Shown here: positions 1 through 64,000 of the stretch, piece by piece
How the letters are laid out: the number at the start of each line of letters is the position of its first letter
Position numbering within the stretch: position 1 is the first letter of the stretch
Source: Myxococcota bacterium
GTDB taxonomy: Bacteria > Myxococcota_A > UBA9160 > SZUA-336
Assembly: GCA_044450765.1 (NCBI GenBank)
Contig: JBIOJK010000007.1
Location: 2,875-66,874, forward strand
Reading direction: 5' to 3'
DNA length: 64,000 bases
The notes under the pieces: generated by a model
Database searches by the model: none
What the model was told of the DNA's origin: nothing
The model's input: the letters and a program-made list of their open reading frames with translations, nothing else
Program-made: the position numbers and the translations under genes

Positions 1-33
1 GTCGCGGCAGCAAAGCCGCCGAGGGAGATCGCA

Positions 34-516
34 ATGAAGACTGCTGTGGCATTCCGCGTCGGTTGCGCGCTGCTCGCGTTCGGGCTCGCGGGTGCCGCCG
101 CGGCTCAGGGTCTGATCATCTATCCGTCGAAGGGGCAATCGCAGGAGCAGCAGAACAAGGACCAGGGCGAGTGTCAGATCTGGGCGAAGAACAACACCGG
201 AATCGATCCGCTTGCGCTCGCGAATCAGGCGTCGCAACCGACGGCGAGCACACAGCCTCAGGGTGAGCGCGCGCGCGGGGCGGTGCGCGGCGCTGCGGGC
301 GGCGCGGCGATCGGCGCGATCGCAGGCGATGCGGGCAAGGGCGCGGCAGCGGGCGCAGCTGCAGGCACGATGGTCGGAGGAGCGCGCCAGCGAGAGAACC
401 AGGCGGCGGCGCAGCAGCAAGCCAACGCAAAGAACCAGAACACCCAGGCGCAGCTCGCCACTTACAACAAGGCGTACGCCGCGTGTCTCGAGGGCCGGGG
501 TTACTCGGTAAAGTGA
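34..516 (+). CDS. Secreted glycine-zipper (Gly/Ala-rich) protein, probable outer-membrane lipoprotein-like
   Basis: ATG at 34. N-terminal signal peptide (MKTAVAFRVGCALLAFGLAGAAAA). Central GxxxG/AxxxA repeat stretch typical of glycine-zipper domains. Q/N-rich tail. Confidence 0.55.
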   Translation: MKTAVAFRVGCALLAFGLAGAAAAQGLIIYPSKGQSQEQQNKDQGECQIWAKNNTGIDPLALANQASQPTASTQPQGERARGAVRGAAGGAAIGAIAGDAGKGAAAGAAAGTMVGGARQRENQAAAQQQANAKNQNTQAQLATYNKAYAACLEGRGYSVK

Positions 517-768
517 ACGGCGCTGCTCGCGGCCCGCGGCAGCGAGCAAGTCGAAGCGCCTCAGTTCCCCGGACGATCGCCGTGAAGGGAAACCGCAACG
601 CCGGCTGCGAACGAACGGCGAATCATTTGGGCCGGGACCGCAGCGCGTCGCGTGAGGTAAGATCGGAGCAGGTGTACTTCGAGACGAATCGAGTGATTCG
701 CGAAGCGTTCGGCGAGGCGAGCTTCCCCGCGCCGGAGCAGCTCGTCGCCGTGCGCCAGAGCGCGTAGC

Positions 769-1305
769 GTGAAGCGGCTCGCGCAGGTCACCCTTGCGCT
801 CGCGCTCGCCGCTTGCAGCTCGATCACGGTCAAGCAGGACTGGGACCCGAGCGCGCACTTCGACGGGCTGAAGACCTGGGTCTGGCAGAGCTCGACTCCG
901 ATCACCACCGGAAACGCCCGCCTCGACGACCCGCTCCTGCACGCGCGGATCCAGACCGCGCTCGCGAGCGCGCTGGCCGCGAAGGGCTACAACAAGGCGA
1001 CTTCGGGGAAGCCCGACTTCTACCTCGCGTATCACATCGCGATCCAGCAGAAGCTCGACGCGCAGACGATCTACACGGGCTACGGCCCGTACCGCGGCTG
1101 GTACGGCGTTGGCGGCGCGCAAACCGTCGTCGACACGTACGACGTCGGCACGCTTCTCGTCGACTTCATTAATCCGGAAACGAACGACGTGATCTGGCGC
1201 GGCACCGCCCAGTCGCGCATACAAGAGCTGAAGACCCCGGAGGAGCGGCAGGCGCGCATACAGGATGCGGTCGATCGCCTGCTCGAACAGTTTCCGCCCA
1301 GTTGA
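769..1305 (+). CDS. DUF4136-like lipoprotein
   Basis: GTG start. Signal peptide with lipobox-like LAACSS. C-terminal VDFINxxxxxVIWRG motif that I recognise from the DUF4136 family. Confidence 0.6.
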   Translation: MKRLAQVTLALALAACSSITVKQDWDPSAHFDGLKTWVWQSSTPITTGNARLDDPLLHARIQTALASALAAKGYNKATSGKPDFYLAYHIAIQQKLDAQTIYTGYGPYRGWYGVGGAQTVVDTYDVGTLLVDFINPETNDVIWRGTAQSRIQELKTPEERQARIQDAVDRLLEQFPPS

Positions 1306-1361
1306 ACAAAGCACAATGCCGCGTCTATCCTGCGGGCCCGAACCGCAACGGAGGGAGTCCA

Positions 1362-2015
1362 ATGAAGGTTCTCGCGATCTCAGCAACGCTTCTCGTCGCC
1401 GCGCTCTCGGCTCAGACCGCTCGCGCCGGGGACGACGACCCCTACAACCGCCCCGGTGGCTACATGGGGGTCGCCGCGTCGATTGGCGTCGGGCTCTTTG
1501 CCGGCTCCGTCAAGGACGCGTTCGGATCGTCTGACTCGTCGGTAGGCGATAGCTGGGGCGCGAACGCGCGCGCTGGCTACCGGTTCAACAGGTTCCTCGC
1601 GGCGGAAGTCGAGTACGAGTGGATGCGCGACTTCAGCATGAACGTCGAGAACGCGCCCACCGTGCCCAACAGCAGCGGCAGCGTGAACATCGGCAAAGTC
1701 CAGGAGCAGACCGTGACCGCAAACCTGAAGGTCATCGCGCCGTACGGCGCGTTCCAGCCGTACTTCCTCGCGGGCATGGGCGCCATCTTCCCGACGGTCA
1801 ACAAGAGCGACAACATCAACTACAACATCACCAACGGGGCGTTCGCGGGCCGTTTCGGCGCAGGCATCGACTACTGGGTGACTCAGAATCTCTCGCTGAA
1901 CCTCGGCGCAGAGGTCGTCGTGAGCAGCGCCAAGGTCTCCGTGCCCGGCGTCAGCGGGTCGGGTCGCGGCATCGACTATCTGTCCGGCCAGTTCGGGTTC
2001 GGCTACCGGTTCTGA
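1362..2015 (+). CDS. Outer-membrane beta-barrel protein (OmpA-like N-terminal barrel / OmpW-like)
   Basis: ATG at 1362 preceded by GGAGGGAG RBS. Signal peptide, alternating amphipathic beta-strand pattern, aromatic girdle residues, C-terminal GYRF with terminal Phe. Confidence 0.7.
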   Translation: MKVLAISATLLVAALSAQTARAGDDDPYNRPGGYMGVAASIGVGLFAGSVKDAFGSSDSSVGDSWGANARAGYRFNRFLAAEVEYEWMRDFSMNVENAPTVPNSSGSVNIGKVQEQTVTANLKVIAPYGAFQPYFLAGMGAIFPTVNKSDNINYNITNGAFAGRFGAGIDYWVTQNLSLNLGAEVVVSSAKVSVPGVSGSGRGIDYLSGQFGFGYRF

Positions 2016-2026
2016 GCCCAGTACCA

Positions 2027-2674
2027 GTGAGTCTGCTGGCGCGCTGGCTTGCGGCAGCTCTCCTCGTCGTCGGATTCGGTGCGCAGATCGCCCGAGCCGA
2101 CGACGAGGCGGCCCCGGCTCCCGACCTCGGCTTCGGGCGCTCGGGCGCCTACATCGGGGTCGGCGCTTCGCGCTCGATCAACTATCTCGAGAGCTACCTC
2201 GACAGTCAGCCGCTCCTCACGAACATCCAGTTCGGCAACTCGTGGGGCGTGAACGCCCGCGTCGGCTACCGCGTGTTCTCGTGGCTCGCGCTCGAGGGCG
2301 AGTATGAGTGGCTCGACGACTTCACCGCACGCCTCGACTCCATCGAGATCGCCCGCATCGGCGCGCAGTCGGCCACCGCGAACTTCCGTCTGATCGCCCC
2401 TCTCGGGCGCTTCCAGCCGTACTTTCTCGGCGGGGTCGGAGCTCTGATCGCCGACTCCCACGGCTCACTGGGTTTCACGGTCGAGCACAGCACGTTCGCC
2501 GGGCGCGTGGGCCTGGGCATCGACGTCTATCTCACGCCGCACGTGCTGCTGAACGTCGGCGCGGAAGCCATCCTGAGTGACGCGCAGTCGAGCTTCAACA
2601 CCGCGCTCGGCTCGGTGTCGGCGAACGGGATCGCGTTCCTCACGCTGCAGGCCGGTCTCGGCTACCGCTTCTGA
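2027..2674 (+). CDS. Outer-membrane beta-barrel protein, paralog of the preceding gene
   Basis: GTG at 2027 in frame with the long ORF. Signal peptide (LAAALLVVGFGAQIARA). Shares NARxGYR, YEW, FQPYFL and terminal GLGYRF with the 1362..2015 product. Confidence 0.65.
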   Translation: MSLLARWLAAALLVVGFGAQIARADDEAAPAPDLGFGRSGAYIGVGASRSINYLESYLDSQPLLTNIQFGNSWGVNARVGYRVFSWLALEGEYEWLDDFTARLDSIEIARIGAQSATANFRLIAPLGRFQPYFLGGVGALIADSHGSLGFTVEHSTFAGRVGLGIDVYLTPHVLLNVGAEAILSDAQSSFNTALGSVSANGIAFLTLQAGLGYRF

Positions 2675-3867
2675 GCGCCGCGCCCGACGAGCAGCGCGGT
2701 GAGCGCCGCGGTCGCGGAGACGGCGCTGGCGGCGACCAAGGTGGCGCGCAAGCCGAGCGCGCCGCCGAGCCAGCCGCCGAGGGCGGTGCCGCCCAGCATC
2801 GCCGCGCTGTTCAGCAGCCGGATCGCGCCGCTGACTCGCCCGAGCAACCGAGCCGAGGTGATTCGCTGGCGCAAGCTTCGCTGGTGGATCTCGTACAGCA
2901 CGTGCCCGCCGTCGCCGACGATCTGCTGCGCGGCGATCGCCGCGACACCGAGGAGTGTCGGACCGGGAGCGAGTGAGAGGAGGAGCGGCCCGAGCGAGGT
3001 GGTCGCGAGCCCGGCGACCATCGCCGGGCCCCCGGCGAAGCGCTCGGGAACGCGCTCCGCGGCCAGCGCGCTCGCCAGCGACGAGACCGCGCCGAGCGCG
3101 AACAGCATGCCGAGCAGCCCCGGCGCGAAGCCCAGCTCCTTGAACACGAAGAGCATGTAGACCGCGTTCGTCACCTGACTCGCCGCGAACACGAGCATGC
3201 CGCTCGCGGCGACCGCGCGCAGCGTCGGCGAACGCGCGATCTCGCGCACGCCGGCGAGCAGCTCGGGGATCCGGTCGCCGCGCGCCGGTGCAGGCGCCGG
3301 CGCGGGCTCGGCGGCCCGGATGCGGAGGAGCAGCAGCGCCGACGCGAGATAGGTCGCCGCGTCGACGAGCAGCGCCAGCGGTGCCGACAGGAGCTGCACG
3401 AGCCAGCCGCCGAGCGCGAAGCCCGCGGCCTCGGCGCTCGAGTCACCCGCCTGCAGGCGGCTGTTCGCGCGCACCAGGTCCGACGGCGGAACGACCGCCG
3501 GCAGATAGGCGTGCTCGGCGACGTCGAAGGCGAAGTCGAAGAACCCGCGGCAGAAGGCGAACGCGATCAAGTGAGTCATCGAGAGTACGCCTGCGAAGGC
3601 GGCTGCGGGCAGCGCGACCAGCAGCGCGGCGCGCGCGAGATCCGCCGCGACCAGGACCGGCCGGCGCCGAACGCGGTCGATGCCGTGCGCGGCGAACAGG
3701 CCGAGCGCGATCCCGGGCAGGATCGCGGCCGCGTTCATCGCGGCGATCTGCGCCGGAGTCGCGTCGAGGAGCTGGATCGCGGCGAGCGGCAGCGCGATCG
3801 CCGTCAGCATCGACCCGAAATTCGAGATCGTCGCCGCGGCGACGAGCCGGACGAGGTCGCGACTCAC
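2662..3867 (-). CDS. MFS transporter
   Basis: About 12 hydrophobic helices. The GTG start at 3867 overlaps the upstream TGA in a GTGA junction. The N-terminal part of the long ORF is Arg-rich GC artefact. Confidence 0.7.
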   Translation of the reverse strand: MSRDLVRLVAAATISNFGSMLTAIALPLAAIQLLDATPAQIAAMNAAAILPGIALGLFAAHGIDRVRRRPVLVAADLARAALLVALPAAAFAGVLSMTHLIAFAFCRGFFDFAFDVAEHAYLPAVVPPSDLVRANSRLQAGDSSAEAAGFALGGWLVQLLSAPLALLVDAATYLASALLLLRIRAAEPAPAPAPARGDRIPELLAGVREIARSPTLRAVAASGMLVFAASQVTNAVYMLFVFKELGFAPGLLGMLFALGAVSSLASALAAERVPERFAGGPAMVAGLATTSLGPLLLSLAPGPTLLGVAAIAAQQIVGDGGHVLYEIHQRSLRQRITSARLLGRVSGAIRLLNSAAMLGGTALGGWLGGALGLRATLVAASAVSATAALTALLVGRGAQKR

Positions 3868-4916
3868 GCGCCGAGTGACTTCGCGATACGCCAGGCCGCG
3901 TCGGCCAGCGGGCCGACACCGGCTGCGAGCAGGGTCGCGTGCTCGCTCGACGCCGTCCCATCGCGCACGCGCCCGAGGATCCCCTGCAAGATACACGCGT
4001 TGCGGAAGCCGTGAAACGCCTCGTACCAGGCGAACGACTCGATGCGGGGCCGACCGGCGCGCCGGCAGTACGCCGCTGCGTAGGCGTCCAAGCCGGGCAG
4101 CCCGAGCGCCTCGACGTCCAGAGCGCGGAACGCGCCCATCTCGAACCACGGCATGCACAGATAGGTGAAGTCACCGAGCGGGTGACCCAAGGTCGAGATC
4201 TCCCAGTCCAGGACCGCGACGATGCGCGGCTCGGTCGGGTGCACGATCGTGTTGTCGAGCTTGAAGTCACCGTGGATGATCGACGTCTCGTCTCCGGGCG
4301 GGATCGTTCGCGGCAGCCACTCGTTCAGCGCGTCCATCGCCGCCAGCGGCGCGTCCGTCGACGCGTAGTACTGCTTCGACCAGCGCGAGATCTGGCGCGC
4401 GAAGTAGTTCCCCGGCCGACCGAAGCCCTCGAGCCCGAGCCGCCTGTAGTCGAGTGAGTGCAGCTTCGCGAGCACTTCGTTCAGCGAGTCGTAGATCGCG
4501 GCGCGCTCGCGGTTGGAGAGATCGGGAGCGTGCGGCTCCCAGAACACGCGGCCCTCGACGCACTCCATCACGTAGAACCAGGTGCCGAGCACTGACTCGT
4601 CGGTGCACAGCGCGTACGTGCGCGGCACCGGCACCCCGGTGCCCTGCAGCGCCGTCAGCACGCGGTACTCGCGGTCGACGGCGTGCGCCGAAGGCAGCAG
4701 CTGACCGGGCGGCTTGCGGCGCACGACGTAGCGCGTGCCGCCCGCCGAGACGCGGTACGTCGGGTTGCTCTGTCCGCCCTTGAACTGCTCGACGTCGAGC
4801 GAACCGCGGAAGCCGTCGACGTGGGCGCGCATCCAATCCTCGAGACGCGCCGCGTCGATCCTGTGTCGCTCGCGAACCGGCTCGGTCCCCTCGAAGATTT
4901 CCTGCCGTTCTCCCAT
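3864..4916 (-). CDS. Phosphotransferase family protein (APH/ACAD10/11-like kinase domain)
   Basis: Brenner/APH motifs: HGDFKLDN catalytic loop, DWE, VLDWE. Confidence 0.75.
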   Translation of the reverse strand: MGERQEIFEGTEPVRERHRIDAARLEDWMRAHVDGFRGSLDVEQFKGGQSNPTYRVSAGGTRYVVRRKPPGQLLPSAHAVDREYRVLTALQGTGVPVPRTYALCTDESVLGTWFYVMECVEGRVFWEPHAPDLSNRERAAIYDSLNEVLAKLHSLDYRRLGLEGFGRPGNYFARQISRWSKQYYASTDAPLAAMDALNEWLPRTIPPGDETSIIHGDFKLDNTIVHPTEPRIVAVLDWEISTLGHPLGDFTYLCMPWFEMGAFRALDVEALGLPGLDAYAAAYCRRAGRPRIESFAWYEAFHGFRNACILQGILGRVRDGTASSEHATLLAAGVGPLADAAWRIAKSLGA

Positions 4917-5000
4917 GAGTGCGCCCTATCGTACGCTATGCTGCTCGCCCCCACCCCGAGGGTGCGCGCCGGCGACAGGCGCTGACAGGAGTGGCTCCCG

Positions 5001-6050
5001 ATGAAAATCTCCGAATTCGTCCGCACGCACTACCGACACTTCAATGCGGCTGCGCTCTCCGACGCGACCGAGGCGTACGTGCGGCACGTCGACGGCGGCG
5101 GAAAGATGCTGCTCGCGATGGCCGGTGCGATGAGCACGGCCGAGATCGGTCTCTCGCTCGCCGAGATGATTCGCCGCGACAAGATCCACGCGATCTCGTG
5201 CACCGGCGCGAACCTCGAGGAGGACGTCTTCAACCTGGTCGCGCACGATCACTACAAGCGCATCCCCGGCTGGCGCAATCTCACCGCGGCAGACGAGAAG
5301 GCGCTCGAGCGCGCCGGCCTGAACCGCGTCACCGACACGTGTATTCCGGAGGACAAGGCGTTCCGCGCGATCGAGAAACACGTGCTCGACCTGTGGCTGC
5401 GCGCCGACCAGCAGAAGAAGCGCTGGTTCCCGCACGAGATCATGTATCAGCTGCTGCTCGAAGGCCGCCTGCGCGACTCGTATCAGATCGACCCCGCCCA
5501 CTCGTGGCTGCTCGCCGCTGCCGAGAGGAACCTCCCGATCTTCGTGCCCGGCTGGGAGGACTCGACGCTCGGGAACATCTTCGTCTCGCACGTGGTCGCG
5601 GGCGAGCTCTCGAACTTCCAGATCGTGAAGAGCGGGCTCGAGACCATGGCCGAGCTGGCGCGCTGGTACGTGAAGACGACCATGGGCAAGTCACTCGAGG
5701 ATCTGCCGCCGGTCGAAGTCACCGGGCACGACGCCGTCGGCATGCGCGCGATCCCGGGCTCGCAGGCGCGCTCCACGATCGGCTTCTTCCAGATCGGCGG
5801 CGGCATTGCCGGCGACTTCCCGATCTGCGTCGTTCCGATGATCCACCAGGATCTGCGGCGGCCGTGCCCGTACTGGGGCTACTTCTGCCAGATCAGTGAT
5901 TCGACCACCAGCTACGGAAGCTACAGCGGCGCGTTCCCGACCGAGAAGATCACCTGGGGCAAGCTAGACGAGCAGACTCCGATGTTCATGATCGAGTCAG
6001 ACGCCACGATCGTCGCGCCGCTGGTTTTCGCGTCTGTGCTGGGTTGGTGA
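5001..6050 (+). CDS. Deoxyhypusine synthase family protein (DHS-like NAD-binding)
   Basis: 349 aa. Characteristic DHS blocks (ISCTGANLEEDV, IFVPGWEDSTLGNIF, GGGIAGDFP). Confidence 0.7.
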   Translation: MKISEFVRTHYRHFNAAALSDATEAYVRHVDGGGKMLLAMAGAMSTAEIGLSLAEMIRRDKIHAISCTGANLEEDVFNLVAHDHYKRIPGWRNLTAADEKALERAGLNRVTDTCIPEDKAFRAIEKHVLDLWLRADQQKKRWFPHEIMYQLLLEGRLRDSYQIDPAHSWLLAAAERNLPIFVPGWEDSTLGNIFVSHVVAGELSNFQIVKSGLETMAELARWYVKTTMGKSLEDLPPVEVTGHDAVGMRAIPGSQARSTIGFFQIGGGIAGDFPICVVPMIHQDLRRPCPYWGYFCQISDSTTSYGSYSGAFPTEKITWGKLDEQTPMFMIESDATIVAPLVFASVLGW

Positions 6051-6064
6051 CTCGCCGAGCTGAC

Positions 6065-6523
6065 TCAGGCGCCGTGGCACTTCTTGAACTTCTTGCCGGA
6101 CCCGCACGGGCAGGGGTCGTTGCGGCCGACCTTGGGTGACTCTCGCACGTAGGGCGCCTGCACCTCGTGGTCGTGGTCGTGCGCGTGGTGATGCGAGTGT
6201 CCGTGCGCGAGCGCGTGCTCGACGTCCGGCAGCATTTCATCGACGGTCTCGCGCAGACCGGGCGCCGCGAACGCCACCAGCGCGCCGAGCAGCGGGACCA
6301 CCTTCGGCACGAGTGAGTCGACCGGGTCGAACTGCTCGGGTACGGCGTGGAAGAGCCAGCCGTGCAGGTCGCCCGAGTCGAGCTCGGCGAGCGGGCGGCC
6401 GATCTCGCCGAGCGCCGCGTTCAGCCGCTCCGCGATCTCCCGGCGCTCGTCCGCGGAAGCGGCGCCGACCGCCCGCGCCTGCTCCGACGCGAGGAACTCC
6501 TCGAGCGCGAACCCGCTAGTCAC
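6065..6523 (-). CDS. SEC-C metal-binding domain protein with His-rich segment
   Basis: C-terminal [17 protein letters not shown] is a canonical SEC-C motif. Preceded by [14 protein letters not shown]. Confidence 0.6.
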
Positions 6524-7412
6524 GAGTCACACTCGGCGCCAGCGCGAACGTCAGCACGCCCGACGCGGTCAACAGGAAGCCGCACGCCTGCCGGAGTGTG
6601 ACCTGCTCGCCGAGCACGAGGTACGAGACTGCGAGCGACACGATCGGCGCCGAGGGCACGACGATCGCAGTAGCGCGCGTGAGATCGAGTCGCTTCACCG
6701 CCGCGTACCATGCCAGGGTCCCTCCGAACGACAACAGCATTCCCTGTAGCGCGACCACCGGCAGAAATCCGGCGAGAGCGGCTCGGCTGGGCAGGCCGCC
6801 CGACCCCCCGACCGCGAGCCAGACCGCCGCCAGCACCAGGGTGCCGTACACGTAGCGGGCGGCGGAGAGCTGCAGCGGGTCGAATACGGAGAGTCTCTTG
6901 AGCGCGACCCAGTGTGAGCTCTGCCACGCGAGCGGCGTCGCGAGCAGAAAGCCGAGACCGAGCCAGCCCGAGACCGGTCGGGTGCCGATTGCGAGCGCGA
7001 TCCCGCACGCGATCGCAGTGACTGCCGCGATGCGGCGGCGCGGGATCCGATAGCCGAGCAGGAAGCGCGTGCCGATCAGCGAGTACACGGGCTCGGTCTG
7101 CACGCAGAGCGCGGTCTCGATCGCGGAGACGCGCTTCGCGCCCGCGTAGTACAGGCTGAACGCGAGCGCGGTGCCGAGCGCGCCCACCGCGACCAGAGTC
7201 GCGAGATCGCGCCTCGGGGCCAGGAGCGCCAGCTGCCCGCGCGCGGCGAGCACGCCGAGCGCGACGGTGCCCGCGAACGCGCTCGTGCACAGCGCGATCG
7301 TGAAGCTGCTCGCGGCCGCCGTCGTGAGCTTCGCGACCGCCGGCACGAACGCGCCGTTCGCCACGCAGTATGCGGCGAGAGCCAAACCCGCGAGCTCCAC
7401 CCGGCGACTCAT
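6516..7412 (-). CDS. EamA/DMT family transporter
   Basis: 10 predicted TM helices in two internally repeated halves. 298 aa. Confidence 0.65.
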
Positions 7413-7446
7413 TTCGGGCGCGCAGTATACGCGGAGACTCGACGGA

Positions 7447-9081
7447 TCACGAAGAGCGGGCGACTCGCAGGCCGTCGCGGAGCAGCGCCTGAGCGGCGCG
7501 CGCGCCGTCGATCGCCGCGCTCATGATGCCGCCCGCACTGCCCGCGCCTTCGCCGACCGGGAACAGATTCTCGAAGCCGGGCGCGCGCAGCGTCTCGGGG
7601 TCGCGCGCGATGCGCACCGGGCCAGAGCTGCGCGACTCGATCCCGACCAAGAGCCCCTGCGCCGAGGCGAAGCCCGGCAGCGTGCGCTCGAAGCGTGCGA
7701 GCGCGTGGCGGAGCGCGTCGCGCACGCGCTCCGGCAGGAGTGAGTCGATCCGAGCGGCGCGCAGGCCGAAGCGGTAGCTCGAGCGGCCGACCGTCCGACT
7801 CGCGGCGCCGGCGAGAAAGTCGGGCGCCCGCTGCGCCGGCGCGCTGTAGTCGGCGCCGCCGAGCTCGAAGCAGCGGCGCTCGAGCTGCTCCTGCAACTCG
7901 ACCCCGGCGAACGCCCCCGCGCCGAACTCGCGCGGGCCGAGCGTCGTCACGACCGCCGCGTTGGCGTGGCGCGAGGAGTGCCGCGAGTTGCTCATTCCGT
8001 TCGTACACAAGAGGCCCGGCGCCGAGACACTCGCCACGATCTGGCCGCCCGGGCACATGCAGAAGCTGTGCGCGCCCGGCGCGCCGTCGCCCGCCTTGCA
8101 GGTGAGCGCATAGTAGGCTGGGCCGAGCGCGCGCGCTTCGGGTGAGTCGCCGTAGCGCCCGCGGTCGACGAGCTCCTGCGGATGCTCGATGCGCGCGCCG
8201 AGCTGAAACGGCTTCGCCTCGACCGGCAGCCCCTGCACCGCGAGCGCGCGCCAAGTGTCTCGCGCGCTGTGACCCGGCGCGAAGATCAGGGCATCGCAAG
8301 CGAGCTCGCCGCGCGTCGTCTCCAGCGCGGCGACCCGGCCCGCCGCGACCTTCAAGTGGTCGACGCGCGTGCGCCAGTGAAAGCGCACGCCCGCGGCTTC
8401 GAGTCGCGCGCGGAGCCGCGGCAGGATCCGGTGCAGGCGGTCGGTGCCCACGTGCGCGCGCGCGTCGTAGAGGATCTCTTCGGGCGCCCCGCACAGGACG
8501 AGCTCCTGGAGAATCGGGGCCTCCAGCTCGTGCTCGACGCGCGTGTAGAGCTTGCCGTCCGAGTAGGTGCCCGCGCCGCCCTCGCCGAACAGCAAGTTGC
8601 TCTCGGGGTTCGGCACCCGCGAGCGCTGGAATGCGGCCAGGTCGCGTCCGCGCTCGCGCAGCTCGGCACCGCGCTCGAGCAGGTCGACGGCGACACCGCT
8701 GCGCGACAGCGCGAGCGCGGCGAACAGGCCCGCGGGTCCGGCGCCCAACACCGAAATGCGCCGGCCGGCGAGCGACGCGTGCACGCGCTCGACCTCGATC
8801 CGGCCCGGCTCGGGCGCCGGCACGACGCGGCCCGCGCGTTCGGCGCGCGCCAGCGCGTCGGAGCGGAACCCCGCGTCGACCGCGAGATCCGCGTGAACCA
8901 CGAAGCGCAAGCGCCGCTCGCCGCGCACGCGCCGCGCGTCGACGGACTTCCGCGCGATGCGGAAGCCGCGCAGGTCCGCCGCGCCGATCCCCGCGGCCGC
9001 GAGCGCGCGCTCCCGCAACACGCTCTCGGGCTCGCCGATTCCGAGCTCGATGCCGAGCGCGCGCCAGGTCACGAGCGGCAC
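7447..9081 (-). CDS. NAD(P)/FAD-dependent oxidoreductase (COG2509-like FAD-dependent dehydrogenase)
   Basis: GxGxxG dinucleotide fold (ISVLGAGPAGLFAALAL). Last gene of the ABC-2 operon, 9 bp after the ATPase stop. A larger overlapping 779-aa ORF is rejected. Confidence 0.6.
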   Translation of the reverse strand: MPLVTWRALGIELGIGEPESVLRERALAAAGIGAADLRGFRIARKSVDARRVRGERRLRFVVHADLAVDAGFRSDALARAERAGRVVPAPEPGRIEVERVHASLAGRRISVLGAGPAGLFAALALSRSGVAVDLLERGAELRERGRDLAAFQRSRVPNPESNLLFGEGGAGTYSDGKLYTRVEHELEAPILQELVLCGAPEEILYDARAHVGTDRLHRILPRLRARLEAAGVRFHWRTRVDHLKVAAGRVAALETTRGELACDALIFAPGHSARDTWRALAVQGLPVEAKPFQLGARIEHPQELVDRGRYGDSPEARALGPAYYALTCKAGDGAPGAHSFCMCPGGQIVASVSAPGLLCTNGMSNSRHSSRHANAAVVTTLGPREFGAGAFAGVELQEQLERRCFELGGADYSAPAQRAPDFLAGAASRTVGRSSYRFGLRAARIDSLLPERVRDALRHALARFERTLPGFASAQGLLVGIESRSSGPVRIARDPETLRAPGFENLFPVGEGAGSAGGIMSAAIDGARAAQALLRDGLRVARSS

Positions 9082-9090
9082 GCGAGCCCC

Positions 9091-10071
9091 TCAGCTCGCC
9101 GCCGTGCGGCGGTACAGCTCGGCGACGATCCGCTCGATCGGCGTCTCCTCGAGTGACAGGTCCGCGATCGGCGCCCGCTCGGAGAGCCAGGCAATCAGCT
9201 TCGCGGCGGGAATCCGCTCGCGGTCGAAGCGCAGGACCAGGCGCGCTTGGCCGCGCTCCTCGAGCTGCACGCCGTCGGGCAGCTCTCCCGGCGCATCCGT
9301 CTCGAAGTCCACGGTGAGTCGCCGCTCGGAAGTCACGAGCCGGCGCACCGCCTCGAGCGAGCCGTCGTACACCACGCGCCCGTGGTCGATCAGGATCATG
9401 CGCGGGCACAAGCGCTCGATGTCCGAGAGGTCGTGAGTCGTGAGCAGAATCGTCGTCCTGCGCTCGCGATTCTCGGTGGCGAGAAACTCGCGGATCGCCT
9501 CCTTCGCGACGATGTCCAGGCCGATCGTCGGCTCGTCGAGGAAGAGCAGGCGCGGCGCGTGCAGGAGCGCGGCTCCGAGCTCGCAGCGCATGCGCTGGCC
9601 GAGCGAGAGCTTGCGCACCGGAACGTCGAGCAGCGGCCCGATGCCGAGCAGCTCCGACAGGCGCGCGAGCTGATCGCGGTACGCCGGCTCGGGGGTCCGG
9701 TACACGTGACGCAGAAGTGTGTAGGACTCGACGACCGGGAGATCCCACCAGAGCTGCGTGCGCTGGCCGAAGACCGCACCCAGCCGAGCCGTGTGCGCGA
9801 TGCGATCGCGACGCGGCTCGAGACCGCCGACGAGGGCGCGTCCGCCCGACGGCTCCAGGACGCCGGTCAGCATCTTGATCGTGGTCGACTTGCCCGCGCC
9901 GTTCGGTCCGATGAAGCCGACGAACTCACCTTCGCCGATGCGGAAGGAGACGCGGTCGACGGCGCGCACGACGTCGGCCTCGGTCTCGACCAGGTTCCGA
10001 AAGGCGCCGCCGAAGCCGCGGTGGTGCCGCGCGACCCGGAACGTCTTCTCGAGCTTCTCGACCTCGATCAT
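9091..10071 (-). CDS. ABC transporter ATP-binding protein
   Basis: Walker A GPNGAGKST, signature LSLGQRMR, Walker B LLFLDEPT, H-loop. Confidence 0.85.
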   Translation of the reverse strand: MIEVEKLEKTFRVARHHRGFGGAFRNLVETEADVVRAVDRVSFRIGEGEFVGFIGPNGAGKSTTIKMLTGVLEPSGGRALVGGLEPRRDRIAHTARLGAVFGQRTQLWWDLPVVESYTLLRHVYRTPEPAYRDQLARLSELLGIGPLLDVPVRKLSLGQRMRCELGAALLHAPRLLFLDEPTIGLDIVAKEAIREFLATENRERRTTILLTTHDLSDIERLCPRMILIDHGRVVYDGSLEAVRRLVTSERRLTVDFETDAPGELPDGVQLEERGQARLVLRFDRERIPAAKLIAWLSERAPIADLSLEETPIERIVAELYRRTAAS

Positions 10072-10074
10072 GTC

Positions 10075-10845
10075 TCAGCTCCCCGAAGACTCGTAGCGCC
10101 GCAGTCCGCGCGAAAAGCACGCCATGCCGGCGAACAGGGCGGCGATGCAGACGAGCGGCGAGAGCCACGGCATCGCGCGCGGCCAGCCGGCCGCCTCGGT
10201 CCGCCCGAGCGCGGCGAGCGCGGGGAAATAGTTCACGAACGCGAGCGGCACGCCGTACGTGATCGCGCGCCGAAACCAGGTGGTGTAGATCGAGACCGGA
10301 TACGAGAGCGCCGCGCTGCCGCCGTAGGTCAAGATGTTCTGCAGCTCGGAGCTCTCGCCCAGGGTCCAGAACTGAATGCTCGCGCCGAACATCACGATGC
10401 CCGCGAAGCACAGGATTCCGCCCGAGACGCCGAGCGCGACCCAGGCGATCGCGGCCGGTCCGAGCCCGAGTGACACGCACGCGAGCGAGAGCACCACGAG
10501 CCCTTGCGCGATCCGCGCGAGCTTGCGCGCCTCGAAGTCGAGCGCGGCGACCTGCAGGACCACGCCGCGAGGGCGGAGCAGCAGGCGGTCGAGATCGCCG
10601 CGCACGAGATACACCGAGAAGTTCTCGAAGCCGCGCAGAATCACTTCCACGGTTCCCCACGACGTCGCCACCATGCCGTAGAGCAGCGCGAGCTCGGCGA
10701 AGGTCCAGCCGTCCAGGTGCCCGAAGTAGCGCGCGAGCACCCAGACCGGGGCGAGGTCCGAGATGACCACGCCGAAGTCGATCGCGCTGCGCAGAGCGAA
10801 GGACGCGCGGTACTGCATGTGCGAGCGAAGACTCGCAGACGCCAT
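10075..10845 (-). CDS. ABC-2 family transporter permease
   Basis: 6 TM hydrophobic profile. Start taken at internal ATG 10845 (MASASLRSHMQYRASF) to avoid overlap with the upstream permease. The start is uncertain. Confidence 0.55.
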   Translation of the reverse strand: MASASLRSHMQYRASFALRSAIDFGVVISDLAPVWVLARYFGHLDGWTFAELALLYGMVATSWGTVEVILRGFENFSVYLVRGDLDRLLLRPRGVVLQVAALDFEARKLARIAQGLVVLSLACVSLGLGPAAIAWVALGVSGGILCFAGIVMFGASIQFWTLGESSELQNILTYGGSAALSYPVSIYTTWFRRAITYGVPLAFVNYFPALAALGRTEAAGWPRAMPWLSPLVCIAALFAGMACFSRGLRRYESSGS

Positions 10846-10877
10846 GCGCAGGTAGAGCTGCAGCGCGTCGAGCACGG

Positions 10878-11681
10878 CTAGCCTCCGTGCGCCGCGAGGC
10901 GCCGCAATCCGCGGGACTCGAGCGCCTGCGCCGCGCCCGCGAGCAGGGCGACCCACACCACCTGGTGTAGTAGGCCGAACGCGAGCCCCGCCCCCGAGAG
11001 CTTGCCGGTGAAGATCGCGACCGGCGTGTAGAGCGTGGCTCGGAACGGCAGCGCGTCGGCCAGCCAGCGCAGGGCCACCGGGTAGAAGTCGAGCGGCACG
11101 AACACGCCGCCGAGGAACGTGTTCACGAACACGATCGCCGACATCTCGCCGCTCGCGGTCTCGCGCCAGAAGGCCGACGAGCAGGCCACGAACCAGAGCT
11201 CCGCCGAGACGGCGATCGCGAGCGCGAGCGACAGCGGGAACAGCGCGAGCTCCCAGCGCAGCGGCGGCAGCAGCCCGTAGACGAGCCAGCCCGCGGCGAA
11301 CACCGCCGGCGCGCGAGTCACCAGGTAGTGGAGCGCGGTGCCGTAGCGCTCCGCGACGTCCCGCCAGAAGAGAGTCACCGGCCGCACCAGGTCCGAGACG
11401 ATCTCGCCGGTTCGCACGCGCTCGGCCAGGTTGAAGCGGTAGTCGGGAAAGATCCCGATCACCATCAGCAGTGACTCCGACGCCGCGAAGTACAGCACCG
11501 CGTCGTTCGGCTGCCAGTCCCCCGCGCTGCCGCGCGCGCGGAAGAATCCCAGCAACACCTGCGCGTGCACGAGCAGGAAGAAGAAGTTCACCGCGATGCC
11601 GCTGAAGTTCGCGAGCCGGTAAGTCGCTCGCCGCTGGAACGCGAGCCGCGCGAACTGGAGATACGGGCGCACCGCTACCAC
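10878..11681 (-). CDS. ABC-2 family transporter permease
   Basis: Hydrophobic multi-TM. A GTG at 11681 is proposed, and the N-terminus is uncertain. Confidence 0.5.
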   Translation of the reverse strand: MVAVRPYLQFARLAFQRRATYRLANFSGIAVNFFFLLVHAQVLLGFFRARGSAGDWQPNDAVLYFAASESLLMVIGIFPDYRFNLAERVRTGEIVSDLVRPVTLFWRDVAERYGTALHYLVTRAPAVFAAGWLVYGLLPPLRWELALFPLSLALAIAVSAELWFVACSSAFWRETASGEMSAIVFVNTFLGGVFVPLDFYPVALRWLADALPFRATLYTPVAIFTGKLSGAGLAFGLLHQVVWVALLAGAAQALESRGLRRLAAHGG

Positions 11682-11801
11682 AGGGCCCCTCCGCGCTCCG
11701 ACCGCCAGGAACGGCGGAGCAAGGCGGGGAGGGGTAGCGGATCGCGATCGCGCCCGCGAGTCGGTGCTACGCTGCCGCGAGCAACTCGTGCGGAGATCGC
11801 C

Positions 11802-12305
11802 ATGGGGCTCGCGCGCCGGCAAGCGACCGCGGGGTCAGCGCTCGTCTTGATCGCGGCCGCCGCGTTCGCGTGCGCGAGGCCGCGCGCCGGCGAGGCCTCC
11901 GCTGCGGCGAACGGGTACGCGCCCGGACTCGGCGAGATCATGGCGGCCCAGCAGATGCGCCATCTGAAGCTCTGGTACGCGGGCCAAGCCGGGAACTGGC
12001 CGCTCGCGAGCTACGAGGTCGACGAGCTCGAGGAGGGCTTCGGAGACGCGGTCCGCTTCCACCCCGAGCACAAGGACTCACCGAGGCCGCTCACCGAGCT
12101 GATCCCCGAGTTCACCGTGGGGCCCATCGCCGCGCTGCGGCAGGCGATCGCTCGCCAGAGCAAGCCCGAGTTCTCCGCCGCGCACGACGCGCTGACCGCG
12201 GGCTGCAACGGCTGCCACGTCGCAGCCGACTTCGGGTTCAACGTAGTGACCCGCCCGGAGAGCAATCCGTATGGAAACCAGCGCTTCGACGTTCCGGCGA
12301 AGTGA
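11802..12305 (+). CDS. Secreted protein with a single CXXCH motif (possible monoheme cytochrome c-like)
   Basis: ATG at 11802. Signal peptide. CNGCH motif near the C-terminus. No family recognised. Confidence 0.4.
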   Translation: MGLARRQATAGSALVLIAAAAFACARPRAGEASAAANGYAPGLGEIMAAQQMRHLKLWYAGQAGNWPLASYEVDELEEGFGDAVRFHPEHKDSPRPLTELIPEFTVGPIAALRQAIARQSKPEFSAAHDALTAGCNGCHVAADFGFNVVTRPESNPYGNQRFDVPAK

Positions 12306-12310
12306 CCGCG

Positions 12311-12907
12311 ATGAGCACCCTCGGGTCGATCGGGCTGAAGGTCTCCACCGGGCGGGCGGTCGTCGTGGTGCTGCGCGGGACTCGCGTGCTGCCGGAGATG
12401 GTCGTGCGCTACGAGATCTCGCTCTCCGATCCGTGGCTGCCTGAGTCACTCCATCCGTATCACCAGGAGCTCGGCCGGTCGGGCACGGAGGGCGAGGAAG
12501 CGCGGGTGCGAGGCTGCCGCGCGGCACAGGCATCTGCGCGCAGTGCGATCCGCGGCCTGGTCGCCGAGATGAAGGCGCACGGTCTTCGACCCTGCGGCGC
12601 CGTGCTGGTCGTGCGCAGCCTCGGCGACCCGAACGCGGTCACGGGCGCGCATGCGCGCGCGCACGCGCTGGAGGCGTCGCTCTACGGAGAGTCAGCGGCG
12701 CAGACGCTCAGAGAGTGCGGCGTCCGAGTCGCGCTGCAGGAAGAGAAGACGGTGAAGGCGTGGGCCGTGCGCGAGCTGCGCCAGACTGCACGCCACGCCG
12801 ACGCAATGCTGAAGATGTTCGTGCGCCAGGTCGGCACGCCCTGGCGATCGGACGAGAAGGAAGCCGCGCTGGCGGCCTGGGTCACTCTGCCAGATCGAGA
12901 AGACTGA
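12311..12907 (+). CDS. Hypothetical protein
   Basis: ATG 6 bp after the upstream stop. 198 aa. Coding-like composition. No recognisable domain. Confidence 0.4.
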   Translation: MSTLGSIGLKVSTGRAVVVVLRGTRVLPEMVVRYEISLSDPWLPESLHPYHQELGRSGTEGEEARVRGCRAAQASARSAIRGLVAEMKAHGLRPCGAVLVVRSLGDPNAVTGAHARAHALEASLYGESAAQTLRECGVRVALQEEKTVKAWAVRELRQTARHADAMLKMFVRQVGTPWRSDEKEAALAAWVTLPDRED

Positions 12908-12911
12908 CTGA

Positions 12912-14195
12912 CTACGCGTGCTTCGCCTGCAGGTCGCGCTCGAGCGTGCGCGCGGCGAGCAGATAGTGGAGCGTCGCCCACGCCGCGCCGACCGTGACGA
13001 TCCACAGCAGTGCGTAGCGCAGGGACTCGTCCCCGTAGGTCGGCTTCAGGTGATCCGAGACGATCCCGACCATGAGCGGTCCGCCGCCCAGGCCGATCAG
13101 GTTGATGATGAAGAGCAGGATCGCGGAGGCGAGCGCGCGCATCTGCGGGCGCACGAGCGTCTGAGTCATCGCGAACGTCGGCCCGAGATATACGCCGCCG
13201 AGCAAGGTTCCGGGAATCGACAGCAAGATCGCCGTGCGCGGATCGGGCCAGAGATAGAAGATGACCGCGAACGGAATTGCGAGCGTCGAGGCGATCGCGG
13301 GCACCCGCATGTACCAGCGCGCGTCGCGCTGGGCCAGGCGATCCGAGATCGCGCCGCCCAGCGCGATGCCGATCACGCCGGTCGTGAGCGCGATCAGGCC
13401 GAGCCACGCGCCGACTTCGAGCTTGTCCATGTGGTGCACGCGGATCAGAAACACCGGCACGAAATACGCGGCGCCGTAGCCGTAGAAGGCGTGCAGCGAG
13501 GCGCCGAAGGACATGTGCAGGAACGAGGGCAGGCGCATCATGAACCCGAGCACCTCGCGCACGCTCTCCTGCGCCTTGGGCTCGCCGGACTTCGGCGCGT
13601 CGAACCCGCCGCGTGGCGGCTCCCGCAGAGTGAGTCGCACGATCACCGCGAGCAGCGCGCCGGGAACTCCGACCGCCAGGAACGCGGTGCGCCAGCCGTA
13701 GTGATGCCCGAGGTAGCCGCCGAGAATCGAGCCGAGCGCTCCGCCGATCGGGATGCCGAGCGAGTAGATCGCGAGCGCCGTCGCGCGGCGCTCGGGCGGA
13801 AACAGATCGGAGATGAGTGAGTGCGACGGCGGGCTGCCGCCCGCTTCGCCGATTCCGACGCCGACCCGCGCCGCGACGAGTTGGCCGAACGTCGCCGCGA
13901 GCCCGGTGAGCGCAGTCATTCCGCTCCAGACGAAGAGCGAGAGAGCGACGATCGTGCGACGCGATCCGGTGTCGGCCCAGCGCGCGATCGGCAGGCCGGC
14001 GAACGTGTAGAACAGCGCGAACGCGATTCCCGACAGGAAGCCGAGCGCGGTGTCGCTGAGGTCGATCTCCTTGCGGATGTCCTCGGCGAGAATCGACAGA
14101 ATCTGCCGGTCGACGAAGTTCAGCACGTAGACACCGAGCAGAACGCCGAGCGCGTAGCGCCGATAGCCGTTCGAGAATGGCATAGGGTTCGACAT
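12912..14195 (-). CDS. MFS transporter
   Basis: 12 TM. MFS motif A-like GxLaDRxGrR. Start at MSNPMPF (ATG 14195), with alternative upstream ATGs to 14237. Confidence 0.75.
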   Translation of the reverse strand: MSNPMPFSNGYRRYALGVLLGVYVLNFVDRQILSILAEDIRKEIDLSDTALGFLSGIAFALFYTFAGLPIARWADTGSRRTIVALSLFVWSGMTALTGLAATFGQLVAARVGVGIGEAGGSPPSHSLISDLFPPERRATALAIYSLGIPIGGALGSILGGYLGHHYGWRTAFLAVGVPGALLAVIVRLTLREPPRGGFDAPKSGEPKAQESVREVLGFMMRLPSFLHMSFGASLHAFYGYGAAYFVPVFLIRVHHMDKLEVGAWLGLIALTTGVIGIALGGAISDRLAQRDARWYMRVPAIASTLAIPFAVIFYLWPDPRTAILLSIPGTLLGGVYLGPTFAMTQTLVRPQMRALASAILLFIINLIGLGGGPLMVGIVSDHLKPTYGDESLRYALLWIVTVGAAWATLHYLLAARTLERDLQAKHA

Positions 14196-14291
14196 CGGCG
14201 GCCATGCTGTCCGAACGCGCAACGGCGAGTCAACCAATTCCGGTGTCGGTGCGGCTGTACGCGGCCCGGCCCGTTCGGGTAGTCTTGCCCG

Positions 14292-15692
14292 GTGCAGCCC
14301 GCCGCCGCGCCTCGCGAGGAAGCGCCCAGCTCGGAAGGTCTGCTCGCGAGCCTCGAGGCGGAGCGGGTCACGCCCTATCTCGGCTTTCTCTTTCTGCTGC
14401 TCTCGACCGCGACCTTGTTCGACGGCTTCGACGCGGCCACGGTCTCGTTCGCGGGACCGGACGTCTGCAAGTCACTCGGCATCAGTGATGCGCAGTGGGG
14501 CCCGTTGATCGGACTCACGCGGCTCGGCGTGATGGCGTCGTTCTTCTTCGTGTTCTTTGCGGACACCTTCGGCCGCCGGCGCATGATGATGTTCACGATC
14601 GTCGGCTTCACGGTCGCGAACTTCGCGACCGGGCTGGTCACGACGAAGACTCAGTTCGTGCTGGTGCAGCTCGTGGCTCGACTCTTCCTCACCGCCGAGT
14701 TCTCGCTCGCGATCATCATGGTCGGCGAGGAGTTTCCCGCGCGGATCCGCGGCTTCTCGATCGCCGTGCTGACCAGTCTGGGGACCGTCGGCGTGATGTT
14801 GATGTCGAAGCTGCAGCCGTACGTTCTCGCCCCGGCGGGCGACGGCCCGCACGCGCTGCGCGACACCGGGCGCTGGCTGATCTCGACCGCGCAGTCCGTC
14901 TTCGGGCAGGAGTCCGCGGTGGAGAACTGGCGCGGTCTCTACGCGCTCGGCATGCTGCCGCTCGCCCTGATCTTCGTCCTGCGGCTGGCCATGCGCGAGA
15001 CGCGCCGCTTCGAAGCCGTGCAGGTGAGTCAGCGCGCCGCGCCGAAGCGGACACTCCGCGAGCTGATCGCCGAAGCGACCGTGCCCTGGCGGCCCGAGTA
15101 TCGCCGGCGAACCGCGACCGTCGCGCTGCTGTGGAACTGCGTGTATCTGGTGACTGCGCCGTCGACCGTGTACTGGGTCCTGTTCGCGCGCCGAAGCCTG
15201 CAGCTCGATCCCTACCAGATCGGGGACATCGTATTCTGGGGCTATCTCGGCGGCGTGGCCGGCAGCTTCGTCGGCGGCTCGCTGATCGATCGCATCGGTC
15301 GCAAGCGCACGTGCGCCGGCGCCTACACGCTCGGCGCCGTCGCGATCTTCTGGCTCTACCACGTGACTCAGCTGCCGGCGATGTACTTCTGGATGATCGC
15401 CACCGTCTTCGCGTTCGGGGCGGGGAACTCCGCGACTCACGTCTACGCGTCCGAGCTCTTCCCGACCGAGATCCGCGCCACCGGCTACGGCTGGACCTCG
15501 AACCTGGCCGGGCGAGTCACTGACATCGCGGTTCCGATCGGGATCGGCTTCCTGATTCCGTCGCTCGGAATCCCCGGCGCGATCGCGCTGGTCGCGATCG
15601 GCCCGATCCTGGGGGCGATCCTGGTGCTGCGCTACGCCCCCGAAACCCGCGGCATGACGCTCGAGCAGATCCAGACGCGTTTGCGGGCCTGA
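14292..15692 (+). CDS. MFS transporter (metabolite:H+ symporter-like)
   Basis: 12 TM. FGRRR motif between TM2 and TM3. Confidence 0.75.
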   Translation: MQPAAAPREEAPSSEGLLASLEAERVTPYLGFLFLLLSTATLFDGFDAATVSFAGPDVCKSLGISDAQWGPLIGLTRLGVMASFFFVFFADTFGRRRMMMFTIVGFTVANFATGLVTTKTQFVLVQLVARLFLTAEFSLAIIMVGEEFPARIRGFSIAVLTSLGTVGVMLMSKLQPYVLAPAGDGPHALRDTGRWLISTAQSVFGQESAVENWRGLYALGMLPLALIFVLRLAMRETRRFEAVQVSQRAAPKRTLRELIAEATVPWRPEYRRRTATVALLWNCVYLVTAPSTVYWVLFARRSLQLDPYQIGDIVFWGYLGGVAGSFVGGSLIDRIGRKRTCAGAYTLGAVAIFWLYHVTQLPAMYFWMIATVFAFGAGNSATHVYASELFPTEIRATGYGWTSNLAGRVTDIAVPIGIGFLIPSLGIPGAIALVAIGPILGAILVLRYAPETRGMTLEQIQTRLRA

Positions 15693-15706
15693 GATCCGCC
15701 GCCGTC

Positions 15707-15721
15707 TTTACATTTCTTTAC
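15707..15721. promoter_or_regulatory. Candidate CpxR-type response-regulator box (TTTAC-N5-TTTAC = GTAAA-N5-GTAAA on the opposite strand)
   Basis: Seen directly: cTTTACatttcTTTACc, 85 bp upstream of the cpxP-like gene and the cpxRA-like operon. The consensus is taken from the enterobacterial literature. Confidence 0.4.
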
Positions 15722-15806
15722 CTCGGCGTGCGAGGCGCGAAACGCTGGGCACCTAGCATTCTCCCCGAGGCTCGGCTCTGCGAGACCTCACACGGAGGAT
15801 GACGGG

Positions 15807-16319
15807 ATGAGTGACTCGGCGCGCTCTCGCGGGCTCTTGAAGGAACTCGGGGTCACGGCGCTCTTGGCGGCCGCGCTGATCGCGCTCGCCGTGGGCTCGG
15901 GGGCGCTGCCGGCCTTCGGCTCGCTCTTTCGGCCAGGCGGGGGCGATCGCTGGGCGAACGATCCGGCCCGCGTGCAGAAGCACGTCGACATCGCGCTGGA
16001 GCTCGCGCTGCGCGAAGTCGATGCGACGCCGGAGCAGATCGCGCAGGTGAAGTCCGTCGCGGCGGGTCTCGTGGCCGACCTCGAGAGCCTGGCCGCGCAG
16101 CACCGCGCGCACCGCGACGCTCTGCTCGCGCAGCTGCAGCAGCCCGACCTCTCGCGCGAGGTGCTGCAGTCGATCCGCGCCGAGGAGCTCGCGCTGGTCG
16201 ACTCGGCCTCGGTGCGCGTGGTCGACGCGCTGGCCGACGCCGCGGCCGCGCTTTCGCCAAAGCAGCGCGCCGATCTGATCGAATGGGCACGCGAGCTGCA
16301 CGGTCACGACGCGCCCTGA
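15807..16319 (+). CDS. Spy/CpxP-family periplasmic protein (LTXXQ motif family)
   Basis: Signal/TM segment, all-helical Ala/Leu/Gln-rich protein of 170 aa located immediately upstream of the OmpR-family RR and HK. Preceded by a GGAGGATGA RBS. Confidence 0.55.
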   Translation: MSDSARSRGLLKELGVTALLAAALIALAVGSGALPAFGSLFRPGGGDRWANDPARVQKHVDIALELALREVDATPEQIAQVKSVAAGLVADLESLAAQHRAHRDALLAQLQQPDLSREVLQSIRAEELALVDSASVRVVDALADAAAALSPKQRADLIEWARELHGHDAP

Positions 16320-16359
16320 GCCGGTTCGGCTGCGGTAGAGTGGGGCGGAGCCGAAGTGA

Positions 16360-17067
16360 ATGCCCGATCGCATTCTGTTGATCGACGACGACTCACGCCT
16401 CTCCGCGATGCTCGCGGAGTATCTCGGCGCGCGCGGCCTGGAAGCCGTCGCGCGGGCCGACGCGGCGAGCGGGCTCGCGGAGCTCGAGCGCGGGCAGTTC
16501 GCGGCGATCGTGCTCGACGTGATGCTCCCGGACGGAGACGGCTTCGAGGTCTGCCGGCGCGTCCGCGCGCGCTCGGACATCCCGATCCTGATGCTCACCG
16601 CGCGCGGCGACGAGGAGGACCGGATCGTGGGCCTGGAGATCGGCGCCGATGACTATCTGCCGAAGCCGTTCAATCCGCGCGAGCTGCTCGCGCGGCTGCG
16701 CGCGATCCTGCGCCGCCGCGGCGCCGCCCCCGCACGCAGCGGGGCGGTCCTGCGCTTCGGCCGGCTCGAGCTCGACCGCGACGCGCGGCTCGTGCGCGTC
16801 GATGGCGAAGACCGCCCACTCACGGCGCACCAGTTCAACCTGCTCGTCGCGCTGGCCGAGAACGCGGGGCGCGTGCTGTCTCGCGACGCGCTCATGAATC
16901 TGGTGCGCGGCGAGTCACTCGAGGCGTTCGACCGCAGCATCGACGTGCACGTCTCGCGCATCCGGGCCGCGATCGAGGACGATCCGCGGCACCCGCGCCG
17001 GCTGCTGACCTTGCGAGGCGCGGGCTACGTGTTCGCGCGCAGGCAGGACGAAGCCGGGGACCTTTGA
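16360..17067 (+). CDS. OmpR-family response regulator (CpxR-like)
   Basis: Receiver domain (DDD..D52..K) and winged-helix trans_reg_C (RGAGYVF). Confidence 0.9.
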   Translation: MPDRILLIDDDSRLSAMLAEYLGARGLEAVARADAASGLAELERGQFAAIVLDVMLPDGDGFEVCRRVRARSDIPILMLTARGDEEDRIVGLEIGADDYLPKPFNPRELLARLRAILRRRGAAPARSGAVLRFGRLELDRDARLVRVDGEDRPLTAHQFNLLVALAENAGRVLSRDALMNLVRGESLEAFDRSIDVHVSRIRAAIEDDPRHPRRLLTLRGAGYVFARRQDEAGDL

Positions 17068-18329
17068 TGCGGCGGCTCTATCTCCAGATCTATCTCACCG
17101 TGCTCGCCATCGTGCTCGTGTTCGCGGTGCTCCTGGCGACCTCGTGGTCGCTGTTCGGGCCGTCGCGCGCGGAGCAGCAGCGCTTCGTCGCGACCGCCGC
17201 GAACGTGCTCGCGCGCAGCTTGCCGCCTGCCGACGCGCCCGCGGCGAGCCAACAGGCAGCCGTCGCGGAGCTGGCCCGGGATCTCGACGCGCGACTCACG
17301 CTGCGCGACGCGAGCGGATCGCTGCTCGGTCACGTGGGCGACGAGCTGCCGGCGCCGAGCTCCGAGCTGCTCGAGGGCACCGCGCTGAGCGCGCGCCCGC
17401 CCGCGATGTTCGCGCTGCGACTGCCCGACGGGCGCACCCTCTCGAGCTCGCGCAGTCATCAGCCCGTCGCCACCGCGATGTTCCTGGCGCTGTTCGCCGC
17501 GGCGATCGCGATCGGCGCGTATCCGGTCGTGCGGCGCATCACGCGGCGGGTCGAGACTCTGCGCGCGCAAGTCGAGGCGCTCGGCGCGGGCGACCTCTCG
17601 GCGCGCGTGGAGGTACGCGGCAAGGACGAGATCGCGAGCCTCGCCCGGAGCTTCAACCGCGCGGCCGAGCGGATCGAGAGGCTCGTCGCCGCGCAGCGCG
17701 GCGCGCTCGCCGCGGCCTCGCACGAGCTGCGTTCGCCGCTCGCGCGCATCCGAGTCGCGATCGAGCTGCTGGGCGGCGCGGAGGGCGACGAGCTCCGCGC
17801 GCGTGTCGCGCGCGACGTCTTCGAGCTCGACGCGCTGATCGGCGAGCTGCTGCTCGCCAGCCGCCTGGACGCGCTCGAGCCGGGCCAGGCGCTCGAGCGG
17901 CGCGAGTCGGTCGACTTGCTCGGCCTCGCGGCCGAGGAAGCGGCGCGCACCGGCGCCGAGTGCAGCGGCGCGCCCGTGGTCGTGGCCGGCGATCCGACGC
18001 TGCTGCGCCGGCTGATCCGCAACTTGCTCGAGAACGCGCGCCGGCACGCGCGCGGTGCGGAGGTCGAGATCGACGTCTCGAATCACTCGCCCGGCCGCGC
18101 GCGCATTGCGGTCGCGGACCGCGGGCCCGGCGTCCCCGACTCCGAGCGCGAGCGCATCTTCGAGCCGTTCTACCGCCCCGCCGGCGCCAGTGAGTCGCGC
18201 GACGGCAGCTTCGGCGTCGGCCTTGCGCTCGTGCGCCAGATCGCGCGCCATCACGGTGGAAACGCGCGCTGTCTCGGGCGCGAAGGCGGCGGGACCGTGT
18301 TCGAGGTCGCGCTGGGAGGGGCAGAGTGA
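17067..18329 (+). CDS. Sensor histidine kinase (HAMP-HisKA-HATPase, CpxA-like)
   Basis: Two TM segments flanking a periplasmic loop. H-box SHELRSPL. N, G1 and G2 boxes. The ATG overlaps the RR stop (ATGA). Confidence 0.85.
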   Translation: MRRLYLQIYLTVLAIVLVFAVLLATSWSLFGPSRAEQQRFVATAANVLARSLPPADAPAASQQAAVAELARDLDARLTLRDASGSLLGHVGDELPAPSSELLEGTALSARPPAMFALRLPDGRTLSSSRSHQPVATAMFLALFAAAIAIGAYPVVRRITRRVETLRAQVEALGAGDLSARVEVRGKDEIASLARSFNRAAERIERLVAAQRGALAAASHELRSPLARIRVAIELLGGAEGDELRARVARDVFELDALIGELLLASRLDALEPGQALERRESVDLLGLAAEEAARTGAECSGAPVVVAGDPTLLRRLIRNLLENARRHARGAEVEIDVSNHSPGRARIAVADRGPGVPDSERERIFEPFYRPAGASESRDGSFGVGLALVRQIARHHGGNARCLGREGGGTVFEVALGGAE

Positions 18330-18910
18330 GTCGCTCGGGTTGCGGGCTCGTGGCCCTCGCCGCGGCGATCGCTCTCGGGTTCGGAGCGGTGCGTGTCGGC
18401 CAGCGCCTCTCCGATGGCCCGCTGCTCGGGCTGATCTCGGGTGGGCCTCTGCTCACGGGCGAGAGAGTCACCGAACGGGACATCGACTGGCCCGCGGTCC
18501 TGGGTGAGCACCCGAAATGGATCGAGCTCCAGCTCGTCGAGCCGCCGACTTCGAGAACCACGGGGGTCCTGGTGCGCGAGGGCCAGCTCTACGTCCCGTG
18601 CGACCTCGGCTTCCTGTGGAACCGGTTCTCGGGACCCATGCACGCGATGGGACATCTGATCCACGTCTTCAAGCGCTGGCACGAGGACGCGCTCCGCGAC
18701 GGACGCGTGGTGTTGCGCATCGAGGGGAAGCGCTACGAGCGCCAGGCGGTGCGAGTGACTGATCCCGAGCTCACGGCTGCGCTCCGCAGCCAGATGGAGG
18801 ACGGAGTCAGACGGTGGCTGTCACCCGGCGCTCTGGGAGCGCCGCCGGCCGAGGGCCCGAGCGACATCTGGTTCTTCCGCATGGAGCCGCGGCCCGCTAG
18901 ACCACCGTGA
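18326..18910 (+). CDS. Hypothetical single-pass membrane protein, family member A (paralog of 41783..42283)
   Basis: GTG overlapping the HK stop. N-terminal TM. Shares DGPL..GGPL, SRTTxVLVxEG..PC, GKRY and WFF+xEPRP blocks with the protein at 41783. Confidence 0.5.
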   Translation: MSRSGCGLVALAAAIALGFGAVRVGQRLSDGPLLGLISGGPLLTGERVTERDIDWPAVLGEHPKWIELQLVEPPTSRTTGVLVREGQLYVPCDLGFLWNRFSGPMHAMGHLIHVFKRWHEDALRDGRVVLRIEGKRYERQAVRVTDPELTAALRSQMEDGVRRWLSPGALGAPPAEGPSDIWFFRMEPRPARPP

Positions 18911-19499
18911 TCGGAACGTGCTTCGGCTGCGCGCGCACGCGCTCGAGCCAGGCGCGCACGGCGGGATAGGGAGCGAGGTCGAACTTCCCCTCGGGCGCCA
19001 CGTGCGTGTACGCGTAGAGGGCGATATCCGCAATCGAGTAGCGATCGCTCGCGAAGTACGGGTGATTCGCGAGCCGCGACTCCATCACGCCGAGCGCCGC
19101 GTACCCGCGTTCGACTCGATCTGCCAGCTGCGCGCGGTTCGCCTCGAGCAAGCCGAAGTGGTGCCACGAGCGGACCACCGCGATGTACGGCTCGTGACTG
19201 TACTGCTCGAAGAACATCCACTGCAGCGCATGCGCGCGCTCGAGGCGTCCCGCGGGCAGGAACGGCGTGCCCTCGGCGAGATAGAACAGAATCGCGTTCG
19301 ATTCCCACAGGTGCGTGCCGTCTTCGAGCCGCAGGCACGGGATGCGCCCGTTCGGATTCTTCGCCAGGAAGTCCGGCGTGCGCGTCTCCTTCTTCAGGAT
19401 GTCGAGCTGCACGAGCTCGAACGGCAGGCCGAGCTGCGTCAACAGGAGTCGCACCTTGTAGCCGTTCCCCGAGGGCTGGAAGTCGTAGAGCTTCAGCAT
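18897..19499 (-). CDS. Glutathione S-transferase
   Basis: Thioredoxin-like N-domain (ESNAILFYLAE) and helical C-domain. Start at MLKLYDF. Confidence 0.8.
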   Translation of the reverse strand: MLKLYDFQPSGNGYKVRLLLTQLGLPFELVQLDILKKETRTPDFLAKNPNGRIPCLRLEDGTHLWESNAILFYLAEGTPFLPAGRLERAHALQWMFFEQYSHEPYIAVVRSWHHFGLLEANRAQLADRVERGYAALGVMESRLANHPYFASDRYSIADIALYAYTHVAPEGKFDLAPYPAVRAWLERVRAQPKHVPITVV

Positions 19500-19572
19500 G
19501 CGCGACTGGGTAACCCGGGACGCACCCCGGCACAAACGAAGACTTCTCGCGCCACGCGATAGAATTCCTCGT

Positions 19573-20466
19573 GTGAAGCGCCGCGCCCGGAAGCTGCCGC
19601 CGCTGAACGCGCTGCGCGCGTTCGAGGCTGCCGCGCGGCACCTCTCGTTCAAGCGCGCGGCCGAGGAGCTGCACGTCACGCAGGCCGCGGTGAGTCACCA
19701 GGTGCGCGCGCTCGAGGCGCAGCTCGGCCTCGCGCTCTTCGCGCGCCTGCACCGCGCGCTCGAGCTGACGCCGGCCGGAGCGCGCTATCTGCCGGCGCTC
19801 TCCGACGCCTTCGACCGGCTCGACGACGCGACTCACGCGCTGCGCGCGCGCCCGCGCGCGCCGCGGCTGGTGCTCAGCGTGGTGCCGTCGTTCGGGGCGA
19901 ACTGGCTGGTGCCCCGGCTGGGGCGCTTTCGCGCGCTGCACCCGGGCATCGACCTGGTGGTGCTCTCGTCGTCCGAGCTCGTCGATTTCGCGCGCGATCC
20001 GGTCGACGTCGGCGTTCGCTTCGGCTCCGGGCGGTACCCCCGGGTGCGCGCCGACCTGCTGATGGCCGAGGAGTATCTCACCGTCGCGAGTCCAAAGCTC
20101 GCCCGCGGCGGGCGACCGCTGAAGCGGCCCGCCGACCTCGCGCGACACACCCTGCTGCACGACGAGACTCACGACGCCTGGCGTGCCTGGCTCGCGAGTC
20201 GTGGCGTCGGCGGCGACGCCCCCGAGCGCGGCGTCGTGTTCTCCGACTCGAGTCAGCTGGTCGCCGCCGCGGCGGCCGGCCAGGGGGTCGCGCTCGCGCG
20301 CAAGCTGCTCGCCGATCCGTACCTGCGCGCGCGCAGCGTGGTGCGGCCGTTCAAGGGCACGATGCCGGCGGAGTTCGCCTACTTCGTGGTCTGCGCCGAG
20401 GCGCGCGCCGACGAGCCCGCGATCCGCGCGTTCCGCGAGTGGCTGATCTCCGCAGCGCGCGGCTAG
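19573..20466 (+). CDS. LysR-family transcriptional regulator
   Basis: N-terminal HTH (LNALRAFEAAARHLSFKRAAEELHVTQAAVSHQVRALE) and LysR substrate-binding domain. Divergent from the GST. Confidence 0.85.
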   Translation: MKRRARKLPPLNALRAFEAAARHLSFKRAAEELHVTQAAVSHQVRALEAQLGLALFARLHRALELTPAGARYLPALSDAFDRLDDATHALRARPRAPRLVLSVVPSFGANWLVPRLGRFRALHPGIDLVVLSSSELVDFARDPVDVGVRFGSGRYPRVRADLLMAEEYLTVASPKLARGGRPLKRPADLARHTLLHDETHDAWRAWLASRGVGGDAPERGVVFSDSSQLVAAAAAGQGVALARKLLADPYLRARSVVRPFKGTMPAEFAYFVVCAEARADEPAIRAFREWLISAARG

Positions 20467-21107
20467 CGGCCGACTTCGGAGCTCTCGATCGTCTCCGGCT
20501 CGGCTGCAGCGGCAGCGGCCCACTCGCGCATCGCGGGAAGCTGGACGAGTGACTCGGCGTAGTCGTCCTGCACGCCGTAGGTCGCGAAGCGGAACGCGAC
20601 CGGCGCGTACATCGCGTCGGCGATCGTGAAGGCGCCGAACAGGAACGGGCCACGCGAGCCCGCCTGCCGGCGGCACGCGCTCCAGATCTCGCGGACGCGC
20701 GCGACGTCCTGCTCGAGCTCCGGCGTCGACCGCACGCGCCGGCCCCGCGCGCGCACGTTCATGGGCATCTGCGCGCGGAGTGACTGGAAGCCGGAGTGCA
20801 TCTCCGCCGAGGCCGCGCGCGCCAGCGCCCGCCGCTGCGGCTCGCGCGGCCACAGCTGTCGCTCCGCGAACGAGTCGGCGAGATATTCGCAGATGGCGAG
20901 CGAGTCCCACACGTAGACGTTCTCGTGACGCAGCACCGGCACCTTGCCTGCGGGCGACCACGGGCGCACGCGGTCGGCGAACTCCGGCGAGCCGAGGGCG
21001 ACCCGCACCTCTTCGAACTCGAGCCCGCTCTGGCGCAGCGCGAGCCACGGGCGCAGCGACCACGACGAGTAGTTCTTGTTCCCGATCATCAGGGCCAGCG
21101 CGGTCAC
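20463..21107 (-). CDS. Glutathione S-transferase (YfcF/Ure2p-like)
   Basis: GST N and C domains. 214 aa. Confidence 0.75.
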   Translation of the reverse strand: MTALALMIGNKNYSSWSLRPWLALRQSGLEFEEVRVALGSPEFADRVRPWSPAGKVPVLRHENVYVWDSLAICEYLADSFAERQLWPREPQRRALARAASAEMHSGFQSLRAQMPMNVRARGRRVRSTPELEQDVARVREIWSACRRQAGSRGPFLFGAFTIADAMYAPVAFRFATYGVQDDYAESLVQLPAMREWAAAAAAEPETIESSEVGR

Positions 21108-22501
21108 GCGCTGCGCTCCGGCCGGAGCACCCAGGTCTTGAGACTCTCGCGCGGAAGCTCCGCGTCGGGCTCGAAGCCGGCGCGGCCGGCCCCGAGCGCG
21201 GAGTGAGTCGCTTCCGAGATCAACACGCCGCCGACCGGAGCGCTCTTCTGCAGGTGACCCGCGACGTCGAGCACCGGGCTGTACGCGACGCCGCTCGCCA
21301 GGTCGACGGCCGAGCGCCCCGTGTGGATTCCGATGCGCACGCGGAACGCGCGCTCGAGCAGGTTCTCGCGCGCGTTCCAGGCCGGCAGCGCGGCGAGCAG
21401 CGCGCGCGCGCAGGCCACCGCGGCGGCGGCGGAATCGAAGAACGCCATGACCTCGTCGCCGTTCGAGTTGAGGATGCGCCCGGCGTGCTCGTGCACGCGC
21501 TCGCCGATGTAGCCGCGGAAGCGCTCGAACGACACGAACACGCGCTCCGGCCGCGGCTCACTCGCCTTCAGCCCGTACGAATCCGCGATGTCGACGTCGA
21601 GGAAGCTGCCGTCGCGCACGAACTCGCGCTCGAGGCGCGCCTCGAGATCGACGCGCGCCTCCATCACGCGGCGCAGCCCGCCCTCGCCAGGAGCCGCCGC
21701 GGAGTCGTCGCTCTCGACGGCGGTGCGCGCCAGCTCGAGCCGCAGGCGCACGGCGTCGGCGAGGCTGATCTCGTCGCCGTGCGCCAGCGTGACCTCGCCC
21801 GAGACGAGCTCGCCGTTGCGCAGCGTCGGATTCGTCTGACTGCGGTTGCGCAGCACGATCCGCTCGCCCTCGCGCGCCAGCTCCGCGTGCAGGCGGGAGA
21901 CACCCGGGTCGGCGAGCACCACGTCGCAGTCCGGCTGGCGGCCGAGCCGGATCAGCTCGCCCAGCAGCGGGAAGCGCGCGCCCTGCAGCCGCCCCGGCGC
22001 CTCGAGGACGGCGATCTGGCCCCATACACCGCTGGGTGTACGGAGCACGGTGGTCTGCGCCGCGGCCTCGTCGACCCGGATGATCTCGGTGCGCTCCTCG
22101 CGCCGGCCCGGCGCCGCGGCGGCGGCCTCGCCGAGCCCGCGCACCTCGAGCGTCACGCGGCCCATGCGGATGCGGTCTCCCGGGCCGACGACGCGCCGCC
22201 GCACGGGCTCGCCGTTCACCAGAGTGGGATTCGCAGCCGTTGCCAGGTGCTCGAGCGCCCAGCCGTCGCCACCGAGCCGCAGGCGCGCCTGCCGCGCGGA
22301 CACGGAGCGGTCGCGCAGCCGCACGCGGTCCTCGCGCGCGCTCGTCTCGTCTCCGCGCCCGATCTCGACCTCGGGCCGCATGACGCTGAGCCGCGCGCCG
22401 CGATCCGCGCCCTCGACCACGATCAGCGCGAGCCACGGGCCGATGCCGGGCGCGCCAGACTCGTTCGGTTGGCGGCCGCTCCGCCGGTTCCACCAGGACA
22501 T
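21104..22501 (-). CDS. Adenylate/guanylate cyclase with two N-terminal FHA domains
   Basis: Two FHA-like segments (GR..DV......VSR.HA.L) followed by a class III cyclase domain. Confidence 0.75.
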   Translation of the reverse strand: MSWWNRRSGRQPNESGAPGIGPWLALIVVEGADRGARLSVMRPEVEIGRGDETSAREDRVRLRDRSVSARQARLRLGGDGWALEHLATAANPTLVNGEPVRRRVVGPGDRIRMGRVTLEVRGLGEAAAAAPGRREERTEIIRVDEAAAQTTVLRTPSGVWGQIAVLEAPGRLQGARFPLLGELIRLGRQPDCDVVLADPGVSRLHAELAREGERIVLRNRSQTNPTLRNGELVSGEVTLAHGDEISLADAVRLRLELARTAVESDDSAAAPGEGGLRRVMEARVDLEARLEREFVRDGSFLDVDIADSYGLKASEPRPERVFVSFERFRGYIGERVHEHAGRILNSNGDEVMAFFDSAAAAVACARALLAALPAWNARENLLERAFRVRIGIHTGRSAVDLASGVAYSPVLDVAGHLQKSAPVGGVLISEATHSALGAGRAGFEPDAELPRESLKTWVLRPERSA

Positions 22502-22593
22502 TCTCGGGCGAGTCTCCGCCGCGCCGCGCGCCCGGGTCAAGCGTGTGGTCTAATCCGGCTCGGCGGGGTCGTGCAGGCGGAGGTTCCAGGTCG

Positions 22594-23157
22594 ATGAGGC
22601 TCCTCGCGATCCCCGGCGCGCTGCGCGAGGGGTCACACAACCGGCGGCTCCTGACGCTCGCGGCGAAACTGCTCGCGGGCGCGGGCGCCGAGATCGACTG
22701 GATCGACTTCCGCGCACTGGCGATTCCGATCTACGACGGCGACGTCGAGACCAGCAGCGGTCTGCCGCCTGGCGCGCTCGAGCTCGCCCGGCGAGTCACT
22801 GCGGCCGACGGCCTCGTGATCGCGTCGCCGGAGTACAACATGTCGATGCCCGCGCTGCTGAAGAACGCGATCGACTGGCTCTCGCGCGCGAAGCCGATGC
22901 CGCTGCGCGGGAAGGGTGCCCTGCTCCTGTCCGCCTCGCCGTCGCTGGTGGGAGGCAACCGCGGCTTGTGGGCGCTGCGCGTGCCCCTCGAGGTGCTGGG
23001 CGTGCACGTGTTTCCCGACATGTTCTCGCTCGCGAGCGCGCACCAGGGCTTCAAGCCGGACGGCGAGCTCGTGGACGAAGCGCTCGCGAAGTTCCTGCGC
23101 CGAGTCGTCGATGGCTTCGTGCGAGTGACTCGCGCGATTTCGGAGAGCAAACCGTGA
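22594..23157 (+). CDS. NAD(P)H-dependent FMN reductase
   Basis: Flavodoxin-like fold. SPEYNxSxPaxLKNAIDW motif. Confidence 0.75.
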   Translation: MRLLAIPGALREGSHNRRLLTLAAKLLAGAGAEIDWIDFRALAIPIYDGDVETSSGLPPGALELARRVTAADGLVIASPEYNMSMPALLKNAIDWLSRAKPMPLRGKGALLLSASPSLVGGNRGLWALRVPLEVLGVHVFPDMFSLASAHQGFKPDGELVDEALAKFLRRVVDGFVRVTRAISESKP

Positions 23158-24068
23158 CCCAAACCCGCGCGCCGCTTTCCGCCGAGCAAGTTCTCGGCTT
23201 CCACAAGACACTCTCGAACTGGGGCCGCTTCGGCGAGCGCGACCAGCTCGGCACGCTGAACCTGATCACGCCCGAGAAGCGCCGCGCGGCTGCGCGCCTC
23301 GTCGCGTCCGGGCGCACGGTGTCGTGCGCACGGCCGCTGCCGACGCAGCCCAGCATCGAAAATCCGAATCCGGTGCAGCACCACATGATCGGCACCTGCA
23401 CCGAAGGCTGGGGCGGCGACTACTTCGCGATCGCCCCGCACGGCTTCGCGACGTCGCACATCGACGCGCTCTGTCACATCTTCCACGAGGGCAAGCTCTA
23501 CAACGGCTACCCGATCGAGAGGGTGACCGCGCACGGCGCGCTGGAGCTCGGCATCCACGAGCTGCGCGACGGCGTCGTGTCTCGCGGCGTTCTGCTCGAC
23601 GTGCCGGTGACTCGTGGCGTTCCCTACCTCGAGGCGGGTGAGCCGATCTTTCCCGACGATCTCGAGGCCGCGGAGAATCGCGCCGGGCTGCGCGTCGAGC
23701 CGGGCGACGTCCTGCTGCTGCGGACGGGCCGCTGGGCGCTGCGCGATGCGCGCGGTCCCTGGGATCCGCGTCAGTCCGCCGCGGGGCTGGACGCCTCGTG
23801 TCTCCCCTGGTTGCACGCGCGCGGCGTGGCGGCGCTCGGCTGCGACGGCGTCTCCGACGTGGTTCCGTCGCGGATCGAGGGCGTCGGCCTGCCGATTCAC
23901 TCGGTCGCCATCGTCGCGATCGGCCTGCACCTGATCGACAACCTGGACCTCGAGGCGCTCTCGAGCGCCTGCGTCGCGGAGAAGCGCTGGGAGTTTCTGC
24001 TGACGCTGGCGCCGCTCGTGCTCTTCCGCGGGACGGCGTCCCCGTTGAATCCGATCGCGCTGTTCTGA
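23154..24068 (+). CDS. Cyclase family protein (kynurenine formamidase-like)
   Basis: HxDALxH metal motif. The GTG overlaps the upstream TGA. Confidence 0.65.
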   Translation: MTQTRAPLSAEQVLGFHKTLSNWGRFGERDQLGTLNLITPEKRRAAARLVASGRTVSCARPLPTQPSIENPNPVQHHMIGTCTEGWGGDYFAIAPHGFATSHIDALCHIFHEGKLYNGYPIERVTAHGALELGIHELRDGVVSRGVLLDVPVTRGVPYLEAGEPIFPDDLEAAENRAGLRVEPGDVLLLRTGRWALRDARGPWDPRQSAAGLDASCLPWLHARGVAALGCDGVSDVVPSRIEGVGLPIHSVAIVAIGLHLIDNLDLEALSSACVAEKRWEFLLTLAPLVLFRGTASPLNPIALF

Positions 24069-24075
24069 GTCGCCG

Positions 24076-25281
24076 TTGCGCTGGCCCGACGGCTTCTTGT
24101 GGGGAACGGGCGCGTCCTCGACTCAGTGCGAGGGCGCGGCGCCGGCGTCCGACTGGCGGGACTGGGAACGCGCCGGGCGCGCGCCGGCCTCCGGCGAGGG
24201 GAACGGCTTCGCGCTGAGATATGCCGAGGACTTCGCGCTGCTCGCCGCGCTCGGCCTGCGGCATCACCGGCTGTCGATCGAGTGGGCGCGCATCGAGCCC
24301 GAGCCCGGTGTTCGCGATCCGCGCGCGGTCACTCACTACCGCGACGTGCTGCGCGCCGCGCGCGAAGCGGGCATCGTCCCCTGGGTCTGCCTGCACCACT
24401 TCACCCTGCCGCGCTGGTTCGCCGAGAGCGGCGGATTCCTGGTCGAGCGGAACCGAACCGAGTCATGGGCGAGACACGTCGCGTTCGCCGCGGAGACGTT
24501 CGGCGACCTGGTGGGCGGCTGGCAGCCGGTCAACGAGATGAACATCTATCCGCACATCGCCTACCGCGGCCAGGGCTTCCCGCCCGGGCGCAACGACCGC
24601 GCCGAGTTCGCGCTCGCATCCGAGGCGATTCACCTGGCGACCGCCGAGGCCGCCGTGCGCCTGAAGCAGACGGGCGCTCCGGTGTCTTCGATTTTCTCGC
24701 TGTCGGCGCTGGTCGCGCAGGATGACGAGGCCGCGACGCGTCACAGGCTCGCGCGGATGCGCGAGACACTCTGGCGTCCGGGCATCGACCTGTTTCGCGA
24801 GGGTGTCCTGCGGATTCCCGGGCGCGCGCCGGTCGAGCGGCCGGACCTCGCGCGCTGCTTCGATCTGATCGGCTTCTCGTACTACTCGGCGATCGGCGTG
24901 CGCGCCGGACGCCCCGCGATTCACCCGCCCGGCGCCGCGCGCTCGCCGCTCGGCTACGGGATCTGGGCCGACGGGCTCGGCCTCGTGCTCGACGACTTGC
25001 ACGCTCTGCTCCCCGGCCTGCCGCTGCTCGTCGCCGAGTTCGGCATCGGCACGGACGACGACGAGGTCCGCTCCCGCTATCTCGCGCGCGGGCTGGAGGT
25101 CGCGAACGCCGCGCTCGCGCGCGGCATCGACCTGCGCGGCTTCTTCCACTGGACGGCGGTCGACAACTACGAGTGGCTGCACGGCTACGACGTCGCGTTC
25201 GGGCTCTTCGACCGCGAGCGCGTGGTCCGGGCGAGCGCGCAGGTGCTGGCGCGCGAGGCGCGGGGAGCCGGAGCAGGCTGA
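24076..25281 (+). CDS. Glycoside hydrolase family 1-like protein
   Basis: FLWGTGASSTQCEG N-terminal signature and NEMN acid/base region. Apparent TTG start. Shorter than a typical GH1. Confidence 0.55.
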   Translation: MRWPDGFLWGTGASSTQCEGAAPASDWRDWERAGRAPASGEGNGFALRYAEDFALLAALGLRHHRLSIEWARIEPEPGVRDPRAVTHYRDVLRAAREAGIVPWVCLHHFTLPRWFAESGGFLVERNRTESWARHVAFAAETFGDLVGGWQPVNEMNIYPHIAYRGQGFPPGRNDRAEFALASEAIHLATAEAAVRLKQTGAPVSSIFSLSALVAQDDEAATRHRLARMRETLWRPGIDLFREGVLRIPGRAPVERPDLARCFDLIGFSYYSAIGVRAGRPAIHPPGAARSPLGYGIWADGLGLVLDDLHALLPGLPLLVAEFGIGTDDDEVRSRYLARGLEVANAALARGIDLRGFFHWTAVDNYEWLHGYDVAFGLFDRERVVRASAQVLAREARGAGAG

Positions 25282-25344
25282 CGTCGCCCGCAGCCTCCCC
25301 GCGCGTCGTACACATGGAGGTGTCGCGCGTGAGGGCTTAAGCTC

Positions 25345-26589
25345 GTGCACGTGGACGAGAGCGCCGCGGTTCTCGAACGAGTGTTTCGCGCCGAGTCGGG
25401 CGTGGTGCTCGGTGCCCTGCTGGCGCAGCTGCACGACTTCGACCTGGCGGAGGACGCGTTTCAGGACGCGGTCGCGTCGGCGCTCGAGCGCTGGCCGATC
25501 GACGGCGTGCCGCGCCGGCCCGGGGCTTGGCTGCTGACGGCGGCGCGGCGGAAGGCGCTCGATCGGCTGCGCCGCCGCGCGACCCGGCTCGACAAGCAGA
25601 GCGCGCTAGAGCTCGAGACCGAGCTGTCGAGCGCGCAGGAGTCAGCGCTGGACGACGAAGAGATACAGGACGAGCGACTGCGCCTGATCTTCACCTGCTG
25701 CCACCCGGCGCTCGGCCAGCATGCGCAGGTCGCGCTCACCCTGCGCACGCTCGGCGGCCTCTCGACGGCGGAGATCGCGCGCGCCTTTCTCGTCGACGAG
25801 AGCGCGATGGCGCGCCGGCTGGTGCGCGCGAAAGCGAAGCTGCGCGGGGAGCGGATCGCCTATCGCGCGCCGCCGCTCGAGCTCGTGCCGGAGCGCCGCG
25901 AAGCGGTGCTCTCGGTGATCTACCTGATCTTCAACGAGGGCTACGCCGCGAGCGCCGGTGACTCGCTCGTGCGGCGGGAGCTCGCGAGCGAGGCGATCCG
26001 CCTCGGGCGGGTGCTGGCCGAGCTCTTGCCGGGAGACACAGAAGTGCGTGGCCTGCTCGCGCTGATGCTTCTGCACGACGCGCGCCGCGACGCGCGCGTC
26101 GACGCGTCTGGCGTCGGCGTTCCGCTCGAAGAGCAGGACCGCGGGCGCTGGGACCATGCGCAGATCCGCGAGGGCAGAGCGCGCGTCGCCGAGCTCGGTC
26201 CGATCGCGGAGTCGGGCCCCTACGCCCTGCAGGCGCGGATCGCCTCGCTGCACGTCGCGGGGGAGCACTTCGGCCAGATCGATTGGCGGGCGATCGCCGC
26301 GCTCTATGACCGCTTGCTCGCGCTCGGCCGCTCGCCGGTGATCGAGCTGAACCGGGCCGTAGCGGTCGCGCTGGCCGACGGCCCCGAGGCAGGCCTACGT
26401 TTGCTCGAAGCCCGCGACCTGGCCCAGTCACTCGCCGACTATCCGCCGTATCTCGGCGCGCGCGCGGATCTGCTCCGCCGCGCGGGGCGAGCCTTCGAGG
26501 CCCGCGCCGCCTATCAGAGCGCACTCACCCTGGCCCGCACCGCTCCCGAGCGCGCTTTTCTCGCGCGGCGCCTGCGGGAGCTCCGGTGA
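25345..26589 (+). CDS. RNA polymerase sigma-70 (ECF-type) factor with long C-terminal extension
   Basis: Sigma-2 and sigma-4 regions in the first ~190 aa, then a ~220-aa helical extension. Such long ECF sigmas commonly pair with YciI/DGPF proteins. Confidence 0.75.
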   Translation: MHVDESAAVLERVFRAESGVVLGALLAQLHDFDLAEDAFQDAVASALERWPIDGVPRRPGAWLLTAARRKALDRLRRRATRLDKQSALELETELSSAQESALDDEEIQDERLRLIFTCCHPALGQHAQVALTLRTLGGLSTAEIARAFLVDESAMARRLVRAKAKLRGERIAYRAPPLELVPERREAVLSVIYLIFNEGYAASAGDSLVRRELASEAIRLGRVLAELLPGDTEVRGLLALMLLHDARRDARVDASGVGVPLEEQDRGRWDHAQIREGRARVAELGPIAESGPYALQARIASLHVAGEHFGQIDWRAIAALYDRLLALGRSPVIELNRAVAVALADGPEAGLRLLEARDLAQSLADYPPYLGARADLLRRAGRAFEARAAYQSALTLARTAPERAFLARRLRELR

Positions 26590-26596
26590 TCGACTC

Positions 26597-27397
26597 ATGA
26601 CCCCCGAGCTCGCCGCGCTGATTGGATTCGTCCTCCTGCCGATCGCGTGCGTCGCGCTCGAGAGGCTCTGGCCGTCGGTGCGGGGCAGGCCGTGGATTCG
26701 CGCGGGCGCTGCCTCGGACGCCGTCTGGTACGTCGTCGAGGCCTACGTCGCGCGCCTGCTCGCGCCGTGGGCGACTTACTTCGCGCTGGTCCCCGTGATG
26801 GCCGCGTACCGGATGACCGCCGGCGAGTTCTACTCCGGCTTCGGCCGGGCCGGCGCGATCCCGTTCTGGTGGCAGGTGCCGATCGTGTTCGTGCTCGCCG
26901 ACTTTCTCTCGTACTGGCAGCACCGGCTCTTCCACACGCGCGCGCTCTGGCCGATCCACGCGGTGCACCACTCGTCGACGGAGGTCGACTGGCTGAGCTC
27001 CGGGCGCTTCCATCCGCTCAACGAGATCGGCGCCCAGCTCGTCTACGTCGCGCCCGTGCTCGCGTGCGGCTTTCACCCGTACACGTTTCTGGTGCTCGCG
27101 CCGTTCACGACCTGGTACGTGGTCCTGCTGCACGCGAACCTCGGCTGGACGCTCGGGCCGCTCCGCGGGCTGATCGCGAGCCCCGTGTTCCACCGCTGGC
27201 ACCACACCCGGGCCGAAGAGGGGCTCGACAAGAACTTCGGCGGAATCCTCGCGCTCTGGGACGTCGCTTTCGGGACATACTTCATGCCGGAAGGGCGTGT
27301 CGCGACGAGCTTCGGCTCGAGTGAGCCGGTTCCGCCGGGATTCACGGCACAGCTGGTCTATCCGTTCAAGGTGCTGACTCGGTCCAAGTGGGTTTAG
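26597..27397 (+). CDS. Sterol desaturase / fatty acid hydroxylase family protein
   Basis: His boxes HRLFH, HAVHH and HRWHH in a 4-TM protein. Confidence 0.7.
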   Translation: MTPELAALIGFVLLPIACVALERLWPSVRGRPWIRAGAASDAVWYVVEAYVARLLAPWATYFALVPVMAAYRMTAGEFYSGFGRAGAIPFWWQVPIVFVLADFLSYWQHRLFHTRALWPIHAVHHSSTEVDWLSSGRFHPLNEIGAQLVYVAPVLACGFHPYTFLVLAPFTTWYVVLLHANLGWTLGPLRGLIASPVFHRWHHTRAEEGLDKNFGGILALWDVAFGTYFMPEGRVATSFGSSEPVPPGFTAQLVYPFKVLTRSKWV

Positions 27398-27409
27398 ACT
27401 GTCTGGCGT

Positions 27410-27859
27410 ATGCTGCACGGCTCGATCAACCATGTCTCGATCACGGTCTCGGATCTGCCGCGCGCAATGGGATTCTTTGCGCCGCTGCTCGAGTTCCTCG
27501 GATACGATGTGGGTCAGACATTTCACGACGGTCGCTCGGGTCATGATCTCACCGTGAACATCAACCGGTCGAACGGAACCGCGCTCAACGTCTGGCAGGC
27601 GGAAGCGGATCTCGCCGAGCATCGCTTCGAGGTCTACGAGCCCGGTCTGCACCATGTCGCATTCAACGTGGAGAGACACGAGCAGGTCGACGCGGCGCAC
27701 GAGCTCGTCCGCCGGCTCGGTGGCCAGATCCTCGACGGGCCCGCTGAATTCCCGTTCGGACCCGGCGGCTACTACGCCTTCTACTTCCTCGGTCCGGATC
27801 GCATGAAGTTCGAGATCGTCCACATGCCGCTTGCGGAGAAGAGGGCGAAGGAACGCTAG
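27410..27859 (+). CDS. VOC (glyoxalase/bleomycin-resistance) family protein
   Basis: Two beta-alpha-beta-beta-beta modules. HVSITV and HVAF motifs. Confidence 0.7.
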   Translation: MLHGSINHVSITVSDLPRAMGFFAPLLEFLGYDVGQTFHDGRSGHDLTVNINRSNGTALNVWQAEADLAEHRFEVYEPGLHHVAFNVERHEQVDAAHELVRRLGGQILDGPAEFPFGPGGYYAFYFLGPDRMKFEIVHMPLAEKRAKER

Positions 27860-27877
27860 TCGGGATCGGAGGTTCTC

Positions 27878-28282
27878 TTGCAGCGAACAGCACGATGCTC
27901 CTGTGGCTCACTGCGGGTCACTGCTTCGGGGGAGCCGGCCAGCGTCGTGGCTTGCCACTGTCTGGAGTGCCAGCGCCGAACCGGATCCGTCTTCGGGGTC
28001 GGTGCGTACTATCCGGAAGGGCAAGTCGCGATCTCGGGCGTCTCCAAGCAGTTCGCGCGTCCCACGGAGTCAGGCAACGACTTCACGACTCACTTCTGTC
28101 CGTCTTGCGGGTCTTCGGTGTATTGGAGCTCGGGAAAGAATCCCGGACTCGTCGGGGTGGCCGTGGGAGCGTTCGGCGACGCGTCGTTCCCGCAGCCGGG
28201 TCGCTCGGTCTGGGAGCGTTCGATGCACGCGTGGGTCGAGATCGCCATCGCCCAGCAGCACTTTCCGAAGGGGCGGGTCTAG
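27878..28282 (+). CDS. GFA family protein (glutathione-dependent formaldehyde-activating / CENP-V-like)
   Basis: CxC...CHCxxC zinc motifs (RCSCGSL, CHCLECQRRTG, FCPSCGS). GGAGG RBS 8 bp upstream of the TTG. Confidence 0.75.
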   Translation: MQRTARCSCGSLRVTASGEPASVVACHCLECQRRTGSVFGVGAYYPEGQVAISGVSKQFARPTESGNDFTTHFCPSCGSSVYWSSGKNPGLVGVAVGAFGDASFPQPGRSVWERSMHAWVEIAIAQQHFPKGRV

Positions 28283-29670
28283 GAAGCCCTTCTCGCCTTC
28301 AGCGCGTGTCCGGCGAGTGTCTTGCCGAGATCCCAGATCGAGCCCGGCACCTTGTGAGTGTCGGCGATCACCTGGTCGCACGCGCTGCGGATCCAGCGGC
28401 GGTCGTCTTCGGAGATCACGAGCGGCGGCAGGAACTTCACGACGTTGCAGCCGTGACCCGCGACCTGCGACAGGATCCGGTGGTTCTTGAACAGCGGGAT
28501 CGTGATCATCTGGCTGAACAGGCCCGGCTGCGCAGCTTCGAGGAGCTTCCACGCGGCGCGTAGCGAGAGACTCTTCGGCTCGCCGAACTCGAGCGCGATC
28601 ATCATGCCCTTGCCGCGGACCTCTTTGAGAAACTCGTGCTTCTCGATCAGGCCGCGCAGGTCGCAGATCAGCGACTCGCCGAGCTTCGAGGCGTGCTCGA
28701 CGAGATTCTCTTCCTTGAGCACGCGCAGGGTCGCGATGCCCGCCGCCATCGCGAGGTTGTTCTTGGAGAAGGTCGAGCCGTGGATCGGGGAGCGGATCAT
28801 CGAGCTGAACAGCTTGTCGAAGACGTCCTTGCGCATGCCGACCGCGCCCACGGGCACAAAGCCGCCCGACAGCGCCTTCGCCATGAGGATCATGTCGGGC
28901 TCGGCGTTCCAGTGATTCACGGCCCACATGCGGCCCGTGCGCCCCAGGCCGGTCTGCACCTCGTCAGCGACGAAGAGAGTCCCGTGCTGCCGACAAAGTC
29001 GCGCCGCCTCGCGCAGATAGTCGGGACCGGCGACGTGCACGCCGTGGCCCTGGATCGGCTCGACGATGAACGCGGCGACGTCGCGCTTCGCGAGCGCCGC
29101 CTCGAGCGCGGGCAGGTCGTTGAACGGAATCCGGCGACAGCCCGGGAGCATCGGGCCGAAGCCCTCCTGGAAGATGTCGTCGCCGTTCAGCGAGACCGCC
29201 CCCATCGTGAGTCCGTGAAACGCGTGCTCGCAGTAGACGAGGCCTTCGCGGCGCGTGGCGTAGCGCGCGAACTTGATCGCCGCCTCCACCGCCTCGGTGC
29301 CGGAGTTGCAGAAGAACACCTTGTCGAGCCCGCCCGGGAACGTGGGCACGAGTCTCTCGGCGAGGATCCCCGCCAGGAGTGACACGTCCATCTGCACCAG
29401 GCTCGGCAGCTCGCCCTCGAGCACCTCGCGCAGGGCCGCCACGATCGCCGGGTGATTGCGGCCGACCGCGAAGACGCCGTAGCCGGACAAGAGGTCCAGA
29501 TACCGGTTGCCCTCGTCGTCCCATAGATAGGGACCTTCGGCCTTCGCGTAGCGCCGATCGAAGCCGATCGTGCGCAACACGCGCGCGTGTTGAGTGTTCA
29601 AATAGCGCTCGTGGAGCGCGAAGCTCTCGCCGCGCCGCTGCGCCAGGAGTTCGAGCAGGCTCTCGGACAT
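28279..29670 (-). CDS. Class III (aspartate aminotransferase family) PLP-dependent aminotransferase
   Basis: The DEVQTGLGRTG motif matches the DExQ(T/V)G consensus of the acetylornithine/GABA aminotransferase family and is not a direct PLP-Lys motif. 463 aa. Confidence 0.85.
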   Translation of the reverse strand: MSESLLELLAQRRGESFALHERYLNTQHARVLRTIGFDRRYAKAEGPYLWDDEGNRYLDLLSGYGVFAVGRNHPAIVAALREVLEGELPSLVQMDVSLLAGILAERLVPTFPGGLDKVFFCNSGTEAVEAAIKFARYATRREGLVYCEHAFHGLTMGAVSLNGDDIFQEGFGPMLPGCRRIPFNDLPALEAALAKRDVAAFIVEPIQGHGVHVAGPDYLREAARLCRQHGTLFVADEVQTGLGRTGRMWAVNHWNAEPDMILMAKALSGGFVPVGAVGMRKDVFDKLFSSMIRSPIHGSTFSKNNLAMAAGIATLRVLKEENLVEHASKLGESLICDLRGLIEKHEFLKEVRGKGMMIALEFGEPKSLSLRAAWKLLEAAQPGLFSQMITIPLFKNHRILSQVAGHGCNVVKFLPPLVISEDDRRWIRSACDQVIADTHKVPGSIWDLGKTLAGHALKARRAS

Positions 29671-29697
29671 TCGGATCCCTTCCGATCGACTTCGTTC

Positions 29698-29737
29698 GGC
29701 TTCGCCTCACTGCGCGCGGCTTCGCCTCACTGCGCGC
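29698..29737. repeat. Perfect 20-bp tandem direct repeat (GGCTTCGCCTCACTGCGCGC x2) in a divergent promoter region
   Basis: Seen directly between the aminotransferase start (29670, minus strand) and the first DGPF gene (29834). Confidence 0.8.
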
Positions 29738-29833
29738 CGCTGCACCGCTTTCGCCGAGCGCAGAATACCTTTCTTTGGGCGCCAGCGTCGTTTCTGCGGG
29801 GGTACGCTCGTCGTAGTCGCAGGAGGGTCGAAC

Positions 29834-30532
29834 GTGGAGTTCATGCTGCTGATCGAAGACCGGCGCTCCGAGACGCAGCGCGCCTCGGTGAGCCCCGAGG
29901 AAATGGGCAAGTTCGCCCGCGAGCTCGCCGAGCGCGGCATCCTGCGCGGGGCCGCGGGCCCGCTGCGACCCGACTCCGAGGCGGCGCGGGTGCGCCTCCG
30001 GGACGGCCGGGCGGTCGTGACCGACGGCCCGTTCCCCGAGGCGAGCGAAGTGCTCGGCGGGTATTTCGTCGTCGACGTCGCGGATCGCGCGGCCGCGGTC
30101 GAGATCGCAAAGCGCTGCCCGTACGCGCGTACCGGGCTGGTCGAGGTGCGCGCCATGAAGTACTGGCGCCGATCCGAAGGGAACGGCGGCGCCGAGTTCG
30201 TGCTGCTGTACATCATGGATCCGAGCGTGACTGGACCCGACGAGCCGCGGATCGCGAAGATGATGACCGCGACCGACGAGCTGCAACGCGCCGGCACGCA
30301 CTTGGGCGGCGCGCGTCTCGAGCCCGAGATCCCGGGCACGCGCGTCGAGCTTCGCGGCGAAAGAGCGATCGTGCTGGACGGGCCGTTCGCCGAGAGCAAG
30401 GAAGTGTTCGGCGGCTTTGCCCTGATCCAGGCGGCCAGCCGCGCCGAGGCGATCGAGATCGCGCTGCGCATTCCGCACTCGGGCTGGGGCACGACCGAGG
30501 TCCGCGAAGTCGGCCGCCGGGGCGCGCCGTGA
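29834..30532 (+). CDS. YciI-like / DGPF-domain protein with two tandem DGPF domains (paralog 1)
   Basis: Two repeats of the xDGPFxExxEVxGGyxxxxxxxRxEAIExA motif. Starts MEFMLLIED (GTG). Confidence 0.7.
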   Translation: MEFMLLIEDRRSETQRASVSPEEMGKFARELAERGILRGAAGPLRPDSEAARVRLRDGRAVVTDGPFPEASEVLGGYFVVDVADRAAAVEIAKRCPYARTGLVEVRAMKYWRRSEGNGGAEFVLLYIMDPSVTGPDEPRIAKMMTATDELQRAGTHLGGARLEPEIPGTRVELRGERAIVLDGPFAESKEVFGGFALIQAASRAEAIEIALRIPHSGWGTTEVREVGRRGAP

Positions 30533-31185
30533 TTCGGCTGTACGGCAGCGCGAACACGCGCGCCTTCCGCGTGCTCTGGATGCTCGAGGAGCTCGGCGTT
30601 CCCTACCAGCTGGTGAGAGTGGACTTCGACGGCGGCGCGTCGCGCACGCCCGAGTTCTTGGCGCTGAATCCGAACGGGCGCGTCCCCGTCCTGGACGACG
30701 GCGGGCTCGTGCTGTTCGAATCACTCGCCATCAACCTGTATCTCGCCGAGAAGTACGGGAGCGACTCGCTCTGGCCGAAGGCCGCCGCGGACCGCGCGCG
30801 CGCGGTGCAGTGGTCGTTCTGGGCCATGACCGAGTGCGAGCGGAGCCTGTTCGCGGTGCTCTTCGGCTCGCGCACCGGCGAATTCGCGAAGTGGCGCGAG
30901 TGGACCGAGAGCGCCGAGTTCCGCGAGACACATCCCGGCTTCCGCATGCCGCCCGCCGACGAGGCGCACGCCGCGCTGCAGCCACCGCTGCGCGTGCTGG
31001 ACTCACACCTCGCCGCGCGCGGCAGCATGCTGGGCGGGCCGTTCTCGGCGGCGGATCTGAACGTCGCCTCGGTGCTGCTGACCGCGCGCCTCGCGCAGAT
31101 GGATCTCGCGGGTTTTCCGAGCCTCGACGCCTGGCTCACGCGCGCGATGTCGCGCGCCGCGCTCGGCGTCGCCGCGAGAAAGTGA
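30529..31185 (+). CDS. Glutathione S-transferase
   Basis: The GTG overlaps the upstream stop. GST N-domain (ESLAINLYLAE) and C-domain. Confidence 0.75.
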   Translation: MIRLYGSANTRAFRVLWMLEELGVPYQLVRVDFDGGASRTPEFLALNPNGRVPVLDDGGLVLFESLAINLYLAEKYGSDSLWPKAAADRARAVQWSFWAMTECERSLFAVLFGSRTGEFAKWREWTESAEFRETHPGFRMPPADEAHAALQPPLRVLDSHLAARGSMLGGPFSAADLNVASVLLTARLAQMDLAGFPSLDAWLTRAMSRAALGVAARK

Positions 31186-31199
31186 GCAGGAGGTCGGTC

Positions 31200-31910
31200 G
31201 TGGAATTCATGCTGTTGATCGAAGACCGTCGCGGCGAGGCGCCCCGCGCGTCCGTGAGCGTCCAGGAGATGGGCAAGTTCGCGCGCGAGCTCGGCGAGCG
31301 CGGCATCCTGCGCGGCGCCGCGGGCCCGCTGCGACCCGACTCCGAGGCCGTGCGTGTTTCGCTGAAGGGCGGTCGGGCGAGTGTGACCGACGGTCCGTTC
31401 GCCGAGGCGCGCGAGGTGGTCGGTGGGTACTTCGCGATCGATGTCGCGGATCGCGCGGCCGCGATCGAGGTCGCGGCGCTCTGCCCCTACGCGCGAGCGG
31501 GCGCGGTCGAGGTTCGCGCCATGCGCTCCATGCCGCGGGACGAGGCGACCGGCGGGCCGCAGTTCGTGCTCCTGTTTCTGCTTGCGGCGGACGCGCCGGT
31601 CCCCGACGCAGCGCGCCTGGCGGAGGGCATGGCGCAGATGCGGGCCGTCGTCGACGAGCTGCGCCGCGAGGGGAAACACCTCGCGGGCGCCGGCCTGCCG
31701 CCCGAGCCTCCGGCTGCGCGCGTCGAGATCCGCGGCGAGAAGGTGTTCGTTCGCGACGGCCCGTTCGCCGAGTCCAAGGAAGTCACTCTGGGCTTCGCGC
31801 TGGTCCAGGCGCCGAATCGCGCGGCGGCGATCGAGACCGCGAAGCGCATCCCTCACGCGGGCTGGGGATCGATCGAAGTGCGCGAAGTCGGCCCGCTGGG
31901 CGCTGCCTGA
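31200..31910 (+). CDS. YciI-like / DGPF-domain protein with two DGPF domains (paralog 2)
   Basis: GTG at 31200 after an AGGAGG RBS. Same MEFMLLIEDRRGE N-terminus and duplicated DGPF architecture. Confidence 0.7.
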   Translation: MEFMLLIEDRRGEAPRASVSVQEMGKFARELGERGILRGAAGPLRPDSEAVRVSLKGGRASVTDGPFAEAREVVGGYFAIDVADRAAAIEVAALCPYARAGAVEVRAMRSMPRDEATGGPQFVLLFLLAADAPVPDAARLAEGMAQMRAVVDELRREGKHLAGAGLPPEPPAARVEIRGEKVFVRDGPFAESKEVTLGFALVQAPNRAAAIETAKRIPHAGWGSIEVREVGPLGAA

Positions 31911-31940
31911 CTCGCGCCACGAGACACGAAGGAGAAGACC

Positions 31941-32642
31941 GTGGACTACCTGCTCTTGGTCCTGAGTCACAAAGGCGAGGCGCCGCGCGAAGAAATCGAC
32001 TTCGCCGAGATGGGGAAGTTCGCCGGCGAGCTCAGCCAGCAGGGGAAGATGCGCGGCGGCGCGCCGCTCCACCCCGAGAGCGCGGGCGCCCGGGTGAGCG
32101 TGCGCCGCGGCAAGCTGCAGACCGCCGACGGCCCCTTCGCAGAGAGCAAGGAAGTGATCGGCGGCTATTTCATGTTCGACGCGCGCGACGCGGCCGAGGC
32201 GCTCGAGATCGCCAAGCGCTGCCCCGCAGCGCGCTCCGGCTTCGTCGAGCTGCACTCGGCCATGGCGGACCGCGCCGAGTCACCGCCTTCGGCCGGCGCG
32301 AAATACATGCTGATCTTTCTGGAGGGGCCGGACTTCGGCGGCGACCCCGACGGCTCGAAGTACCGCGAGATGGAGAAGTGGACCGACGAGCTGAAGCGCG
32401 AGCGGAAATACGTCGAGTGCGCCGGCTTGCCGAAGTCGGAGCCGGGCGCGCGCGTCGAGACACGCGGCGCGAAGGTCGCGGTGACCGACGGCCCGTTCGC
32501 CGAGGCGAAGGAGATCGTCGGCGGCTATGCGGTCGTGGTGGCGGCCGCGCGCAGCGCCGCGCTCGAGCTCGCCGCGCGCTGCCCGCATGCGACTTGGGGC
32601 GTGGTCGAAGTCCGCGAGATCATGTCCGTCCCGGCGATGTGA
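31941..32642 (+). CDS. YciI-like / DGPF-domain protein with two DGPF domains (paralog 3)
   Basis: MDYLLLVLSHKGE N-terminus. Two DGPFAExKE repeats. Confidence 0.7.
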   Translation: MDYLLLVLSHKGEAPREEIDFAEMGKFAGELSQQGKMRGGAPLHPESAGARVSVRRGKLQTADGPFAESKEVIGGYFMFDARDAAEALEIAKRCPAARSGFVELHSAMADRAESPPSAGAKYMLIFLEGPDFGGDPDGSKYREMEKWTDELKRERKYVECAGLPKSEPGARVETRGAKVAVTDGPFAEAKEIVGGYAVVVAAARSAALELAARCPHATWGVVEVREIMSVPAM

Positions 32643-33472
32643 TGGCCGCGAGCGAGGCTCCCAGCTTCGACCTCGGACGGACACTGCGGGTCGAGCGCGT
32701 GTCGGCGGGCGAGTTCACGGCGTCGCTCGAGAACGCGTTCGGCCGGGCGCAGCTCAATGACCTGCTCGCGCGCGCGGCGCTCGCCGCCTGCGAGACCGCG
32801 GGAGAGCTTCCACTGGTGCAGCTCTCCGCGACTTACCTGCGGCCGCCGCCGTGCAGTGTGGCCCTCCGGCTCGCGGTCGAGTCGCTCGACGACGGCGCGG
32901 GCCAGGCGCTCCGGCGCGTGCGTGTCTCGGGCGACGCTCTCTTCGCGGAGGTGACTGCCAGCTTCGCGCGCGCCGGCACGGGGCCCGACTTCGGACCGCC
33001 GCTCCCGGACGGCTTGCCGAAGCCCGAGGACCTGCCCAGCACGCTCGAGGTCGCGCGCGCGGAGTGCTGGGAGGAGTACGCGGCGGGTCCGATCGGGTTC
33101 CGGCGCGTCAATCGCGTCTGGCCGCCGCCGCCCGAAGAGCGACTGTCTCCGCACCGCGAGTGGCTGCGGCCGCGCGCCCCGCTGCCGCCGGATCCACGCG
33201 TGCACACGGCGGCGCTCGCCTTCGCGAGTCAGTTCTACTCGCAATGGGCGTTCGAGTGGCGGACCGGTCCGGGCTTCGCGCACGAGCGCTTCGAGATCCT
33301 CGATCACTCGCTCTGGGTCCACGGGCCCGTGCGCTGGGACGATTGGTGGCTGCTCGACGCGATCTGCGACGTGAGTCGCGGCGGCCGCGCGCTGGCCCAC
33401 CGCCGCATCTTCGCGCGCGACGGCAGGCTGCTCGCGTCGATCACTCACGCGGGAAGAATCTCGCTTCGCTGA
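32642..33472 (+). CDS. Acyl-CoA thioesterase II-like (double hot-dog) protein
   Basis: ATG overlapping the upstream TGA. TesB-like length and conserved C-terminal region. Assignment is tentative. Confidence 0.45.
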   Translation: MAASEAPSFDLGRTLRVERVSAGEFTASLENAFGRAQLNDLLARAALAACETAGELPLVQLSATYLRPPPCSVALRLAVESLDDGAGQALRRVRVSGDALFAEVTASFARAGTGPDFGPPLPDGLPKPEDLPSTLEVARAECWEEYAAGPIGFRRVNRVWPPPPEERLSPHREWLRPRAPLPPDPRVHTAALAFASQFYSQWAFEWRTGPGFAHERFEILDHSLWVHGPVRWDDWWLLDAICDVSRGGRALAHRRIFARDGRLLASITHAGRISLR

Positions 33473-33566
33473 CGTGCCCCAGGCCGAGCGCTGAGCGAGG
33501 ACCGGGGCGACGGATGATGCGGACCGCGCGGCGGCCCTCGCCCGAGCGCTCGGCGATTTCAGTGGG

Positions 33567-34142
33567 TCAGTTGTCGGGGGCTTCGAAGCCGGTGACCGCG
33601 AACCACTTGTCTTCGGAGCCGGCCATGATGAACACGACCGGCGCGACGCACGGATTGGGCAGCGTCAGCTTCGCGTTGATCACGGAGTTGCCGTTCGCGT
33701 CCGCGGGGAATCCGACGCTGGTGACGTTCGCCGTGGGCGTCGCGGCGCCGTCTTCCGTCAGGCAGCTCACGAGCCCGCGGAACTGCGCCTCGTCGTTCTT
33801 CCCGCGCAGCTCGGGCGGCACCGAGGGATCGTCCTTGAAGACGAGGCCTCTCACGTTGATGAAGAGATGTCCCGAGGTCGTCAGGAATCCGCGCACGGAC
33901 TTCGCGACTTCCCACGGGGCCTCGTCGCCAACCACGCCGCGGATCGGGTTCGCGTCGCCGATGAAGCCGCCGTCCACCCCGTACATCGAGTGGAACGAGA
34001 GCATGAGGCGCGGAATCTCGGGCTTCTTGTGCTCGCCGCCGCCTCCCATGCCCATGCTGATGATGCCGTGGTCCGCAGACGCGGAAGCCGTCAGGAACGC
34101 GGCGAGAGTGAGTGTCAGACCGGTCGCGATGATGCTGCGCAT
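33567..34142 (-). CDS. Secreted hypothetical protein
   Basis: Signal peptide, Gly-rich, coding-like. No domain recognised. Confidence 0.45.
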   Translation of the reverse strand: MRSIIATGLTLTLAAFLTASASADHGIISMGMGGGGEHKKPEIPRLMLSFHSMYGVDGGFIGDANPIRGVVGDEAPWEVAKSVRGFLTTSGHLFINVRGLVFKDDPSVPPELRGKNDEAQFRGLVSCLTEDGAATPTANVTSVGFPADANGNSVINAKLTLPNPCVAPVVFIMAGSEDKWFAVTGFEAPDN

Positions 34143-34229
34143 GAACCCTCCATCCGCGGTAGCGCCGCGGGACTAGGGGAGTACGACGCGGCGGGGGTTG
34201 CAGATTCCGCGCGTGGTAGAGTCGCAGAG

Positions 34230-35762
34230 ATGTCGCCGTCGACGCGGATCCCGCACGCGGCCGCGCCGTACAACGCGGGTGCCGATCTGCTCGTGTCGGC
34301 CGCGCGGCGAGGTGGTGACACAGTCGTGCGCTGTGACGGCGTCGCGACGAGCGGTGAGTCGCTCGCTGCGGGTGCGCTCGCGCTGCAGGCGGGACTCGGC
34401 GCGCGCGGTGTCTCGCCCGGTGAGCGCGTTCTCATTCTGCTGCGCGACACGCCCGCGTTCGTCATGGCGTTCACGGGCGCGCTGCGAGGCGGATTCGTGC
34501 CCGTCCCGCTCTCGACGTCGCTGCCCGCCAAGGACGCGTCGTTCATTGCCCGCGACGCCGGAGTGCGCGCCGCCCTCGTCGATCGCTCACTGCCCGCACT
34601 CGCCGATCCGGCCCTGTATCCCCCAGGCGCCGCGCTGATTCACGCCGGCGTCTCGAGCTTCGAGGGAGTCTCGCCCGGCGCGGAGCCCGACGCGGCGCCG
34701 ACCCTCGCCGGTGACCGGGCGTTCTTCCTGTACACGTCGGGCACCACGGGCGAGCCGAAGGGCGCCGTGCACCGGCACGTCGATCTGCCGGTCACCGCCG
34801 AGTGTTACGCGCGCGATTTGCTCGAGCTCGGTCCGGGCGACCGCGTGCTCTCCGCCGCCAAGCTGCACTTCGCGTACGGGCTCGGCAACTCACTCACCTT
34901 TCCGCTCGCGCTCGGCGCCGAGGTGGTGCTCGCGCCGGAGCGCGCGACGCCGGAGGCGGTCTTTGCGCTGATCGCGCGCGAGCAGCCCAGCGTATTCTTC
35001 GGCGTGCCGACCTTGTACGCCGCCATGCTCGCGCACCCGGAGCCGCCCGCGAGCCTCGGCCGCGTGCGCGTCTGTGTTTCGGCAGGCGAAGCGCTGCCCG
35101 CCGCGCTGTACCAGCGCTGGCTGACACAGTTCGGTGTCGAGATCCTCGACGGGCTCGGCAGCACGGAGATGCTCCACGTCTTTCTGTCGAACCGACCGGG
35201 CGCCGCGCGCGCAGGCTCGTGCGGCGTGCCGGTTTCGGGCTACGAGCTGCGCGTTGTGGACGGCGACGGCAACGACGTCCCGGACGGCGAGATCGGCACG
35301 CTGCTCGCGCGCGGCGAGAGCGCGGCGCGCGCGTATCACGAGCGGCCCGCGGACACCGCGCGCACCATGTTCGCGCCGGGCTGGCTGCGCACCGGCGACA
35401 GCGTTCGCCGCGACGGCGACGGATTCTACTGGCACGCGGGCCGCAGCGACGACCTGATCAAGGTGAGCGGCTCGTACGTCTCGCCGATCGAGGTCGAGGC
35501 GCTGCTCGCAGAGCACCCGTCGGTGCTCGAGGCCGCCGTCGTCGGCGAGCCCGACGCGAGCGGTCTCACCAAGCCGCGCGCGTTCGTGGTGCTGGCCCCC
35601 GGAGCGCAGCCGAGCGAGCGGCTGGCGCGCGAGCTGCAGGAGTTCGTGAAGGCGAACAGCGCGCCGCACAAGTATCCTCGGCGCGTGGACTTCGTCGACG
35701 AGCTGCCGAAGACGGCGACCGGCAAGATCCGCCGCCACTTGCTGCGCGAGAAGCGGCCGTGA
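34230..35762 (+). CDS. Benzoate-CoA ligase family (aromatic acid-CoA ligase, AMP-binding)
   Basis: AMP-binding motif FLYTSGTTGEPKG. C-terminal GWLRTGD...KVSG and PKTATGKI. Directly upstream of boxC/boxB. Confidence 0.8.
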   Translation: MSPSTRIPHAAAPYNAGADLLVSAARRGGDTVVRCDGVATSGESLAAGALALQAGLGARGVSPGERVLILLRDTPAFVMAFTGALRGGFVPVPLSTSLPAKDASFIARDAGVRAALVDRSLPALADPALYPPGAALIHAGVSSFEGVSPGAEPDAAPTLAGDRAFFLYTSGTTGEPKGAVHRHVDLPVTAECYARDLLELGPGDRVLSAAKLHFAYGLGNSLTFPLALGAEVVLAPERATPEAVFALIAREQPSVFFGVPTLYAAMLAHPEPPASLGRVRVCVSAGEALPAALYQRWLTQFGVEILDGLGSTEMLHVFLSNRPGAARAGSCGVPVSGYELRVVDGDGNDVPDGEIGTLLARGESAARAYHERPADTARTMFAPGWLRTGDSVRRDGDGFYWHAGRSDDLIKVSGSYVSPIEVEALLAEHPSVLEAAVVGEPDASGLTKPRAFVVLAPGAQPSERLARELQEFVKANSAPHKYPRRVDFVDELPKTATGKIRRHLLREKRP

Positions 35763-37362
35763 GCAGGTCGAGCGACGGCGTGCCGCGCGAGCTCGAGACC
35801 GCGCCCGAGCGCTATCGCCACTGGCGGCTCGTGGTCGACGGCCCGCTCGCGCGACTCACCCTGGCGGTCGACGAGGGCGGCGCGCTGGCCGACGGGGTGA
35901 CGCTCAAGCGCAACAGCTACGACCTCGGCGTCGATCTCGAGCTGCGCGACGCGGTCACCCGCCTGCGCTTCGAGCACCCCGCGGTGCGCTGCGTGGTGGT
36001 CGAGAGCGCGCTCGCCGACGTGTTCTGCGCGGGTGCGAACATCGCCATGCTGGCCCGCTCGTCGCACCCGCTGAAGGTGAACTTCTGCAAGCTCACGAAC
36101 GAGACGCGGCTCGAGATCGAGGCGGCGACGCGCGCGGGACAGCGCTGGATCGCGGCGCTCGCCGGCACCGCGAGCGGGGGCGGCTACGAGCTCGCGCTCG
36201 CCTGCGAGCGCATTCTGCTCGTCGACGATCGCCGGGCCGCCGTGAGTCTGCCCGAGCTGCCGCTGCTGGCCGTGCTGCCAGGCACCGGCGGACTCACTCG
36301 GCTCGTCGACAAGCGCCGCGTTCGGAAGGACGTGGCGGATCTGTTCTGCACCACGGAAGAGGGTGTGCGCGCGCCGCGCGCGCTGGCCTGGGGGCTGGTC
36401 GACGCGATCGCGGCGCCGAGCGAGTTCCGCGCGCTGGTGGAGCGCGAGGTCGCGGTCGCCCTGGCCGACGAGGCGCCGGCGCGCCCGCTGCGCGGCGTTT
36501 CGCTCGAGTCACTCGACCCGGAAGTGACTTCGCGGGGGATCCGCTACCGGCACGTCGAAGTGAGCCTCGATCCGGAGCGGCGCGTCGCAGAGATCCGGTT
36601 GCTGCTTCCAGGCGGCGGGGTCCCGGAGATGCTGCGGATCGCGCGCGAGCTCGACGACGCGATTCTGCGCCTGCGCCTCCACCATCCCGAGCTGGGTCTG
36701 TGGCTGCTGCGAGTCAGCGGCGACCCGGCGCACGCGCGCGCGCTCGACCGCGCGCTGCTCGGCGACGGCTGGCTCGCGGGCGAGGTGCGCGCTCTCTGGG
36801 GCCGCGTGCTGAAGCGGATCGAGAACTCGGCGCGCTCGAGCTTCGCGCTGGCCGACGCGGGCAGCTGCTTCGCGGGCGCGTTCCTCGAGCTCGCGCTCGC
36901 CGCGGACCGCTGCTACATGCTGCGCGGCGCGGAGAGCGCGCCGGCGCTCGAGCTCGGCGCGGCGAACTTCGGCGCTTATCGGATGGCCAACGGACTCACT
37001 CGCCTCGAGACTCGCTTCCTGGGTGCGGCCGAGAGAGTCGCGGCGCTGCGTTCCGAGACTTCTCCCGTCGACGCGGAGCGCGCCGTCGAGCTCGGCCTGG
37101 TGACCGAGGCGCTCGACGAGATCGACTGGGCCGACTCGCTGCGCGTCGCGATCGAGGAGCGCGCGAGCTTCTCGCCCGACGCGCTGACCGGCATGGAGGC
37201 CAGTCTGCGCTTCCCCGGGCCCGAGACGCTCGAGACCAAGATCTTCGCGCGCCTCTCGGCGTGGCAGAATTGGATCTTCCAGCGCCCCAACGCCGCCGGG
37301 CCCGACGGCGCGCTGCGCGCCTACGGACGCCCGGAGCGGGCGAAGTTCGATTGGAAGCGCAC

Positions 37363-37366
<4 letters not shown>
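35759..37366 (+). CDS. boxC: Benzoyl-CoA-dihydrodiol lyase (BoxC-like, crotonase superfamily)
   Basis: About 535 aa, crotonase-like (FCAGANI), with the GTG overlapping the ligase stop. Assigned from its position before boxB and its BoxC-like length. Confidence 0.65.
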
Positions 37367-38781
<1,415 letters not shown>

Positions 38782-38865
38782 GCGGTCCGCTGGGGCCGAC
38801 GCGTAAAGCTGGCTTGCCCCCCGGTCGATCGGAGAGCGCAACCAGCGGGCGGAGGCGAGGCGGAC

Positions 38866-39288
38866 GTGGCGCAGAGGACGCTCTTCAGCATCGATGGCAC
38901 GATCTCGGTCGACCATTGCCCCGGGGAGCGCGCGCTGATCGGCCACTGGCAGTCATTGTGCTCTCCGCAGTTCCGCGCGGCGCTCGAGAAAGCGATGGCC
39001 GAGGCCGGACGCGTCGGAGCAGTCACTTGGATCGTGGACCTGACCTCGAATCCGGGCGTCCCGTCGCAGGCGGACCTCGCGTGGATCGAGTCGACCGCGG
39101 TCATGCTCGCCAAGCGCAACGGCGTGCGCGCGATCGTGAACGTGCACGGCGCGAGTCAGGTGGCGACGATGGGCTCGAAGCGCTGGTCGAAGAGCGCCAG
39201 CGACGGCGGCATGTCCACGTACGACTGCGCCAGTCTCAGCGACGCGCTGCAGCTCGCGTCCGACATCGCGAGCGGCAAAGCAGCCTGA
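38866..39288 (+). CDS. Hypothetical protein
   Basis: 140 aa, coding-like. No domain recognised. Confidence 0.4.
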   Translation: MAQRTLFSIDGTISVDHCPGERALIGHWQSLCSPQFRAALEKAMAEAGRVGAVTWIVDLTSNPGVPSQADLAWIESTAVMLAKRNGVRAIVNVHGASQVATMGSKRWSKSASDGGMSTYDCASLSDALQLASDIASGKAA

Positions 39289-39386
39289 GCGAAGCCTTCG
39301 TCGGCCCACCCGAGGCACGCCGCAGGCGTGCGGTGCAGCAGCGCGGCTTCACCGCGCGATTCCCCGCTTGGGTTAGACTCGCGCGC

Positions 39387-40520
39387 ATGAAACTCGAGGG
39401 CTTCTGCGCGGATCGGTTCGGGCCCGTGCGCGACGCGTTCATCGCCAACTTCGCGGCGGGGAACGAAGTCGGCGCGTGCGTGTGCGTGACGCAGGACGGC
39501 GTGCCGGTCGTCGACCTGTGGGCCGGCGAGGCCGTGAAGGGCGTGGCGCCCTGGAAACGCGACACGATCGTGAACGTGTACTCGACCACGAAGACGATGG
39601 CGTCGCTCTGCGTGCTGATGCTCGCGGACCGAGGCGCCGTGGACTTACACGCTCCGGTGTCGCGCTACTGGCCGGAGTTCGCGCAGAACGGGAAAGAGGG
39701 CGTGCTGGTGCGGCACGTCATGAGTCACAGCGCCGGTCTGTCCGGCTTCGATCCGCCGCTCACGCGCGTGGAAGAGCTGTACGACTGGGACGCCATCGCG
39801 CGAAGACTGGCGGCGCAGAAGCCCTGGTGGACGCCCGGCGAAGGCTCGGGCTACCACGCGATCACGCAGGGCTTCCTGCAGGGCGAGATCGTGCGGCGAG
39901 TCACCGGCCAATCCATCGGGACCTTCTTCCGCGAAGAGGTCGCGGAGCCGCTCGGCGCAGACTTCCATATCGGCCTGGCGCCCGAGCATGACGCCCGCCT
40001 TGCGGAGCTCGTGCCACCGCCCGGCGGTCTCGCCCGCATCCCGACGGCTCCCGACTCGATCGGCCTGCGCACGATGCAGAGCTGCCCGCTCGACGGCACC
40101 GAGCCGCGCACGACCGGCTGGCGGCGCGCCGAGATTCCCGCCGGCGGCGGCGTCGGCAACGCACGCTCGATCGCGCGCGTGCACTCCGCGCTCGCCTGCG
40201 GCGGCGCGGTCGACGGCGTGCGACTCATGTCGGAAGCCGGCGTGCGCCGCGTGCTCGAAGAGCAGACCAACGGGATCGACCGAGTCATGAACGGCCCGGT
40301 CCGCTTCGGCATGGGCTTCGGCCTGGCGATTCCCGGCATGCCGCTCAGCCCCAACCCGAACACGTTCTTCTGGGGCGGCTGGGGAGGATCACTCGCCATC
40401 ATCGACCTCGACGCGCGCGTCTCGATCGCCTACGCGATGAACCGCATGGCGCCCGACATGATGGGCGACGTCCGCGGCGGCATGATCGTGCTCTCGACTT
40501 ACAAGTCACTGGCGGACTGA
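39387..40520 (+). CDS. Serine hydrolase (beta-lactamase class C / EstB-like esterase family)
   Basis: SxxK motif YSTTK. The C-terminal WGGWGGS motif typical of transpeptidase-fold hydrolases is also present. Confidence 0.8.
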   Translation: MKLEGFCADRFGPVRDAFIANFAAGNEVGACVCVTQDGVPVVDLWAGEAVKGVAPWKRDTIVNVYSTTKTMASLCVLMLADRGAVDLHAPVSRYWPEFAQNGKEGVLVRHVMSHSAGLSGFDPPLTRVEELYDWDAIARRLAAQKPWWTPGEGSGYHAITQGFLQGEIVRRVTGQSIGTFFREEVAEPLGADFHIGLAPEHDARLAELVPPPGGLARIPTAPDSIGLRTMQSCPLDGTEPRTTGWRRAEIPAGGGVGNARSIARVHSALACGGAVDGVRLMSEAGVRRVLEEQTNGIDRVMNGPVRFGMGFGLAIPGMPLSPNPNTFFWGGWGGSLAIIDLDARVSIAYAMNRMAPDMMGDVRGGMIVLSTYKSLAD

Positions 40521-40542
40521 GCTGAGGCCGCTCCGGCTCTAC

Positions 40543-41781
40543 TTGCTGGGCACGAGCTCGTGGTTCCTCGCCTTCGGGATCCACGCCGTGCTCTTCTCGT
40601 GGCTCGTGACGATCGTGCTGCGCGAGTCGCCGCAAATGGTCGGCGTGGCGCAGATGTCGATGCTGGTTCCCGCGACCTTGCTGATGCTCGTCGGCGGCAG
40701 CCTGGCGGACCACTTCGGGGGCCGGCGCATCGCGGTGCTGGCGCAGAGCTTCGCGGTCGCGCCGCCGGTCGCGCTCGCGGTTCTGGTGGCGACGGGCTCG
40801 CTGCGCATCGGCGCGATGCTCGGCTACGCGGTCGCGATGGGTCTGGCGCAGGCGTTCCTGACTCCGGCGCGCGACGCGCTGCTGAACGACGTCGCCGAGG
40901 CGGGCATCCAGCGCACCGTCGTGCGCGCGAGCCTGGTGCAATTCGGCGCCCAGATCGCCGGGTTTCTCGCCGCGTCGCGCGCGGACGCGCTCGGGCCGCT
41001 GCCGATCTTCGCGCTGCAGATCGCGGCGCTCGGCGTGGGCGCGTTCGCGCTGGCGCGCGTGAGGGTCGACCCCCATCCGGTCGCCGAGGGGACTCACTGG
41101 CTGCGCGACATGGCGACGTCGGTCGCCGAGGGCGCGCGCACCGTATTCGCCTCGCGCGAGATGCGGCTGGTCGTGCTGCAGAACGCCGCGATGGGCGCGT
41201 GCTTCATGGGCTCGTACATCGTCACCGTTCCGCTCTTGATCCGCGAGCTGTACAAGGGGTCGGCGTCGGACCTCGGCCTCGTGAACGCGGCTAACTCACT
41301 CGGCCTGCTGACCACCGTGCTCGCGCTGATGCGCTTCGGCGACGTGCGCCGCCGCTTCCGCGCGCTGCTCCTGTCGCAGGCGGTCGGCGCCTGCATTCTC
41401 GCGCTGATCGGCGCCGGGCTCGGCTTCGCCGCGACGCTCGCGCTGATCTGCGTCTGGGGCATGTGCGGCGGCCTCGCGATGAGCATGGCGCGCACGATCA
41501 TGCAAGAGCAGGCGCCGCCCGGTCAGGCCGGACGAGTCATGGCCTTCTTCTCGTTCTCGCTGCTGGGCGCCGGGCCGCTCGGCGCCCTCGCGTGCGGCTA
41601 TCTGGTGACTTGGCTCGGGCCGCAGCGCGCGCTCGTGGTCGCGGCCCTGGTCATGGGGGTCGTCGTCAGCGCGGTGTGCGCGTGGTCGCTGGCGCGGCGC
41701 CGCGACGATCGCCACTTGGCCGCGACAGGATATGCTCACGGTGACTATCGTGAGCGCGCCCGACGGCGCGCAGGAGAGTGA
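40543..41781 (+). CDS. MFS transporter
   Basis: 12 TM. 412 aa. Confidence 0.75.
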   Translation: MLGTSSWFLAFGIHAVLFSWLVTIVLRESPQMVGVAQMSMLVPATLLMLVGGSLADHFGGRRIAVLAQSFAVAPPVALAVLVATGSLRIGAMLGYAVAMGLAQAFLTPARDALLNDVAEAGIQRTVVRASLVQFGAQIAGFLAASRADALGPLPIFALQIAALGVGAFALARVRVDPHPVAEGTHWLRDMATSVAEGARTVFASREMRLVVLQNAAMGACFMGSYIVTVPLLIRELYKGSASDLGLVNAANSLGLLTTVLALMRFGDVRRRFRALLLSQAVGACILALIGAGLGFAATLALICVWGMCGGLAMSMARTIMQEQAPPGQAGRVMAFFSFSLLGAGPLGALACGYLVTWLGPQRALVVAALVMGVVVSAVCAWSLARRRDDRHLAATGYAHGDYRERARRRAGE

Positions 41782-41782
41782 G

Positions 41783-42283
41783 ATGATCGGTCGAATCGTG
41801 AAGGGTCTCGTGATTCTGGTCGTCCTTCTCGCCGTCGCGATCGGCGGGTTGTTCGCGGCGGCGCGCTTCCACGACGGGCCGCTCGCGCTGATTCCCGGCG
41901 GGCCGCTCCAAGCCGGGGAGCTCGTCGCGCAGCCGGCCGCCGATTGGAGCTTCGCCAAGGACGTCCAGGAGATCGAGATGCAGCTCGCCTATCAGAACAC
42001 GTCGCGGACGACCTGGGTGCTGGTGAACGAAGGCGTCGCGTTCATCCCGTGCAGCCTGGCCTTCCCGCCGGGCAAGCGCTGGTACAAGGATGCGGATCAG
42101 AACGGCGAGGCGATCGTGCGCGTGTCGGGCAAGCGCTACCCGGTGACACTGACGCGTGTCCAGGACGAAGCACTTCGCACCGCGCTCGGCAAAATCGCGG
42201 TCGCCAAGTATCCCGCGGCGGCAGGCAATGCCGCCGGCGGAGTGTGGTTCTTCAAGATCGAGCCGAGGCCGAGCAGCGGGTGA
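41783..42283 (+). CDS. Hypothetical single-pass membrane protein, family member B (paralog of 18326..18910)
   Basis: ATG 1 bp after the MFS stop with an AGGAG RBS. Shares conserved blocks with the 18326..18910 product. Confidence 0.5.
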   Translation: MIGRIVKGLVILVVLLAVAIGGLFAAARFHDGPLALIPGGPLQAGELVAQPAADWSFAKDVQEIEMQLAYQNTSRTTWVLVNEGVAFIPCSLAFPPGKRWYKDADQNGEAIVRVSGKRYPVTLTRVQDEALRTALGKIAVAKYPAAAGNAAGGVWFFKIEPRPSSG

Positions 42284-43128
42284 GTCCGGGCGCGCTCGTA
42301 CTCGAGAACGCCGCCGTCGCGATCGCGGTCCTGCCCGAGCTCGGCGGGAAGATCGCGAGCCTCGTGAACCGCGCGACCGGGCGCGAGTGGCTGTGGCGAA
42401 ATCCGTACCTTCCGTATCGCCGCGCCGCGCCCGGCGACTCGTACGTTGCGCTGCACGACACGGGCGGAATCGACGAGTGCTTCCCGACGGTCGCGCCGAC
42501 GGACTCGCTTCCCGATCACGGCGAGCTGTACTCGCAGGCTTGGACGGTCGAGCGGCGCACCGACGACTCACTCGTCACGAGCGTGCCGGGGCCACGCGCG
42601 CGCTACCGCTTCCAGCGTACGCTCCACCTGGCGCGCGCGGCGGCGCGGCTCGATCTGGACTACCGGCTGGAGAATCTCTCCGACGGCGAGCTGCCCTTCG
42701 TCTGGTGTCTCCATCCACTGTTCGCGATCGAGCCCGGCATGCGCATCGAGCTGCCGGACTCGCCTCCGCTGTGTGTCCCTGATCCGAGCAGCCGCGATTT
42801 CGCGCCCTCGGCGTCGAAGACATTCGCGGGACCACTCACCCGCGGCGAGGTCGGGCTCGTGACCGCGGACGGCGGCGAGGCGCTGCGTCTGCGCTTCGAC
42901 CCGGCCCAAACTCCGTTCGTCGGCGTGTGGCGGAACTTCGCGGGCTGGTCCGGCGCAGGAACGCCACCCTACTTCAACCTGGCGCTCGAGCCCTCGATCG
43001 GGGACTCGGACAGCCTCGACGAAGCAATCGCGCGCGGGACCGCGGGCCTGCTCGCGCCGCGCGCGGTGCGGAGCTGGCGGGTCGCGATCGAGCTCTCCCC
43101 CGAGCAAGCCGCCCCCGACCTCGCGTAG
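42280..43128 (+). CDS. Aldose 1-epimerase (galactose mutarotase-like) family protein
   Basis: The GTG overlaps the upstream stop. Pattern consistent with the mutarotase-like fold. Tentative. Confidence 0.45.
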   Translation: MSPGALVLENAAVAIAVLPELGGKIASLVNRATGREWLWRNPYLPYRRAAPGDSYVALHDTGGIDECFPTVAPTDSLPDHGELYSQAWTVERRTDDSLVTSVPGPRARYRFQRTLHLARAAARLDLDYRLENLSDGELPFVWCLHPLFAIEPGMRIELPDSPPLCVPDPSSRDFAPSASKTFAGPLTRGEVGLVTADGGEALRLRFDPAQTPFVGVWRNFAGWSGAGTPPYFNLALEPSIGDSDSLDEAIARGTAGLLAPRAVRSWRVAIELSPEQAAPDLA

Positions 43129-43150
43129 ACTTCCCGAGGAGGTTCCCGCC

Positions 43151-44017
43151 ATGAAGGTCGGTCTCATCCCCGTGAACGTCGGCGTGGCCAGTGTCGAGTC
43201 CATGCTCGCGCTGGCCGAGAAGGCCGAGCAGGTCGGCATCGAGTCACTCTGGACGTTCGAGCATGTCGTGGTGCCGCTCGACTACAAGTCGAAGTACCCG
43301 TACAGCCCCGACGGCAAGATGGCGGTCACGCCCGAGACGAACTTCGTCGACCCGCTCGTCGCGCTGACCGCGATCGCCGCGCGCACGAAGCGCGTGCGGC
43401 TCGGCACCGGCGTGAACATCCTCTCGCAGACGAACCCGCTGTATCTCGCGAAGCAGGCCGCCAGCATCGACTTCGTCTCGAAGGGTCGACTCATGCTGGG
43501 CCTCGGCATCGGCTGGCTGCGCGAGGAGTTCGAGGCGCTCGGCGTTCCCTTCGAGCGCCGCGGCGAGCGCTTCGACGACTACGTGGTGGCCATGCGCAAG
43601 GCTTGGTCGGGCGACGTCGTCGCGCACAAGAGTGACTTCGTCGATTGGAGCGGCTTCAAGACCTTCCCGATTCCGGTGCAGCGACCCGGCGTGCCGATCG
43701 TGATCGGCGGCGCGAAGGGCAAGGCGTTCGAGCGCGTCGCGAAATACGGCGACGGCTGGTACGCCCCGACCGCGAACATTGCCCAGCTCGAGCCGATGCT
43801 GAAGGACTTGCGCGCCGCCTGCGCGAAGATCGGCCGAGACCCGAAGACGATCGAAATCTCGTGCATGTGGATCCCGGCCGCCGAGGGCCCGGTCGCCGTG
43901 AAGCGCTACGAGGAGCTCGGCGTGAGTCGCCTGATCGTCCCGGTCATGGCGCTCGGCGCGCCGCCGCTCGAGGCGATCGAGCGCTTTGCAAATGAGTGGC
44001 TGCCGAAGCTGGCTTAG
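43151..44017 (+). CDS. LLM-class F420/flavin-dependent oxidoreductase
   Basis: Luciferase-like TIM barrel. 288 aa. Confidence 0.7.
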   Translation: MKVGLIPVNVGVASVESMLALAEKAEQVGIESLWTFEHVVVPLDYKSKYPYSPDGKMAVTPETNFVDPLVALTAIAARTKRVRLGTGVNILSQTNPLYLAKQAASIDFVSKGRLMLGLGIGWLREEFEALGVPFERRGERFDDYVVAMRKAWSGDVVAHKSDFVDWSGFKTFPIPVQRPGVPIVIGGAKGKAFERVAKYGDGWYAPTANIAQLEPMLKDLRAACAKIGRDPKTIEISCMWIPAAEGPVAVKRYEELGVSRLIVPVMALGAPPLEAIERFANEWLPKLA

Positions 44018-45165
44018 ATGACTGCCGCAGCACTGCGCGAGTAGTAGCGTCCGAGCAGCAGCGCCTGCGCAGCCAGGCCGAGGACCGCGAGCGAAATAAC
44101 CGCAGAGAGCGAGATCCCGTCGGAGACGAGCGCCGCCGCGGCGAGGCAGCCGCACACGCAGCCCACGTCCCAGCCGCCTTCGGCTGCGATCATGAAGCGA
44201 AGCGCGCACGGAGATGCCTTTCCGAGGTTGTAGACCGGGGTCATCTGTACCGGCCTCTGAAGGCAGCCTGCGAGCGCGCCGAAGGCGTTCGCGGCGACCG
44301 CGAGCCACGGGGTGCCGAGACTCACTGCGCGCAGCGCCAAGGTCGCGGCAACGACGGGATAGGCGATGCCCAGCGCACGGAGCCCGTTGCCGCGGTCGAT
44401 GTGGCGGCCGAGCAGCATGCCACTCACGGCGCCGACCAGCGCGGCCAGTGCCATCGCGCCGCCGTACGCCGAGAGACTCTGCCCCAGTGAGAGGAACAGC
44501 GCGATCTGCCACACCAAATCGAACGCCGCGGAGAACCAGCCGTCGGTCGCGAAGAGCGACACGCCCAGCAGCGCCGAACGGAGCGCGCCGGGCGCCGTGG
44601 GCGGAACGAAGACGTTCGGCGTCGCGAGCAGCGGCGCGGCTGCAAGCGCCTGCACCACACCCACGGTTCCGAACGCCAGGCGTGGGCCGAAGTGGACGAG
44701 AGACCAAGCGCCGAGCAGCGGCGCGACGATCCCCACGATCGCCGACAGCGCCACACCCGCGCCGATCTGATGGCCGCGATGCTCGCTGTCACCGAGCAAT
44801 GCGAAGTACGCGTGATACGACGACCAGTAGAAGGTGTCTCCGAGCGCCGAGATCAGACAGTAGGCGAGGAGTGTCCGGTCGACGCCGTGCACCTCTGCCA
44901 GCAGCGGGTATTGCAGCGCGATCACGAGGCAGCCGAAGACGACCAGCGGCTTCAGTCCCCAGCGCTTGCCCGAGGCGAGCACCACGGGGCGAGTCACGAA
45001 GCGCCCGGTGAAGATCAGCGCGATCGCGCACAGAGTCACCGGGATCGATATTCCCGCGCGGAGCAGGAACACGAGCACGAACACGCCGCCCATGCCCTGG
45101 GCCAGAGCCTGGATGCCGGAGTGGAGATTGATCCAATTGACCGCGCGATTGCGCAGGAACGCCAT
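44014..45165 (-). CDS. MFS transporter
   Basis: 12 TM. 383 aa. Confidence 0.7.
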   Translation of the reverse strand: MAFLRNRAVNWINLHSGIQALAQGMGGVFVLVFLLRAGISIPVTLCAIALIFTGRFVTRPVVLASGKRWGLKPLVVFGCLVIALQYPLLAEVHGVDRTLLAYCLISALGDTFYWSSYHAYFALLGDSEHRGHQIGAGVALSAIVGIVAPLLGAWSLVHFGPRLAFGTVGVVQALAAAPLLATPNVFVPPTAPGALRSALLGVSLFATDGWFSAAFDLVWQIALFLSLGQSLSAYGGAMALAALVGAVSGMLLGRHIDRGNGLRALGIAYPVVAATLALRAVSLGTPWLAVAANAFGALAGCLQRPVQMTPVYNLGKASPCALRFMIAAEGGWDVGCVCGCLAAAALVSDGISLSAVISLAVLGLAAQALLLGRYYSRSAAAVI

Positions 45166-45326
45166 GGGAGCCGCCTCGGATTGAAGATGTGACGGAGGCC
45201 CGGCGCTCTTCGAGCAGGCCGGGCGGGTTTCAGCCGGACCTTCAGCTGCGAACTTTTTCCGTGCACATCAGAGCGGCACCTCGCTTGGCAGGCGCAGTAT
45301 CTCCCGTGGCTCGTGGAAAAGGCAAT

Positions 45327-45355
45327 GGGGTCGCCGCGGAATTCGCGGCGACCCC
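45327..45355 (-). terminator. GC-rich hairpin (11-bp stem GGGGTCGCCGC / GCGGCGACCCC around a GAATTC-containing loop), candidate intrinsic terminator of the CHRD gene
   Basis: Seen directly. On the minus strand the hairpin is followed by ATTGCCTTTTCC, and on the plus strand by ATTTG. Confidence 0.4.
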
Positions 45356-45407
45356 ATTTGCGAAAGGTGGACGAACGGCCGAGGTGGCCTCGCCGCGCAC
45401 TGACTCG

Positions 45408-45989
45408 CTAGGCGCGGCGCCTTGCCACCAGCGAGAGCGCCACGAGTCCCACGCCGACGAGTCCGAGCAGCTCTGGCTCGGGAACGGCCTGCAGGAAGCC
45501 GCGGATCTCGCCGCCGGGTGAGGTCGAGGTGTGGATGTTGAAGTAGGTGGCGCCCCCAGCGAGCCCGTTCAGCAGCGCGTTCAGCGCGCCGCTGACGTCG
45601 GTGTTCGCGGTGACGAAGGCCGGGTTGTAGCTCGAGGCTTGTGACAGATCGAAGGTCTGGTCGTAGCTGCCGGAAGTCACGCCGGTCGGGAAGCCCGGAA
45701 AGCTCGGCACCGCCGTCGCGACGCCCACGTTGAGCGGACCGGAGGGAACCAGACAGCAGTGGATGTGCGCCGCCGTCGAGGTTCCCTGCAGACCCGAGAA
45801 GTCGGCCTGAACCTCCATCGACAGCACGTCGAGATCGATCGTGACCTTCACGGTTCCGATTCCGGGCGATGCGTTGGCCGGTGACTCGTTCCCCCCGGAG
45901 AGCGTCGCCTCGTACACGACTTCGTGTGCGGCGGCGGGCAGCGCCGCGGCCGCGATCAGACACAGTGCGGAGATCCAACTCAGCTTCAC
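45408..45989 (-). CDS. CHRD domain-containing protein with PEP-CTERM sorting signal
   Basis: Signal peptide. Probable CHRD-domain region. C-terminal VPEPELLGLVGVGLVALSLVARRRA is a canonical PEP-CTERM tail. Confidence 0.7.
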   Translation of the reverse strand: MKLSWISALCLIAAAALPAAAHEVVYEATLSGGNESPANASPGIGTVKVTIDLDVLSMEVQADFSGLQGTSTAAHIHCCLVPSGPLNVGVATAVPSFPGFPTGVTSGSYDQTFDLSQASSYNPAFVTANTDVSGALNALLNGLAGGATYFNIHTSTSPGGEIRGFLQAVPEPELLGLVGVGLVALSLVARRRA

Positions 45990-46141
45990 GATGATCCCTC
46001 CATCTCGGACTTCTCGACCCGATACGTCGCCGGATCCGAGACGGATGCGTTCACCAGCTCCTCGACGCGCACGCCGGCGCGCTCTGCCTTTGACGACGGA
46101 GGGCTGCCGGGTCGAAGATGGCGGCGGCGAGGAGGGTTCCG

Positions 46142-46963
46142 ATGTACCAGCAGATTCGCGTCGAGCCGATGGCGGGCGCGCTCGGCGCCGAGGTCTCGGG
46201 GGTGGAGCTCCAGAAGCCGCTCGACGGCGAGAAGCTCGCCGAGATTCGGCGCGCGTGGCTCGCTCACCAGGTGCTGTTCTTCCGCGATCAGCCGCTCAGT
46301 GTCGACGAGCACAAGGCGTTCGCGCGGCGCTTCGGTGAGCTGCACATCCACCCGGTGCTGCAGCAGATGGCCGATCAGGGTCACCCCGAGATCGTCGTGC
46401 TCGAGAGCGATGCGCGGCGTCCGGTCGTCGCCGACCGCTGGCACAGCGACGTCACCTTCGAGCGCGAGCCGCCGCTCGGCTCGATCCTGCGCGCCGTCGA
46501 GGTGCCCGAGATGGGCGGCGACACGATGTGGGCCAGCATGACGGCCGCCTACGACGCGCTGTCGGAGCCGATGAAGGCGCTGCTCGCGCCGCTGCGCGCG
46601 AGTCACAGCGGCGCCGGCTTCCGCAGGCGTGCGACCGAGGACCAGCGCGACGCGCTCGCCCAGAACGAGACCCACTCGCACCCGGTGATCCGGACTCACC
46701 CCGAGACTGGACGCAGGGCGATCTTCGTCAACTCCGCGTTCACTCGGTCGATCGACGGCATGAAGCCGCGCGAGAGCGCCGCGCTGCTCGAGTTCCTGTT
46801 CGAGCACCTGACCTCGCCGGAGTTCTCGTGCCGCTTCCGCTGGCGCAAACACTCGATCGCGATGTGGGACAACCGCTGCACGCAACACCGCGTGGTGGCC
46901 GACAATCTCACCGCCTACCGGCGCATGGAGCGAGTGACTCTGCTCGGCGACCGGCCGTACTGA
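46142..46963 (+). CDS. TauD/TfdA family alpha-ketoglutarate-dependent dioxygenase
   Basis: WHSDVTFE metal-binding HxD motif and the distal His and Arg (HRV) of the TauD family. GAGGAGG RBS. Confidence 0.8.
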   Translation: MYQQIRVEPMAGALGAEVSGVELQKPLDGEKLAEIRRAWLAHQVLFFRDQPLSVDEHKAFARRFGELHIHPVLQQMADQGHPEIVVLESDARRPVVADRWHSDVTFEREPPLGSILRAVEVPEMGGDTMWASMTAAYDALSEPMKALLAPLRASHSGAGFRRRATEDQRDALAQNETHSHPVIRTHPETGRRAIFVNSAFTRSIDGMKPRESAALLEFLFEHLTSPEFSCRFRWRKHSIAMWDNRCTQHRVVADNLTAYRRMERVTLLGDRPY

Positions 46964-46973
46964 GAGGTTCGAG

Positions 46974-47780
46974 ATGGCGGCGCTCCACCCCGACGAGGTC
47001 CAGAGTCACTTGAAGCGCGTCGAGCGCGACGGCTACACGGTCGTCGAGGACGCCTTTCCCGCGGCCGACGCCGACGCGCTGCTCGCGGAGCTGGCGCGCC
47101 TCGAGCGCGAGCTCGCGATCGAGTTCGCCAGCAACACGTTCGAGGGTCAGCGCACCAAGCGCGTCTACAACCTGCTGGCGCACGGGCCGCGTTTCGAGGC
47201 GATCCCCGTGCACCCGGCGGTGCTGCCGATCGTCGACGGCGTGCTCGACTCGGGCTGTCTCGTCTCGTCGCTCTCGTCGATCGCGATCCACCCGGACGAG
47301 ACCGCGCAGCCGATTCACGCCGACGACCAGCTGCTGCCGCTGGCGAAGCCGCACGTCGCCACGGTCTGCAACTCCATGTGGGCGCTCACCGACTTCACCG
47401 AAGAGAACGGCGCGACGCGCATCATTCCCGGCTCGCACACGCGCGATCACAGTCCGGTGTACGGCTCGGAGCACGCGTCGATCCCCGCCGAGATGCGCCG
47501 CGGCAGCGTGCTGATCTGGCACGGCAGTCTCTGGCACGGCGGCGGCGCCAACCGCAGCAAGAACGTGCGCGTCGGGATCGCCATGAACTACTGCGCCGGC
47601 TGGATCCGCCAGCAGGAGAACCAGCAGCTCGGCCTCGCGCGCGAGACGGTCCAGCGCTTCAGCCCGCGCCTGCGCGAGCTGGTTGGCTACGGCATCTACC
47701 GCGGACTCATCGGCCACATCGACAAGCACAACCCGGTCGAGTTGCTGGGCGAGGTGAGTGACACGCGCGTCTTCGACTAG
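46974..47780 (+). CDS. Phytanoyl-CoA dioxygenase (PhyH) family protein
   Basis: HADDQ (HxD) and distal WHGGGAN motifs of the PhyH family. Confidence 0.8.
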   Translation: MAALHPDEVQSHLKRVERDGYTVVEDAFPAADADALLAELARLERELAIEFASNTFEGQRTKRVYNLLAHGPRFEAIPVHPAVLPIVDGVLDSGCLVSSLSSIAIHPDETAQPIHADDQLLPLAKPHVATVCNSMWALTDFTEENGATRIIPGSHTRDHSPVYGSEHASIPAEMRRGSVLIWHGSLWHGGGANRSKNVRVGIAMNYCAGWIRQQENQQLGLARETVQRFSPRLRELVGYGIYRGLIGHIDKHNPVELLGEVSDTRVFD

Positions 47781-48445
47781 GACCGCGCGCGCAGCAAAGC
47801 CACCGCGATCGCGACGAGCCATACGAGGTGGGTAATCGGCGCAAGACTCGGCAGTAACCCACCGGGCGACCACAGGCCCTCGGGAGCGAGTGACATCGAC
47901 GAGGCCAAGTGAGTTGCGGCGACCGCGATTGCGCCGTACGCGACCCAGGCCGGGAGCACGCGCGTCTCGAGGATCACCTTTGCGGCGGCCGCCGGGTACA
48001 CGGCGTTCGGAAATGCGGTCGAGAGATTGGCGACCAGGGCGATGTCGTACAGAGCGCGCAGCGTCGCCGGGTCGAGATTCGGCGCCATGTGGGCGATCGC
48101 CGCGAGGAACGTCGTGCAGGCGAGAATGGTGACCGCGGTGGCAACGCACGCCGCGAATGCGATCGCCGACCACAGACCGGCACCGCCCTCGGCGCGGCGC
48201 AGCACCGCCCACAGACCGCCGCCGAAGACGATCAGCAGGCCGCCCCAGCCGATCTCGCTGAGCTCGATCGCGAAGAGAGTCGAATAGCGCGCCTCCGCCG
48301 GCGATGCGGCGAGCTGCGCGTCACTGCCGATGAGCGGGTGGATGATTCCAATCCACAGGTAGGGAGCGAACAGCAGTGCCACCCCGAGCGCCGCGTACGC
48401 GGCGACGCGGGCCCCCTGTGAATCGATCGGTGTGGTGCCAGTCAC
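47777..48445 (-). CDS. Hypothetical polytopic membrane protein
   Basis: About 6 TM. The GTG at 48445 overlaps the upstream TGA. The N-terminal 300 aa of the long ORF is rejected as GC artefact. Confidence 0.45.
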   Translation of the reverse strand: MTGTTPIDSQGARVAAYAALGVALLFAPYLWIGIIHPLIGSDAQLAASPAEARYSTLFAIELSEIGWGGLLIVFGGGLWAVLRRAEGGAGLWSAIAFAACVATAVTILACTTFLAAIAHMAPNLDPATLRALYDIALVANLSTAFPNAVYPAAAAKVILETRVLPAWVAYGAIAVAATHLASSMSLAPEGLWSPGGLLPSLAPITHLVWLVAIAVALLRARS

Positions 48446-49800
48446 TCTGCCGGCGGTATCTCGCGCGGCGCGAGCTCGGTGAGCGCGCCGCCGCCGACGG
48501 CGGACTCCTCGGCGATCTTCTCGAGCAGCGCGTCGCCGCCGGCGTCCTTGAAGAGCTGCTTCATCACCGCGGGCACGTTGTAGCCCTCGGGCATCGTGGG
48601 CGCCTTGCGCTGCTTGCGCGCGAGCGCGGCGTCGACCGCGGGCGCGAGGCGCGCGGCCTTGTGATCGCGCTGCTTCTGGTCGCGATCTTTGAACTCGGGG
48701 AGTATCTCGCGACCGAACAGCTCGATCGCCTCCATGATGTGCTCGTGCCGGTTCTTGCCGGCCTGCAACACGAAGATGAGCTGGTCGACGCCGGCGGCTT
48801 CGAAACGGCGCAGGTAGCCGCGCAGCTGCTCCGGCGTGCCGACCGCGCCGCGCAGCGCCGAGGACTGACCCTGCGCGACCTTCGCGCCGAGCTCCTGGCG
48901 CTCGGCGATCGCGAGCTCGGAGTTGTAGCCGCGTTCGTGGCGCTTGCTCTGGAAGTCTTTCCACAGATCGGTCGTGCCGGGGACGTGGTTGCCGAAGGCG
49001 GCGTAGAAGGCGAGCGAGTAGCCGAAGAAGTTCCCGCCCTCGAGGCCGCGGCGGATCGCCTCCCGCTCGTCGCGGTGCACCATCATGGGAGTCACGCACG
49101 CGACGTCGGTGTTGACGAGCTCGCCGATCGGCGTGCACTTCGCGAGCCGCTTCTCGTGCGCCTCGGTCCAGCCGCGCGCTTCCTCCGGATCGATGAACGC
49201 GAAGGTGAGTGACCCGAGCCCGAGCTCGGCGGCCATCATGATCGTGTCCCGCCGCGAGCATGCGACCCAGAGCGGCGGGTGGGGGCGCTGGAAGGGCTTC
49301 GGCACCACGTTGCGCGGCGGCATCTTCACCCACTTGCCGTCGACGCCGCCGAAGGGCGTCTCGGTGAGACAGCGCACCGCGACCTCGAGCCCCTCGCGCC
49401 ACTGCTCGCGCTTCAGGAACGGGTCGACGTTGAAGCCGCCCATCTCGCCGGTCGTCGCCGACTCACCGGAGCCGAACTCGACGCGTCCGCCCGAGATCAA
49501 GTCGAGCGTCGCGACGCGCTCCGCCGTGCGCGCGGGGTGGTTGTAGAGCGGGGAGGTCTGGATGATCCCGTGGCCGAGCCGGATGTTCTTGGTGCGCTGA
49601 CTCGCCGCGGCGAGAAACACCTCGGGGGCGCTCGAGTGCGAGTACTCCTCGAGGAAGTGGTGCTCGACCTCCCACACGTACTCGATGCCGAGCTTGTCCG
49701 CGAGCTCGACCTGCTCGAGCGCGTTCTGCATCAGGCGATACTCGTCGTCCTCTGCCCAAGGACGCGGGAGCTGGTGCTCGTAGAAGACCCCGAAGCGCAT
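48442..49800 (-). CDS. LLM-class flavin-dependent oxidoreductase (luciferase-like monooxygenase)
   Basis: Luciferase-like TIM barrel. Start at MRFGVFYEHQ. Confidence 0.75.
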   Translation of the reverse strand: MRFGVFYEHQLPRPWAEDDEYRLMQNALEQVELADKLGIEYVWEVEHHFLEEYSHSSAPEVFLAAASQRTKNIRLGHGIIQTSPLYNHPARTAERVATLDLISGGRVEFGSGESATTGEMGGFNVDPFLKREQWREGLEVAVRCLTETPFGGVDGKWVKMPPRNVVPKPFQRPHPPLWVACSRRDTIMMAAELGLGSLTFAFIDPEEARGWTEAHEKRLAKCTPIGELVNTDVACVTPMMVHRDEREAIRRGLEGGNFFGYSLAFYAAFGNHVPGTTDLWKDFQSKRHERGYNSELAIAERQELGAKVAQGQSSALRGAVGTPEQLRGYLRRFEAAGVDQLIFVLQAGKNRHEHIMEAIELFGREILPEFKDRDQKQRDHKAARLAPAVDAALARKQRKAPTMPEGYNVPAVMKQLFKDAGGDALLEKIAEESAVGGGALTELAPREIPPAE

Positions 49801-49914
49801 CGCGGCTCTCCCTGCTTGAACTCGTGCGCCGATGATACCCAAACGCGCCGCGCGATTTTCGAGACGGTTCGACGTCCCTCTCCGCGCGCGCCCGCGGCCA
49901 ACCGATGGAATGGC

Positions 49915-50607
49915 ATGCACACGGGGTCGCTGCCCAAGCACGACGTGATGGGCCCGGTCACGCGCGCGGTCGAGGCCGGCTCGATCGCCGCCGCCGCCGC
50001 GCTCGTGCTCGTGGACGGCGCGCGGCTTGCGAGCTGGGGCGATGTCGGCGGCGCATGGCTGCCGCTGGTCGCGATCGCCGGCGCGCTGGGAGCGGACTTC
50101 GCCTCGGGACTGGTGCACTGGGCCGCAGACACCTGGGGCAGTGAGTCCCTGCCGGTGCTCGGCCGGCGCCTGCTGCGGCCGTTCCGCGTCCACCACGTGA
50201 ATCCGGACGACTTTCTCGAGCGCGACTTCATCGACTGCAACGGCGACGTCGCGCTGCTCGCGAGCCCGCTGCTCGTCGCGGCGTGGCTGATTCCGCTGGA
50301 GAATGAGTGGGCGCGAATCGCGTCGGCGTTCTTGGTCGTGTTCGCGGCAGTGTCGCTGCCCACGAACCAGGTGCACCAGTGGGCGCACATGCCGCGGCCA
50401 CCGCGCGCGGTCGCCTGGCTGCAGCGCCGCGGCTGGATCCTGTCCCGCGCCGAGCACGGGCGACACCACCGGGCGCCGCACACATCGCGCTACTGCATCG
50501 CCACGGGCTGGTGCAATGCGGCCCTGGACGCAATCGGATTCTTCCCCGCGCTCGAGCGCGCGATCTCGGCGGTCACGGGCCTGCGGCCGCGCGGTGACTC
50601 GCCGTGA
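49915..50607 (+). CDS. carF: CarF / PEDS1 (TMEM189) family plasmanylethanolamine desaturase homolog
   Basis: Blocks ADFASGLVHWAADTWGS, RPFRVHH, NQVHQWAH and GRHHRAPHxxxYCIxTGW closely match the TMEM189 histidine motifs as I recall them. The start is uncertain, with internal ATG candidates. Confidence 0.8.
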   Translation: MHTGSLPKHDVMGPVTRAVEAGSIAAAAALVLVDGARLASWGDVGGAWLPLVAIAGALGADFASGLVHWAADTWGSESLPVLGRRLLRPFRVHHVNPDDFLERDFIDCNGDVALLASPLLVAAWLIPLENEWARIASAFLVVFAAVSLPTNQVHQWAHMPRPPRAVAWLQRRGWILSRAEHGRHHRAPHTSRYCIATGWCNAALDAIGFFPALERAISAVTGLRPRGDSP

Positions 50608-51722
50608 GCGAAGTGACTGCCAGCCAGGACCACCGCTTCGGCTCCGGCTGGATCAGCGGCGTGCTCGCGACCGCGCTGGGAGCGATCGGCCTGGGAGCCG
50701 TCCTCTGCTTCCACTTCCCCGACCTGCTCACGATGCCGCGACTGCGCGGGCTGTATCCCGTGCCGCTGGTCCGCGCGCTGCTCCACCTGGTGCTGGTGAG
50801 CGGATTTCTGCTCGGCGTGCTGTCCGCGAGTCTGCGGCGGAGCAAGCGACTCGGCGTCTGCGCCATTGCGCTCGTGCTGGTCGCTGCGCTCCTGGGCGGC
50901 TCGCGCGTTCCGCTCGATGGCGAGCTCCACGACGGACCGTTCCTCGGGCTCGACTGGTTCCTGCTGAACCTGATCGGCTACTCGCTCGCGTTCATCCCGG
51001 TCGAGCGCGCCTTCGCGCGCTTGCCCGAGCAGGGCGTGTTCCGGCGCGGCTGGCGTACCGACCTTTCGTACTTCTTCGTGAGCACGCTGTTCGTCCAAGT
51101 CACGACTTTGCTCACCCTGCGCCCGGCGATGGTGCTGTTCTCGTGGGCGGCGAACGCAAAGCTGCAGGCCTTCGTCGGCGCGCAGCCGTTCGCGGCCCAG
51201 TGTCTCGGCATCCTGTTCGTCACCGACCTGACCCAGTACTGGGTGCACCGCGCGTTCCACCGCGTGCCCTGGCTCTGGCGCTTCCACCGCATTCACCACT
51301 CGGCGGAAGTGATGGACTGGCTCGCGGGCTCGCGGCTGCATCTCGTCGACGTGGCAGTGACTCGCGGGCTCAGCTACGTGCCGATCTACGTGCTCGGCTT
51401 CGGGGAGGCTCCGCTCTTCGCGTACGTCGCGTTCGTCTCGATCCAGGCGACGTTCATCCACGCCAACGTGCGCTTCGAGCTGGCGCTGCTGCGCGAGCTG
51501 CTCGCGACGCCGCAGTTCCACCACTGGCACCACGGCGCCGAGGCCGAAGCAGTCGACGTCAACTTCGCGGTGCATCTCCCCTTCATCGACCGACTGTTTG
51601 GCACCTTCCACCTGCCGAAGGGGCGTTGGCCGCGCGCCTACGGCCTGGCGAGCGGCGAGCACGTGCCGGGGGGCTACGTGCGCCAGCTCGTCGAGCCGCT
51701 GCGGCCCGCGAGGGAAACATGA
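50604..51722 (+). CDS. Sterol desaturase / fatty acid hydroxylase superfamily protein (AGMO-like topology)
   Basis: The GTG overlaps the carF-like stop. Multi-TM N-terminus. His boxes HRAFH, HRIHH and HHWHH. Confidence 0.7.
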   Translation: MSEVTASQDHRFGSGWISGVLATALGAIGLGAVLCFHFPDLLTMPRLRGLYPVPLVRALLHLVLVSGFLLGVLSASLRRSKRLGVCAIALVLVAALLGGSRVPLDGELHDGPFLGLDWFLLNLIGYSLAFIPVERAFARLPEQGVFRRGWRTDLSYFFVSTLFVQVTTLLTLRPAMVLFSWAANAKLQAFVGAQPFAAQCLGILFVTDLTQYWVHRAFHRVPWLWRFHRIHHSAEVMDWLAGSRLHLVDVAVTRGLSYVPIYVLGFGEAPLFAYVAFVSIQATFIHANVRFELALLRELLATPQFHHWHHGAEAEAVDVNFAVHLPFIDRLFGTFHLPKGRWPRAYGLASGEHVPGGYVRQLVEPLRPARET

Positions 51723-52288
51723 AATCCGCACTCCGCGCGCTCACTGGAATGCTCGTCGCCGTCGCGATCGCGGGCGGCGCGCTCGCCGTCCTGGTCGCGA
51801 CGAACCTGCGAACCTACGCGCGGCTCACCTACGAGCAGCCAGTCGCCGAGATCTCGTTCCACGAGCGCGGCCCCCAGCGCTATCTCGCGACCGTGACCCG
51901 CTCCGACGATCACCAGGTCCAGACCTTCGAGCTCGCCGGCGACGAGTGGCAGGTCGACGCCCGCGTGCTGAAGTGGCACGGGCTCGCGAACCTGCTCGGG
52001 CTCGACACGCGCTACCGCCTGGAGCGCGTGAGTGGCCGATACCGCGACATCGAGCAGGAGCGCAGTGCGCCGCGCAGTGTCTTCGCGCTAGGGGAGCGGC
52101 CGGCGATCGACTTGTGGTCGTTCGCGCAGACACACCCCCACTGGATTCCGTTCGTCGACGGCTTCTACGGCAGCGCCACCTATCTACCCATGGCAGAAGG
52201 CGCCCGCTACCAGGTCAGCTTGAGTCAGTCCGGCCTGCTCGCGCGGCCGATCGACGAAGCGCGCGCCCAGCCTGCCGGCTGGCAGTAG
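51719..52288 (+). CDS. Membrane-anchored hypothetical protein
   Basis: ATG overlapping the upstream stop. N-terminal TM anchor. 189 aa. Confidence 0.45.
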   Translation: MKSALRALTGMLVAVAIAGGALAVLVATNLRTYARLTYEQPVAEISFHERGPQRYLATVTRSDDHQVQTFELAGDEWQVDARVLKWHGLANLLGLDTRYRLERVSGRYRDIEQERSAPRSVFALGERPAIDLWSFAQTHPHWIPFVDGFYGSATYLPMAEGARYQVSLSQSGLLARPIDEARAQPAGWQ

Positions 52289-52368
52289 CTCACAAAACTC
52301 CGTTCCGATTCGTTGCAGCTCGACGTAGAATGAGAGTCGCGTGGAGTGAGACGGAGGGAATGCGAATG

Positions 52369-53004
52369 CGATCTCTCACCGCTTGGGTCTGCGCGGGTTT
52401 CGCCGCCGGCGCCGCGGCTGTCTCGAGCGCCGCGTCGCTCGTCGTCCTCGAAGACGCGCGCTATGTGGCCTTCAACGGCGGTTCACTCATGCAGCCGGCG
52501 CCGGGTCAGTCGCTCTTCGACGCCAGCGCCGGCGACTTCTACGGATACTCGCAGCAGACGAGCACCCTGGCCGCCGACCACTTCTCGGGAAGCGGGTCGA
52601 TCTTCAGTGAGTTCCCGCTCGCGGACGACGTCTTCAACGTGCTCTTCACGGTCGACTCGGCGACCTCCTTCGTGCTGACGGGCCAGCTCAGCTCGTATCC
52701 GACGCCCGGAACGGCGTCCTTCTCCGACTCGACGGGCGCGACTCGCGATCTCACGGGAGCGCCCGACGGCTCGTTCTCGCTCGGCGGCTCGCTGCTGCCC
52801 GCCGTTCAATACCGTCTCGTGGTCGCTGCTCAGTCCTCCATCGGCGCCCAGTACAACTTCAATCTCGCCGTGCCCGAGCCGGCGCTCGCCGCGCTCGCGC
52901 TCCTCGGAGCGACTGCCTCGCTGCTCACACGTTCTTCCAGTAGATCGAGGTCGCGCACGGCGCGCCGTTCGGGAGCAGCGCGTAGCCGGGGATCGCGCCC
53001 GTGA
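52369..53004 (+). CDS. PEP-CTERM domain protein
   Basis: GGAGGGA RBS. Signal peptide. C-terminal VPEPALAALALLGATASLL followed by an unusually long basic tail that overlaps the convergent GNAT gene by 80 bp. A frameshift or alternative stop is possible. Confidence 0.5.
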   Translation, partial: RSLTAWVCAGFAAGAAAVSSAASLVVLEDARYVAFNGGSLMQPAPGQSLFDASAGDFYGYSQQTSTLAADHFSGSGSIFSEFPLADDVFNVLFTVDSATSFVLTGQLSSYPTPGTASFSDSTGATRDLTGAPDGSFSLGGSLLPAVQYRLVVAAQSSIGAQYNFNLAVPEPALAALALLGATASLLTRSSSRSRSRTARRSGAARSRGSRP

Positions 53005-53425
53005 GGTTCCAGCCCGTCCGCTCGTAGAGCCGAGCGGCGGCGTCGGTCGCGGTGTCGAGCACGAGCAGCGACCTTCCGGCGCGTGCGGCGCGGGCCTCGG
53101 CTTCGGCCATGAGTCGTCGGCCGATTCCGCGCCGCCGGTGAGAGACGGCGACCAGCAGCTTCTGCACGTCGGCGCGGTGCCGCTGGTTCTCGGGCGCGGC
53201 GAGGACGACGGTGACGGTGCCGACGAGTACAGCGCCATCGCGCGCGCCCAGGACGATCCGGCGGCCGGCCGCGCCCTCGGCGAGTGAGTGGCGCCAAAAT
53301 ACGGCGGCCTTCGCCGGGTCGAGCGGATGCAAGAAGCCGACGGACGCGCCGTGGGCGGTCGCCTCGACCAGCAGGCCGGCGAGCGCGACGACGTTCGCCG
53401 GCGAGTCCGCGAGTGACTCGCTCAT
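52925..53425 (-). CDS. GNAT family N-acetyltransferase
   Basis: Acetyl-CoA binding motif VSHRRRGIGRRLM. The ATG overlaps the upstream TGA. Confidence 0.7.
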   Translation of the reverse strand: MSESLADSPANVVALAGLLVEATAHGASVGFLHPLDPAKAAVFWRHSLAEGAAGRRIVLGARDGAVLVGTVTVVLAAPENQRHRADVQKLLVAVSHRRRGIGRRLMAEAEARAARAGRSLLVLDTATDAAARLYERTGWNLTGAIPGYALLPNGAPCATSIYWKNV

Positions 53426-54000
53426 TGCCGCACCAGCGCGACGAGGTACCGGCACGGCGACTTCGACTCGTTCGCGAAGCTCGAGTCCGCCGGCGCGCCG
53501 AACTCGAGGCAGTCGCCGGTGCGCAGCTCGTGGCGCTCGCCGCCTTCGCGAATCACCAGCCGCCCGCGAGTCACAAAGACGAGCTGCCGGATGAACGCGT
53601 ACGACGCGGCAGGCATGGACACCGTCCGGCCCGCGGGCATCTCGACCTCGACGAGCTCGAGCGGGCTGCGCGGGCGCGCGAAGATCTGGCGCCGCAGGTA
53701 GTGGGTCTCGGGATCGCGCCAGCGGGGCTGATCGGCGGCGCGCACGAGCCGGCCGTCGTCGCTCTCCGCGCGCGCGAGCAGGGTCGCCAGAGTGAGTTGG
53801 AACGCGCCGGAGAGCCGGCCGAGGATCGCGGCGGTCGGGCTCGCCTCCTCGCGCTCGATCTTGCTGATCATCGCCTTCGACACGCCCGAGCGCGCCGCCA
53901 GGTCGGCGAGTGACCAGCCGCGCGCCCCGCGCTCGCCGCGCAGGCGCCGCGCGATCAGCGGGGTGGGGTCCTCGACTCCGCCGTCCATCATAGTTGACAT
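53422..54000 (-). CDS. XRE-family transcriptional regulator with C-terminal cupin domain
   Basis: HTH (WSLADLAARSGVSKAMISKIER) and cupin_2. Confidence 0.75.
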   Translation of the reverse strand: MSTMMDGGVEDPTPLIARRLRGERGARGWSLADLAARSGVSKAMISKIEREEASPTAAILGRLSGAFQLTLATLLARAESDDGRLVRAADQPRWRDPETHYLRRQIFARPRSPLELVEVEMPAGRTVSMPAASYAFIRQLVFVTRGRLVIREGGERHELRTGDCLEFGAPADSSFANESKSPCRYLVALVRQ

Positions 54001-54039
54001 TCGTCGCTTATATAGGACAAGCTCCGGACTGGAGTCAAG

Positions 54040-55488
54040 TCACTCGGCAGCGTGCGCGGACGGCTCGCTCGTGACGGCCTCCGCCGGTTCCTCGCGTCGC
54101 CCGCTGATCTCGGCGCCGGCGTCGCGCGGCATGCGCGCGAAGAAGAACAGCGAGGCGAGGCTGATCGCGGCGATCGCGAAGTACGCCGGCGCGAAGTCGT
54201 TCGCGGCGAGCTCGGCGCGGCCGCGGAACACGAGCGTAGTGTGCAGCAGCAGCGCGCCCAGGCCGACGCCGAAGCTGAGCGAGAGCTGCTGGCCGACACT
54301 CGAAAGTGTCGTCGCGCGGCTCATTCGGCGCGGCTCGATCTCGGCGTAGGCCAGCGTGTTCAAGCTCGTGAACTGCAGCGAGCGGAAGAAGCCGCCGACG
54401 AGGAGGATGCCGATGATCAGCGCGTGCGGCGTCGACGGGCGGAAGAAGCCGTAGGCCGAGATCGATGCGGCGCACACTCCGGTGTTGAGCAGCAACACGC
54501 GCCGGAAGCCAAGCGCTCGCAAGATCGCCGGCGCGGTGACCTTCATCGCCATCGCGCCGGCCGCGCCCGAGCAGGTGATCATTCCCGATGCGAACGGCGA
54601 GAGACCGAAGCCGAGCTGCAGCATCAGCGGGGTCAGAAACGGCAGCGCGCCGATGCCGATGCGGAACACGAAGCCGCCGATCACCGAGGCGCGAAAGGTG
54701 CGCACGCGCAGCAGAGTCACATCGAGGATCGGCGCGCCGAGGCGCCGCGAGTGCCAGCCGTAGAGCCCGAGAAACACGAGCCCGCCCCCGATCAGCCACG
54801 AGATCAGCTCGGTCGGCAGAATCCCGCGCCCCACGTTCTCGAAGCCGAACATCGTCCCCGCGAGGCCGAGACTCACGAGTCCGAACCCGAGGCCATCGAG
54901 CGGCTCCTCGCGCGGCTCGCCCACGTTCGGCACGAAGCGCAGCGCGAGCGCGAGGCCGAGCGCGCCGATCGGAATGTTGATCAGGAAGATCCAGCGCCAC
55001 GTGAAGTAAGTGACGAGGAAGCCGCCGAGCGGCGGGCCGATCACGGGCCCGATCAGCGCCGGCACCGTGAGGTACGCCATGGCCGCGACGAGCTCCGACT
55101 TCGGAATCGTGCGCAGCACGACGAGCCGCCCGACCGGCACCATCATCGCGCCGCCCATGCCCTGCACGATGCGGGCGAGCACGAGCTGGGGAAGTGACTC
55201 GACCGTCGAGCAGCCGATCGACCCGAGCGTGAAAATCACGATCGCCGACGAGAAGATCGTGCGCGCGCCGAAGCGATCGGCAAGCCAGCCCGAGAGCGGC
55301 AGGAAGATGCCGAGCGAGAGCAGGTAACAGGTGATCGCGATGTTCAGCTTCAGCGGGCTCTCGCCGAAGTCGCGCGCGATCGTCGGCAGCGCGGTCGCGA
55401 TCACGGTCGCGTCCATGTTCTCCATGAACAGCGCGCACGCGACGATCATCGGGACCAAGTACCGCGGTCGGGGCAGCCTGAACGCCAT
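54040..55488 (-). CDS. MFS transporter, DHA2 (EmrB/QacA, 14-TM) family
   Basis: 14 TM, 483 aa from ATG 55488. The GWLADRFGART motif is MFS motif A. Confidence 0.8.
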   Translation of the reverse strand: MAFRLPRPRYLVPMIVACALFMENMDATVIATALPTIARDFGESPLKLNIAITCYLLSLGIFLPLSGWLADRFGARTIFSSAIVIFTLGSIGCSTVESLPQLVLARIVQGMGGAMMVPVGRLVVLRTIPKSELVAAMAYLTVPALIGPVIGPPLGGFLVTYFTWRWIFLINIPIGALGLALALRFVPNVGEPREEPLDGLGFGLVSLGLAGTMFGFENVGRGILPTELISWLIGGGLVFLGLYGWHSRRLGAPILDVTLLRVRTFRASVIGGFVFRIGIGALPFLTPLMLQLGFGLSPFASGMITCSGAAGAMAMKVTAPAILRALGFRRVLLLNTGVCAASISAYGFFRPSTPHALIIGILLVGGFFRSLQFTSLNTLAYAEIEPRRMSRATTLSSVGQQLSLSFGVGLGALLLHTTLVFRGRAELAANDFAPAYFAIAAISLASLFFFARMPRDAGAEISGRREEPAEAVTSEPSAHAAE

Positions 55489-55590
55489 GGCGGGCCGACG
55501 GAGTAGACGCCACGAGGAAAAAACGGTCAAGCGCGAGTCAATTCGCGCGCGCTCCTGGCCGAAGCATTCAAGAGAGGGAGGCGCGCTCGC

Positions 55591-56175
55591 ATGTCGGTCC
55601 CGTCCATCAAAGGCACCGCGTACAACTCGGTCCACGACGATCTGCACCGCATGATCGACGACGGGCGCGTCAGCGAGGACGAGCTCGAGGCGCGCCTGTC
55701 TCGCGAAGAGCTCGAGCTGATCGAGTCCAAGGTTCTCGCCACCAAGTGGTATCCGGTCGACACCTACCGCAAGTTGCTCGCGCTGGTCGCGGAGAAGGAA
55801 GGAAAGGGTCGGGTCGAGGAGTATCTCATCGAGCGCGGCTGGCGCGCAGCGGATCGGCTGAAGCAGGCGGGCATCTACCGACAGCTCGGCGCGGACGACG
55901 GCGCGGGCAGGAGCTGGGGCGCGCGCGTGGCGAACATGGTCTCGAAGGTCTCGGGCCTCCTCTACAACTTCACGCGCTGGGGCGTCGACGACCCCGAGAA
56001 CCCGAACGTGCTCCACGTGACGATCGACGAGGCGAAGGACTTCGCCGACGAGTGCCGCTACACCGCGCAGGGTTTCGTCGCGTACGCGGCGACCCTGATG
56101 GCGGGCGCGCCCGTCAAAGTCACGAGCGCGCGACCGACGCCGGACCGGATCGTCTTCACCGTCAAGAGGGCCTGA
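55591..56175 (+). CDS. Hypothetical protein (possibly Myxococcus-type TIGR02265/DUF2378-like; unverified)
   Basis: 194 aa, soluble, coding-like. Confidence 0.4.
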   Translation: MSVPSIKGTAYNSVHDDLHRMIDDGRVSEDELEARLSREELELIESKVLATKWYPVDTYRKLLALVAEKEGKGRVEEYLIERGWRAADRLKQAGIYRQLGADDGAGRSWGARVANMVSKVSGLLYNFTRWGVDDPENPNVLHVTIDEAKDFADECRYTAQGFVAYAATLMAGAPVKVTSARPTPDRIVFTVKRA

Positions 56176-56344
56176 GCGGGATACGCGCCCCGCGGGACAT
56201 CGGCCAGCGGGGCGACGTCGGGCCTCGCGCTCCCGCCTGCTGGCTGGGCTGCGCTTTGCCGCGCGCCGCGGCTGCGTGACTCCGCGCTCGAGGCTCGCCG
56301 ACGCCGCCGCGCCGCGGAACCACTCAATCGGGTAAGATCGAGCG

Positions 56345-57313
56345 ATGAAAGCAGCGGTCTACTACGAGAACGGCGGCCCCGAGGTGCTTCGCTACGAGGA
56401 CGTGCCCGATCCGGTCTGCGCGCCCAACGGGATCGTGATCGACGTCAAGGCGGTCGGCATCGAGGGCGGCGACGTCGGCAACCGCGCGCGCGGGATGCTC
56501 GCTTCGCGGCCGCACATCGTAGGCTACAACTGCGCCGGGATCGTGCGCGAGGTGGGCGCGCAGGTGAAGGACCGCAAGGTCGGAGAGCGAGTCACCGCGC
56601 TGATGTTCTCGGGCTCGCACGCCGAACGAGCGGCGGTCGCCGCGGCGCAGACCTGGCTGGTGCCCGAAGGGCTGTCACTCGAGCACGCCGCCTGCGTGCC
56701 CGTGGCCTGGGGCACGGCGCACGACTGTCTCTTCGAGTTCGGGCGACTCAAGGCGGGCGAGACTGTGCTGATCCAGGCGGGCGGCAGCGGCGTCGGGCTC
56801 GCCTGCGTGCAGCTCGCGAAGCGCGCGGGCGCGACCGTGTTCGCGACCGCAGGATCGAAGGACAAGATCGAGAGGTTGCTCGCGCTCGGCGTCGACCACG
56901 GCATCGCCTACCGCGACGTCGACTTCGTCGAGGCGCTGCAGAAGCTCACCGGCAACAAGGGTGTGAATCTCGTCGTCGACGCGGTCGGCGGCGACACACT
57001 CCAGCGCAGCCTGCTGTGCCTGGGCTACCGCGGCCGCGCGATCACGGTGGGGAACTCGAGCCGCGGCGACTTGAAGCTCGATCCGTCGCCGCTGGCGCCG
57101 GGCAACCGCTCGCTCACGGGCGTGTTCTTCGGCGCCGAGGTCGCGCTCGCCGCCGCGCGCGTGCGCGCGATGCTCGACGGCATCCTCGCCGACCTCGCGA
57201 AGGGCGAGCTCGAGGTGATCGTCGACAGGCGCTTCCCGCTCGCGGAAGCCGCGGCTGCGCACGCGCACATCGAGAGCCGCGCGGCGTTCGGGCGGGTCGT
57301 CCTGATTCCGTGA
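56345..57313 (+). CDS. Zinc-binding alcohol dehydrogenase / NADPH:quinone oxidoreductase (MDR family)
   Basis: GroES-like N-domain and Rossmann GxGxxG. Confidence 0.85.
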   Translation: MKAAVYYENGGPEVLRYEDVPDPVCAPNGIVIDVKAVGIEGGDVGNRARGMLASRPHIVGYNCAGIVREVGAQVKDRKVGERVTALMFSGSHAERAAVAAAQTWLVPEGLSLEHAACVPVAWGTAHDCLFEFGRLKAGETVLIQAGGSGVGLACVQLAKRAGATVFATAGSKDKIERLLALGVDHGIAYRDVDFVEALQKLTGNKGVNLVVDAVGGDTLQRSLLCLGYRGRAITVGNSSRGDLKLDPSPLAPGNRSLTGVFFGAEVALAAARVRAMLDGILADLAKGELEVIVDRRFPLAEAAAAHAHIESRAAFGRVVLIP

Positions 57314-57831
57314 GCGCAAACGCTCTGGCAGCCATCCTGCTCGCTGCGCGGCTCGCCGACGTCGTCTCGACGCGGATCGCCACCCCGCGCTTGCAGCTCG
57401 AAGCGAACCCGGTCGTCCGGCTGCTCGGCTGGCGCTTCGCGTGGGCGACGCTTCTCGTCTGCTTCGTCGCCTACATTCCCGACTACGGGCCGTCGCTGGC
57501 GGTGCCTCTGATCGTCATCTCGTTCCTCGTCGCCTCGAGCAACCTCTCGCGCGGCTGGGCGATGCGCGCGCTCGGCGAGGACGCCTATCAGGAGCACTCA
57601 CTCCGCGTCGCGTCGCTGGCGGTGCCGCTGCACGTGTATCTCATGATCGCGGCCAGCGGCGCGCTCACCGCCGGCGTCGGCGCGCTGCTGCTCGTGTTCT
57701 ATCCGGAGCCGACCGAGTGGGCCTACCAGTTCGGCGTGGGAATCATCGGCTACGCGCTGGCGGTCTGGTTCTACTCGACGCTCGGCGTCCGGCGCCTGTT
57801 CCGCGCGGTGGCGAACGCTTCACGGACCTGA
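57310..57831 (+). CDS. Hypothetical 4-TM membrane protein
   Basis: The GTG overlaps the upstream stop. Four hydrophobic helices. Confidence 0.45.
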   Translation: MSANALAAILLAARLADVVSTRIATPRLQLEANPVVRLLGWRFAWATLLVCFVAYIPDYGPSLAVPLIVISFLVASSNLSRGWAMRALGEDAYQEHSLRVASLAVPLHVYLMIAASGALTAGVGALLLVFYPEPTEWAYQFGVGIIGYALAVWFYSTLGVRRLFRAVANASRT

Positions 57832-57839
57832 GCTCGCGG

Positions 57840-58583
57840 TCAGCGCACTGCCTTGTACTCGCAGAACGCTCCAGGCACGACGACGCTGAAGGTCGGATTC
57901 GCGAAGCCGGCCTCGCGCAGCGCGGCGAGAATGGTTTCGGGCGGGACGCACTTCTCGACGGTGTCCCAGTAGTAGTCCATCAGGAGCTTCGCGTCGCGGC
58001 TTCCGGTCGAGACCAGGGTCATGCCCGGAATCACGCGCTTCCAGACGAAGCGAGTCAGCGAATGACCGAGCCGCGACTTCGGCACGTGGCCCTCGAGCAG
58101 CCACAGCTTCCCGCCGGGCTTCAGCATGCGCCTGTACTCGCGGAAAGCGCCGACCAGGTCGGCGACGTGGCGCAGCGCGATGCCCATGGTCACGAAGTCG
58201 AAGAGCTCGCTGCGGAAGGGTAGCTGCTCCGCGATTCCGCGAGTGAGTGGCCCTTGGAACACCTTGCGCGCCTCGCGCAGCATGCCGCGGCTCGGGTCGC
58301 AGCCGAAGACGCGGCCCGTCGGCCCGACGATCTTCGCGGCGCCGCGCGCCACCGCGCCGGTGCCCGTCGCCATGTCGAGCACCTTCATGCCCGGCGCGAG
58401 ACCCGCGCGCGCGAGTGAGAAGCGTCGATACCAGAGGCCGCCGTTCAAGAACAGCGCCTCGACCGTGTTGTAGTGCTGCGCGGTCTTGTCGAAGAGCTCG
58501 CGCACGAACTTCACGCGCACGGGGTCCTTCGCCTCGTCGTAGTACTCGAGCAGCGGGCTGTGCGGTGCGACGGGTTCGTTCAT
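57840..58583 (-). CDS. Class I SAM-dependent methyltransferase (UbiE/COQ5-like)
   Basis: Motif [10 protein letters not shown]. Motif post-I and II. Confidence 0.8.
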
Positions 58584-58740
58584 GGCAGCTCCCTCTCCTG
58601 CGGCCGAGCGCCAGATCCTAGCCTACGCGCCGCGCCGGTGGTCCGCCCCCGTCCAGCAGTGGAGCGGCGCGGCGCGAGCCGGTACGATCCGGGTTCTCGT
58701 CGGCGGCGCGGCGCGTCCCGACGCTGGAGGAGATCGCCCC

Positions 58741-59703
58741 ATGGACTACAAGAAGCCGTCCGACAAAGAGCTCGCCGCGCGGCTCACGCCTACACAGTAC
58801 GAGGTCACGCAGCGCGAGGGCACCGAGCGCCCGTTCCAGAACGAGTACTGGAACAACAAGCAGCCCGGCATCTACGTCGACGTCGTCTCGGGCGAGCCGC
58901 TGTTCTCGTCGCTCGACAAGTACGACTCCGGCACCGGCTGGCCGAGCTTCACGCGCCCCCTCGAACCGGCGAGCGTGACGACGCACGACGATCGCAGGCT
59001 GTTCTCCGTGCGGACCGAAGTTCGCTCGGCGAACGCGGACTCACACCTGGGCCACGTCTTCGACGACGGGCCCGCGCCGACCGGCAAGCGCTTCTGCATG
59101 AACTCGGCGTCGCTGCGCTTCATTCCCGTCGAGAAGCTCGCCGACGAGGGTTACGCCCAATATCTGGCGGCGTTCGAGAAGGCGGGCGTCAAGGTGACTC
59201 CCGGATCCGACCAGCGCGAGACTGCCCTGCTCGCGGGCGGCTGCTTCTGGGGGATGGAGGACTTGATCCGCGCGCTGCCGGGCGTGATCGAGACCGAAGT
59301 CGGCTACACCGGCGGCAGCGTTCCCAACGCGACTTACGAGCACCACGAAGGTCACGCCGAGGCGATCAAGGTGGTCTTCGATCCCGCGCGCCTCTCCTAC
59401 GACGAGCTGCTGCGCTTCTTCTTCCGCCTGCACGACCCGACGACGAAGAATCGCCAGGGGAACGACGTCGGCAGCTCGTACCGCTCCGCGATCTTCTGCG
59501 CGAACGACGCGCAGAGGAAGACGGCCGAAGAGGTGAAGGCCGCAGTGGAAGCGTCGGGCAAGTGGCACAAGCCGGTGGTGACCGAGATCGTGGCCGCCGG
59601 GCCGTGGTGGAGCGCCGAGGAGTATCACCAGGACTATCTCGAGAAGCACCCCGGCGGATACACCTGTCACTACGTGCGGGACTTCGACTTCGAGAAGAAA
59701 TGA
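58741..59703 (+). CDS. msrBA: Bifunctional methionine sulfoxide reductase B/A (MsrB-MsrA fusion)
   Basis: MsrB zinc motif and RFCxNSASL. MsrA GCFWG. Confidence 0.85.
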
Positions 59704-60356
59704 TCGAGTCCAAGCGCGAGGGTTCGGTCGCCGTGGTGCAGATGCGCTCCGGCGAGAACCGCTTCAATCCGCCCTTCATCCGCGAGCTCTCGCGCGCGCT
59801 CGACGAGGCGGAGCACGCCGAGGAGCCGACCGCGCTCGTGCTCACCGGTGATGGCAAGTTCTTCTCGAACGGCCTCGACTTGGCGTGGATGTCCGGCGAA
59901 GGCCGCGAGCAGGCGGGCGAGGTGCTCTCCGGCATGCTCGGCATCTTCGCGCGGCTGCTCGCGTCGCCGATTCCGTCGGTCGCCGCGCTGAACGGCCACG
60001 CGTTCGCGGGCGGCGCGATGCTCGCGCTGGCGTGTGACTTCCGCGTGATGCGCACGGACCGCGGCTACTTCTGCATTCCCGAGGTCGACCTCGGGCTGCC
60101 GCTGCACCCCGGCATGGCCGCGCTGATTCAGGCGCGCCTGCCGAAGCTCGCAGCGCACGAGGCGATCATGACCGGCCGGCGCTACGGCGCCGTCGAGGCG
60201 CTCGAGCGCGGCATCATCGACTACGCGACCCCGGTCGTGGATCTCTTGCCGAAGGCGCTCTCGATCGCCGGCCCGCTGGCCGGAAAGAACCGCACGGTGT
60301 TGCAGACGCACCGGCGCCTGCTCTATGGCGACGTGCTGAAGCTGCTCGTCGGCTGA
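59700..60356 (+). CDS. Enoyl-CoA hydratase/isomerase family protein
   Basis: ATGA overlap with the upstream gene. Crotonase fold ([18 protein letters not shown]). Confidence 0.8.
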
Positions 60357-60418
60357 CTGACTGGCGGCCGCGATTCCCAAGAAGCGCCCAAGTTGGCACT
60401 CTCTCGCGCGCTAGACTC

Positions 60419-60910
60419 GTGTCTCACACCCTCCCCGAACTCGAGCGCCTCGTGATCACCGTTGACGAATTCGTCGAGCGCCTGTGCAAGATCTGCGGGG
60501 ACCCCGGCGCGCGGCCGCTCCCGCGCGCGCGCCGCGACCGCGAGATCCTGATGCAGAGCATCCTCATGTCACTCGACAGCGCGCGCAGCTACGACGAGGC
60601 TGAACTCAACGAGCTCCTGCGGACCTGGCTGCGCGAGATCGCGCCCGCAATCGAAAGCGACCACGTGACTCTCCGCCGGATGCTGGTCGACTACGGCCGC
60701 CTCGAGCGCACCGCGAGCGGCAGCGCCTACCGCGTCGGGTTCCCGCCGAGAGCGACCGCGTTCGAGCTGGCCATCTACGACCTCGACTTGCGCGGCACGA
60801 TCACGGCCTACCGCGAGCGGAGCGCCGCGCGGCGCCGGACGAGGGGCGCCGCGGCCGGAACGAGTCACTCTGCAAAGCCGAAGGGCGCGGAACCCGAAGC
60901 GGAGTCCTGA
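60419..60910 (+). CDS. DUF2087-like protein
   Basis: 163 aa. The central region resembles DUF2087. Tentative. Confidence 0.4.
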   Translation: MSHTLPELERLVITVDEFVERLCKICGDPGARPLPRARRDREILMQSILMSLDSARSYDEAELNELLRTWLREIAPAIESDHVTLRRMLVDYGRLERTASGSAYRVGFPPRATAFELAIYDLDLRGTITAYRERSAARRRTRGAAAGTSHSAKPKGAEPEAES

Positions 60911-60922
60911 TACCCTCGCCCC

Positions 60923-61378
60923 ATGGAATTCACGCTTCGCCCGATCGGCTTCGTGCGCTCCTCGGCGACCGAGAAGGTCGACGAGAGCTGGGGCTCGGTC
61001 GAGTCCACGATCGAACTGTTGCCCGAGTATCGCCCCGGCCTGCGCGGCCTCGAGGAGTTCTCGCACGTCCTGGTGACTGCGTTTCTGCACGGAGCGAAGT
61101 TCGAGCCGGCGCGCCACCTGGTGCGCCGGCCGCGCGGCCAGGCCGACATGCCCGAGCTCGGCATCTTCGCGCAGCGCGCGAAGGACCGGCCCAACCCGCT
61201 CGGCATCACCGTCGTGCCGGTCGGCGCACTGACTCCCGAGGGCCTGCGCGTGCGCGGCCTGGATGCGATCGACGGCACCCCGATTCTCGACCTGAAGCCC
61301 TACTTCCCCCAGTTCGACTCCGCCCCCGGCGCGCGCGTGCCCGAGTGGGTGGGGAGGCTGATGCGGGGGTATTTCTGA
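60923..61378 (+). CDS. tRNA methyltransferase TrmO/TsaA family protein
   Basis: 151 aa. TsaA-like blocks RPNPLG and GTPILDLKPY. Confidence 0.7.
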   Translation: MEFTLRPIGFVRSSATEKVDESWGSVESTIELLPEYRPGLRGLEEFSHVLVTAFLHGAKFEPARHLVRRPRGQADMPELGIFAQRAKDRPNPLGITVVPVGALTPEGLRVRGLDAIDGTPILDLKPYFPQFDSAPGARVPEWVGRLMRGYF

Positions 61379-61398
61379 TTCGCAGCGGCGAGAGGGTC

Positions 61399-62424
61399 TC
61401 AGTGACTCTGCCGCGCGACCACCAGCGCGTCCGCGAAGCCGGGCGCGCTCAGTCCGGCGAGGAACCCGGCGAGGAACATCTTGCCGAAGGCGTAGAGCAC
61501 TTCCGGCGTTCCGACCTTCAGACGGCCCGCCTGGAGCGCGGCCACGAACTCGGCTGGGGTCAGCGCTTCGAGAGTCGAATCGGGCTCTCGGTTCGGATCT
61601 GCGGCGAACAGACGGAAGAGCACGCAGGCGAAGTACATGCGGGTGAGCTGCTGCATCAAGAAGAGCCGCGCATGCGTCGCGCGGTCGGGCTCGCGACCGA
61701 GCCAGCTGCGCAGAATGGCGTCCTGGAGCTCCGGAGTTCCCGCGAGCTCGTGTGTGACGACCGCGACGTCGGTGAGTGCGTCGTTGCTGCAAGACGTCTC
61801 CCAGTCGACGAGCCAGAGGCGCGTGCCGTCGAAGAGGATGTTGCGGGGATTCGGGTCATTGTGACTCGACACCAGCGCAGTGCCGTTCCACGGATACGCC
61901 TCGCGAATGCGCTCGAGCCCCGCGCGGTGCGGATCGAGCAGACCCGGCGCGAAAACACGCGAGCCAATCACGGACGACAGCATGCGGTCGAGAAGCTCCA
62001 GATAGCTGATCGGATGCGACGGGAAGCTGGTCTCGTCCTGCAGCCGGCGAATGAGCGCGCCCAGATCGCGCGCGAGCGCCGGCGGACCTCCCGGATACTC
62101 CTGCAGCGGCCGCTGAGTCACGAAGTCCATCAGCGCCACACCCTGCTGCGGGTCCGCGAAACGAAGCGGCGGCGCGATGCCCGCGTCCGCTGCAGCCTTC
62201 ATGCAGGGATAGTGATGCGGATTCTGGAGCGCGTTCAGGCCGGTCTCCAGGCGCAGAAGGTACGAGCGCGACCCTGCATCGACGCGATACGTCAGTGCGC
62301 CAGATGCGCCGCCGGCGGCCGGCCGGAGCGCAGTGACTTGCGCACCGCCCAGCGCGGCGCGGACCGCTGCCTTCGCGGCGTCACGCTGCCGTTCGGGAAC
62401 CCGGTCGAGGGGGTCTGGGCTCAC
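61399..62424 (-). CDS. Phosphotransferase (APH/choline-kinase-like) family protein
   Basis: HNDPNPRNILF catalytic loop and LVDWE. Confidence 0.7.
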   Translation of the reverse strand: MSPDPLDRVPERQRDAAKAAVRAALGGAQVTALRPAAGGASGALTYRVDAGSRSYLLRLETGLNALQNPHHYPCMKAAADAGIAPPLRFADPQQGVALMDFVTQRPLQEYPGGPPALARDLGALIRRLQDETSFPSHPISYLELLDRMLSSVIGSRVFAPGLLDPHRAGLERIREAYPWNGTALVSSHNDPNPRNILFDGTRLWLVDWETSCSNDALTDVAVVTHELAGTPELQDAILRSWLGREPDRATHARLFLMQQLTRMYFACVLFRLFAADPNREPDSTLEALTPAEFVAALQAGRLKVGTPEVLYAFGKMFLAGFLAGLSAPGFADALVVARQSH

Positions 62425-62485
62425 GGTGCGCCGGAGAAGCTACTCCAAGGCGCGCGAGTCGCGTAGGATCCTCGATCCGCGCGGG

Positions 62486-63046
62486 ATGGGCGCCTCCGGC
62501 GCGAGGCTGGCGAACTGCGCTCGTGTTTCGGATCGTTGGCGCGTGCCCGCCGGGCTTCGCCACGCGCTCGCGATCGCCATCCTTCCGGTGACGGTGACGA
62601 TCGTCGTCCCGATCTGGATCGGGCGGCGCTTCGGGACGTCGGTCTCGTTCCCGGACGCGTTCTTCGAGTCACTCTCGCTGGCGATCGGGCTCGTCTGTCT
62701 CGGGCTCGGAGCGGCTCTCTTCGCTGCTTGCTTGCGCCGCTTCGTCGGCGAGGGCGAGGGGACGCTCGCGCCGTGGGATCCGCCGCGCGCGCTCGTGCTG
62801 AATGGGCCGTACCGCTACGTGCGCAATCCGATGATCTCGGGGGTGATCGCGGTGCTGCTCGGCGAGGCGCTGTGTCTGCGCTCGCTGCCGCACTTCGCCT
62901 GGGCGCTCGTCTTCACCGCCATGAACCTGGTCTACATCCCGCTCATCGAGGAGCCGGGCCTCGAGCGGCGCTTCGGCGAGGCGTACCGCCGCTACTGCGA
63001 GAACGTGCCGCGCATCGTCCCGCGCGCGACGCCGTGGCAGGGCTAG
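62486..63046 (+). CDS. Isoprenylcysteine carboxyl methyltransferase (ICMT)/phospholipid methyltransferase family membrane protein
   Basis: 4-5 TM. C-terminal GPYRYVRNPMI...EE..LERRFGE.Y..Y signature. Confidence 0.7.
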   Translation: MGASGARLANCARVSDRWRVPAGLRHALAIAILPVTVTIVVPIWIGRRFGTSVSFPDAFFESLSLAIGLVCLGLGAALFAACLRRFVGEGEGTLAPWDPPRALVLNGPYRYVRNPMISGVIAVLLGEALCLRSLPHFAWALVFTAMNLVYIPLIEEPGLERRFGEAYRRYCENVPRIVPRATPWQG

Positions 63047-63056
63047 AGAGCGGCGC

Positions 63057-63989
63057 GTGAACGACCAGATCCTGGCACGGATCGAGCGCGAGCTGGGAGT
63101 CACCGGCCTGGCGGAGCGGCTGTCCGGCCGCATCCAGCAGGCGGACCTCCACTCACTCCTGCTCGAGGTGTTTCGCAAGCGGGCGGGCGAGCGCAGCCCG
63201 GCCGACGTGCTGGCGGACTACGCGGCGAACCGCCTCGTGCGCCCCTCGACCGCCGACCCGCGCGCGCTCGCGCGCTTCGACGCGGCGGCGTTCGCGGCGC
63301 TGCCGCGCGGGTTCGAGGCGATCGAGCTGTCGCCGGTCTCGCCGCTCGGCACGAGCTCGGTGCTGGCGACGGTGCATCAGGACAAGGCGCTGGCGTCGAT
63401 CCGCTCGGTCGAGGTGCTCTCCGACGCGACGAACGTGCTCGCGCTCGAGTGCGCGCTGCGCCGGCGCAAGTCGCGCGAGCCGGTGCACCTCGCGGCGAGT
63501 CACCGCCACCTGCGCACGCAGGCGTTCAGCGGGTCGCTCTCATTCGCGCACTTCCGGCTGTTCGCGCTGTGCAGCGCCGGGAGTGACTCGCGCGGCGTGC
63601 GCTTCCACCAGAGCGCTTGCGACGCGCATCTGCGCTTCTACGCGGAGCTCTTGCGCGCATTCGTGGGCCCGAGCGTCGCCCTGCGGGTCGCGCTGACCGA
63701 CCTCGACTCCGAAGCCCCGCGCGCCGCGCTGCGCTGGGACGACCCGCGCGTCGAGGTCGTCTTCGACCAGTCGCGCGCGTCCGGCCGCGGCTACTACACC
63801 GACGTGTGCTTCAAGATCCACGCGCGCGACCCGGGCGGAACCTGGCTCGAGCTCGGCGACGGCGGCGCGGTCGACTGGACGCGCAAGCTCCTCTCGAACG
63901 CGAAGGAGCGCCTGGTGATCAGCGGCATCTCGAGCGAGCGCATCTGCGCGCTCACGGGCGCGGCGGCAGGCGGCGCTCGAAGCGAGTGA
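63057..63989 (+). CDS. Hypothetical protein
   Basis: GTG start, 310 aa, coding-like. No domain recognised. Confidence 0.4.
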   Translation: MNDQILARIERELGVTGLAERLSGRIQQADLHSLLLEVFRKRAGERSPADVLADYAANRLVRPSTADPRALARFDAAAFAALPRGFEAIELSPVSPLGTSSVLATVHQDKALASIRSVEVLSDATNVLALECALRRRKSREPVHLAASHRHLRTQAFSGSLSFAHFRLFALCSAGSDSRGVRFHQSACDAHLRFYAELLRAFVGPSVALRVALTDLDSEAPRAALRWDDPRVEVVFDQSRASGRGYYTDVCFKIHARDPGGTWLELGDGGAVDWTRKLLSNAKERLVISGISSERICALTGAAAGGARSE

Positions 63990-64000
63990 GCCGCACGCGA

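Follow-up and report, generated by a model that had tools for sequence, protein, structure and literature searches.

An asymmetric word, ASTCACT, is strongly over-represented throughout a 64,000-nt stretch of DNA from a Myxococcota bacterium (70.2% GC, 72 called genes; here called the window). The enriched core carries weak flanks, giving c-G-A-S-T-C-A-C-T-C-g, and its 9-mer form is GASTCACTC. Compared with Markov, codon-shuffle, and other-genome controls, the ASTCAC(T) core is enriched and dispersed over positions 1..64000 on both strands. ASTCAC has 152 sites (one per ~420 bp), of which 65 are full ASTCACT. The density of ASTCACT is ~1 per kb and that of GASTCACTC ~1 per 3 kb. A literature search revealed no prior description of this word, in line with the original prediction, which knew of no such motif in high-GC delta-type genomes. 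We regard ASTCACT, with a chance somewhat short of even, as the putative recognition word of a new self-DNA recognition system in soil Myxococcota, acting either as an uptake or recombination "species barcode" or as an asymmetric site that guides methylation or repair; congeneric species would have acquired or lost this system recently.

Abundance of the word and chance expectation

The window contains 20 copies of GASTCACTC. Twelve of them, both strands pooled, have the form GAGTSACTC and lie exactly at the 12 positions for which they had been reported. The individual copies are as follows.

12443..12451, plus strand, GAGTCACTC (S = G variant)
15809..15817, minus strand, GAGTCACTC (GAGTGACTC on the plus strand), overlapping the start of gene 15807-16319 (ATG AGT GAC TCG)
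16912..16920, plus strand, GAGTCACTC, in frame as GAG TCA CTC in the response-regulator gene 16360-17067
20547..20555, minus strand, GAGTCACTC (GAGTGACTC on the plus strand)
23123..23131, minus strand, GAGTCACTC (GAGTGACTC on the plus strand)
36506..36514, plus strand, GAGTCACTC, with a second, inverted AGTGACT 9 nt downstream at 36523
43241..43249, plus strand, GAGTCACTC
46932..46940, minus strand, GAGTCACTC (GAGTGACTC on the plus strand)
53411..53419, minus strand, GAGTCACTC (GAGTGACTC on the plus strand)
60862..60870, plus strand, GAGTCACTC
62666..62674, plus strand, GAGTCACTC
63581..63589, minus strand, GAGTCACTC (GAGTGACTC on the plus strand)
6311..6319, minus strand, GACTCACTC (S = C variant, nonpalindromic; GAGTGAGTC on the plus strand)
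7738..7746, minus strand, GACTCACTC
13628..13636, minus strand, GACTCACTC
18324..18332, minus strand, GACTCACTC, at the 4-base overlap of genes 17064-18329 and 18326-18910
21201..21209, minus strand, GACTCACTC
36291..36299, plus strand, GACTCACTC
36993..37001, plus strand, GACTCACTC
42565..42573, plus strand, GACTCACTC

Against the 12 observed copies of the GAGTSACTC pair, Markov models predict 0.3 to 0.9 (0.34, 0.79, 0.68, and 0.93 at orders 0, 1, 2, and 3), a whole-codon shuffle predicts 0.47, and synonymous-codon shuffling within genes yields 0.96 ± 0.91, with a maximum of 6 over 500 shuffles. The enrichment asserted by the original prediction is thus borne out, and the excess over a codon-aware null is far above the 2-fold bar that it had set. 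The 7-mers GAGTCAC/GTGACTC total 52 in the window, 40 of them outside the twelve 9-mers, so that the earlier figure of roughly 50 further copies was slightly high; GACTCAC/GTGAGTC total 41, and both pairs exceed codon-aware nulls by 4.5- to 9-fold. For the core itself, AGTCACT/AGTGACT (37 versus 3.9 expected) and ACTCACT/AGTGAGT (28 versus 2.8) are each enriched ~10-fold, and the 65 copies of ASTCACT compare with ~10.6 under synonymous shuffling (AGTSACT, 5.5; ACTCACT/AGTGAGT, 5.1).

In an unbiased ranking of all k-mers, subwords of the motif were the top over-represented A/T-containing words. The tolerance profile is graded, with one-mismatch neighbors also enriched and 7 to 9 informative positions; each of the four A/T positions matters, as do the flanks. 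Information in aligned contexts of the copies ends at ~11 bp, with no extended flanking similarity. A dispersed repeat element (REP/MITE) was rejected, since the copies have no common flanks past ~11 bp.

An asymmetric word in all reading frames

The original prediction had described a near-palindrome with an S center, which the counts do not support: ACTCACT is as enriched as AGTCACT, and the mirror forms are not enriched. In 121 kb of word-positive DNA, GACTCACTC was found 16 times and its mirror GAGTCAGTC twice, and the everted ACT-S-AGT (ACTCAGT/ACTGAGT) shows no enrichment in the window (2 versus 4.3 expected). The subsites put forward as methylation or restriction sites fared similarly, being near the sister-species baseline outside the long word: GASTC occurs 234 times per 100 kb in the window versus 228 in the word-free sister species, and GTSAC 145 versus 124 times. 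Since both are close to baseline once the long word is removed, a palindromic methylase site of the HIP1 type is not indicated; an asymmetric methylase site is compatible with the data. Apart from the word itself, no preferred distance between copies and no enriched inverted pairs were found.

Relative to genes, the word is enriched 5- to 18-fold in each of the five possible frame and orientation classes, the sixth being impossible because of an in-frame TGA stop. As predicted, copies occupy all three reading frames, and the in-frame examples GAG TCA CTC GAG (response-regulator gene, 16912) and AAG TCA CTC GAG (DHS-like gene, 5688) are present. Rare A/T-ending codons are indeed used, with 8.8% of A/T third positions lying inside a word that covers 1.5% of the window, and ASTCACT thereby distorts codon usage (TCA, AGT, and ACT codons). 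Intergenic DNA is not preferred (12 fully intergenic sites versus 16.7 expected in four word-positive data sets). Strand polarity is likewise absent, with ASTCAC at 80 plus versus 72 minus sites and ASTCACT at 30 versus 35. Uniform enrichment across frames and orientations, without polarity or intergenic preference, indicates a feature acting at the DNA level, as had been proposed.

The orientation data bear on a polar signal such as Chi (a RecBCD/AddAB recombination hotspot) or a KOPS-like FtsK guide. ASTCACT is an asymmetric 7- to 8-mer, over-represented across genes and lineage specific like Chi (for the class, see PMC4390886), but its orientation is unbiased although the cumulative GC skew climbs monotonically across the window, which suggests that the window lies on a single replichore. 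Known Chi and KOPS words are also G-rich and enriched only few-fold, compared with >40-fold for the present word versus other genomes, and we consider a polar signal very improbable.

Sites are slightly more evenly spaced than under a Poisson process (variance-to-mean ratio, 0.64 to 0.83), and 66 of the 72 genes bear at least one ASTCAC(T) site. Such regularity would be expected of a HIP1-like site, i.e., a word bound or modified by a lineage-specific chromosomal protein, with selection for regular coverage keeping ~1 copy per kb; candidate proteins would be an orphan or asymmetric (type IIS-, IIG-, or III-like) methyltransferase, a nucleoid-associated protein, or a repair-targeting factor. 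The same density in four diverged species, suggesting a set point, and the equal density within and between genes, as reported for HIP1 (PMC5861425), point the same way, and HIP1 is also 15- to 300-fold over-represented, in all frames, and missing from some clade members (PMC5861425, PMC4390886). However, ASTCACT is nonpalindromic, the palindromic subsites are at baseline, and copies are not demonstrably kept above background between word-positive species, unlike those of HIP1 (PMC5861425). In addition, inspection of the gene lists of the window and fetched flanks showed no DNA methyltransferase or candidate binding protein. A HIP1-like site is possible but doubtful, and of the HIP1 comparison drawn in the original prediction, the membership in a general class of hyper-abundant short words (HIP1, uptake sequences) stands, and the palindromic methylase site is not indicated.

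Presence and absence among close relatives

The word is not limited to the window, which would have told against the original prediction, and is equally dense in three related species (L083-85, L086, and L087). These five independent loci stem from four sources (an ENA MEGAHIT-style assembly, two JGI metagenomes, and the two NCBI MAGs GCA_035498875.1 and GCA_035498015.1). The analysis covered ~0.12 Mb of word-positive DNA, with fetched flanks of ~20 kb. In L081/82 and L001 the word is absent or near-absent. All of these relatives, word positive and word negative, are ~80% identical in DNA and syntenic. Word-positive DNA contains 26 copies of the S = G 9-mer in 121 kb and word-negative DNA none in 600 kb; GASTCACTC has 20 copies in the window versus 0 in 347 kb of loci with 68 to 73% GC (>40-fold). 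L001 is a short-read SPAdes assembly; L081 and L082 seem to be long-read assemblies, judged from their contigs of 2.8 to 2.9 Mb and split genes in L082. Within the window and the fetched ~20-kb flanks, no competence or receptor gene linked to the word was found.

That the clearest word-negative relatives, L081 and L082, are apparently long-read assemblies could point to an assembly or sequencing artifact, such as base-calling errors at a modified motif or planted or chimeric sequence. This explanation is effectively refuted: the same word has the same density in the five other loci, the short-read relative L001 is word negative, word-negative genomes have no compensating excess of ASTCGC, and changes gather at synonymous or permissive positions with reading frames intact. 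Because the word is equally dense in independent short-read assemblies and missing in two equally close sister lineages, it is not an artifact.

Origin and turnover of copies

Point substitutions in resident DNA create the copies; they fall on permissive sites, chiefly the third position of codons. From one species to the next, single copies appear and disappear while the overall density stays the same. Amino acid identity is lower under the word (68 to 77% at word codons versus 77 to 83% elsewhere in four comparisons), and lineage-variable segments have a higher word density. Between species, 18 to 48% of 6-mer and 27 to 38% of 7-mer copies are conserved, compared with 26 to 41% of control k-mers, at 7 to 28 copies per comparison and ~20% divergence. 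At orthologous positions, the A/T bases of the word are mostly matched by G/C in word-negative relatives, most often through TCGC for TCAC (11 of 21 sites against L081).

This substitution pattern would fit a neutral by-product of a lineage-specific, context-dependent bias in mutation or mismatch correction, for example a very-short-patch (VSP)-type enzyme that resolves mismatches towards A/T in the word context, leaving the word itself functionless. The apparent turnover of copies at the background rate agrees with such an origin, presence or absence in close relatives fits the gain or loss of a single enzyme, and this is the classical neutral alternative debated for HIP1 (PMC5861425). The putative precursors are nevertheless undepleted in word-positive DNA: ASTCGC occurs 209 to 277 times per 100 kb in word-positive and word-negative sisters alike, and AGCGACT 20 versus 18 to 24 times, which argues against a single-site hotspot. 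Because the word depends on four A/T positions and on its flanks, a repair bias would have to direct several kinds of substitution, and none of ~25 within-species single-nucleotide polymorphisms touches or creates a site (a weak test, with ~0.3 expected by chance). The VSP systems known so far shift bases to G/C rather than A/T. Biased repair appears unlikely.

A putative uptake-sequence-like word

Our best guess, held tentatively (probability of roughly 0.3), is that ASTCACT serves self-recognition in the manner of an uptake sequence and owes its spread to molecular drive. A sequence-specific DNA-recognition protein restricted to word-positive lineages would confer a transmission advantage on word-bearing DNA, in the best-precedented form because cells would favor DNA of their own species in uptake and then recombine it homologously, a route known from the USS of Pasteurellaceae and the DUS of Neisseriaceae. 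Mutations that improve the match would be over-transmitted, with purifying selection on proteins setting the limit. Myxococcota have type IV pili and competence-type machinery. Known uptake sequences show graded tolerance with enriched one-mismatch neighbors (PMC3458573, PMC1939737), occupy permissive positions (PMC2817400, PMC2397512), and show a pattern of presence, absence, and dialects among relatives (PMC3630211, PMC1626085). They are also 2- to 10-fold denser in intergenic DNA, often form inverted pairs in terminators, and lie to 35 to 65% in open reading frames (PMC2817400), and DUS copies are reported to be highly conserved (PMC2397512).

Should ASTCACT prove to function in uptake, it would extend uptake sequences for the first time beyond Pasteurellaceae and Neisseriaceae, to a phylum whose genomes measure 10 Mb at 70% GC. 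To our knowledge, only a handful of hyper-abundant genomic words (Chi, USS/DUS, and KOPS) are understood; HIP1 is unexplained after 30 years. Extrapolation from the measured density gives ~10,000 copies per word-positive genome. Syntenic species that are ~80% identical in DNA and either carry or lack the word form a natural experiment, by which mutation-driven origins can be told apart from those based on selection or drive. Owing to this clean contrast, the causal gene, be it a receptor, a methylase, or a repair enzyme, should be findable directly by comparing word-positive with word-negative sister genomes if a recognition system exists. The word also influences how MAGs are binned by k-mers and what taxonomic signatures they show, and it could be used in these organisms as a marker or transformation enhancer.

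Comparison with known systems

Like ASTCACT, HIP1 (GCGATCGC) of cyanobacteria is a hyper-abundant word of octamer scale found inside and between genes in all frames; its 15- to 300-fold enrichment was judged by codon-aware nulls, and its function is still debated (PMC5861425, PMC4390886). HIP1 is a perfect palindrome that holds the sites of two orphan methyltransferases and has conserved copies, whereas ASTCACT is asymmetric and appears to turn over at background rate.

The footprints of VSP repair (Dcm/Vsr of E. coli) illustrate how repair that depends on sequence context can make short words commoner or rarer across a genome although the words themselves are not under selection. The known examples alter word counts less than ~2-fold and favor G/C-restoring products; the present word, in contrast, is an A/T-enriched product in >40-fold excess with undepleted precursors.

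Chi and KOPS/AIMS share with ASTCACT that they are short, asymmetric, lineage-specific oligomers over-represented in coding DNA. These G-rich words show a moderate excess only, and their orientation strongly follows the direction of replication, unlike that of ASTCACT, which on the suggested single replichore has no skew (80 versus 72) and a far greater enrichment.

The USS of Pasteurellaceae (AAGTGCGGT / ACAAGCGGT) and the DUS of Neisseriaceae (GCCGTCTGAA and dialects) belong to another phylum and are unrelated in sequence. ASTCACT further differs from them in that its intergenic density equals its coding density (12 versus 16.7 sites, hence no intergenic excess), inverted terminator pairs are absent, and its orthologous copies, 25 to 48% of them shared, do not demonstrably exceed average k-mers in conservation, at ~20% divergence and in small numbers. 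Both, however, are asymmetric, the known sequences spanning 9 to 12 bp, with a strong core and weaker flanks; both occur about once per kb, tens- to hundreds-fold over chance (PMC2817400, PMC2397512, PMC3630211, PMC1939737). As in USS and DUS, the far-above-chance copies of ASTCACT lie in both orientations and all frames, in codons that tolerate change and at residues of lower conservation. Enriched one-mismatch neighbors, a composition unlike the genome average, and presence, absence, or difference across related lineages are likewise common to ASTCACT and these uptake sequences.

Enrichment of a short word in the window

The window has a GC content of 70.2% over 64,000 bp, and 72 genes, called with our own codon-usage gene caller, cover 94% of it. 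The original prediction had listed six copies of GAGTCACTC and six of its reverse complement GAGTGACTC, and every position matched exactly. These 12 copies compare with 0.34, 0.79, 0.68, and 0.93 expected under Markov models of orders 0, 1, 2, and 3, with 0.96 under synonymous-codon shuffling within each gene (maximum of 6 across 500 shuffles), and with 0.47 under whole-codon shuffling. In total, 52 GAGTCAC/GTGACTC and 41 GACTCAC/GTGAGTC copies were counted. The 7-mers exceeded the codon-aware shuffle nulls 4.5- to 9-fold, outside a range of about 2-fold around such a null, and the predicted enrichment thus holds.

An unbiased ranking of all k-mers gave sub-words of ASTCACT (S = G or C) as the strongest signals. 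Relative to an order-3 Markov model, AGTCA/TGACT and ACTCA/TGAGT ranked top among 5-mers and AGTCAC and ACTCAC among 6-mers; AGTCACT (37 versus 3.9 expected) and ACTCACT (28 versus 2.8) were the highest of the 7-mers occurring more than once or twice. The word spans 1.5% of the sequence and captures 8.8% of A/T third-codon positions.

Shape of the word

Analyses were based on the 64-kb window plus about 57 kb from relatives. The motif had first been described as a near-palindrome, GAGTSACTC. The window has 37 copies of AGT.ACT and 39 in the direct arrangement, ACT.ACT/AGT.AGT; for the everted ACT.AGT, 2 copies were counted versus 4.3 expected. Across 121 kb of word-positive DNA, GAGTCACTC was found 26 times and GACTCACTC 16 times, and the mirror change GAGTCAGTC only twice. 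Since the direct and AGT.ACT arrangements are abundant and the everted and mirror forms rare, the recognizable unit is the asymmetric ASTCACT, of which GAGTSACTC is merely the S = G version.

The proposed palindromic subsites are not targets either: after removal of long-word copies, GASTC occurs 234 times per 100 kb versus 228 in a word-free sister species, and GTSAC 145 versus 124 times. A selected protein or methylase site ranks second among the explanations considered and is possible though doubtful; against its HIP1-type form, a methylase palindrome, stand the missing palindromy and the unenriched subsites.

A sequence profile built on word-positive DNA, with 203 copies of ASTCAC and 85 of ASTCACT, carries information over only about 11 bp, c-G-A-S-T-C-A-C-T-C-g. 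The contexts of 75 ASTSAST copies share nothing outside the word, and a longer repeat element is ruled out because the flanks are dissimilar between copies. A dimeric half-site model with other spacings was rejected, as zero spacings were enriched, and so was a general W-N-W periodicity, as A/T pairs two positions apart are less frequent than expected overall (0.87). Two local arrangements were seen in the window, ACTGACTGACT at 12903-12913, at the end of the gene at 12302-12907, and an inverted AGTCACT/AGTGACT pair at 36507-36529, 9 nt apart within the gene at 35759-37366. Both are isolated, and no spacing of paired copies is enriched overall.

Placement in genes, strands, and spacers

Raw counts favor the sense strand 4:1, with xAS TCA CTx as the dominant frame, which hinted at an RNA- or translation-level signal. 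Relative to the synonymous-shuffle null, the sense frames are enriched 5.4-, 6.9-, and 17.7-fold, and the two antisense frames that TGA leaves open 5.9- and 12.7-fold. Because all of these frames, antisense ones included, are enriched alike, such a signal was rejected; the raw bias arises from stop codons and codon cost. The word acts at the DNA level, not on RNA or protein, and this part of the original prediction stands, with copies enriched 5.4- to 17.7-fold in every frame and both orientations.

No strand polarity was detected in the window (ASTCAC, 80 on the plus and 72 on the minus strand; ASTCACT, 30 and 35), over which cumulative GC skew climbs steadily. This absence of polarity speaks against Chi or KOPS, the FtsK guide words, and a Chi-like word, ranked fourth, is improbable. 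With 152 sites, or one per 420 bp, ASTCAC is distributed a little more regularly than a Poisson process would give (variance-to-mean ratio, 0.64 to 0.83), and 66 of the 72 genes hold at least one site. Fully intergenic sites number 12 versus 16.7 expected, a density similar to the coding density in the four word-positive data sets.

Occurrence in relatives and other genomes

As a comparison set, we used 80 loci encoding a DHS-like protein in other genomes. None showed enrichment, including the 20 at 68 to 73% GC, which excludes a feature shared by GC-rich coding sequence in general. The window has 128 copies of AGTCA versus 16.8 expected from the frequencies in these loci, and 20 of GASTCACTC versus 0 in 347 kb. 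The window also departs from the other 68 to 73% GC loci in further words: alternating CG words are enriched (CGCG, 4486 versus 2950 expected; GCGC, 4162 versus 2637), CGTCA/TGACG (74 versus 177) and ATGACG/CGTCAT (9 versus 48) are depleted, and GGCC and CCGG are scarce. CTAG is strongly avoided in the window (16 versus 52).

Close syntenic relatives, at about 78 to 85% nucleotide identity, fall into word-positive and word-negative groups.

Loci from close relatives of the window
L083/84/85: word-positive, equal density; one species, 99.9% identity; three independent short-read assemblies (ENA, JGI, GCA_035498875.1)
L086: word-positive, equal density; JGI 3300037878, contig Ga0374056_00000014
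L087: word-positive, equal density; GCA_035498015.1
L081/L082: word-negative; two ENA assemblies (ERZ25039602, ERZ25039492), contigs of 2.8 to 2.9 Mb
L001: word-negative; SPAdes MAG

The word is therefore not confined to the window. An assembly artefact, the fifth-ranked explanation, is highly improbable, since four sources supplied five further independent loci with the word, one relative assembled from short reads is free of it, and ASTCGC, which base-calling errors would produce, is not in compensating excess in the word-negative genomes. On the last point, long-read base-calling that hides the word in L081/L082 was rejected as well. In L082, genes for an OMP, an MFS protein, a FAD-dependent protein, an ABC ATPase, and an ABC permease (7076-18084) are fragmented, while those of the near-identical L081 are intact; the pattern resembles indel errors from a long-read assembly more than a biological difference.

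The branching of the window, L083, L081, and L001 comes out as a star without a preferred order (informative sites, 81/75/65), compatible with one gain as well as with loss or repeated gain. ASTCAC occurs 43 to 57 times per 100 kb in the word-negative L081/L082, versus 22.6 in unrelated high-GC loci and 14 in L001. This residue could be the fading trace of a word once present; the history would then be one of loss and not of independent gain.

A search of metagenome and viral contigs for two 9-mers within 30 bp returned mostly low-GC tandem repeats and chance matches, and no word-rich virus. The metagenome matches (L088-L167) are mostly tandem arrays in low-GC contigs, for example L127, L103, L139, and L137 with 98 to 186 ASTCAC per 10 kb; these arrays resemble micro- or minisatellites and have no relation to the Myxococcota word.

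Origin and turnover of copies

In an alignment of about 9 kb across the window, L083, and L081, the 7-mer family matched 21 times (~17 distinct loci), 23 times, and 0 times, respectively. Six of the ~17 window loci, about a third, share a column with L083, and the others are private to one lineage. Where the partner lacks a copy, the mismatch may fall at any word position; the commonest difference is G/C in place of A/T, above all TCGC for TCAC (11 of 21 sites versus L081).

CpG deamination or a single-site hotspot (TCG to TCA) was rejected, as the precursors are undepleted and the sum of precursor and product is 4-fold higher. AGCGACT occurs 20 times per 100 kb in the window versus 18 to 24 in word-negative genomes. 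ASTCGC has a density of 209 to 277 per 100 kb among word-positive and word-negative close relatives alike, with a value of 158 for L087, where the sample is short. One-mismatch neighbors of the word are themselves enriched 3- to 10-fold. Given undepleted precursors, enriched neighbors, and differences at any position, copies of the word originate from many different sequences through substitutions of more than one type rather than at a single hotspot. Neutral repair or mutation bias ranks third and is rather unlikely. Comparison of the three L083-species samples gave ~25 SNPs, none of which touched a copy; this argues against hypermutability only weakly because just ~0.3 were expected.

Copies are kept in place between word-positive species at 18 to 48%, a range like that of ordinary k-mers (26 to 41%), over 7 to 28 copies per comparison at about 20% divergence. 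HIP1 copies, by contrast, are conserved above background (PMC5861425), a difference that may count against a HIP1-type methylase palindrome. Protein-level conservation of word codons versus others was 0.77 versus 0.83, 0.68 versus 0.80, 0.70 versus 0.77, and 0.69 versus 0.81, and copy number in lineage-variable segments is at least that in conserved ones.

Other features of the window

26583-28280: 1.7-kb segment between an ECF sigma-factor gene and an aminotransferase gene, with lower GC (0.66) and one ASTCAC site only; L086 and L087 hold different genes here, which makes the segment an apparent site of variable insertion
29834-32642 and 1362-2674: tandem paralogues, three of a YCII-like protein with common N termini (VEFMLLIEDRR...) and two of an OMP beta-barrel, both arrangements kept in relatives
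34230-38781: three adjoining large genes (AMP-ligase-like; enoyl-CoA hydratase-like, 536 aa; 477 aa), presumably resembling an aerobic benzoyl-CoA (box) cluster; 14 word sites in 4.9 kb, a high density, outside the alignment to the relatives' flanks

Comparison with known genomic words

The literature, searched both for the sequence and for the topic, yielded no prior description of the word, and no paper describing an uptake sequence in Myxococcota was found. Chi, uptake sequences, and HIP1 are named as classes of hyper-abundant short words in the introduction of PMC4390886. The ranking of explanations reflects an anatomy matching uptake sequences and features of theirs that the word lacks; an explanation outside the five listed takes the remainder. 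An uptake- or recombination-type molecular drive ranks first, as a tentative reading with a probability of about 0.3. The intergenic excess and terminator pairs that stand close to the definition of uptake sequences are absent from the word. Sister species with and without the word offer a comparison, already at hand, through which its cause could be traced.

The finding adds a new phylum and a distinct combination of properties to what is known of hyper-abundant genomic words. Judged by overall anatomy, uptake sequences, known from Pasteurellaceae (USS) and Neisseriaceae (DUS), are the best fit (PMC2817400, PMC2397512, PMC3630211, PMC1939737, PMC3458573): they share with the word an asymmetric core of 7 to 9 bp with graded flanks and enriched near-matches, occurrence in either orientation, in every frame, and at permissive positions, a composition that departs from the genome's, and a distribution in which some close relatives have the word and others do not.

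What the first reader, a model, noticed from the sequence alone, without database searches (positions are those of the whole stretch)
25345..33472. Three tandem double-DGPF (YciI-like) paralogs in an operon with a GST and a thioesterase, near a long ECF-type sigma factor
Genes at 29834, 31200 and 31941 each encode about 232-aa proteins made of two consecutive DGPF/YciI-like domains with conserved DGPFxExKEV and GGY motifs. Two of them share the MEFMLLIEDRR N-terminus. They are packed with 4-bp overlaps together with a GST (30529) and a TesB-like thioesterase (32642). A 414-aa ECF-type sigma factor, a type known to co-occur with DGPF proteins, lies 3 kb upstream. The intervening genes are a FA hydroxylase, a VOC protein and a GFA protein. 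DGPF/YciI proteins have no established biochemical function. A triplicated, internally duplicated set fused into a glutathione/thioester operon suggests a small-molecule-processing role, for example a dehalogenase or isomerase-like activity, under sigma-factor control.
Basis: partly seen in the sequence, partly recalled or inferred. Interest (0 to 1): 0.55.

Follow-up and report, generated by a model that had tools for sequence, protein, structure and literature searches.

The report
ECF42 sigma factor with fused-DGPF target operon
An uncultured Myxococcota genome carries an already-known kind of stress-response switch (an ECF42 sigma factor) whose conserved target promoter sits in front of an operon of three double-domain DGPF/YciI proteins, a glutathione transferase and a thioesterase, so the gene set is real and probably sigma-controlled, but it is a local elaboration of a known system and its chemistry is still unknown.

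Summary
Genes at 29834, 31200 and 31941 encode 232-, 236- and 233-aa proteins. Each has two PF03795 (YCII/DGPF) domains. They sit in a tightly spaced five-gene operon with a GST and a TesB-like thioesterase. The 414-aa sigma factor at 25345 has sigma2, sigma4, DUF6596 and TPR regions, which is the ECF42 architecture.

CGTCGT-N17-CGTCGTA lies 21 nt upstream of the first gene. It is conserved as a footprint in five diverged orthologous loci. A near-identical box precedes the sigma gene itself. The pattern has exactly these 2 hits in 64 kb, against 0.05 expected. Across phyla, 38 of 77 DGPF-upstream regions carry YGTCGN-N17-CGWC, against 2% of control windows. This matches the published S. meliloti ECF42 promoters.

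The triplication is lineage-specific. The conserved core is one D1-type gene, one D3-type gene and the thioesterase. The GST and extra copies come and go. Double-domain DGPF proteins are common, including in Nocardia, and resemble fusions of the tandem DGPF gene pairs seen beside ECF42 genes.

No evidence supports a dehalogenase role. The only solved relative is PA1349, of unknown function. The N-domains of D1 and D2 contain no histidine.

Verdict: a real feature and a further example of the known ECF42-DGPF system, of modest interest.

The parts
25282..25310 (+). ECF42-type promoter-like box upstream of the sigma gene: CGTCGC-N16-CGTCGTA
   Evidence: One of only two matches to CGTCG-N17/18-CGTCGTA in the window (0.05 expected). 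The orthologous position in L007 has CGTCGT-N17-CGTCGTA. It is absent in L010, where the sigma gene directly follows the cyclase gene.
25345..26589 (+). ECF42-type sigma factor, 414 aa: sigma2, sigma4 and a ~230-aa C-terminal DUF6596/TPR extension
   Evidence: Pfam. TIGR02937 sigma70-ECF above cut-off. It is 40-58% identical to the sigmas next to DGPF genes in 64 of 80 loci from many phyla.
26597..28282 (+). Three genes apparently co-transcribed with the sigma gene: FA_hydroxylase (26597-27397), VOC/glyoxalase (27410-27859), GFA (27878-28282)
   Evidence: Pfam. Gaps of 7, 12 and 18 nt. This trio is not conserved after the sigma gene in L003, L007 or L010.
28279..29670 (-). Class-III aminotransferase, divergent from D1. 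A conserved neighbour that separates the sigma unit from the YCII unit.
   Evidence: Pfam Aminotran_3, E=9e-97. It is 90-94% identical in all orthologous loci.
29697..29741 (.). 20-bp tandem repeat, 2.2 copies (CGGCTTCGCCTCACTGCGCG), window-specific
   Evidence: TRF. Absent from the same intergenic region of L001, L003 and L007.
29760..29776 (.). Conserved AT-rich block GCAGAATACCTTTCTTT just upstream of the -35 box. It may be an UP-like element, or the -10 region (TATTCT on the minus strand) of the divergent aminotransferase promoter. This is inference.
   Evidence: Conserved in all five diverged orthologous upstream regions.
29786..29815 (+). ECF42-type promoter of the YCII operon: CGTCGT-N17-CGTCGTA. 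The -10 box ends 21 nt before the GTG start codon.
   Evidence: Phylogenetic footprint: the boxes and the 17-nt spacing are invariant while the 5' half of the spacer varies. Matches S. meliloti RpoE10 promoters, TGTCGG-N17-CGTC (PMC6180224). Other Myxococcota YCII2 genes have TGTCG(A/G)-N17-CG(A/T)C. Found in 38 of 77 DGPF upstream regions against 2.2% of control windows.
29834..30532 (+). D1, double YCII/DGPF protein, 232 aa. GTG start 7 nt after GGAGG; the NCBI annotation starts at ATG 29843.
   Evidence: AF2 model pLDDT 91, pTM 0.88. Best fold match is 1s7i.
30529..31185 (+). Cytosolic-type glutathione S-transferase, 218 aa
   Evidence: Pfam. PDB GSTs 4nhw and 3lsz. Present in L003-L009; absent in L001 and L010.
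31200..31910 (+). D2, double YCII/DGPF protein, 236 aa, a paralogue of D1 (67% identical)
   Evidence: Most orthologous loci have no D2 position.
31941..32642 (+). D3, double YCII/DGPF protein, 233 aa, an older paralogue (46-48% identical). It has orthologues in every orthologous locus that extends that far.
32642..33472 (+). TesB-like double-hotdog acyl-CoA thioesterase, 276 aa. Its start codon overlaps the D3 stop codon by 1 nt.
   Evidence: Pfam. NCBIfam tesB 66 bits, below the cut-off of 293. PDB 4r4u and 1c8u. Junction sequence.
33567..34142 (-). Conserved 191-aa signal-peptide protein of unknown function, convergent with the operon
   Evidence: No Pfam or NCBIfam hit. 822 homologues. All-beta model with no PDB match.
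34182..34211 (-). Possible third promoter of the same type, in front of the 191-aa gene: conserved CGTCGTA box with a weaker -35 (CGCGGA here, CGTCGA in L003)
   Evidence: Alignment of five orthologous upstream regions. L003 and L004 match the strict pattern. Weak in the window itself.
34230..37366 (+). Context only: benzoate-CoA ligase (34230-35762) and a BoxC-like 2,3-epoxybenzoyl-CoA dihydrolase (35759-37366). This is the start of a box-type cluster and a separate transcription unit.
   Evidence: TIGR02262 520 bits, above the cut-off of 375. TIGR03222 685.7 bits, just below the cut-off of 712.3. A PaaA_PaaC/BoxB-like gene follows.

Best explanation
This is a local ECF42 sigma-factor regulon.

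The sigma factor (25345-26589) belongs to the class that has no anti-sigma factor and instead carries a C-terminal TPR/DUF6596 extension. When active, RNA polymerase carrying it recognises promoters of the form YGTCGN-N17-CG(T/A)C. One such promoter precedes the sigma gene itself, giving autoregulation of sigma-FA hydroxylase-VOC-GFA. Another precedes the five-gene operon D1-GST-D2-D3-thioesterase. A weaker one may precede the divergent 191-aa secreted protein gene.

The three YCII proteins are covalent fusions of two diverged DGPF domains. They are the single-chain equivalent of the two adjacent DGPF genes found beside ECF42 genes in many phyla. They are predicted with high confidence to fold as one compact two-domain unit.

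Shown here: gene content, operon-like spacing, the conserved promoter footprint, the shared box at the sigma gene, and cross-phylum enrichment of the motif upstream of DGPF genes.

Inferred: that this particular sigma uses these promoters. Also inferred: that the products act together as a cytoplasmic response to a reactive or hydrophobic small molecule. In that reading the DGPF units bind or transform the compound, and the GST, VOC, GFA and thioesterase supply thiol-adduct and thioester chemistry. The biochemical step carried out by the DGPF proteins remains unknown.

The confidence of 0.6 is for the statement as a whole. It is roughly 0.75 for the regulatory part (an ECF42-type sigma with the YCII operon as its target) and roughly 0.25 for the small-molecule detoxification reading.
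For: - Architecture of the sigma factor.
- 64 of 80 DGPF loci from many phyla carry a 40-58% identical sigma in the same locus, usually immediately downstream of the DGPF gene. In Myxococcota locus L092 a fused YCII2 gene sits directly upstream of such a sigma. In L093 a YCII2 gene sits next to two YCII-sigma operons.
- Promoter: CGTCG(T/C)-N17-CGTCGTA is conserved upstream of the first YCII2 gene in the window and in L001, L003, L007 and L010, while the adjacent spacer bases vary.
- The pattern derived from that footprint has only two hits in the 64-kb window, the D1 site and a site 35 nt before the sigma gene, against 0.05 expected. L007 has it before its sigma gene too.
- Other Myxococcota YCII2 genes have TGTCGG-N17-CGTC, TGTCGA-N17-CGAC or CGTCGA-N17-CGAC.
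- 38 of 77 upstream regions of DGPF genes across phyla carry YGTCGN-N17-CGWC, against 2.2% of 3080 control windows.
- The motif equals the experimentally supported RpoE10 (ECF42) promoters of S. meliloti, whose targets include glyoxalase-like proteins (PMC6180224).
- Operon: overlaps or gaps of 4, 14, 30 and 1 nt, each gene with a Shine-Dalgarno sequence, and no terminator above chance.
- Fusion: N-to-N identity is 46-76% and C-to-C is 43-57%, but N-to-C is only 35-40%. N-halves group with gene 1 of betaproteobacterial tandem DGPF pairs. Most distant 'double' matches are two adjacent single-domain genes.
- Structure: pLDDT 91, pTM 0.88. Best fold match is the DGPF protein PA1349, TM 0.79 over one domain.
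Against: - No expression data exist. Promoter use by this sigma is inferred from motif and context only.
- The -35 box begins with C rather than the usual T, and ends with T rather than A or G.
- The simple motif is not enriched in this 70% GC window as a whole. The significance rests on the comparative footprint and on a pattern refined after seeing the data.
- L001 has the operon and promoter but no sigma gene within 10 kb.
- L010 lacks the box in front of its sigma gene.
- The GST and the VOC/GFA genes are not conserved parts of the unit, so the 'thiol chemistry' theme is weak.
- Nothing tested here reveals a ligand or reaction for the DGPF domains.
Confidence: 0.6

Rival explanations
1. 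The double-DGPF proteins are not effectors. They are regulatory partners of the sigma factor. They would bind its C-terminal TPR/DUF6596 extension, perhaps after binding a small-molecule signal, and switch it on or off. The enzymes in the operon would be the true output.
For: A review of non-canonical ECFs proposes this role for the conserved YCII neighbour and notes YCII domains fused to other ECF sigmas (PMC8999054). DGPF and sigma genes are tightly linked across phyla. A YCII2 gene lies directly upstream of a sigma gene in L092.
Against: Here the DGPF genes lie 3.2 kb from the sigma gene, in a different transcription unit, in three copies, and one is translationally coupled to a thioesterase. 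L001 keeps the operon without a nearby sigma gene. No interaction was or could be tested with these tools.
Confidence: 0.2
2. The D1/D3/thioesterase module is an accessory part of the adjacent aerobic benzoyl-CoA (box) pathway. The TesB-like enzyme would release CoA from benzoyl-CoA or from reactive epoxide or aldehyde intermediates. The ferredoxin-fold DGPF proteins would act as isomerases or tautomerases on ring-derived products, by analogy with muconolactone isomerase.
For: The order aminotransferase(-), YCII2 genes, thioesterase, 191-aa gene(-), benzoate-CoA ligase, BoxC, BoxB-like is kept in the seven orthologous loci that reach that far (L001, L003, L004, L007-L010); L005 and L006 end earlier. 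The ligase passes the TIGR02262 cut-off and the BoxC-like protein scores 685.7 bits against a cut-off of 712.3. YciI proteins are described as homologous to muconolactone isomerases (PMC7641849).
Against: The loci are close relatives (aminotransferase 90-94% identical), so the synteny may simply be inherited. The box genes are a separate unit behind an opposite-strand gene. More distant YCII2 genes (L002, L091-L093) and more distant thioesterase homologues (L094-L096) are not next to box genes or to each other. The operon has an ECF42-type promoter rather than an obvious link to the box promoter.
Confidence: 0.12
3. The cluster is a chance juxtaposition of unrelated genes. The double-DGPF copies are neutral local duplications without a common function or common control.
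For: Copy number and GST presence vary among relatives. One paralogue in L010 (P0022) has a degenerate N-domain motif, DGAGA. The generic promoter motif occurs at chance frequency in this GC-rich window.
Against: The D1-type, D3-type and thioesterase order is kept wherever the locus extends far enough, and the 1-nt D3/thioesterase overlap is seen in the window, L001, L003-L005, L007, L009 and L010. The promoter footprint is conserved with invariant spacing. The refined box occurs only at the two expected sites in the window.
Confidence: 0.05

Closest known systems
[quoted passage not shown]
   Same: - Sigma2-sigma4 core plus a ~200-aa C-terminal TPR-containing extension.
- No anti-sigma gene nearby.
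- DGPF genes in the neighbourhood.
- Target promoter (T/C)GTCGN-N17-CG(T/A)C.
- Glyoxalase/VOC-type genes among the co-regulated genes, as in S. meliloti (PMC6180224; PMC8999054).
   Different: - The DGPF genes are not adjacent to the sigma gene. They lie 3.2 kb away behind an opposite-strand gene.
- They are fused two-domain proteins present in three copies.
- They share an operon with a GST and a TesB-like thioesterase.
- The -35 box begins with C instead of T.
PA1349 of Pseudomonas aeruginosa (PDB 1s7i), a single-domain DGPF protein of unknown function
   Same: It is the only solved relative by sequence (profile E=7e-33 over the whole domain) and the best fold match (TM 0.79, 31% identity). 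It has the same DGPFAExKE...GG(F/Y) motifs.
   Different: PA1349 has 124 aa and one domain. The window proteins join two diverged copies in one chain.
YciI (HI0828, PDB 1mwq) and TftG, the 5-chlorohydroxyhydroquinone dehydrochlorinase of the YCII superfamily
   Same: Same Pfam family (PF03795) and the same ferredoxin-like fold. 1mwq appears as a weak fold match (E=0.04, TM 0.66).
   Different: Neither is detected by the half-domain sequence profile even at E=10. The His-Asp dyad required for TftG catalysis (PMC7641849) cannot exist in the N-domains of D1 and D2, which contain no histidine.
Two-domain ferredoxin-like pseudo-dimers: chlorite dismutase, coproheme decarboxylase, HmoB, sulfur oxygenase reductase
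   Same: Architecture only: two tandem ferredoxin-like alpha+beta domains in one chain. These are the next Foldseek matches (E 7e-4 to 1e-2).
   Different: TM scores are only about 0.4, identity is 8-10% and rmsd is 8-11 A. There are no shared motifs, so this is an analogy of layout and not membership.

Membership tests
ECF42 sigma factors | Only sigma2 and sigma4 regions in the core | tested here: met
   PF04542 at residues 17-79 and PF08281 at residues 115-166. TIGR02937 54.3 bits, above the cut-off of 42.9.
ECF42 sigma factors | C-terminal extension of about 200 aa with tetratricopeptide repeats | tested here: met
   Residues 184-414: DUF6596 (E=5e-37) followed by TPR_2, TPR_12 and TPR_21 hits. 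The TPR hits are below Pfam gathering scores.
ECF42 sigma factors | No cognate anti-sigma factor gene next to the sigma gene | tested here: met
   The neighbours are GH1, FA hydroxylase, VOC and GFA. None is a recognisable anti-sigma domain. Absence of a novel anti-sigma factor cannot be proven.
ECF42 sigma factors | DGPF/YCII-related gene conserved in the genomic neighbourhood | tested here: met
   Three YCII genes lie 3.2 kb downstream. The sigma gene is 3.5-9 kb from the YCII operon in L003, L005, L007 and L010. It is not immediately adjacent, unlike the canonical arrangement seen in most of the 64 sigma-containing distant loci.
ECF42 sigma factors | Group-specific promoter motif upstream of the target genes and of the sigma gene's own operon | tested here: met
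   CGTCGT-N17-CGTC at 29786 and CGTCGC-N16-CGTC at 25282. The motif class was validated across phyla and against S. meliloti RpoE10 promoters. The first base is C rather than T.
ECF42 sigma factors | Assignment by the group-specific HMMs of the ECF classification (ECF Hub / ECFfinder) | not testable with these tools
   Those models are not in any library available here.
YCII / DGPF family (PF03795) | Match to the family model above the curated threshold, in both halves | tested here: met
   118, 116 and 104 bits against a cut-off of 24, with two stretches in each protein.
YCII / DGPF family (PF03795) | DGPF...GG(Y/F) signature of the DGPF subgroup | tested here: met
   D, G, P, F, E, E and the second glycine are invariant across 12 half-domains. 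The D2 C-domain has LG instead of GG.
YCII / DGPF family (PF03795) | Ferredoxin-like alpha+beta fold | tested here: met
   AF2 model pLDDT 91, with a strand-helix-strand pattern repeated twice. Foldseek: 1s7i, probability 1.00, TM 0.79.
   No histidine at all in residues 1-117 of D1 and D2. For the D3 N-domain and the three C-domains the test is inconclusive, because no TftG sequence was available to align. The half-domain profile does not reach YciI or TftG structures.
Acyl-CoA thioesterase II (TesB) | Double hot-dog architecture, and equivalog-level similarity to TesB | tested here: inconclusive
   Both hot-dog halves are found (PF13622, PF20789, PF02551). The TIGR00189 score of 66 bits is far below the cut-off of 293. 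The protein is a family member, not a TesB orthologue. Catalytic residues were not checked.
Aerobic benzoyl-CoA (box) pathway cluster (neighbour) | Benzoate-CoA ligase, BoxC and BoxB present and co-oriented | tested here: inconclusive
   The ligase passes TIGR02262. The BoxC-like protein scores 685.7 bits, just below the cut-off of 712.3. The BoxB-like protein is only a weak PaaA_PaaC hit. BoxA was not looked for. The YCII operon is not in the same transcription unit.

The most novel reading that the evidence does not exclude
A D1-type and a D3-type double-DGPF protein are invariably paired with a TesB-like thioesterase that is translationally coupled to D3, all under an ECF42 promoter. This could mean that DGPF proteins work on, or sense, acyl-/aryl-CoA or glutathione thioesters, for example reactive intermediates leaking from the neighbouring benzoyl-CoA epoxide pathway. 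That would give the first biochemical handle on the DGPF family, which has no assigned function, and on the unknown signal that activates ECF42 sigma factors.
Probability: 0.12. Interest if true: 0.6.

Novelty: new member of a known kind. Interest (0 to 1): 0.3.

Why it matters
ECF42 is one of the most widespread ECF sigma-factor groups. Neither its inducing signal nor the function of its conserved DGPF partner proteins is known. This locus adds a clean comparative example: a promoter footprint with invariant spacing, an autoregulatory box, and a target operon.

It also shows that the DGPF partners can be fused into single-chain two-domain proteins, multiplied, and wired to a thioesterase and a GST. 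If the thioesterase link reflects shared chemistry, it suggests concrete substrates to test. Otherwise the locus is a routine member of a known regulatory family in an uncultured Myxococcota lineage.

Tried and rejected
- Searching the window for the literature-style motifs TGTCGN-N15-19-CGTC and GTCGN-N16-18-CGTC gave counts at or below chance (7 against 12 expected; 41 against 53 expected). In a 70% GC genome the bare motif is uninformative. The comparative footprint was needed.
It returned only distant relatives (at most 37% full-length identity) and no close Myxococcota genomes. It did serve as a cross-phylum sample.
- The primary ECF42 paper (PMC6182237) and the TftG paper (PMC3789946) are not held. 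Statements about them rest on secondary citations.
- A profile of the half-domains against the PDB found only 1s7i, so no functional transfer was possible.
- Contexts of more distant thioesterase homologues (42-52% identity; L094-L096) contained neither YCII nor box genes. They therefore could not discriminate between the detoxification and box-pathway readings.
- No ECF42 box was found upstream of the FMN-reductase/cyclase genes that precede the sigma gene. A conserved TGGTCTAAT suggests a housekeeping promoter there.
- The sigma-70 promoter and terminator scan of 25000-34400 found nothing above chance.
- The 191-aa secreted protein was modelled at pLDDT 77 and had no PDB fold match. Its homologue in another phylum (L097) has no such promoter.
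- The dehalogenase idea was rejected for the D1 and D2 N-domains because they lack histidine.

Full report
**1. What is there**

The window is 70% G+C and comes from a Myxococcota MAG contig. The D1 protein is 100% identical to an NCBI protein named 'MAG: YciI family protein [Myxococcota bacterium]' on a 67-kb contig.

ORF listing and Pfam give this gene order:
- FHA protein (-), FMN reductase, cyclase, GH1 glycosidase.
- Sigma factor, 25345-26589 (+).
- FA hydroxylase, VOC/glyoxalase, GFA (all +).
- Class-III aminotransferase, 28279-29670 (-).
- D1 29834-30532, GST 30529-31185, D2 31200-31910, D3 31941-32642, TesB-like thioesterase 32642-33472 (all +).
- A 191-aa signal-peptide protein, 33567-34142 (-).
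- Benzoate-CoA ligase, BoxC-like, BoxB-like, a beta-lactamase-family protein, and an MFS transporter.

D1, D2 and D3 each match PF03795 (YCII) twice, with E-values from 3e-34 to 6e-30. D1 and D2 are 67% identical. D3 is 46-48% identical to both. It needs three small corrections:
- Only D1/GST overlap by 4 nt. D3 and the thioesterase overlap by 1 nt. The other two junctions are gaps of 14 and 30 nt, each with a Shine-Dalgarno sequence.
- An aminotransferase gene on the opposite strand separates the sigma unit from the YCII unit.
- PF04946 gave no hit in the Pfam copy searched; only PF03795 matched.

**2. The sigma factor**

It has sigma2 and sigma4 regions followed by DUF6596 and TPR-like sequence. 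A review and the ECF reclassification describe this as the hallmark of group ECF42. Those sources list a ~200-aa TPR extension that is essential for activity, no anti-sigma factor, and a conserved YCII-related neighbour (PMC8999054; PMC7826278).

In my own sample of 80 DGPF loci from many phyla, 64 carry a full-length homologue of this sigma at 40-58% identity. In most it lies immediately downstream of the DGPF gene. Examples include Mesorhizobium, Bradyrhizobium, Kribbella, Variovorax and Caballeronia.

**3.

S. meliloti RpoE10 (ECF42) promoters read TGTCGG-N17-CGTC (PMC6180224). A naive search for this motif is uninformative in a 70% GC window.

I therefore fetched orthologous loci by exact-protein look-up and aligned the region upstream of the first YCII gene. 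In five diverged versions (window, L001, L003, L007, L010) the following elements are conserved:
- The blocks CGTCG(T/C) and GGGGTACGCTCGTCGTA.
- Their 17-nt spacing.
- The distance to the ribosome-binding site.

The 5' half of the spacer differs in every version, so this is a phylogenetic footprint.

The pattern taken from that footprint, CGTCG-N17/18-CGTCGTA, has exactly two matches in the 64-kb window against 0.05 expected:
- The D1 site at 29786-29815.
- A site at 25282-25310, 35 nt in front of the sigma gene.

L007 has the same box in front of its sigma gene.

YCII2 genes in other Myxococcota contigs carry TGTCGG-N17-CGTC (L002), TGTCGA-N17-CGAC (L091, L092, L093) or CGTCGA-N17-CGAC (L093) at the same position.

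As an independent control, 38 of 77 regions upstream of DGPF genes across phyla contain YGTCGN-N17-CGWC, and 37 of them begin with TGTCG. Only 2.2% of 3080 random windows from the same loci contain it.

I conclude that the D1-GST-D2-D3-thioesterase operon has an ECF42-type promoter and that the sigma gene is probably autoregulated. This is still inference from sequence. No expression data exist.

A third, weaker box with a conserved CGTCGTA and a variable -35 precedes the 191-aa gene on the minus strand.

**4. What is conserved and what is not**

The eight orthologous loci, which represent four distinct versions besides the window (L003-L006 and L007-L009 are near-identical sets), share this order wherever they extend far enough: aminotransferase(-), one D1-type gene, one D3-type gene, thioesterase, 191-aa gene(-), box genes.

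The GST is present in L003-L009 but absent in L001 and L010. L010 has three YCII2 genes without a GST, and the first of them has a degenerate N-domain motif. The window has an extra D1-like copy (D2) after the GST. The 'triplication' is thus a recent, lineage-specific elaboration of a two-gene core.

The sigma gene lies 3.5-9 kb upstream in L003, L005, L007 and L010, with entirely different genes in between. It is not within 10 kb in L001. The FA-hydroxylase/VOC/GFA trio after the sigma gene is unique to this genome.

**5. The double domain**

N-halves are 46-76% identical to each other and C-halves are 43-57% identical to each other. N- and C-halves are only 35-40% identical. The fusion therefore predates the D1/D3 split.

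In distant loci the 'double' tblastn matches are mostly two adjacent single-domain DGPF genes. True fusions occur in a few loci: L011, L046, L077 and L078. In a neighbour-joining tree without bootstrap support, the window's N-halves group with gene 1 of betaproteobacterial tandem pairs, up to 49% identical. This is consistent with fusion of a heterologous pair.

AlphaFold2 predicts one compact two-domain protein, with pLDDT 91 and pTM 0.88. The best PDB fold match is the single-domain DGPF protein PA1349, with TM 0.79 on the target. The next matches are unrelated two-domain ferredoxin-like proteins at TM about 0.4, which is an analogy of layout only.

The architecture is common. Of 7711 hits in the 50%-identity representative library, most of the best 150 are 220-300 aa and align along the whole query or in two stretches. 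One such cluster is 'YciI family protein' of cultured Nocardia asiatica and N. barduliensis.

**6. Function**

No enzymatic assignment can be transferred. A profile of the half-domains finds only PA1349 (unknown function) among all PDB sequences, even at E=10.

The one characterised enzyme of the superfamily, TftG, needs a His-Asp dyad (PMC7641849). The N-domains of D1 and D2 have no histidine.

The thioesterase is a double hot-dog family member but scores far below the TesB equivalog cut-off. The GST is a generic cytosolic type.

VOC, GFA, GST and a thioesterase together hint at thiol-adduct and thioester chemistry, and S. meliloti RpoE10 also controls glyoxalase-like proteins. However, only the thioesterase is a conserved partner. 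More distant thioesterase homologues are not next to YCII or box genes, and more distant YCII2 genes are not next to thioesterases. The functional meaning of the pairing therefore remains open.

**7. Verdict**

The finding is real and the sigma-control idea is supported. The system is a further example of the known ECF42-DGPF module, with clade-specific embellishments: fused and multiplied DGPF proteins, a coupled thioesterase, and an optional GST. The proposed dehalogenase or isomerase chemistry is unsupported. Interest is modest. The main value is a clean comparative promoter footprint and a testable DGPF-thioester lead.

Noticed in passing
window 33567-34142 (-): A 191-aa signal-peptide protein with no Pfam or NCBIfam match but 822 homologues at 55-85% identity in Myxococcota and Candidatus Polarisedimenticolia MAGs. 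Invariant motifs are MYGVDG, GDExPW, RGLVF, NDE, VSC, LPNPC and AGSEDKWFAVTG, with two invariant cysteines. The AF2 model is all-beta (pLDDT 77) and has no PDB fold match. It looks like an undescribed conserved secreted family.
   Followed up: partly
window 34182-34211 (-), and L003 13848-13877 (-): The 191-aa gene is preceded by a conserved CGTCGTA box with a variable -35-like element (CGTCGA in L003/L004, CGGCGA in L007/L010, CGCGGA in the window). It may be a third promoter of the same sigma factor. The box is absent from the homologue in another phylum (L097).
   Followed up: partly
window 29697-29741: A 20-bp tandem repeat, 2.2 copies (CGGCTTCGCCTCACTGCGCG), inserted in the aminotransferase/D1 intergenic region. 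It is absent from L001, L003 and L007. Similar GCCTCACTGCGCGC sequence occurs upstream of the sigma gene in L007.
   Followed up: no
window 29760-29776: An AT-rich block GCAGAATAC(C/A)TTTCTTT is conserved in all orthologous loci just upstream of the -35 box. It may be an UP-like element, or the -10 region (TATTCT on the minus strand) of the divergent aminotransferase promoter.
   Followed up: no
window 34230-38781: A box-type aerobic benzoyl-CoA cluster: a benzoate-CoA ligase (passes TIGR02262), a BoxC-like protein (685.7 bits, just under the 712.3 cut-off) and a BoxB-like PaaA_PaaC protein. A beta-lactamase-family gene and an MFS transporter follow. No BoxA was looked for.
   Followed up: partly
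window 22400-22600 and L010 1931-2100: A conserved GTGTGGTCTAAT (extended -10-like) lies upstream of the FMN-reductase/cyclase genes that precede the sigma gene. In L010 the sigma gene follows the cyclase directly without its own ECF42 box, so there it may be read from this housekeeping-type promoter.
   Followed up: no
L010 9271-9972 (P0022): The first of three YCII2 genes in this relative has lost the N-domain signature (DGAGA-APMV instead of DGPFAExxEV) while keeping the C-domain one. This suggests the two halves can diverge in function.
   Followed up: no
L096 7001-8829: A distant homologue (42% identity) of the TesB-like thioesterase sits directly upstream of a 325-aa ECF-type sigma factor with sigma2 and sigma4 only. 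This is another thioesterase-ECF pairing in an unrelated context.
   Followed up: no
window 29834 vs 29843: The public annotation starts D1 and D2 at the internal ATG (229 and 233 aa). However, GGAGG/AGGAGG lies 7 nt before the upstream GTG in both genes and 16 nt before the ATG, so the GTG starts (232 and 236 aa) are more likely.
   Followed up: partly

What the first reader, a model, noticed from the sequence alone, without database searches (positions are those of the whole stretch)
49915..52288. CarF/PEDS1 plasmalogen-desaturase homolog translationally coupled to a fatty-acid-hydroxylase-family enzyme and a membrane-anchored protein
The 49915..50607 product carries the histidine-motif blocks of TMEM189/PEDS1/CarF, the vinyl-ether-forming plasmanylethanolamine desaturase known from Myxococcus and animals. 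Its stop overlaps (GTGA) the start of a 372-aa sterol-desaturase/FA-hydroxylase superfamily protein with three His boxes. That is the same superfamily as the ether-lipid-cleaving alkylglycerol monooxygenase. This gene in turn overlaps (ATGA) a small membrane-anchored protein. An operon coupling a plasmalogen-forming desaturase to a second di-iron membrane lipid oxygenase is not a described arrangement, as far as I know. It could represent a plasmalogen synthesis/turnover or lipid-signalling module.
Basis: partly seen in the sequence, partly recalled or inferred. Interest (0 to 1): 0.65.

Follow-up and report, generated by a model that had tools for sequence, protein, structure and literature searches.

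The report
Conserved bacterial lipid desaturase–hydroxylase gene pair
Three overlapping genes are really there, but the first is a relative of the plasmalogen desaturase rather than a clear equivalent. Its pairing with one particular membrane hydroxylase recurs in at least eight bacterial phyla, which points to an uncharacterised and apparently undescribed lipid-modifying enzyme pair.

Summary
Three same-strand ORFs, 49915-50607 (g1), 50604-51722 (g2) and 51719-52288 (g3), overlap by GTGA and ATGA.

- **g1:** a strong PF10520 lipid desaturase, 40% identical to human PEDS1. Its clade has an invariant Arg where CarF/PEDS1 has its diagnostic ninth His. It also differs at about seven further subfamily-specific positions.
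- **g2:** a FA_hydroxylase-superfamily enzyme. It is nearest to OlsE and AGMO, not to sterol, carotenoid or fatty-acid 2-hydroxylases. It carries a subfamily-specific N-terminal transmembrane extension.
- **The pair:** in 80 species-representative genomes from at least eight phyla, a full-length g2 homolog lies next to the g1 homolog in 67 (67 of 74 decidable), in three different arrangements. One His-type bacterial subclade is also paired. The subclade most similar to human PEDS1 is not.
- **g3:** a Myxococcota-lineage add-on. Its homologs elsewhere sit in unrelated contexts.

No ether-lipid genes were found nearby.

Best reading: a conserved, co-inherited two-enzyme membrane-lipid tailoring module with an unknown substrate, probably a glycerophospholipid. 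It is probably not canonical plasmalogen synthesis, though ether-lipid chemistry is not excluded. I found no published description of the pair.

The parts
49915..50607 (+). g1: 230-aa PF10520 di-iron membrane lipid desaturase. It belongs to the Arg-type bacterial subfamily of the CarF/PEDS1/FAD4 family.
   Evidence: Pfam E 5.9e-56. 40% identity to human PEDS1. Identical to NCBI MAG protein MFI5314596.1. Eight conserved His (H68, H93, H94, H154, H158, H181, H184, H185), D72 and F90 are present.
50221..50223 (+). Codon for Arg103 of g1, at the position of the PEDS1-diagnostic histidine (CarF H113 / human H130 / mouse H131).
   Evidence: BLASTP alignment to verified human PEDS1. Arg is invariant in alignment A1, in 82/82 scorable top database hits and in 80/80 genome loci.
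50604..51722 (+). g2: 372-aa FA_hydroxylase-superfamily di-iron membrane oxygenase of the OlsE/AGMO-like branch. Its start overlaps the g1 stop (GTGA).
   Evidence: Pfam PF04116 E 2.7e-29. NCBIfam OlsE 104 bits against a cutoff of 475. Family profile vs AGMO 60 bits, all other references 19 bits or less. Full-length homologs lie adjacent to g1 homologs in 67/80 genomes.
50604..50978 (+). N-terminal extension of g2, about 120 aa, with three predicted TM helices and a conserved loop (GGSRVPxDGELxxGPFLGLDW). It is the signature of the desaturase-linked hydroxylase subfamily.
   Evidence: Invariant columns in A3. All adjacent g2 homologs align from about residues 1-18. The window paralog at 26363-27394 lacks it. 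730 representative proteins match it; where judgeable the match is at the protein's N-terminus.
51246..51533 (+). Catalytic core of g2 carrying the His boxes HRAFH (215-219), HRIHH (228-232), H286 and HHWHH (306-310).
   Evidence: Translation. Alignment to human AGMO H132, H136, H145, H148, H149, H201, H221, H224 and H225 (residue list from PMC7911779).
51719..52288 (+). g3: 189-aa protein with one N-terminal TM helix or signal anchor and a beta-rich, probably periplasmic domain. Its start overlaps the g2 stop (ATGA). It is a lineage-specific passenger of the operon.
   Evidence: No Pfam or NCBIfam hit. AlphaFold2 pLDDT 84. No PDB fold match. 1667 homologs. Adjacent to g1 only in Myxococcota-like loci. 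Unrelated context in Steroidobacteraceae.

Best explanation
g1 and g2 form a conserved, co-inherited pair of O2-dependent di-iron integral membrane enzymes that tailor a membrane lipid.

- g1 is a PF10520 desaturase of a bacterial subfamily that is separate from CarF/PEDS1 proper.
- g2 is an OlsE/AGMO-like hydroxylase with its own N-terminal three-helix extension.

By family precedent both act near the head-group end of a hydrocarbon chain: PEDS1 at C1'-C2' of an alkyl chain, FAD4 at C3-C4 of an acyl chain, AGMO at C1'. I infer that they work on the same lipid, one introducing a double bond and the other a hydroxyl. That lipid is most probably a glycerophospholipid. I do not think the pair carries out canonical plasmalogen synthesis.

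In this Myxococcota lineage the pair is co-transcribed and probably translationally coupled with g3. g3 is an exported, membrane-anchored protein of unknown role that is not part of the conserved module.

Shown: family memberships, subfamily signatures, overlaps, cross-phylum adjacency. Inferred: a shared substrate, the substrate class, the chemistry, the direction of any pathway, and the electron donor (none is encoded in the module).
For: Family and subfamily:
- Pfam and NCBIfam hits.
- g1 Arg103 replaces the PEDS1-specific His in 80/80 relatives.
- There are further fixed differences between Arg-type and His-type sequences: V92/E, N96/D, L101/T, D107/E, V112/N, A113/C, Q155/K. Human PEDS1 has the His-type residue each time.
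- The Arg-type sequences form one NJ clade of 77.

Coupling:
- g2 is adjacent in 67/74 decidable genomes of Myxococcota, Acidobacteriota, Planctomycetota, Gemmatimonadota, Verrucomicrobiota, Hydrogenedentota, Bacteroidota and Betaproteobacteria.
- Three arrangements occur: g1>g2 (55 loci), g2>g1 (7, Gemmatimonadota), divergent (5, Verrucomicrobiota). Gaps are typically under 160 nt.
- Starting from g2 homologs, 2 of 3 long contigs have the desaturase immediately upstream with overlapping stop and start.
- Identities of g1 and g2 to the window copies co-vary (r = 0.69, n = 60).

Substrate hints:
- In a Gemmataceae genome the Arg-type gene ends a same-strand run of CdsA, PlsC, hydrolase/methyltransferase and PAP2/phosphatase genes.
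- A DAGK_cat/YegS_C lipid kinase flanks the pair in 11 Planctomycetota loci.
- A PF00487 fatty-acid desaturase follows the pair in L168.

Against canonical plasmalogen synthesis:
- No AGPS, FAR or ElbD-type genes appear in the scanned window ORFs.
- A published survey found only 73 bacterial genomes with the full aerobic plasmalogen gene set, 61 of them Myxococcota. PEDS1 homologs occur more widely, including a collapsed all-bacterial clade of 229 sequences (PMC13012113).
- A Bradyrhizobium homolog lacking the His did not complement carF (PMC9131029).
Against: - No substrate or product is known for any member of either subfamily, so the chemistry is inferred only from distant relatives.
- The diagnostic His is second-sphere. 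The mouse H131A mutant keeps about 7% activity (PMC8960569), so Arg does not prove loss of vinyl-ether formation.
- g1 is still 40% identical to human PEDS1.
- A His-type bacterial subclade is also paired with a g2-like hydroxylase (6/6 decidable), so the pairing is not tied to the Arg state.
- AGMO is the nearest eukaryotic relative of g2, and it acts on ether lipids.
- The closest relatives of this genome (L001, L004, L005, L024) lack g2 next to g1. g1 can therefore exist without an adjacent partner.
- The lipid-gene neighbourhood hints come from a minority of loci.
- Only 64 kb of this genome was visible.
Confidence: 0.6

Rival explanations
1. One reading: an ether-lipid module. g1 forms the vinyl-ether bond of plasmalogens from alkyl-ether phospholipids, as PEDS1/CarF does. 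g2 is a bacterial alkylglycerol-monooxygenase-like enzyme that hydroxylates C1' of alkyl ethers and so cleaves or remodels them. Together they would set plasmalogen and alkyl-ether levels.
For: - g1 keeps all eight core His plus the Asp and Phe shown to be essential in PEDS1 (D72, F90; PMC9131029). It is 40% identical to human PEDS1.
- AGMO is by far the best-scoring eukaryotic reference for the g2 family: 60 bits against 19 or less.
- g2 keeps all nine AGMO His and D233, N235 and D244, with Y236 replaced by F (PMC7911779).
- The host is a Myxococcota bacterium, the phylum where aerobic plasmalogen synthesis is concentrated.
- A His-type subclade also carries the g2 partner.
- H131A mouse PEDS1 retains about 7% activity.
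Against: - Arg replaces the PEDS1-specific His throughout the clade, and seven more positions differ from the PEDS1 signature.
- A bacterial homolog lacking the His failed to complement carF.
- The subclade most similar to human PEDS1 is never paired with g2 (0/8 decidable).
- Most carriers belong to phyla not known, to my knowledge, for aerobic plasmalogens. Published data say most bacteria with PEDS1 homologs lack AGPS, FAR and GNPAT.
- AGMO residues Q162 and W243 are not conserved in g2.
- g2 scores higher on the OlsE model than AGMO does (104 vs 57 bits).
- No ether-lipid genes were found in the window.
Confidence: 0.2
2. An aminolipid module. g2 hydroxylates ornithine or another acyloxyacyl amino lipid, as OlsE does, and g1 desaturates one of the acyl chains of the same lipid.
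For: - OlsE is the only NCBIfam model hit by g2 (104 bits).
- To my knowledge, ornithine lipids and their hydroxylated forms are widespread in Planctomycetota, Proteobacteria and Bacteroidota. A recent review covers their modifications (PMC12971839; listed, not read in depth).
Against: - The score is far below the OlsE equivalog cutoff (475).
- An unrelated paralog in the same window scores the same (107 bits), so the OlsE hit is generic for this branch.
- No ols genes were seen next to the pair in any locus.
- No PF10520 enzyme is known to act on aminolipids.
Confidence: 0.08
3. A FAD4-like reading. g1 introduces a trans-delta-3 double bond into the sn-2 acyl chain of phosphatidylglycerol, as plant FAD4 does, and g2 hydroxylates the same or a neighbouring carbon. 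This is a specific version of the best explanation.
For: - Arg occupies the diagnostic position, as is usual in plant homologs (PMC9131029).
- The glycerophospholipid gene context in the Gemmataceae locus.
Against: - A verified FAD4 sequence could not be obtained, so similarity to FAD4 was not tested.
- By eye, g1 keeps PEDS1-like motifs after the HH box (NGD). My unverified recollection is that FAD4 lacks them.
- To my knowledge, trans-delta-3 fatty acids are not reported from these phyla.
Confidence: 0.1
4. The adjacency has no functional meaning. It would be inherited synteny or co-transfer of two unrelated membrane enzymes.
For: Seven decidable loci lack g2, including the four closest relatives of this window's g1. 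One g2 homolog has no desaturase nearby.
Against: - Adjacency survives across at least eight phyla.
- It survives three gene orders in the Arg-type clade, and a convergent order in His-type loci.
- No other neighbour is conserved.
- That pattern is the classical signature of selection for linkage.
Confidence: 0.02

Closest known systems
CarF / PEDS1 (TMEM189), plasmanylethanolamine delta-1'-desaturase of Myxococcus xanthus and animals
   Same: Same Pfam family (PF10520). 40% identity to human PEDS1. Eight core His, the essential Asp (D72) and Phe (F90), a similar length and a similar four-helix layout.
   Different: - The ninth, PEDS1-specific His is Arg103.
- Seven further conserved positions carry a different residue from the His-type consensus shared by human PEDS1.
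- g1 has a clade-specific N-terminal LPxHD motif.
- Its NCBIfam CarF score is lower than that of the human enzyme.
- It is habitually paired with a hydroxylase, whereas the subclade most like human PEDS1 is not.
FAD4, plant chloroplast phosphatidylglycerol trans-delta-3 desaturase
   Same: Same Pfam family. It lacks the ninth His, with Arg usual at that position according to PMC9131029.
   Different: Not compared directly, because no verified FAD4 sequence was available. There is no plastid context and no peroxiredoxin partner gene. g1 is bacterial and paired with a hydroxylase.
AGMO (TMEM195), alkylglycerol monooxygenase
   Same: Same superfamily (PF04116). It is the best eukaryotic match of the g2 profile: 60 bits, 31% identity over the catalytic core. 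All nine His and D233, N235 and D244 are conserved.
   Different: - AGMO has a long C-terminal multi-helix extension, whereas g2 has an N-terminal one.
- Q162 and W243 are not conserved.
- From my recollection of Watschinger 2012 (not re-read here), the residue after the second His (AGMO E137) affects tetrahydrobiopterin affinity. It is Arg in g2.
- Cofactor use is unknown.
OlsE, ornithine lipid hydroxylase of Agrobacterium/Rhizobium
   Same: It is the only NCBIfam model matched. Bacterial, same superfamily branch, and the match covers the whole catalytic domain.
   Different: - 104 bits against an equivalog cutoff of 475.
- OlsE (293-position model) lacks the N-terminal extension.
- A non-paired paralog in the same window scores equally.
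- There is no ols gene context.
Eukaryotic sphingolipid delta-4 desaturase / C4-hydroxylase pair (DEGS1 with DEGS2/SUR2)
   Same: A conceptual parallel from general knowledge: a desaturase and a hydroxylase of di-iron membrane families attack the same carbon near the head group of one lipid.
   Different: Different desaturase family. No sequence test was done. No sphingolipid genes were seen, except that a DAGK_cat-type lipid kinase flanks the pair in some Planctomycetota.

Membership tests
PF10520 Lipid_desat (CarF/PEDS1/FAD4 superfamily) | Significant match to the Pfam model over its full length | tested here: met
   E 5.9e-56, 189.7 bits against a cutoff of 26.4, profile positions 3-174 of 175.
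PF10520 Lipid_desat (CarF/PEDS1/FAD4 superfamily) | Eight histidines conserved in all homologs and essential for activity | tested here: met
   H68, H93, H94, H154, H158, H181, H184 and H185 align with human H95, H120, H121, H186, H190, H214, H217 and H218. They are invariant in 77 Arg-type and 55 His-type sequences.
CarF/PEDS1 (plasmanylethanolamine desaturase) | Ninth histidine (CarF H113 / human H130 / mouse H131), conserved in all PEDS1 and not in FAD4; required in CarF and human PEDS1 assays | tested here: not met
   Arg103 in g1. Arg in 80/80 genome relatives and 82/82 scorable database hits. The criterion comes from PMC9131029 and PMC8960569.
CarF/PEDS1 (plasmanylethanolamine desaturase) | Essential Asp (human D99) and Phe (human F117) | tested here: met
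   D72 and F90, invariant in A1.
CarF/PEDS1 (plasmanylethanolamine desaturase) | NCBIfam equivalog NF045946 above its cutoff | tested here: inconclusive
   g1 scores 179 bits against a cutoff of 500. Verified human PEDS1 also fails at 234 bits, so the cutoff only defines myxobacterial CarF. g1 scores lower than the human enzyme even though its host is a Myxococcota bacterium.
CarF/PEDS1 (plasmanylethanolamine desaturase) | Subfamily signature residues shared by human PEDS1 and His-type bacterial homologs (human D123, T128, E134, N139, C140, K187) | tested here: not met
   g1 and 70-76 of the 77 Arg-type sequences have N96, L101, D107, V112, A113 and Q155 instead. The His-type set was selected by a motif that fixes only E119, H130, D131 and F132, not these positions.
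CarF/PEDS1 (plasmanylethanolamine desaturase) | Vinyl-ether formation on plasmanyl-PE, or complementation of M. xanthus carF deletion | not testable with these tools
   This needs an experiment. The only published test of a bacterial homolog lacking the His (Bradyrhizobium) was negative (PMC9131029).
CarF/PEDS1 (plasmanylethanolamine desaturase) | Genome encodes an alkyl-ether precursor pathway (AGPS, FAR, GNPAT or ElbD) | tested here: inconclusive
   None was found among the Pfam-scanned ORFs of the 64-kb window. The rest of the genome is not available.
FAD4 (plant PG trans-delta-3 desaturase) | Closer sequence relationship to FAD4 than to PEDS1 | not tested
   My recalled Arabidopsis FAD4 sequence was not confirmed by exact look-up, so it was not used.
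PF04116 FA_hydroxylase superfamily | Pfam match and the His-box pattern HX3-4H, HX2HH, HX2HH | tested here: met
   E 2.7e-29, 102.7 bits against a cutoff of 31. HRAFH, HRIHH and HHWHH are invariant in A3.
AGMO (alkylglycerol monooxygenase) | Nine conserved His (human 132, 136, 145, 148, 149, 201, 221, 224, 225) | tested here: met
   All nine align with conserved His of the g2 profile. The residue list comes from PMC7911779.
AGMO (alkylglycerol monooxygenase) | Six further essential residues (Q162, D233, N235, Y236, W243, D244) | tested here: not met
   D318, N320 and D329 match. Y236 is Phe321. Q162 is Leu245 and W243 is Leu328 (alignment).
AGMO (alkylglycerol monooxygenase) | Ether-bond cleavage of alkylglycerols with tetrahydrobiopterin | not testable with these tools
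   This needs an enzyme assay.
OlsE (ornithine lipid hydroxylase) | NCBIfam equivalog NF052566 above its cutoff | tested here: not met
   104 bits against a cutoff of 475. The unpaired window paralog scores 107 and human AGMO 57.
Sterol C-5 desaturase / methylsterol oxidase / cholesterol 25-hydroxylase / CrtZ / FA2H | Best similarity to one of these characterised subfamilies | tested here: not met
   g2-family profile scores: SC5D 19, MSMO1 14, CH25H 12, CrtZ -2, FA2H -4 bits, against AGMO 60. The reference sequences were verified exact.

The most novel reading that the evidence does not exclude
The Arg-type desaturase and its dedicated hydroxylase would be a bacterial ether-lipid system. It would pair a vinyl-ether-forming (or related C1'/C2'-acting) desaturase with the first bacterial alkylglycerol-monooxygenase-type enzyme. 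That would make plasmalogen-like lipid synthesis and turnover widespread in Acidobacteriota, Planctomycetota, Gemmatimonadota and Verrucomicrobiota, and it would push the PEDS1-AGMO functional pairing back to bacteria.
Probability: 0.15. Interest if true: 0.8.

Novelty: new variant of a known kind. Interest (0 to 1): 0.55.

Why it matters
PF10520 has only two characterised activities, PEDS1 and FAD4. This work separates out a large bacterial clade with an unknown activity. That clade is almost always encoded next to one specific, equally uncharacterised OlsE/AGMO-like hydroxylase.

A gene pair kept together across at least eight phyla in several orientations is a strong, directly testable lead to an unknown membrane-lipid modification. 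The carriers are abundant soil and aquatic bacteria.

There is also a practical point. Database names such as 'plasmanylethanolamine desaturase' or 'fatty acid desaturase CarF family', which are given to these proteins, probably over-annotate plasmalogen capacity in metagenomes. The Arg/His position plus a handful of signature residues gives a simple filter.

If the ether-lipid reading turned out to be right, it would change the picture of where aerobic plasmalogen metabolism exists and how the PEDS1 and AGMO pairing arose.

Tried and rejected
- **Exact look-up of g1 and g2 in the contig index:** nothing found. The organism was identified instead from a 100% protein hit, an NCBI MAG of Myxococcota.
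- **Profile search of g2 against PDB sequences:** nothing meaningful.
- **Conserved neighbours beyond g1 and g2:** all-vs-all clustering of ORFs within 6 kb in 80 loci found no other broadly shared family. The only specific one is a DAGK_cat/YegS_C kinase in 11 Planctomycetota loci. The others (Ser/Thr kinases, sulfatases, ABC ATPases, DUF1559-type proteins) are families I judged common in those phyla, by eye and without Pfam scans.
- **Rosetta-stone fusions:** P0423 looks like a g1-g2 fusion but has garbled junction sequence, so it is most likely a frameshifted contig. It was rejected as evidence.
- **Plasmid collection:** no g1 homolog.
- **Ether-lipid genes near His-type loci, paired or unpaired:** none seen.
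- **Literature:** searches for PF10520, CarF/PEDS1 with these phyla, AGMO bacterial homologs, and PEDS1 with sterol desaturase gene clusters found no description of the pair. The 2026 PNAS phylogenomic study never mentions a hydroxylase.
- **Arabidopsis FAD4 from memory:** not confirmed, so not used.
- **Promoter and terminator scan of the operon:** nothing above shuffled expectation.
- **NCBIfam CarF cutoff as proof of non-membership:** I considered it and then downgraded it, because human PEDS1 also fails the cutoff.


Full report
**Observation**

The junctions read GTGA and ATGA, so each stop overlaps the next start. A GAGGGA motif precedes the g3 ATG.

g1 and g3 are identical to proteins annotated in an NCBI Myxococcota MAG on a 67,418-bp contig (P0001 = MFI5314596.1; P0121). 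The best database match for g2 is only 88% identical.

Pfam gives PF10520 Lipid_desat for g1 (E 5.9e-56), PF04116 FA_hydroxylase for g2 (E 2.7e-29), and nothing for g3.

**What g1 is**

I wrote the human PEDS1 sequence from memory, and an exact-sequence look-up confirmed it as A5PLL7. g1 aligns with it at 40% identity (E 5e-49) without gaps through the catalytic region.

- The eight His conserved in all family members are present. So are the Asp and Phe shown to be essential in PEDS1 (g1 D72 and F90).
- The ninth His is Arg103 in g1. [quoted passage not shown]
- Arg is invariant in a 43-sequence alignment, in all 82 scorable top database hits and in 80/80 species-representative genomes.

To see whether this is one substitution or a subfamily boundary, I scanned metagenomes for the His-type motif PFREHH-x8-HDF and compared 55 full-length bacterial His-type sequences with 77 Arg-type ones. 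Several positions that the search pattern did not fix also differ consistently. In g1/human numbering they are N96/D123, L101/T128, D107/E134, V112/N139, A113/C140 and Q155/K187. Human PEDS1 has the His-type residue at every one of them.

Most Arg-type sequences have an N-terminal His9 within an LPxHD motif (64/77), which His-type sequences lack. On the NCBIfam CarF equivalog model g1 scores 179 bits and human PEDS1 234, against a cutoff of 500. A protein from a myxobacterium is therefore less CarF-like than the human enzyme is.

In a neighbour-joining tree the 77 Arg-type sequences form one clade. No bootstrap was done, and the position of the human sequence near the midpoint root is unresolved.

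g1 is therefore a family member but not a demonstrated PEDS1. The published negative complementation by the Bradyrhizobium homolog that lacks this His points the same way. The 7% residual activity of mouse H131A means that vinyl-ether chemistry cannot be excluded.

**What g2 is**

The only NCBIfam match is the ornithine-lipid hydroxylase OlsE, at 104 bits against a cutoff of 475.

Six reference enzymes were recalled and then verified exact: AGMO, SC5D, CH25H, FA2H, MSMO1 and CrtZ. Against them the g2-family profile scores AGMO 60 bits, SC5D 19, MSMO1 14, CH25H 12, CrtZ -2 and FA2H -4. g2 therefore belongs to the OlsE/AGMO-like branch, not to the sterol, carotenoid or 2-hydroxylase branches.

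All nine AGMO His align. Of the six further essential AGMO residues listed in PMC7911779, three are identical, one is a Tyr-to-Phe change and two are not conserved.

g2 has an N-terminal extension of about 120 aa with three helices and a very conserved loop. The extension is missing from a second FA_hydroxylase gene in the same window (26363-27394; 32% identical over the C-terminal 250 aa). In a library of 1.84 billion representatives the extension matches 730 proteins, at their N-termini wherever that can be judged. The AlphaFold2 model of g2 was of modest confidence and gave no PDB matches.

**What g3 is**

g3 has one N-terminal helix followed by a confidently modelled beta-rich domain (pLDDT 84). 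It has no solved structural relative by Foldseek and no Pfam family. By the positive-inside rule the domain should face the periplasm; this is an inference.

Its family is large, with 1667 hits. In Steroidobacteraceae the homolog carries a second N-terminal helix and lies after an ABC-F ATPase, among glyA, nrdR, ribD and purL, with no desaturase or hydroxylase nearby. Among desaturase loci it is adjacent only in Myxococcota-like genomes. It is a lineage-specific passenger, not a defining part of the module.

**The main finding: the g1-g2 pair is conserved**

A scan of one genome per species (GTDB) with a g1 alignment returned 141 relatives, and the best 80 were kept. All are MAGs. They come from Myxococcota, Acidobacteriota, Planctomycetota, Gemmatimonadota, Verrucomicrobiota, Hydrogenedentota, Bacteroidota, Beta- and Gammaproteobacteria.

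tblastn finds a full-length g2 homolog (49-81% identity, including the N-terminal extension) directly beside the desaturase in 67 of the 80 loci. Six loci have contigs too short to decide and seven lack it.

| Arrangement | Loci | Where |
|---|---|---|
| g1 then g2, same strand | 55 | Most phyla |
| g2 then g1, same strand | 7 | Gemmatimonadota |
| Divergent | 5 | Verrucomicrobiota |

Approximate gaps have a median of 84 nt, 45 nt and 234 nt for the three arrangements in that order.

- Clustering all ORFs within 6 kb found no other widely conserved neighbour.
- From the g2 side, two of three long contigs have the desaturase immediately upstream with overlapping stop and start, between bipA and mreB. 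One has no desaturase.
- Identities of the two genes to the window copies co-vary (Pearson r = 0.69, n = 60).

As a control I examined His-type bacterial loci. 21 have a g2-like gene adjacent (43-60% identity, also full length, in same-strand and convergent orders), 22 do not, and 55 cannot be decided. On the tree these fall into subclades. A group of 13 has 6/6 decidable loci paired. The group of 28 with the highest similarity to human PEDS1 has 0/8 paired, and a group of 9 has 0/4.

The dedicated hydroxylase therefore accompanies most bacterial PF10520 desaturases, but not the subclade that looks like CarF/PEDS1 proper.

The four closest relatives of this window's g1 (L001, L004, L005, L024; 66-73% identity) have g1 followed directly by g3, with no g2. 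The partner can evidently be lost or relocated.

**Context**

Pfam scans of the likely genes of the window show transporters, regulators, luciferase-like monooxygenases, TauD/PhyH dioxygenases, a GNAT, an HTH-cupin regulator and a PEMT-like protein. They show no AGPS, FAR, ElbD-type or plsA-type genes. These scans are incomplete; for example, 34-38.7 kb was not covered.

Hints to the substrate class come from other loci:
- In a Gemmataceae genome the Arg-type gene ends a run of CdsA, PlsC, hydrolase/methyltransferase and PAP2/phosphatase genes.
- A DAGK_cat/YegS_C lipid kinase flanks the pair in 11 Planctomycetota loci.
- A PF00487 desaturase follows the pair in L168.
- A [2Fe-2S] ferredoxin gene lies about 1.3 kb away in two related contigs.

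None of these is general.

**Interpretation**

I conclude that g1 and g2 are a functionally linked pair of di-iron membrane oxygenases that tailor one membrane lipid, probably a glycerophospholipid, near the head-group end of a chain. Confidence is about 0.6. The linkage is shown; the substrate and chemistry are inferred.

AGMO is the nearest eukaryotic relative of g2, g1 retains the catalytic residues of PEDS1, and a His-type clade is also paired. Against it stand the signature differences, the negative published test of a homolog lacking the His, and the absence of pairing in the PEDS1-like subclade. A published survey also found the full aerobic plasmalogen gene set in only 73 bacterial genomes, while PEDS1 homologs are more widespread.

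Aminolipid and FAD4-like readings are possible but weakly supported. Chance adjacency is effectively excluded.

**Novelty and limits**

Searches of the open-access library found no description of this pairing. The most complete phylogenomic study of PEDS1 collapses an all-bacterial clade of 229 sequences and does not mention a hydroxylase. Subscription-only papers were not searchable.

Both enzyme families are known. What is new is the subfamily split and the conserved partnership, so I rate it a new variant of a known kind.

Limits:
- Taxon labels are those of MAG records.
- The His-type sample was motif-selected.
- The tree has no support values.
- FAD4 could not be included.
- Only 64 kb of the genome was visible.
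- Nothing here measures a lipid.

Noticed in passing
window 26363-27394 (+), preceded by 25333-26586 (+): A second FA_hydroxylase-superfamily gene (PF04116 E 4.6e-29; OlsE model 107 bits). It is 32% identical to g2 over the C-terminal 250 aa but lacks the N-terminal extension. It lies just downstream of, and overlaps, an ECF-type sigma factor gene with DUF6596. No desaturase is next to it.
   Followed up: partly
window 50604-51722: g1 and g3 have 100%-identical entries from the NCBI MAG in the protein collection, but g2 does not (best hit 88%). The ORF is intact and aligns full length with homologs. It may be unannotated or annotated differently in the MAG record.
   Followed up: no
L001 6001-7289; L004 8001-9265; L005 2401-3635; L024 1488-2755: In the closest relatives of this locus the desaturase gene is followed directly by the g3 homolog, with no hydroxylase between them. 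g2 has therefore been lost from, or inserted into, this position within one Myxococcota lineage.
   Followed up: partly
window 48442-49809 (-): The divergently transcribed luciferase-like monooxygenase is 93-96% identical at protein level in relatives where g1 is only 66-73% identical (L001, L002, L004, L005, L024). That is unusually strong conservation for a neighbour of unknown function.
   Followed up: no
L009, L027, L028, L035, L042, L046, L050, L057, L062, L064, L072 (about 1.7-2.4 kb from the g1 start): A DAGK_cat + YegS_C lipid kinase gene sits beside the desaturase-hydroxylase pair in 11 Planctomycetota loci, on either strand. This is a possible clue to a diacylglycerol- or ceramide-like substrate.
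   Followed up: partly
L003 1163-6741 (same contig as L011): In a Gemmataceae MAG the Arg-type desaturase has no adjacent hydroxylase. It ends a same-strand run of CdsA (CTP_transf_1), PlsC-type acyltransferase, hydrolase/methyltransferase fusion and PAP2/dual-specificity phosphatase genes.
   Followed up: no
L084/L085 6001-6651; L086 6001-6660: Steroidobacteraceae/Povalibacter homologs of g3 are 216-219 aa with an extra N-terminal transmembrane helix. They lie right after an ABC-F type ATPase in a housekeeping neighbourhood (glyA, nrdR, ribD, purL).
   Followed up: partly
L037 and L039 (from about 17 nt after the g1 start, 616-aa open frame); L063 8635-9858: In Verrucomicrobiota the desaturase reading frame runs without a stop into an alpha/beta-hydrolase (Abhydrolase_3/BD-FAE) gene. 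In L063 the hydrolase has its own signal-peptide-like start. It is either a true fusion in some genomes or just two genes in the same frame.
   Followed up: no
P0423 (368 aa, metagenome protein): An apparent desaturase-hydroxylase fusion protein. The junction sequence is garbled, so it is probably a frameshift artefact rather than a natural fusion.
   Followed up: partly
L089 9485-9835 (-); L090 9460-9810 (-): A 116-aa [2Fe-2S] ferredoxin (Fer2) gene lies about 1.3 kb downstream of the pair, which here sits between bipA and mreB. It is a candidate electron donor, seen only in these two related contigs.
   Followed up: no
window 45408-45989 (-) and 62216-63043 (+): A CHRD-domain protein with a PEP-CTERM sorting signal, and a PEMT-like (phospholipid methyltransferase family) protein. 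Both are in the same window and neither was linked to the finding.
   Followed up: no
one search hit list: Source annotations for Arg-type homologs include 'plasmanylethanolamine desaturase', 'fatty acid desaturase CarF family protein', 'TMEM189-like' and 'ubiquitin-conjugating enzyme E2 variant'. g2 homologs are auto-named 'lathosterol oxidase'. These names look like over-transfer from eukaryotic orthology groups.
   Followed up: no
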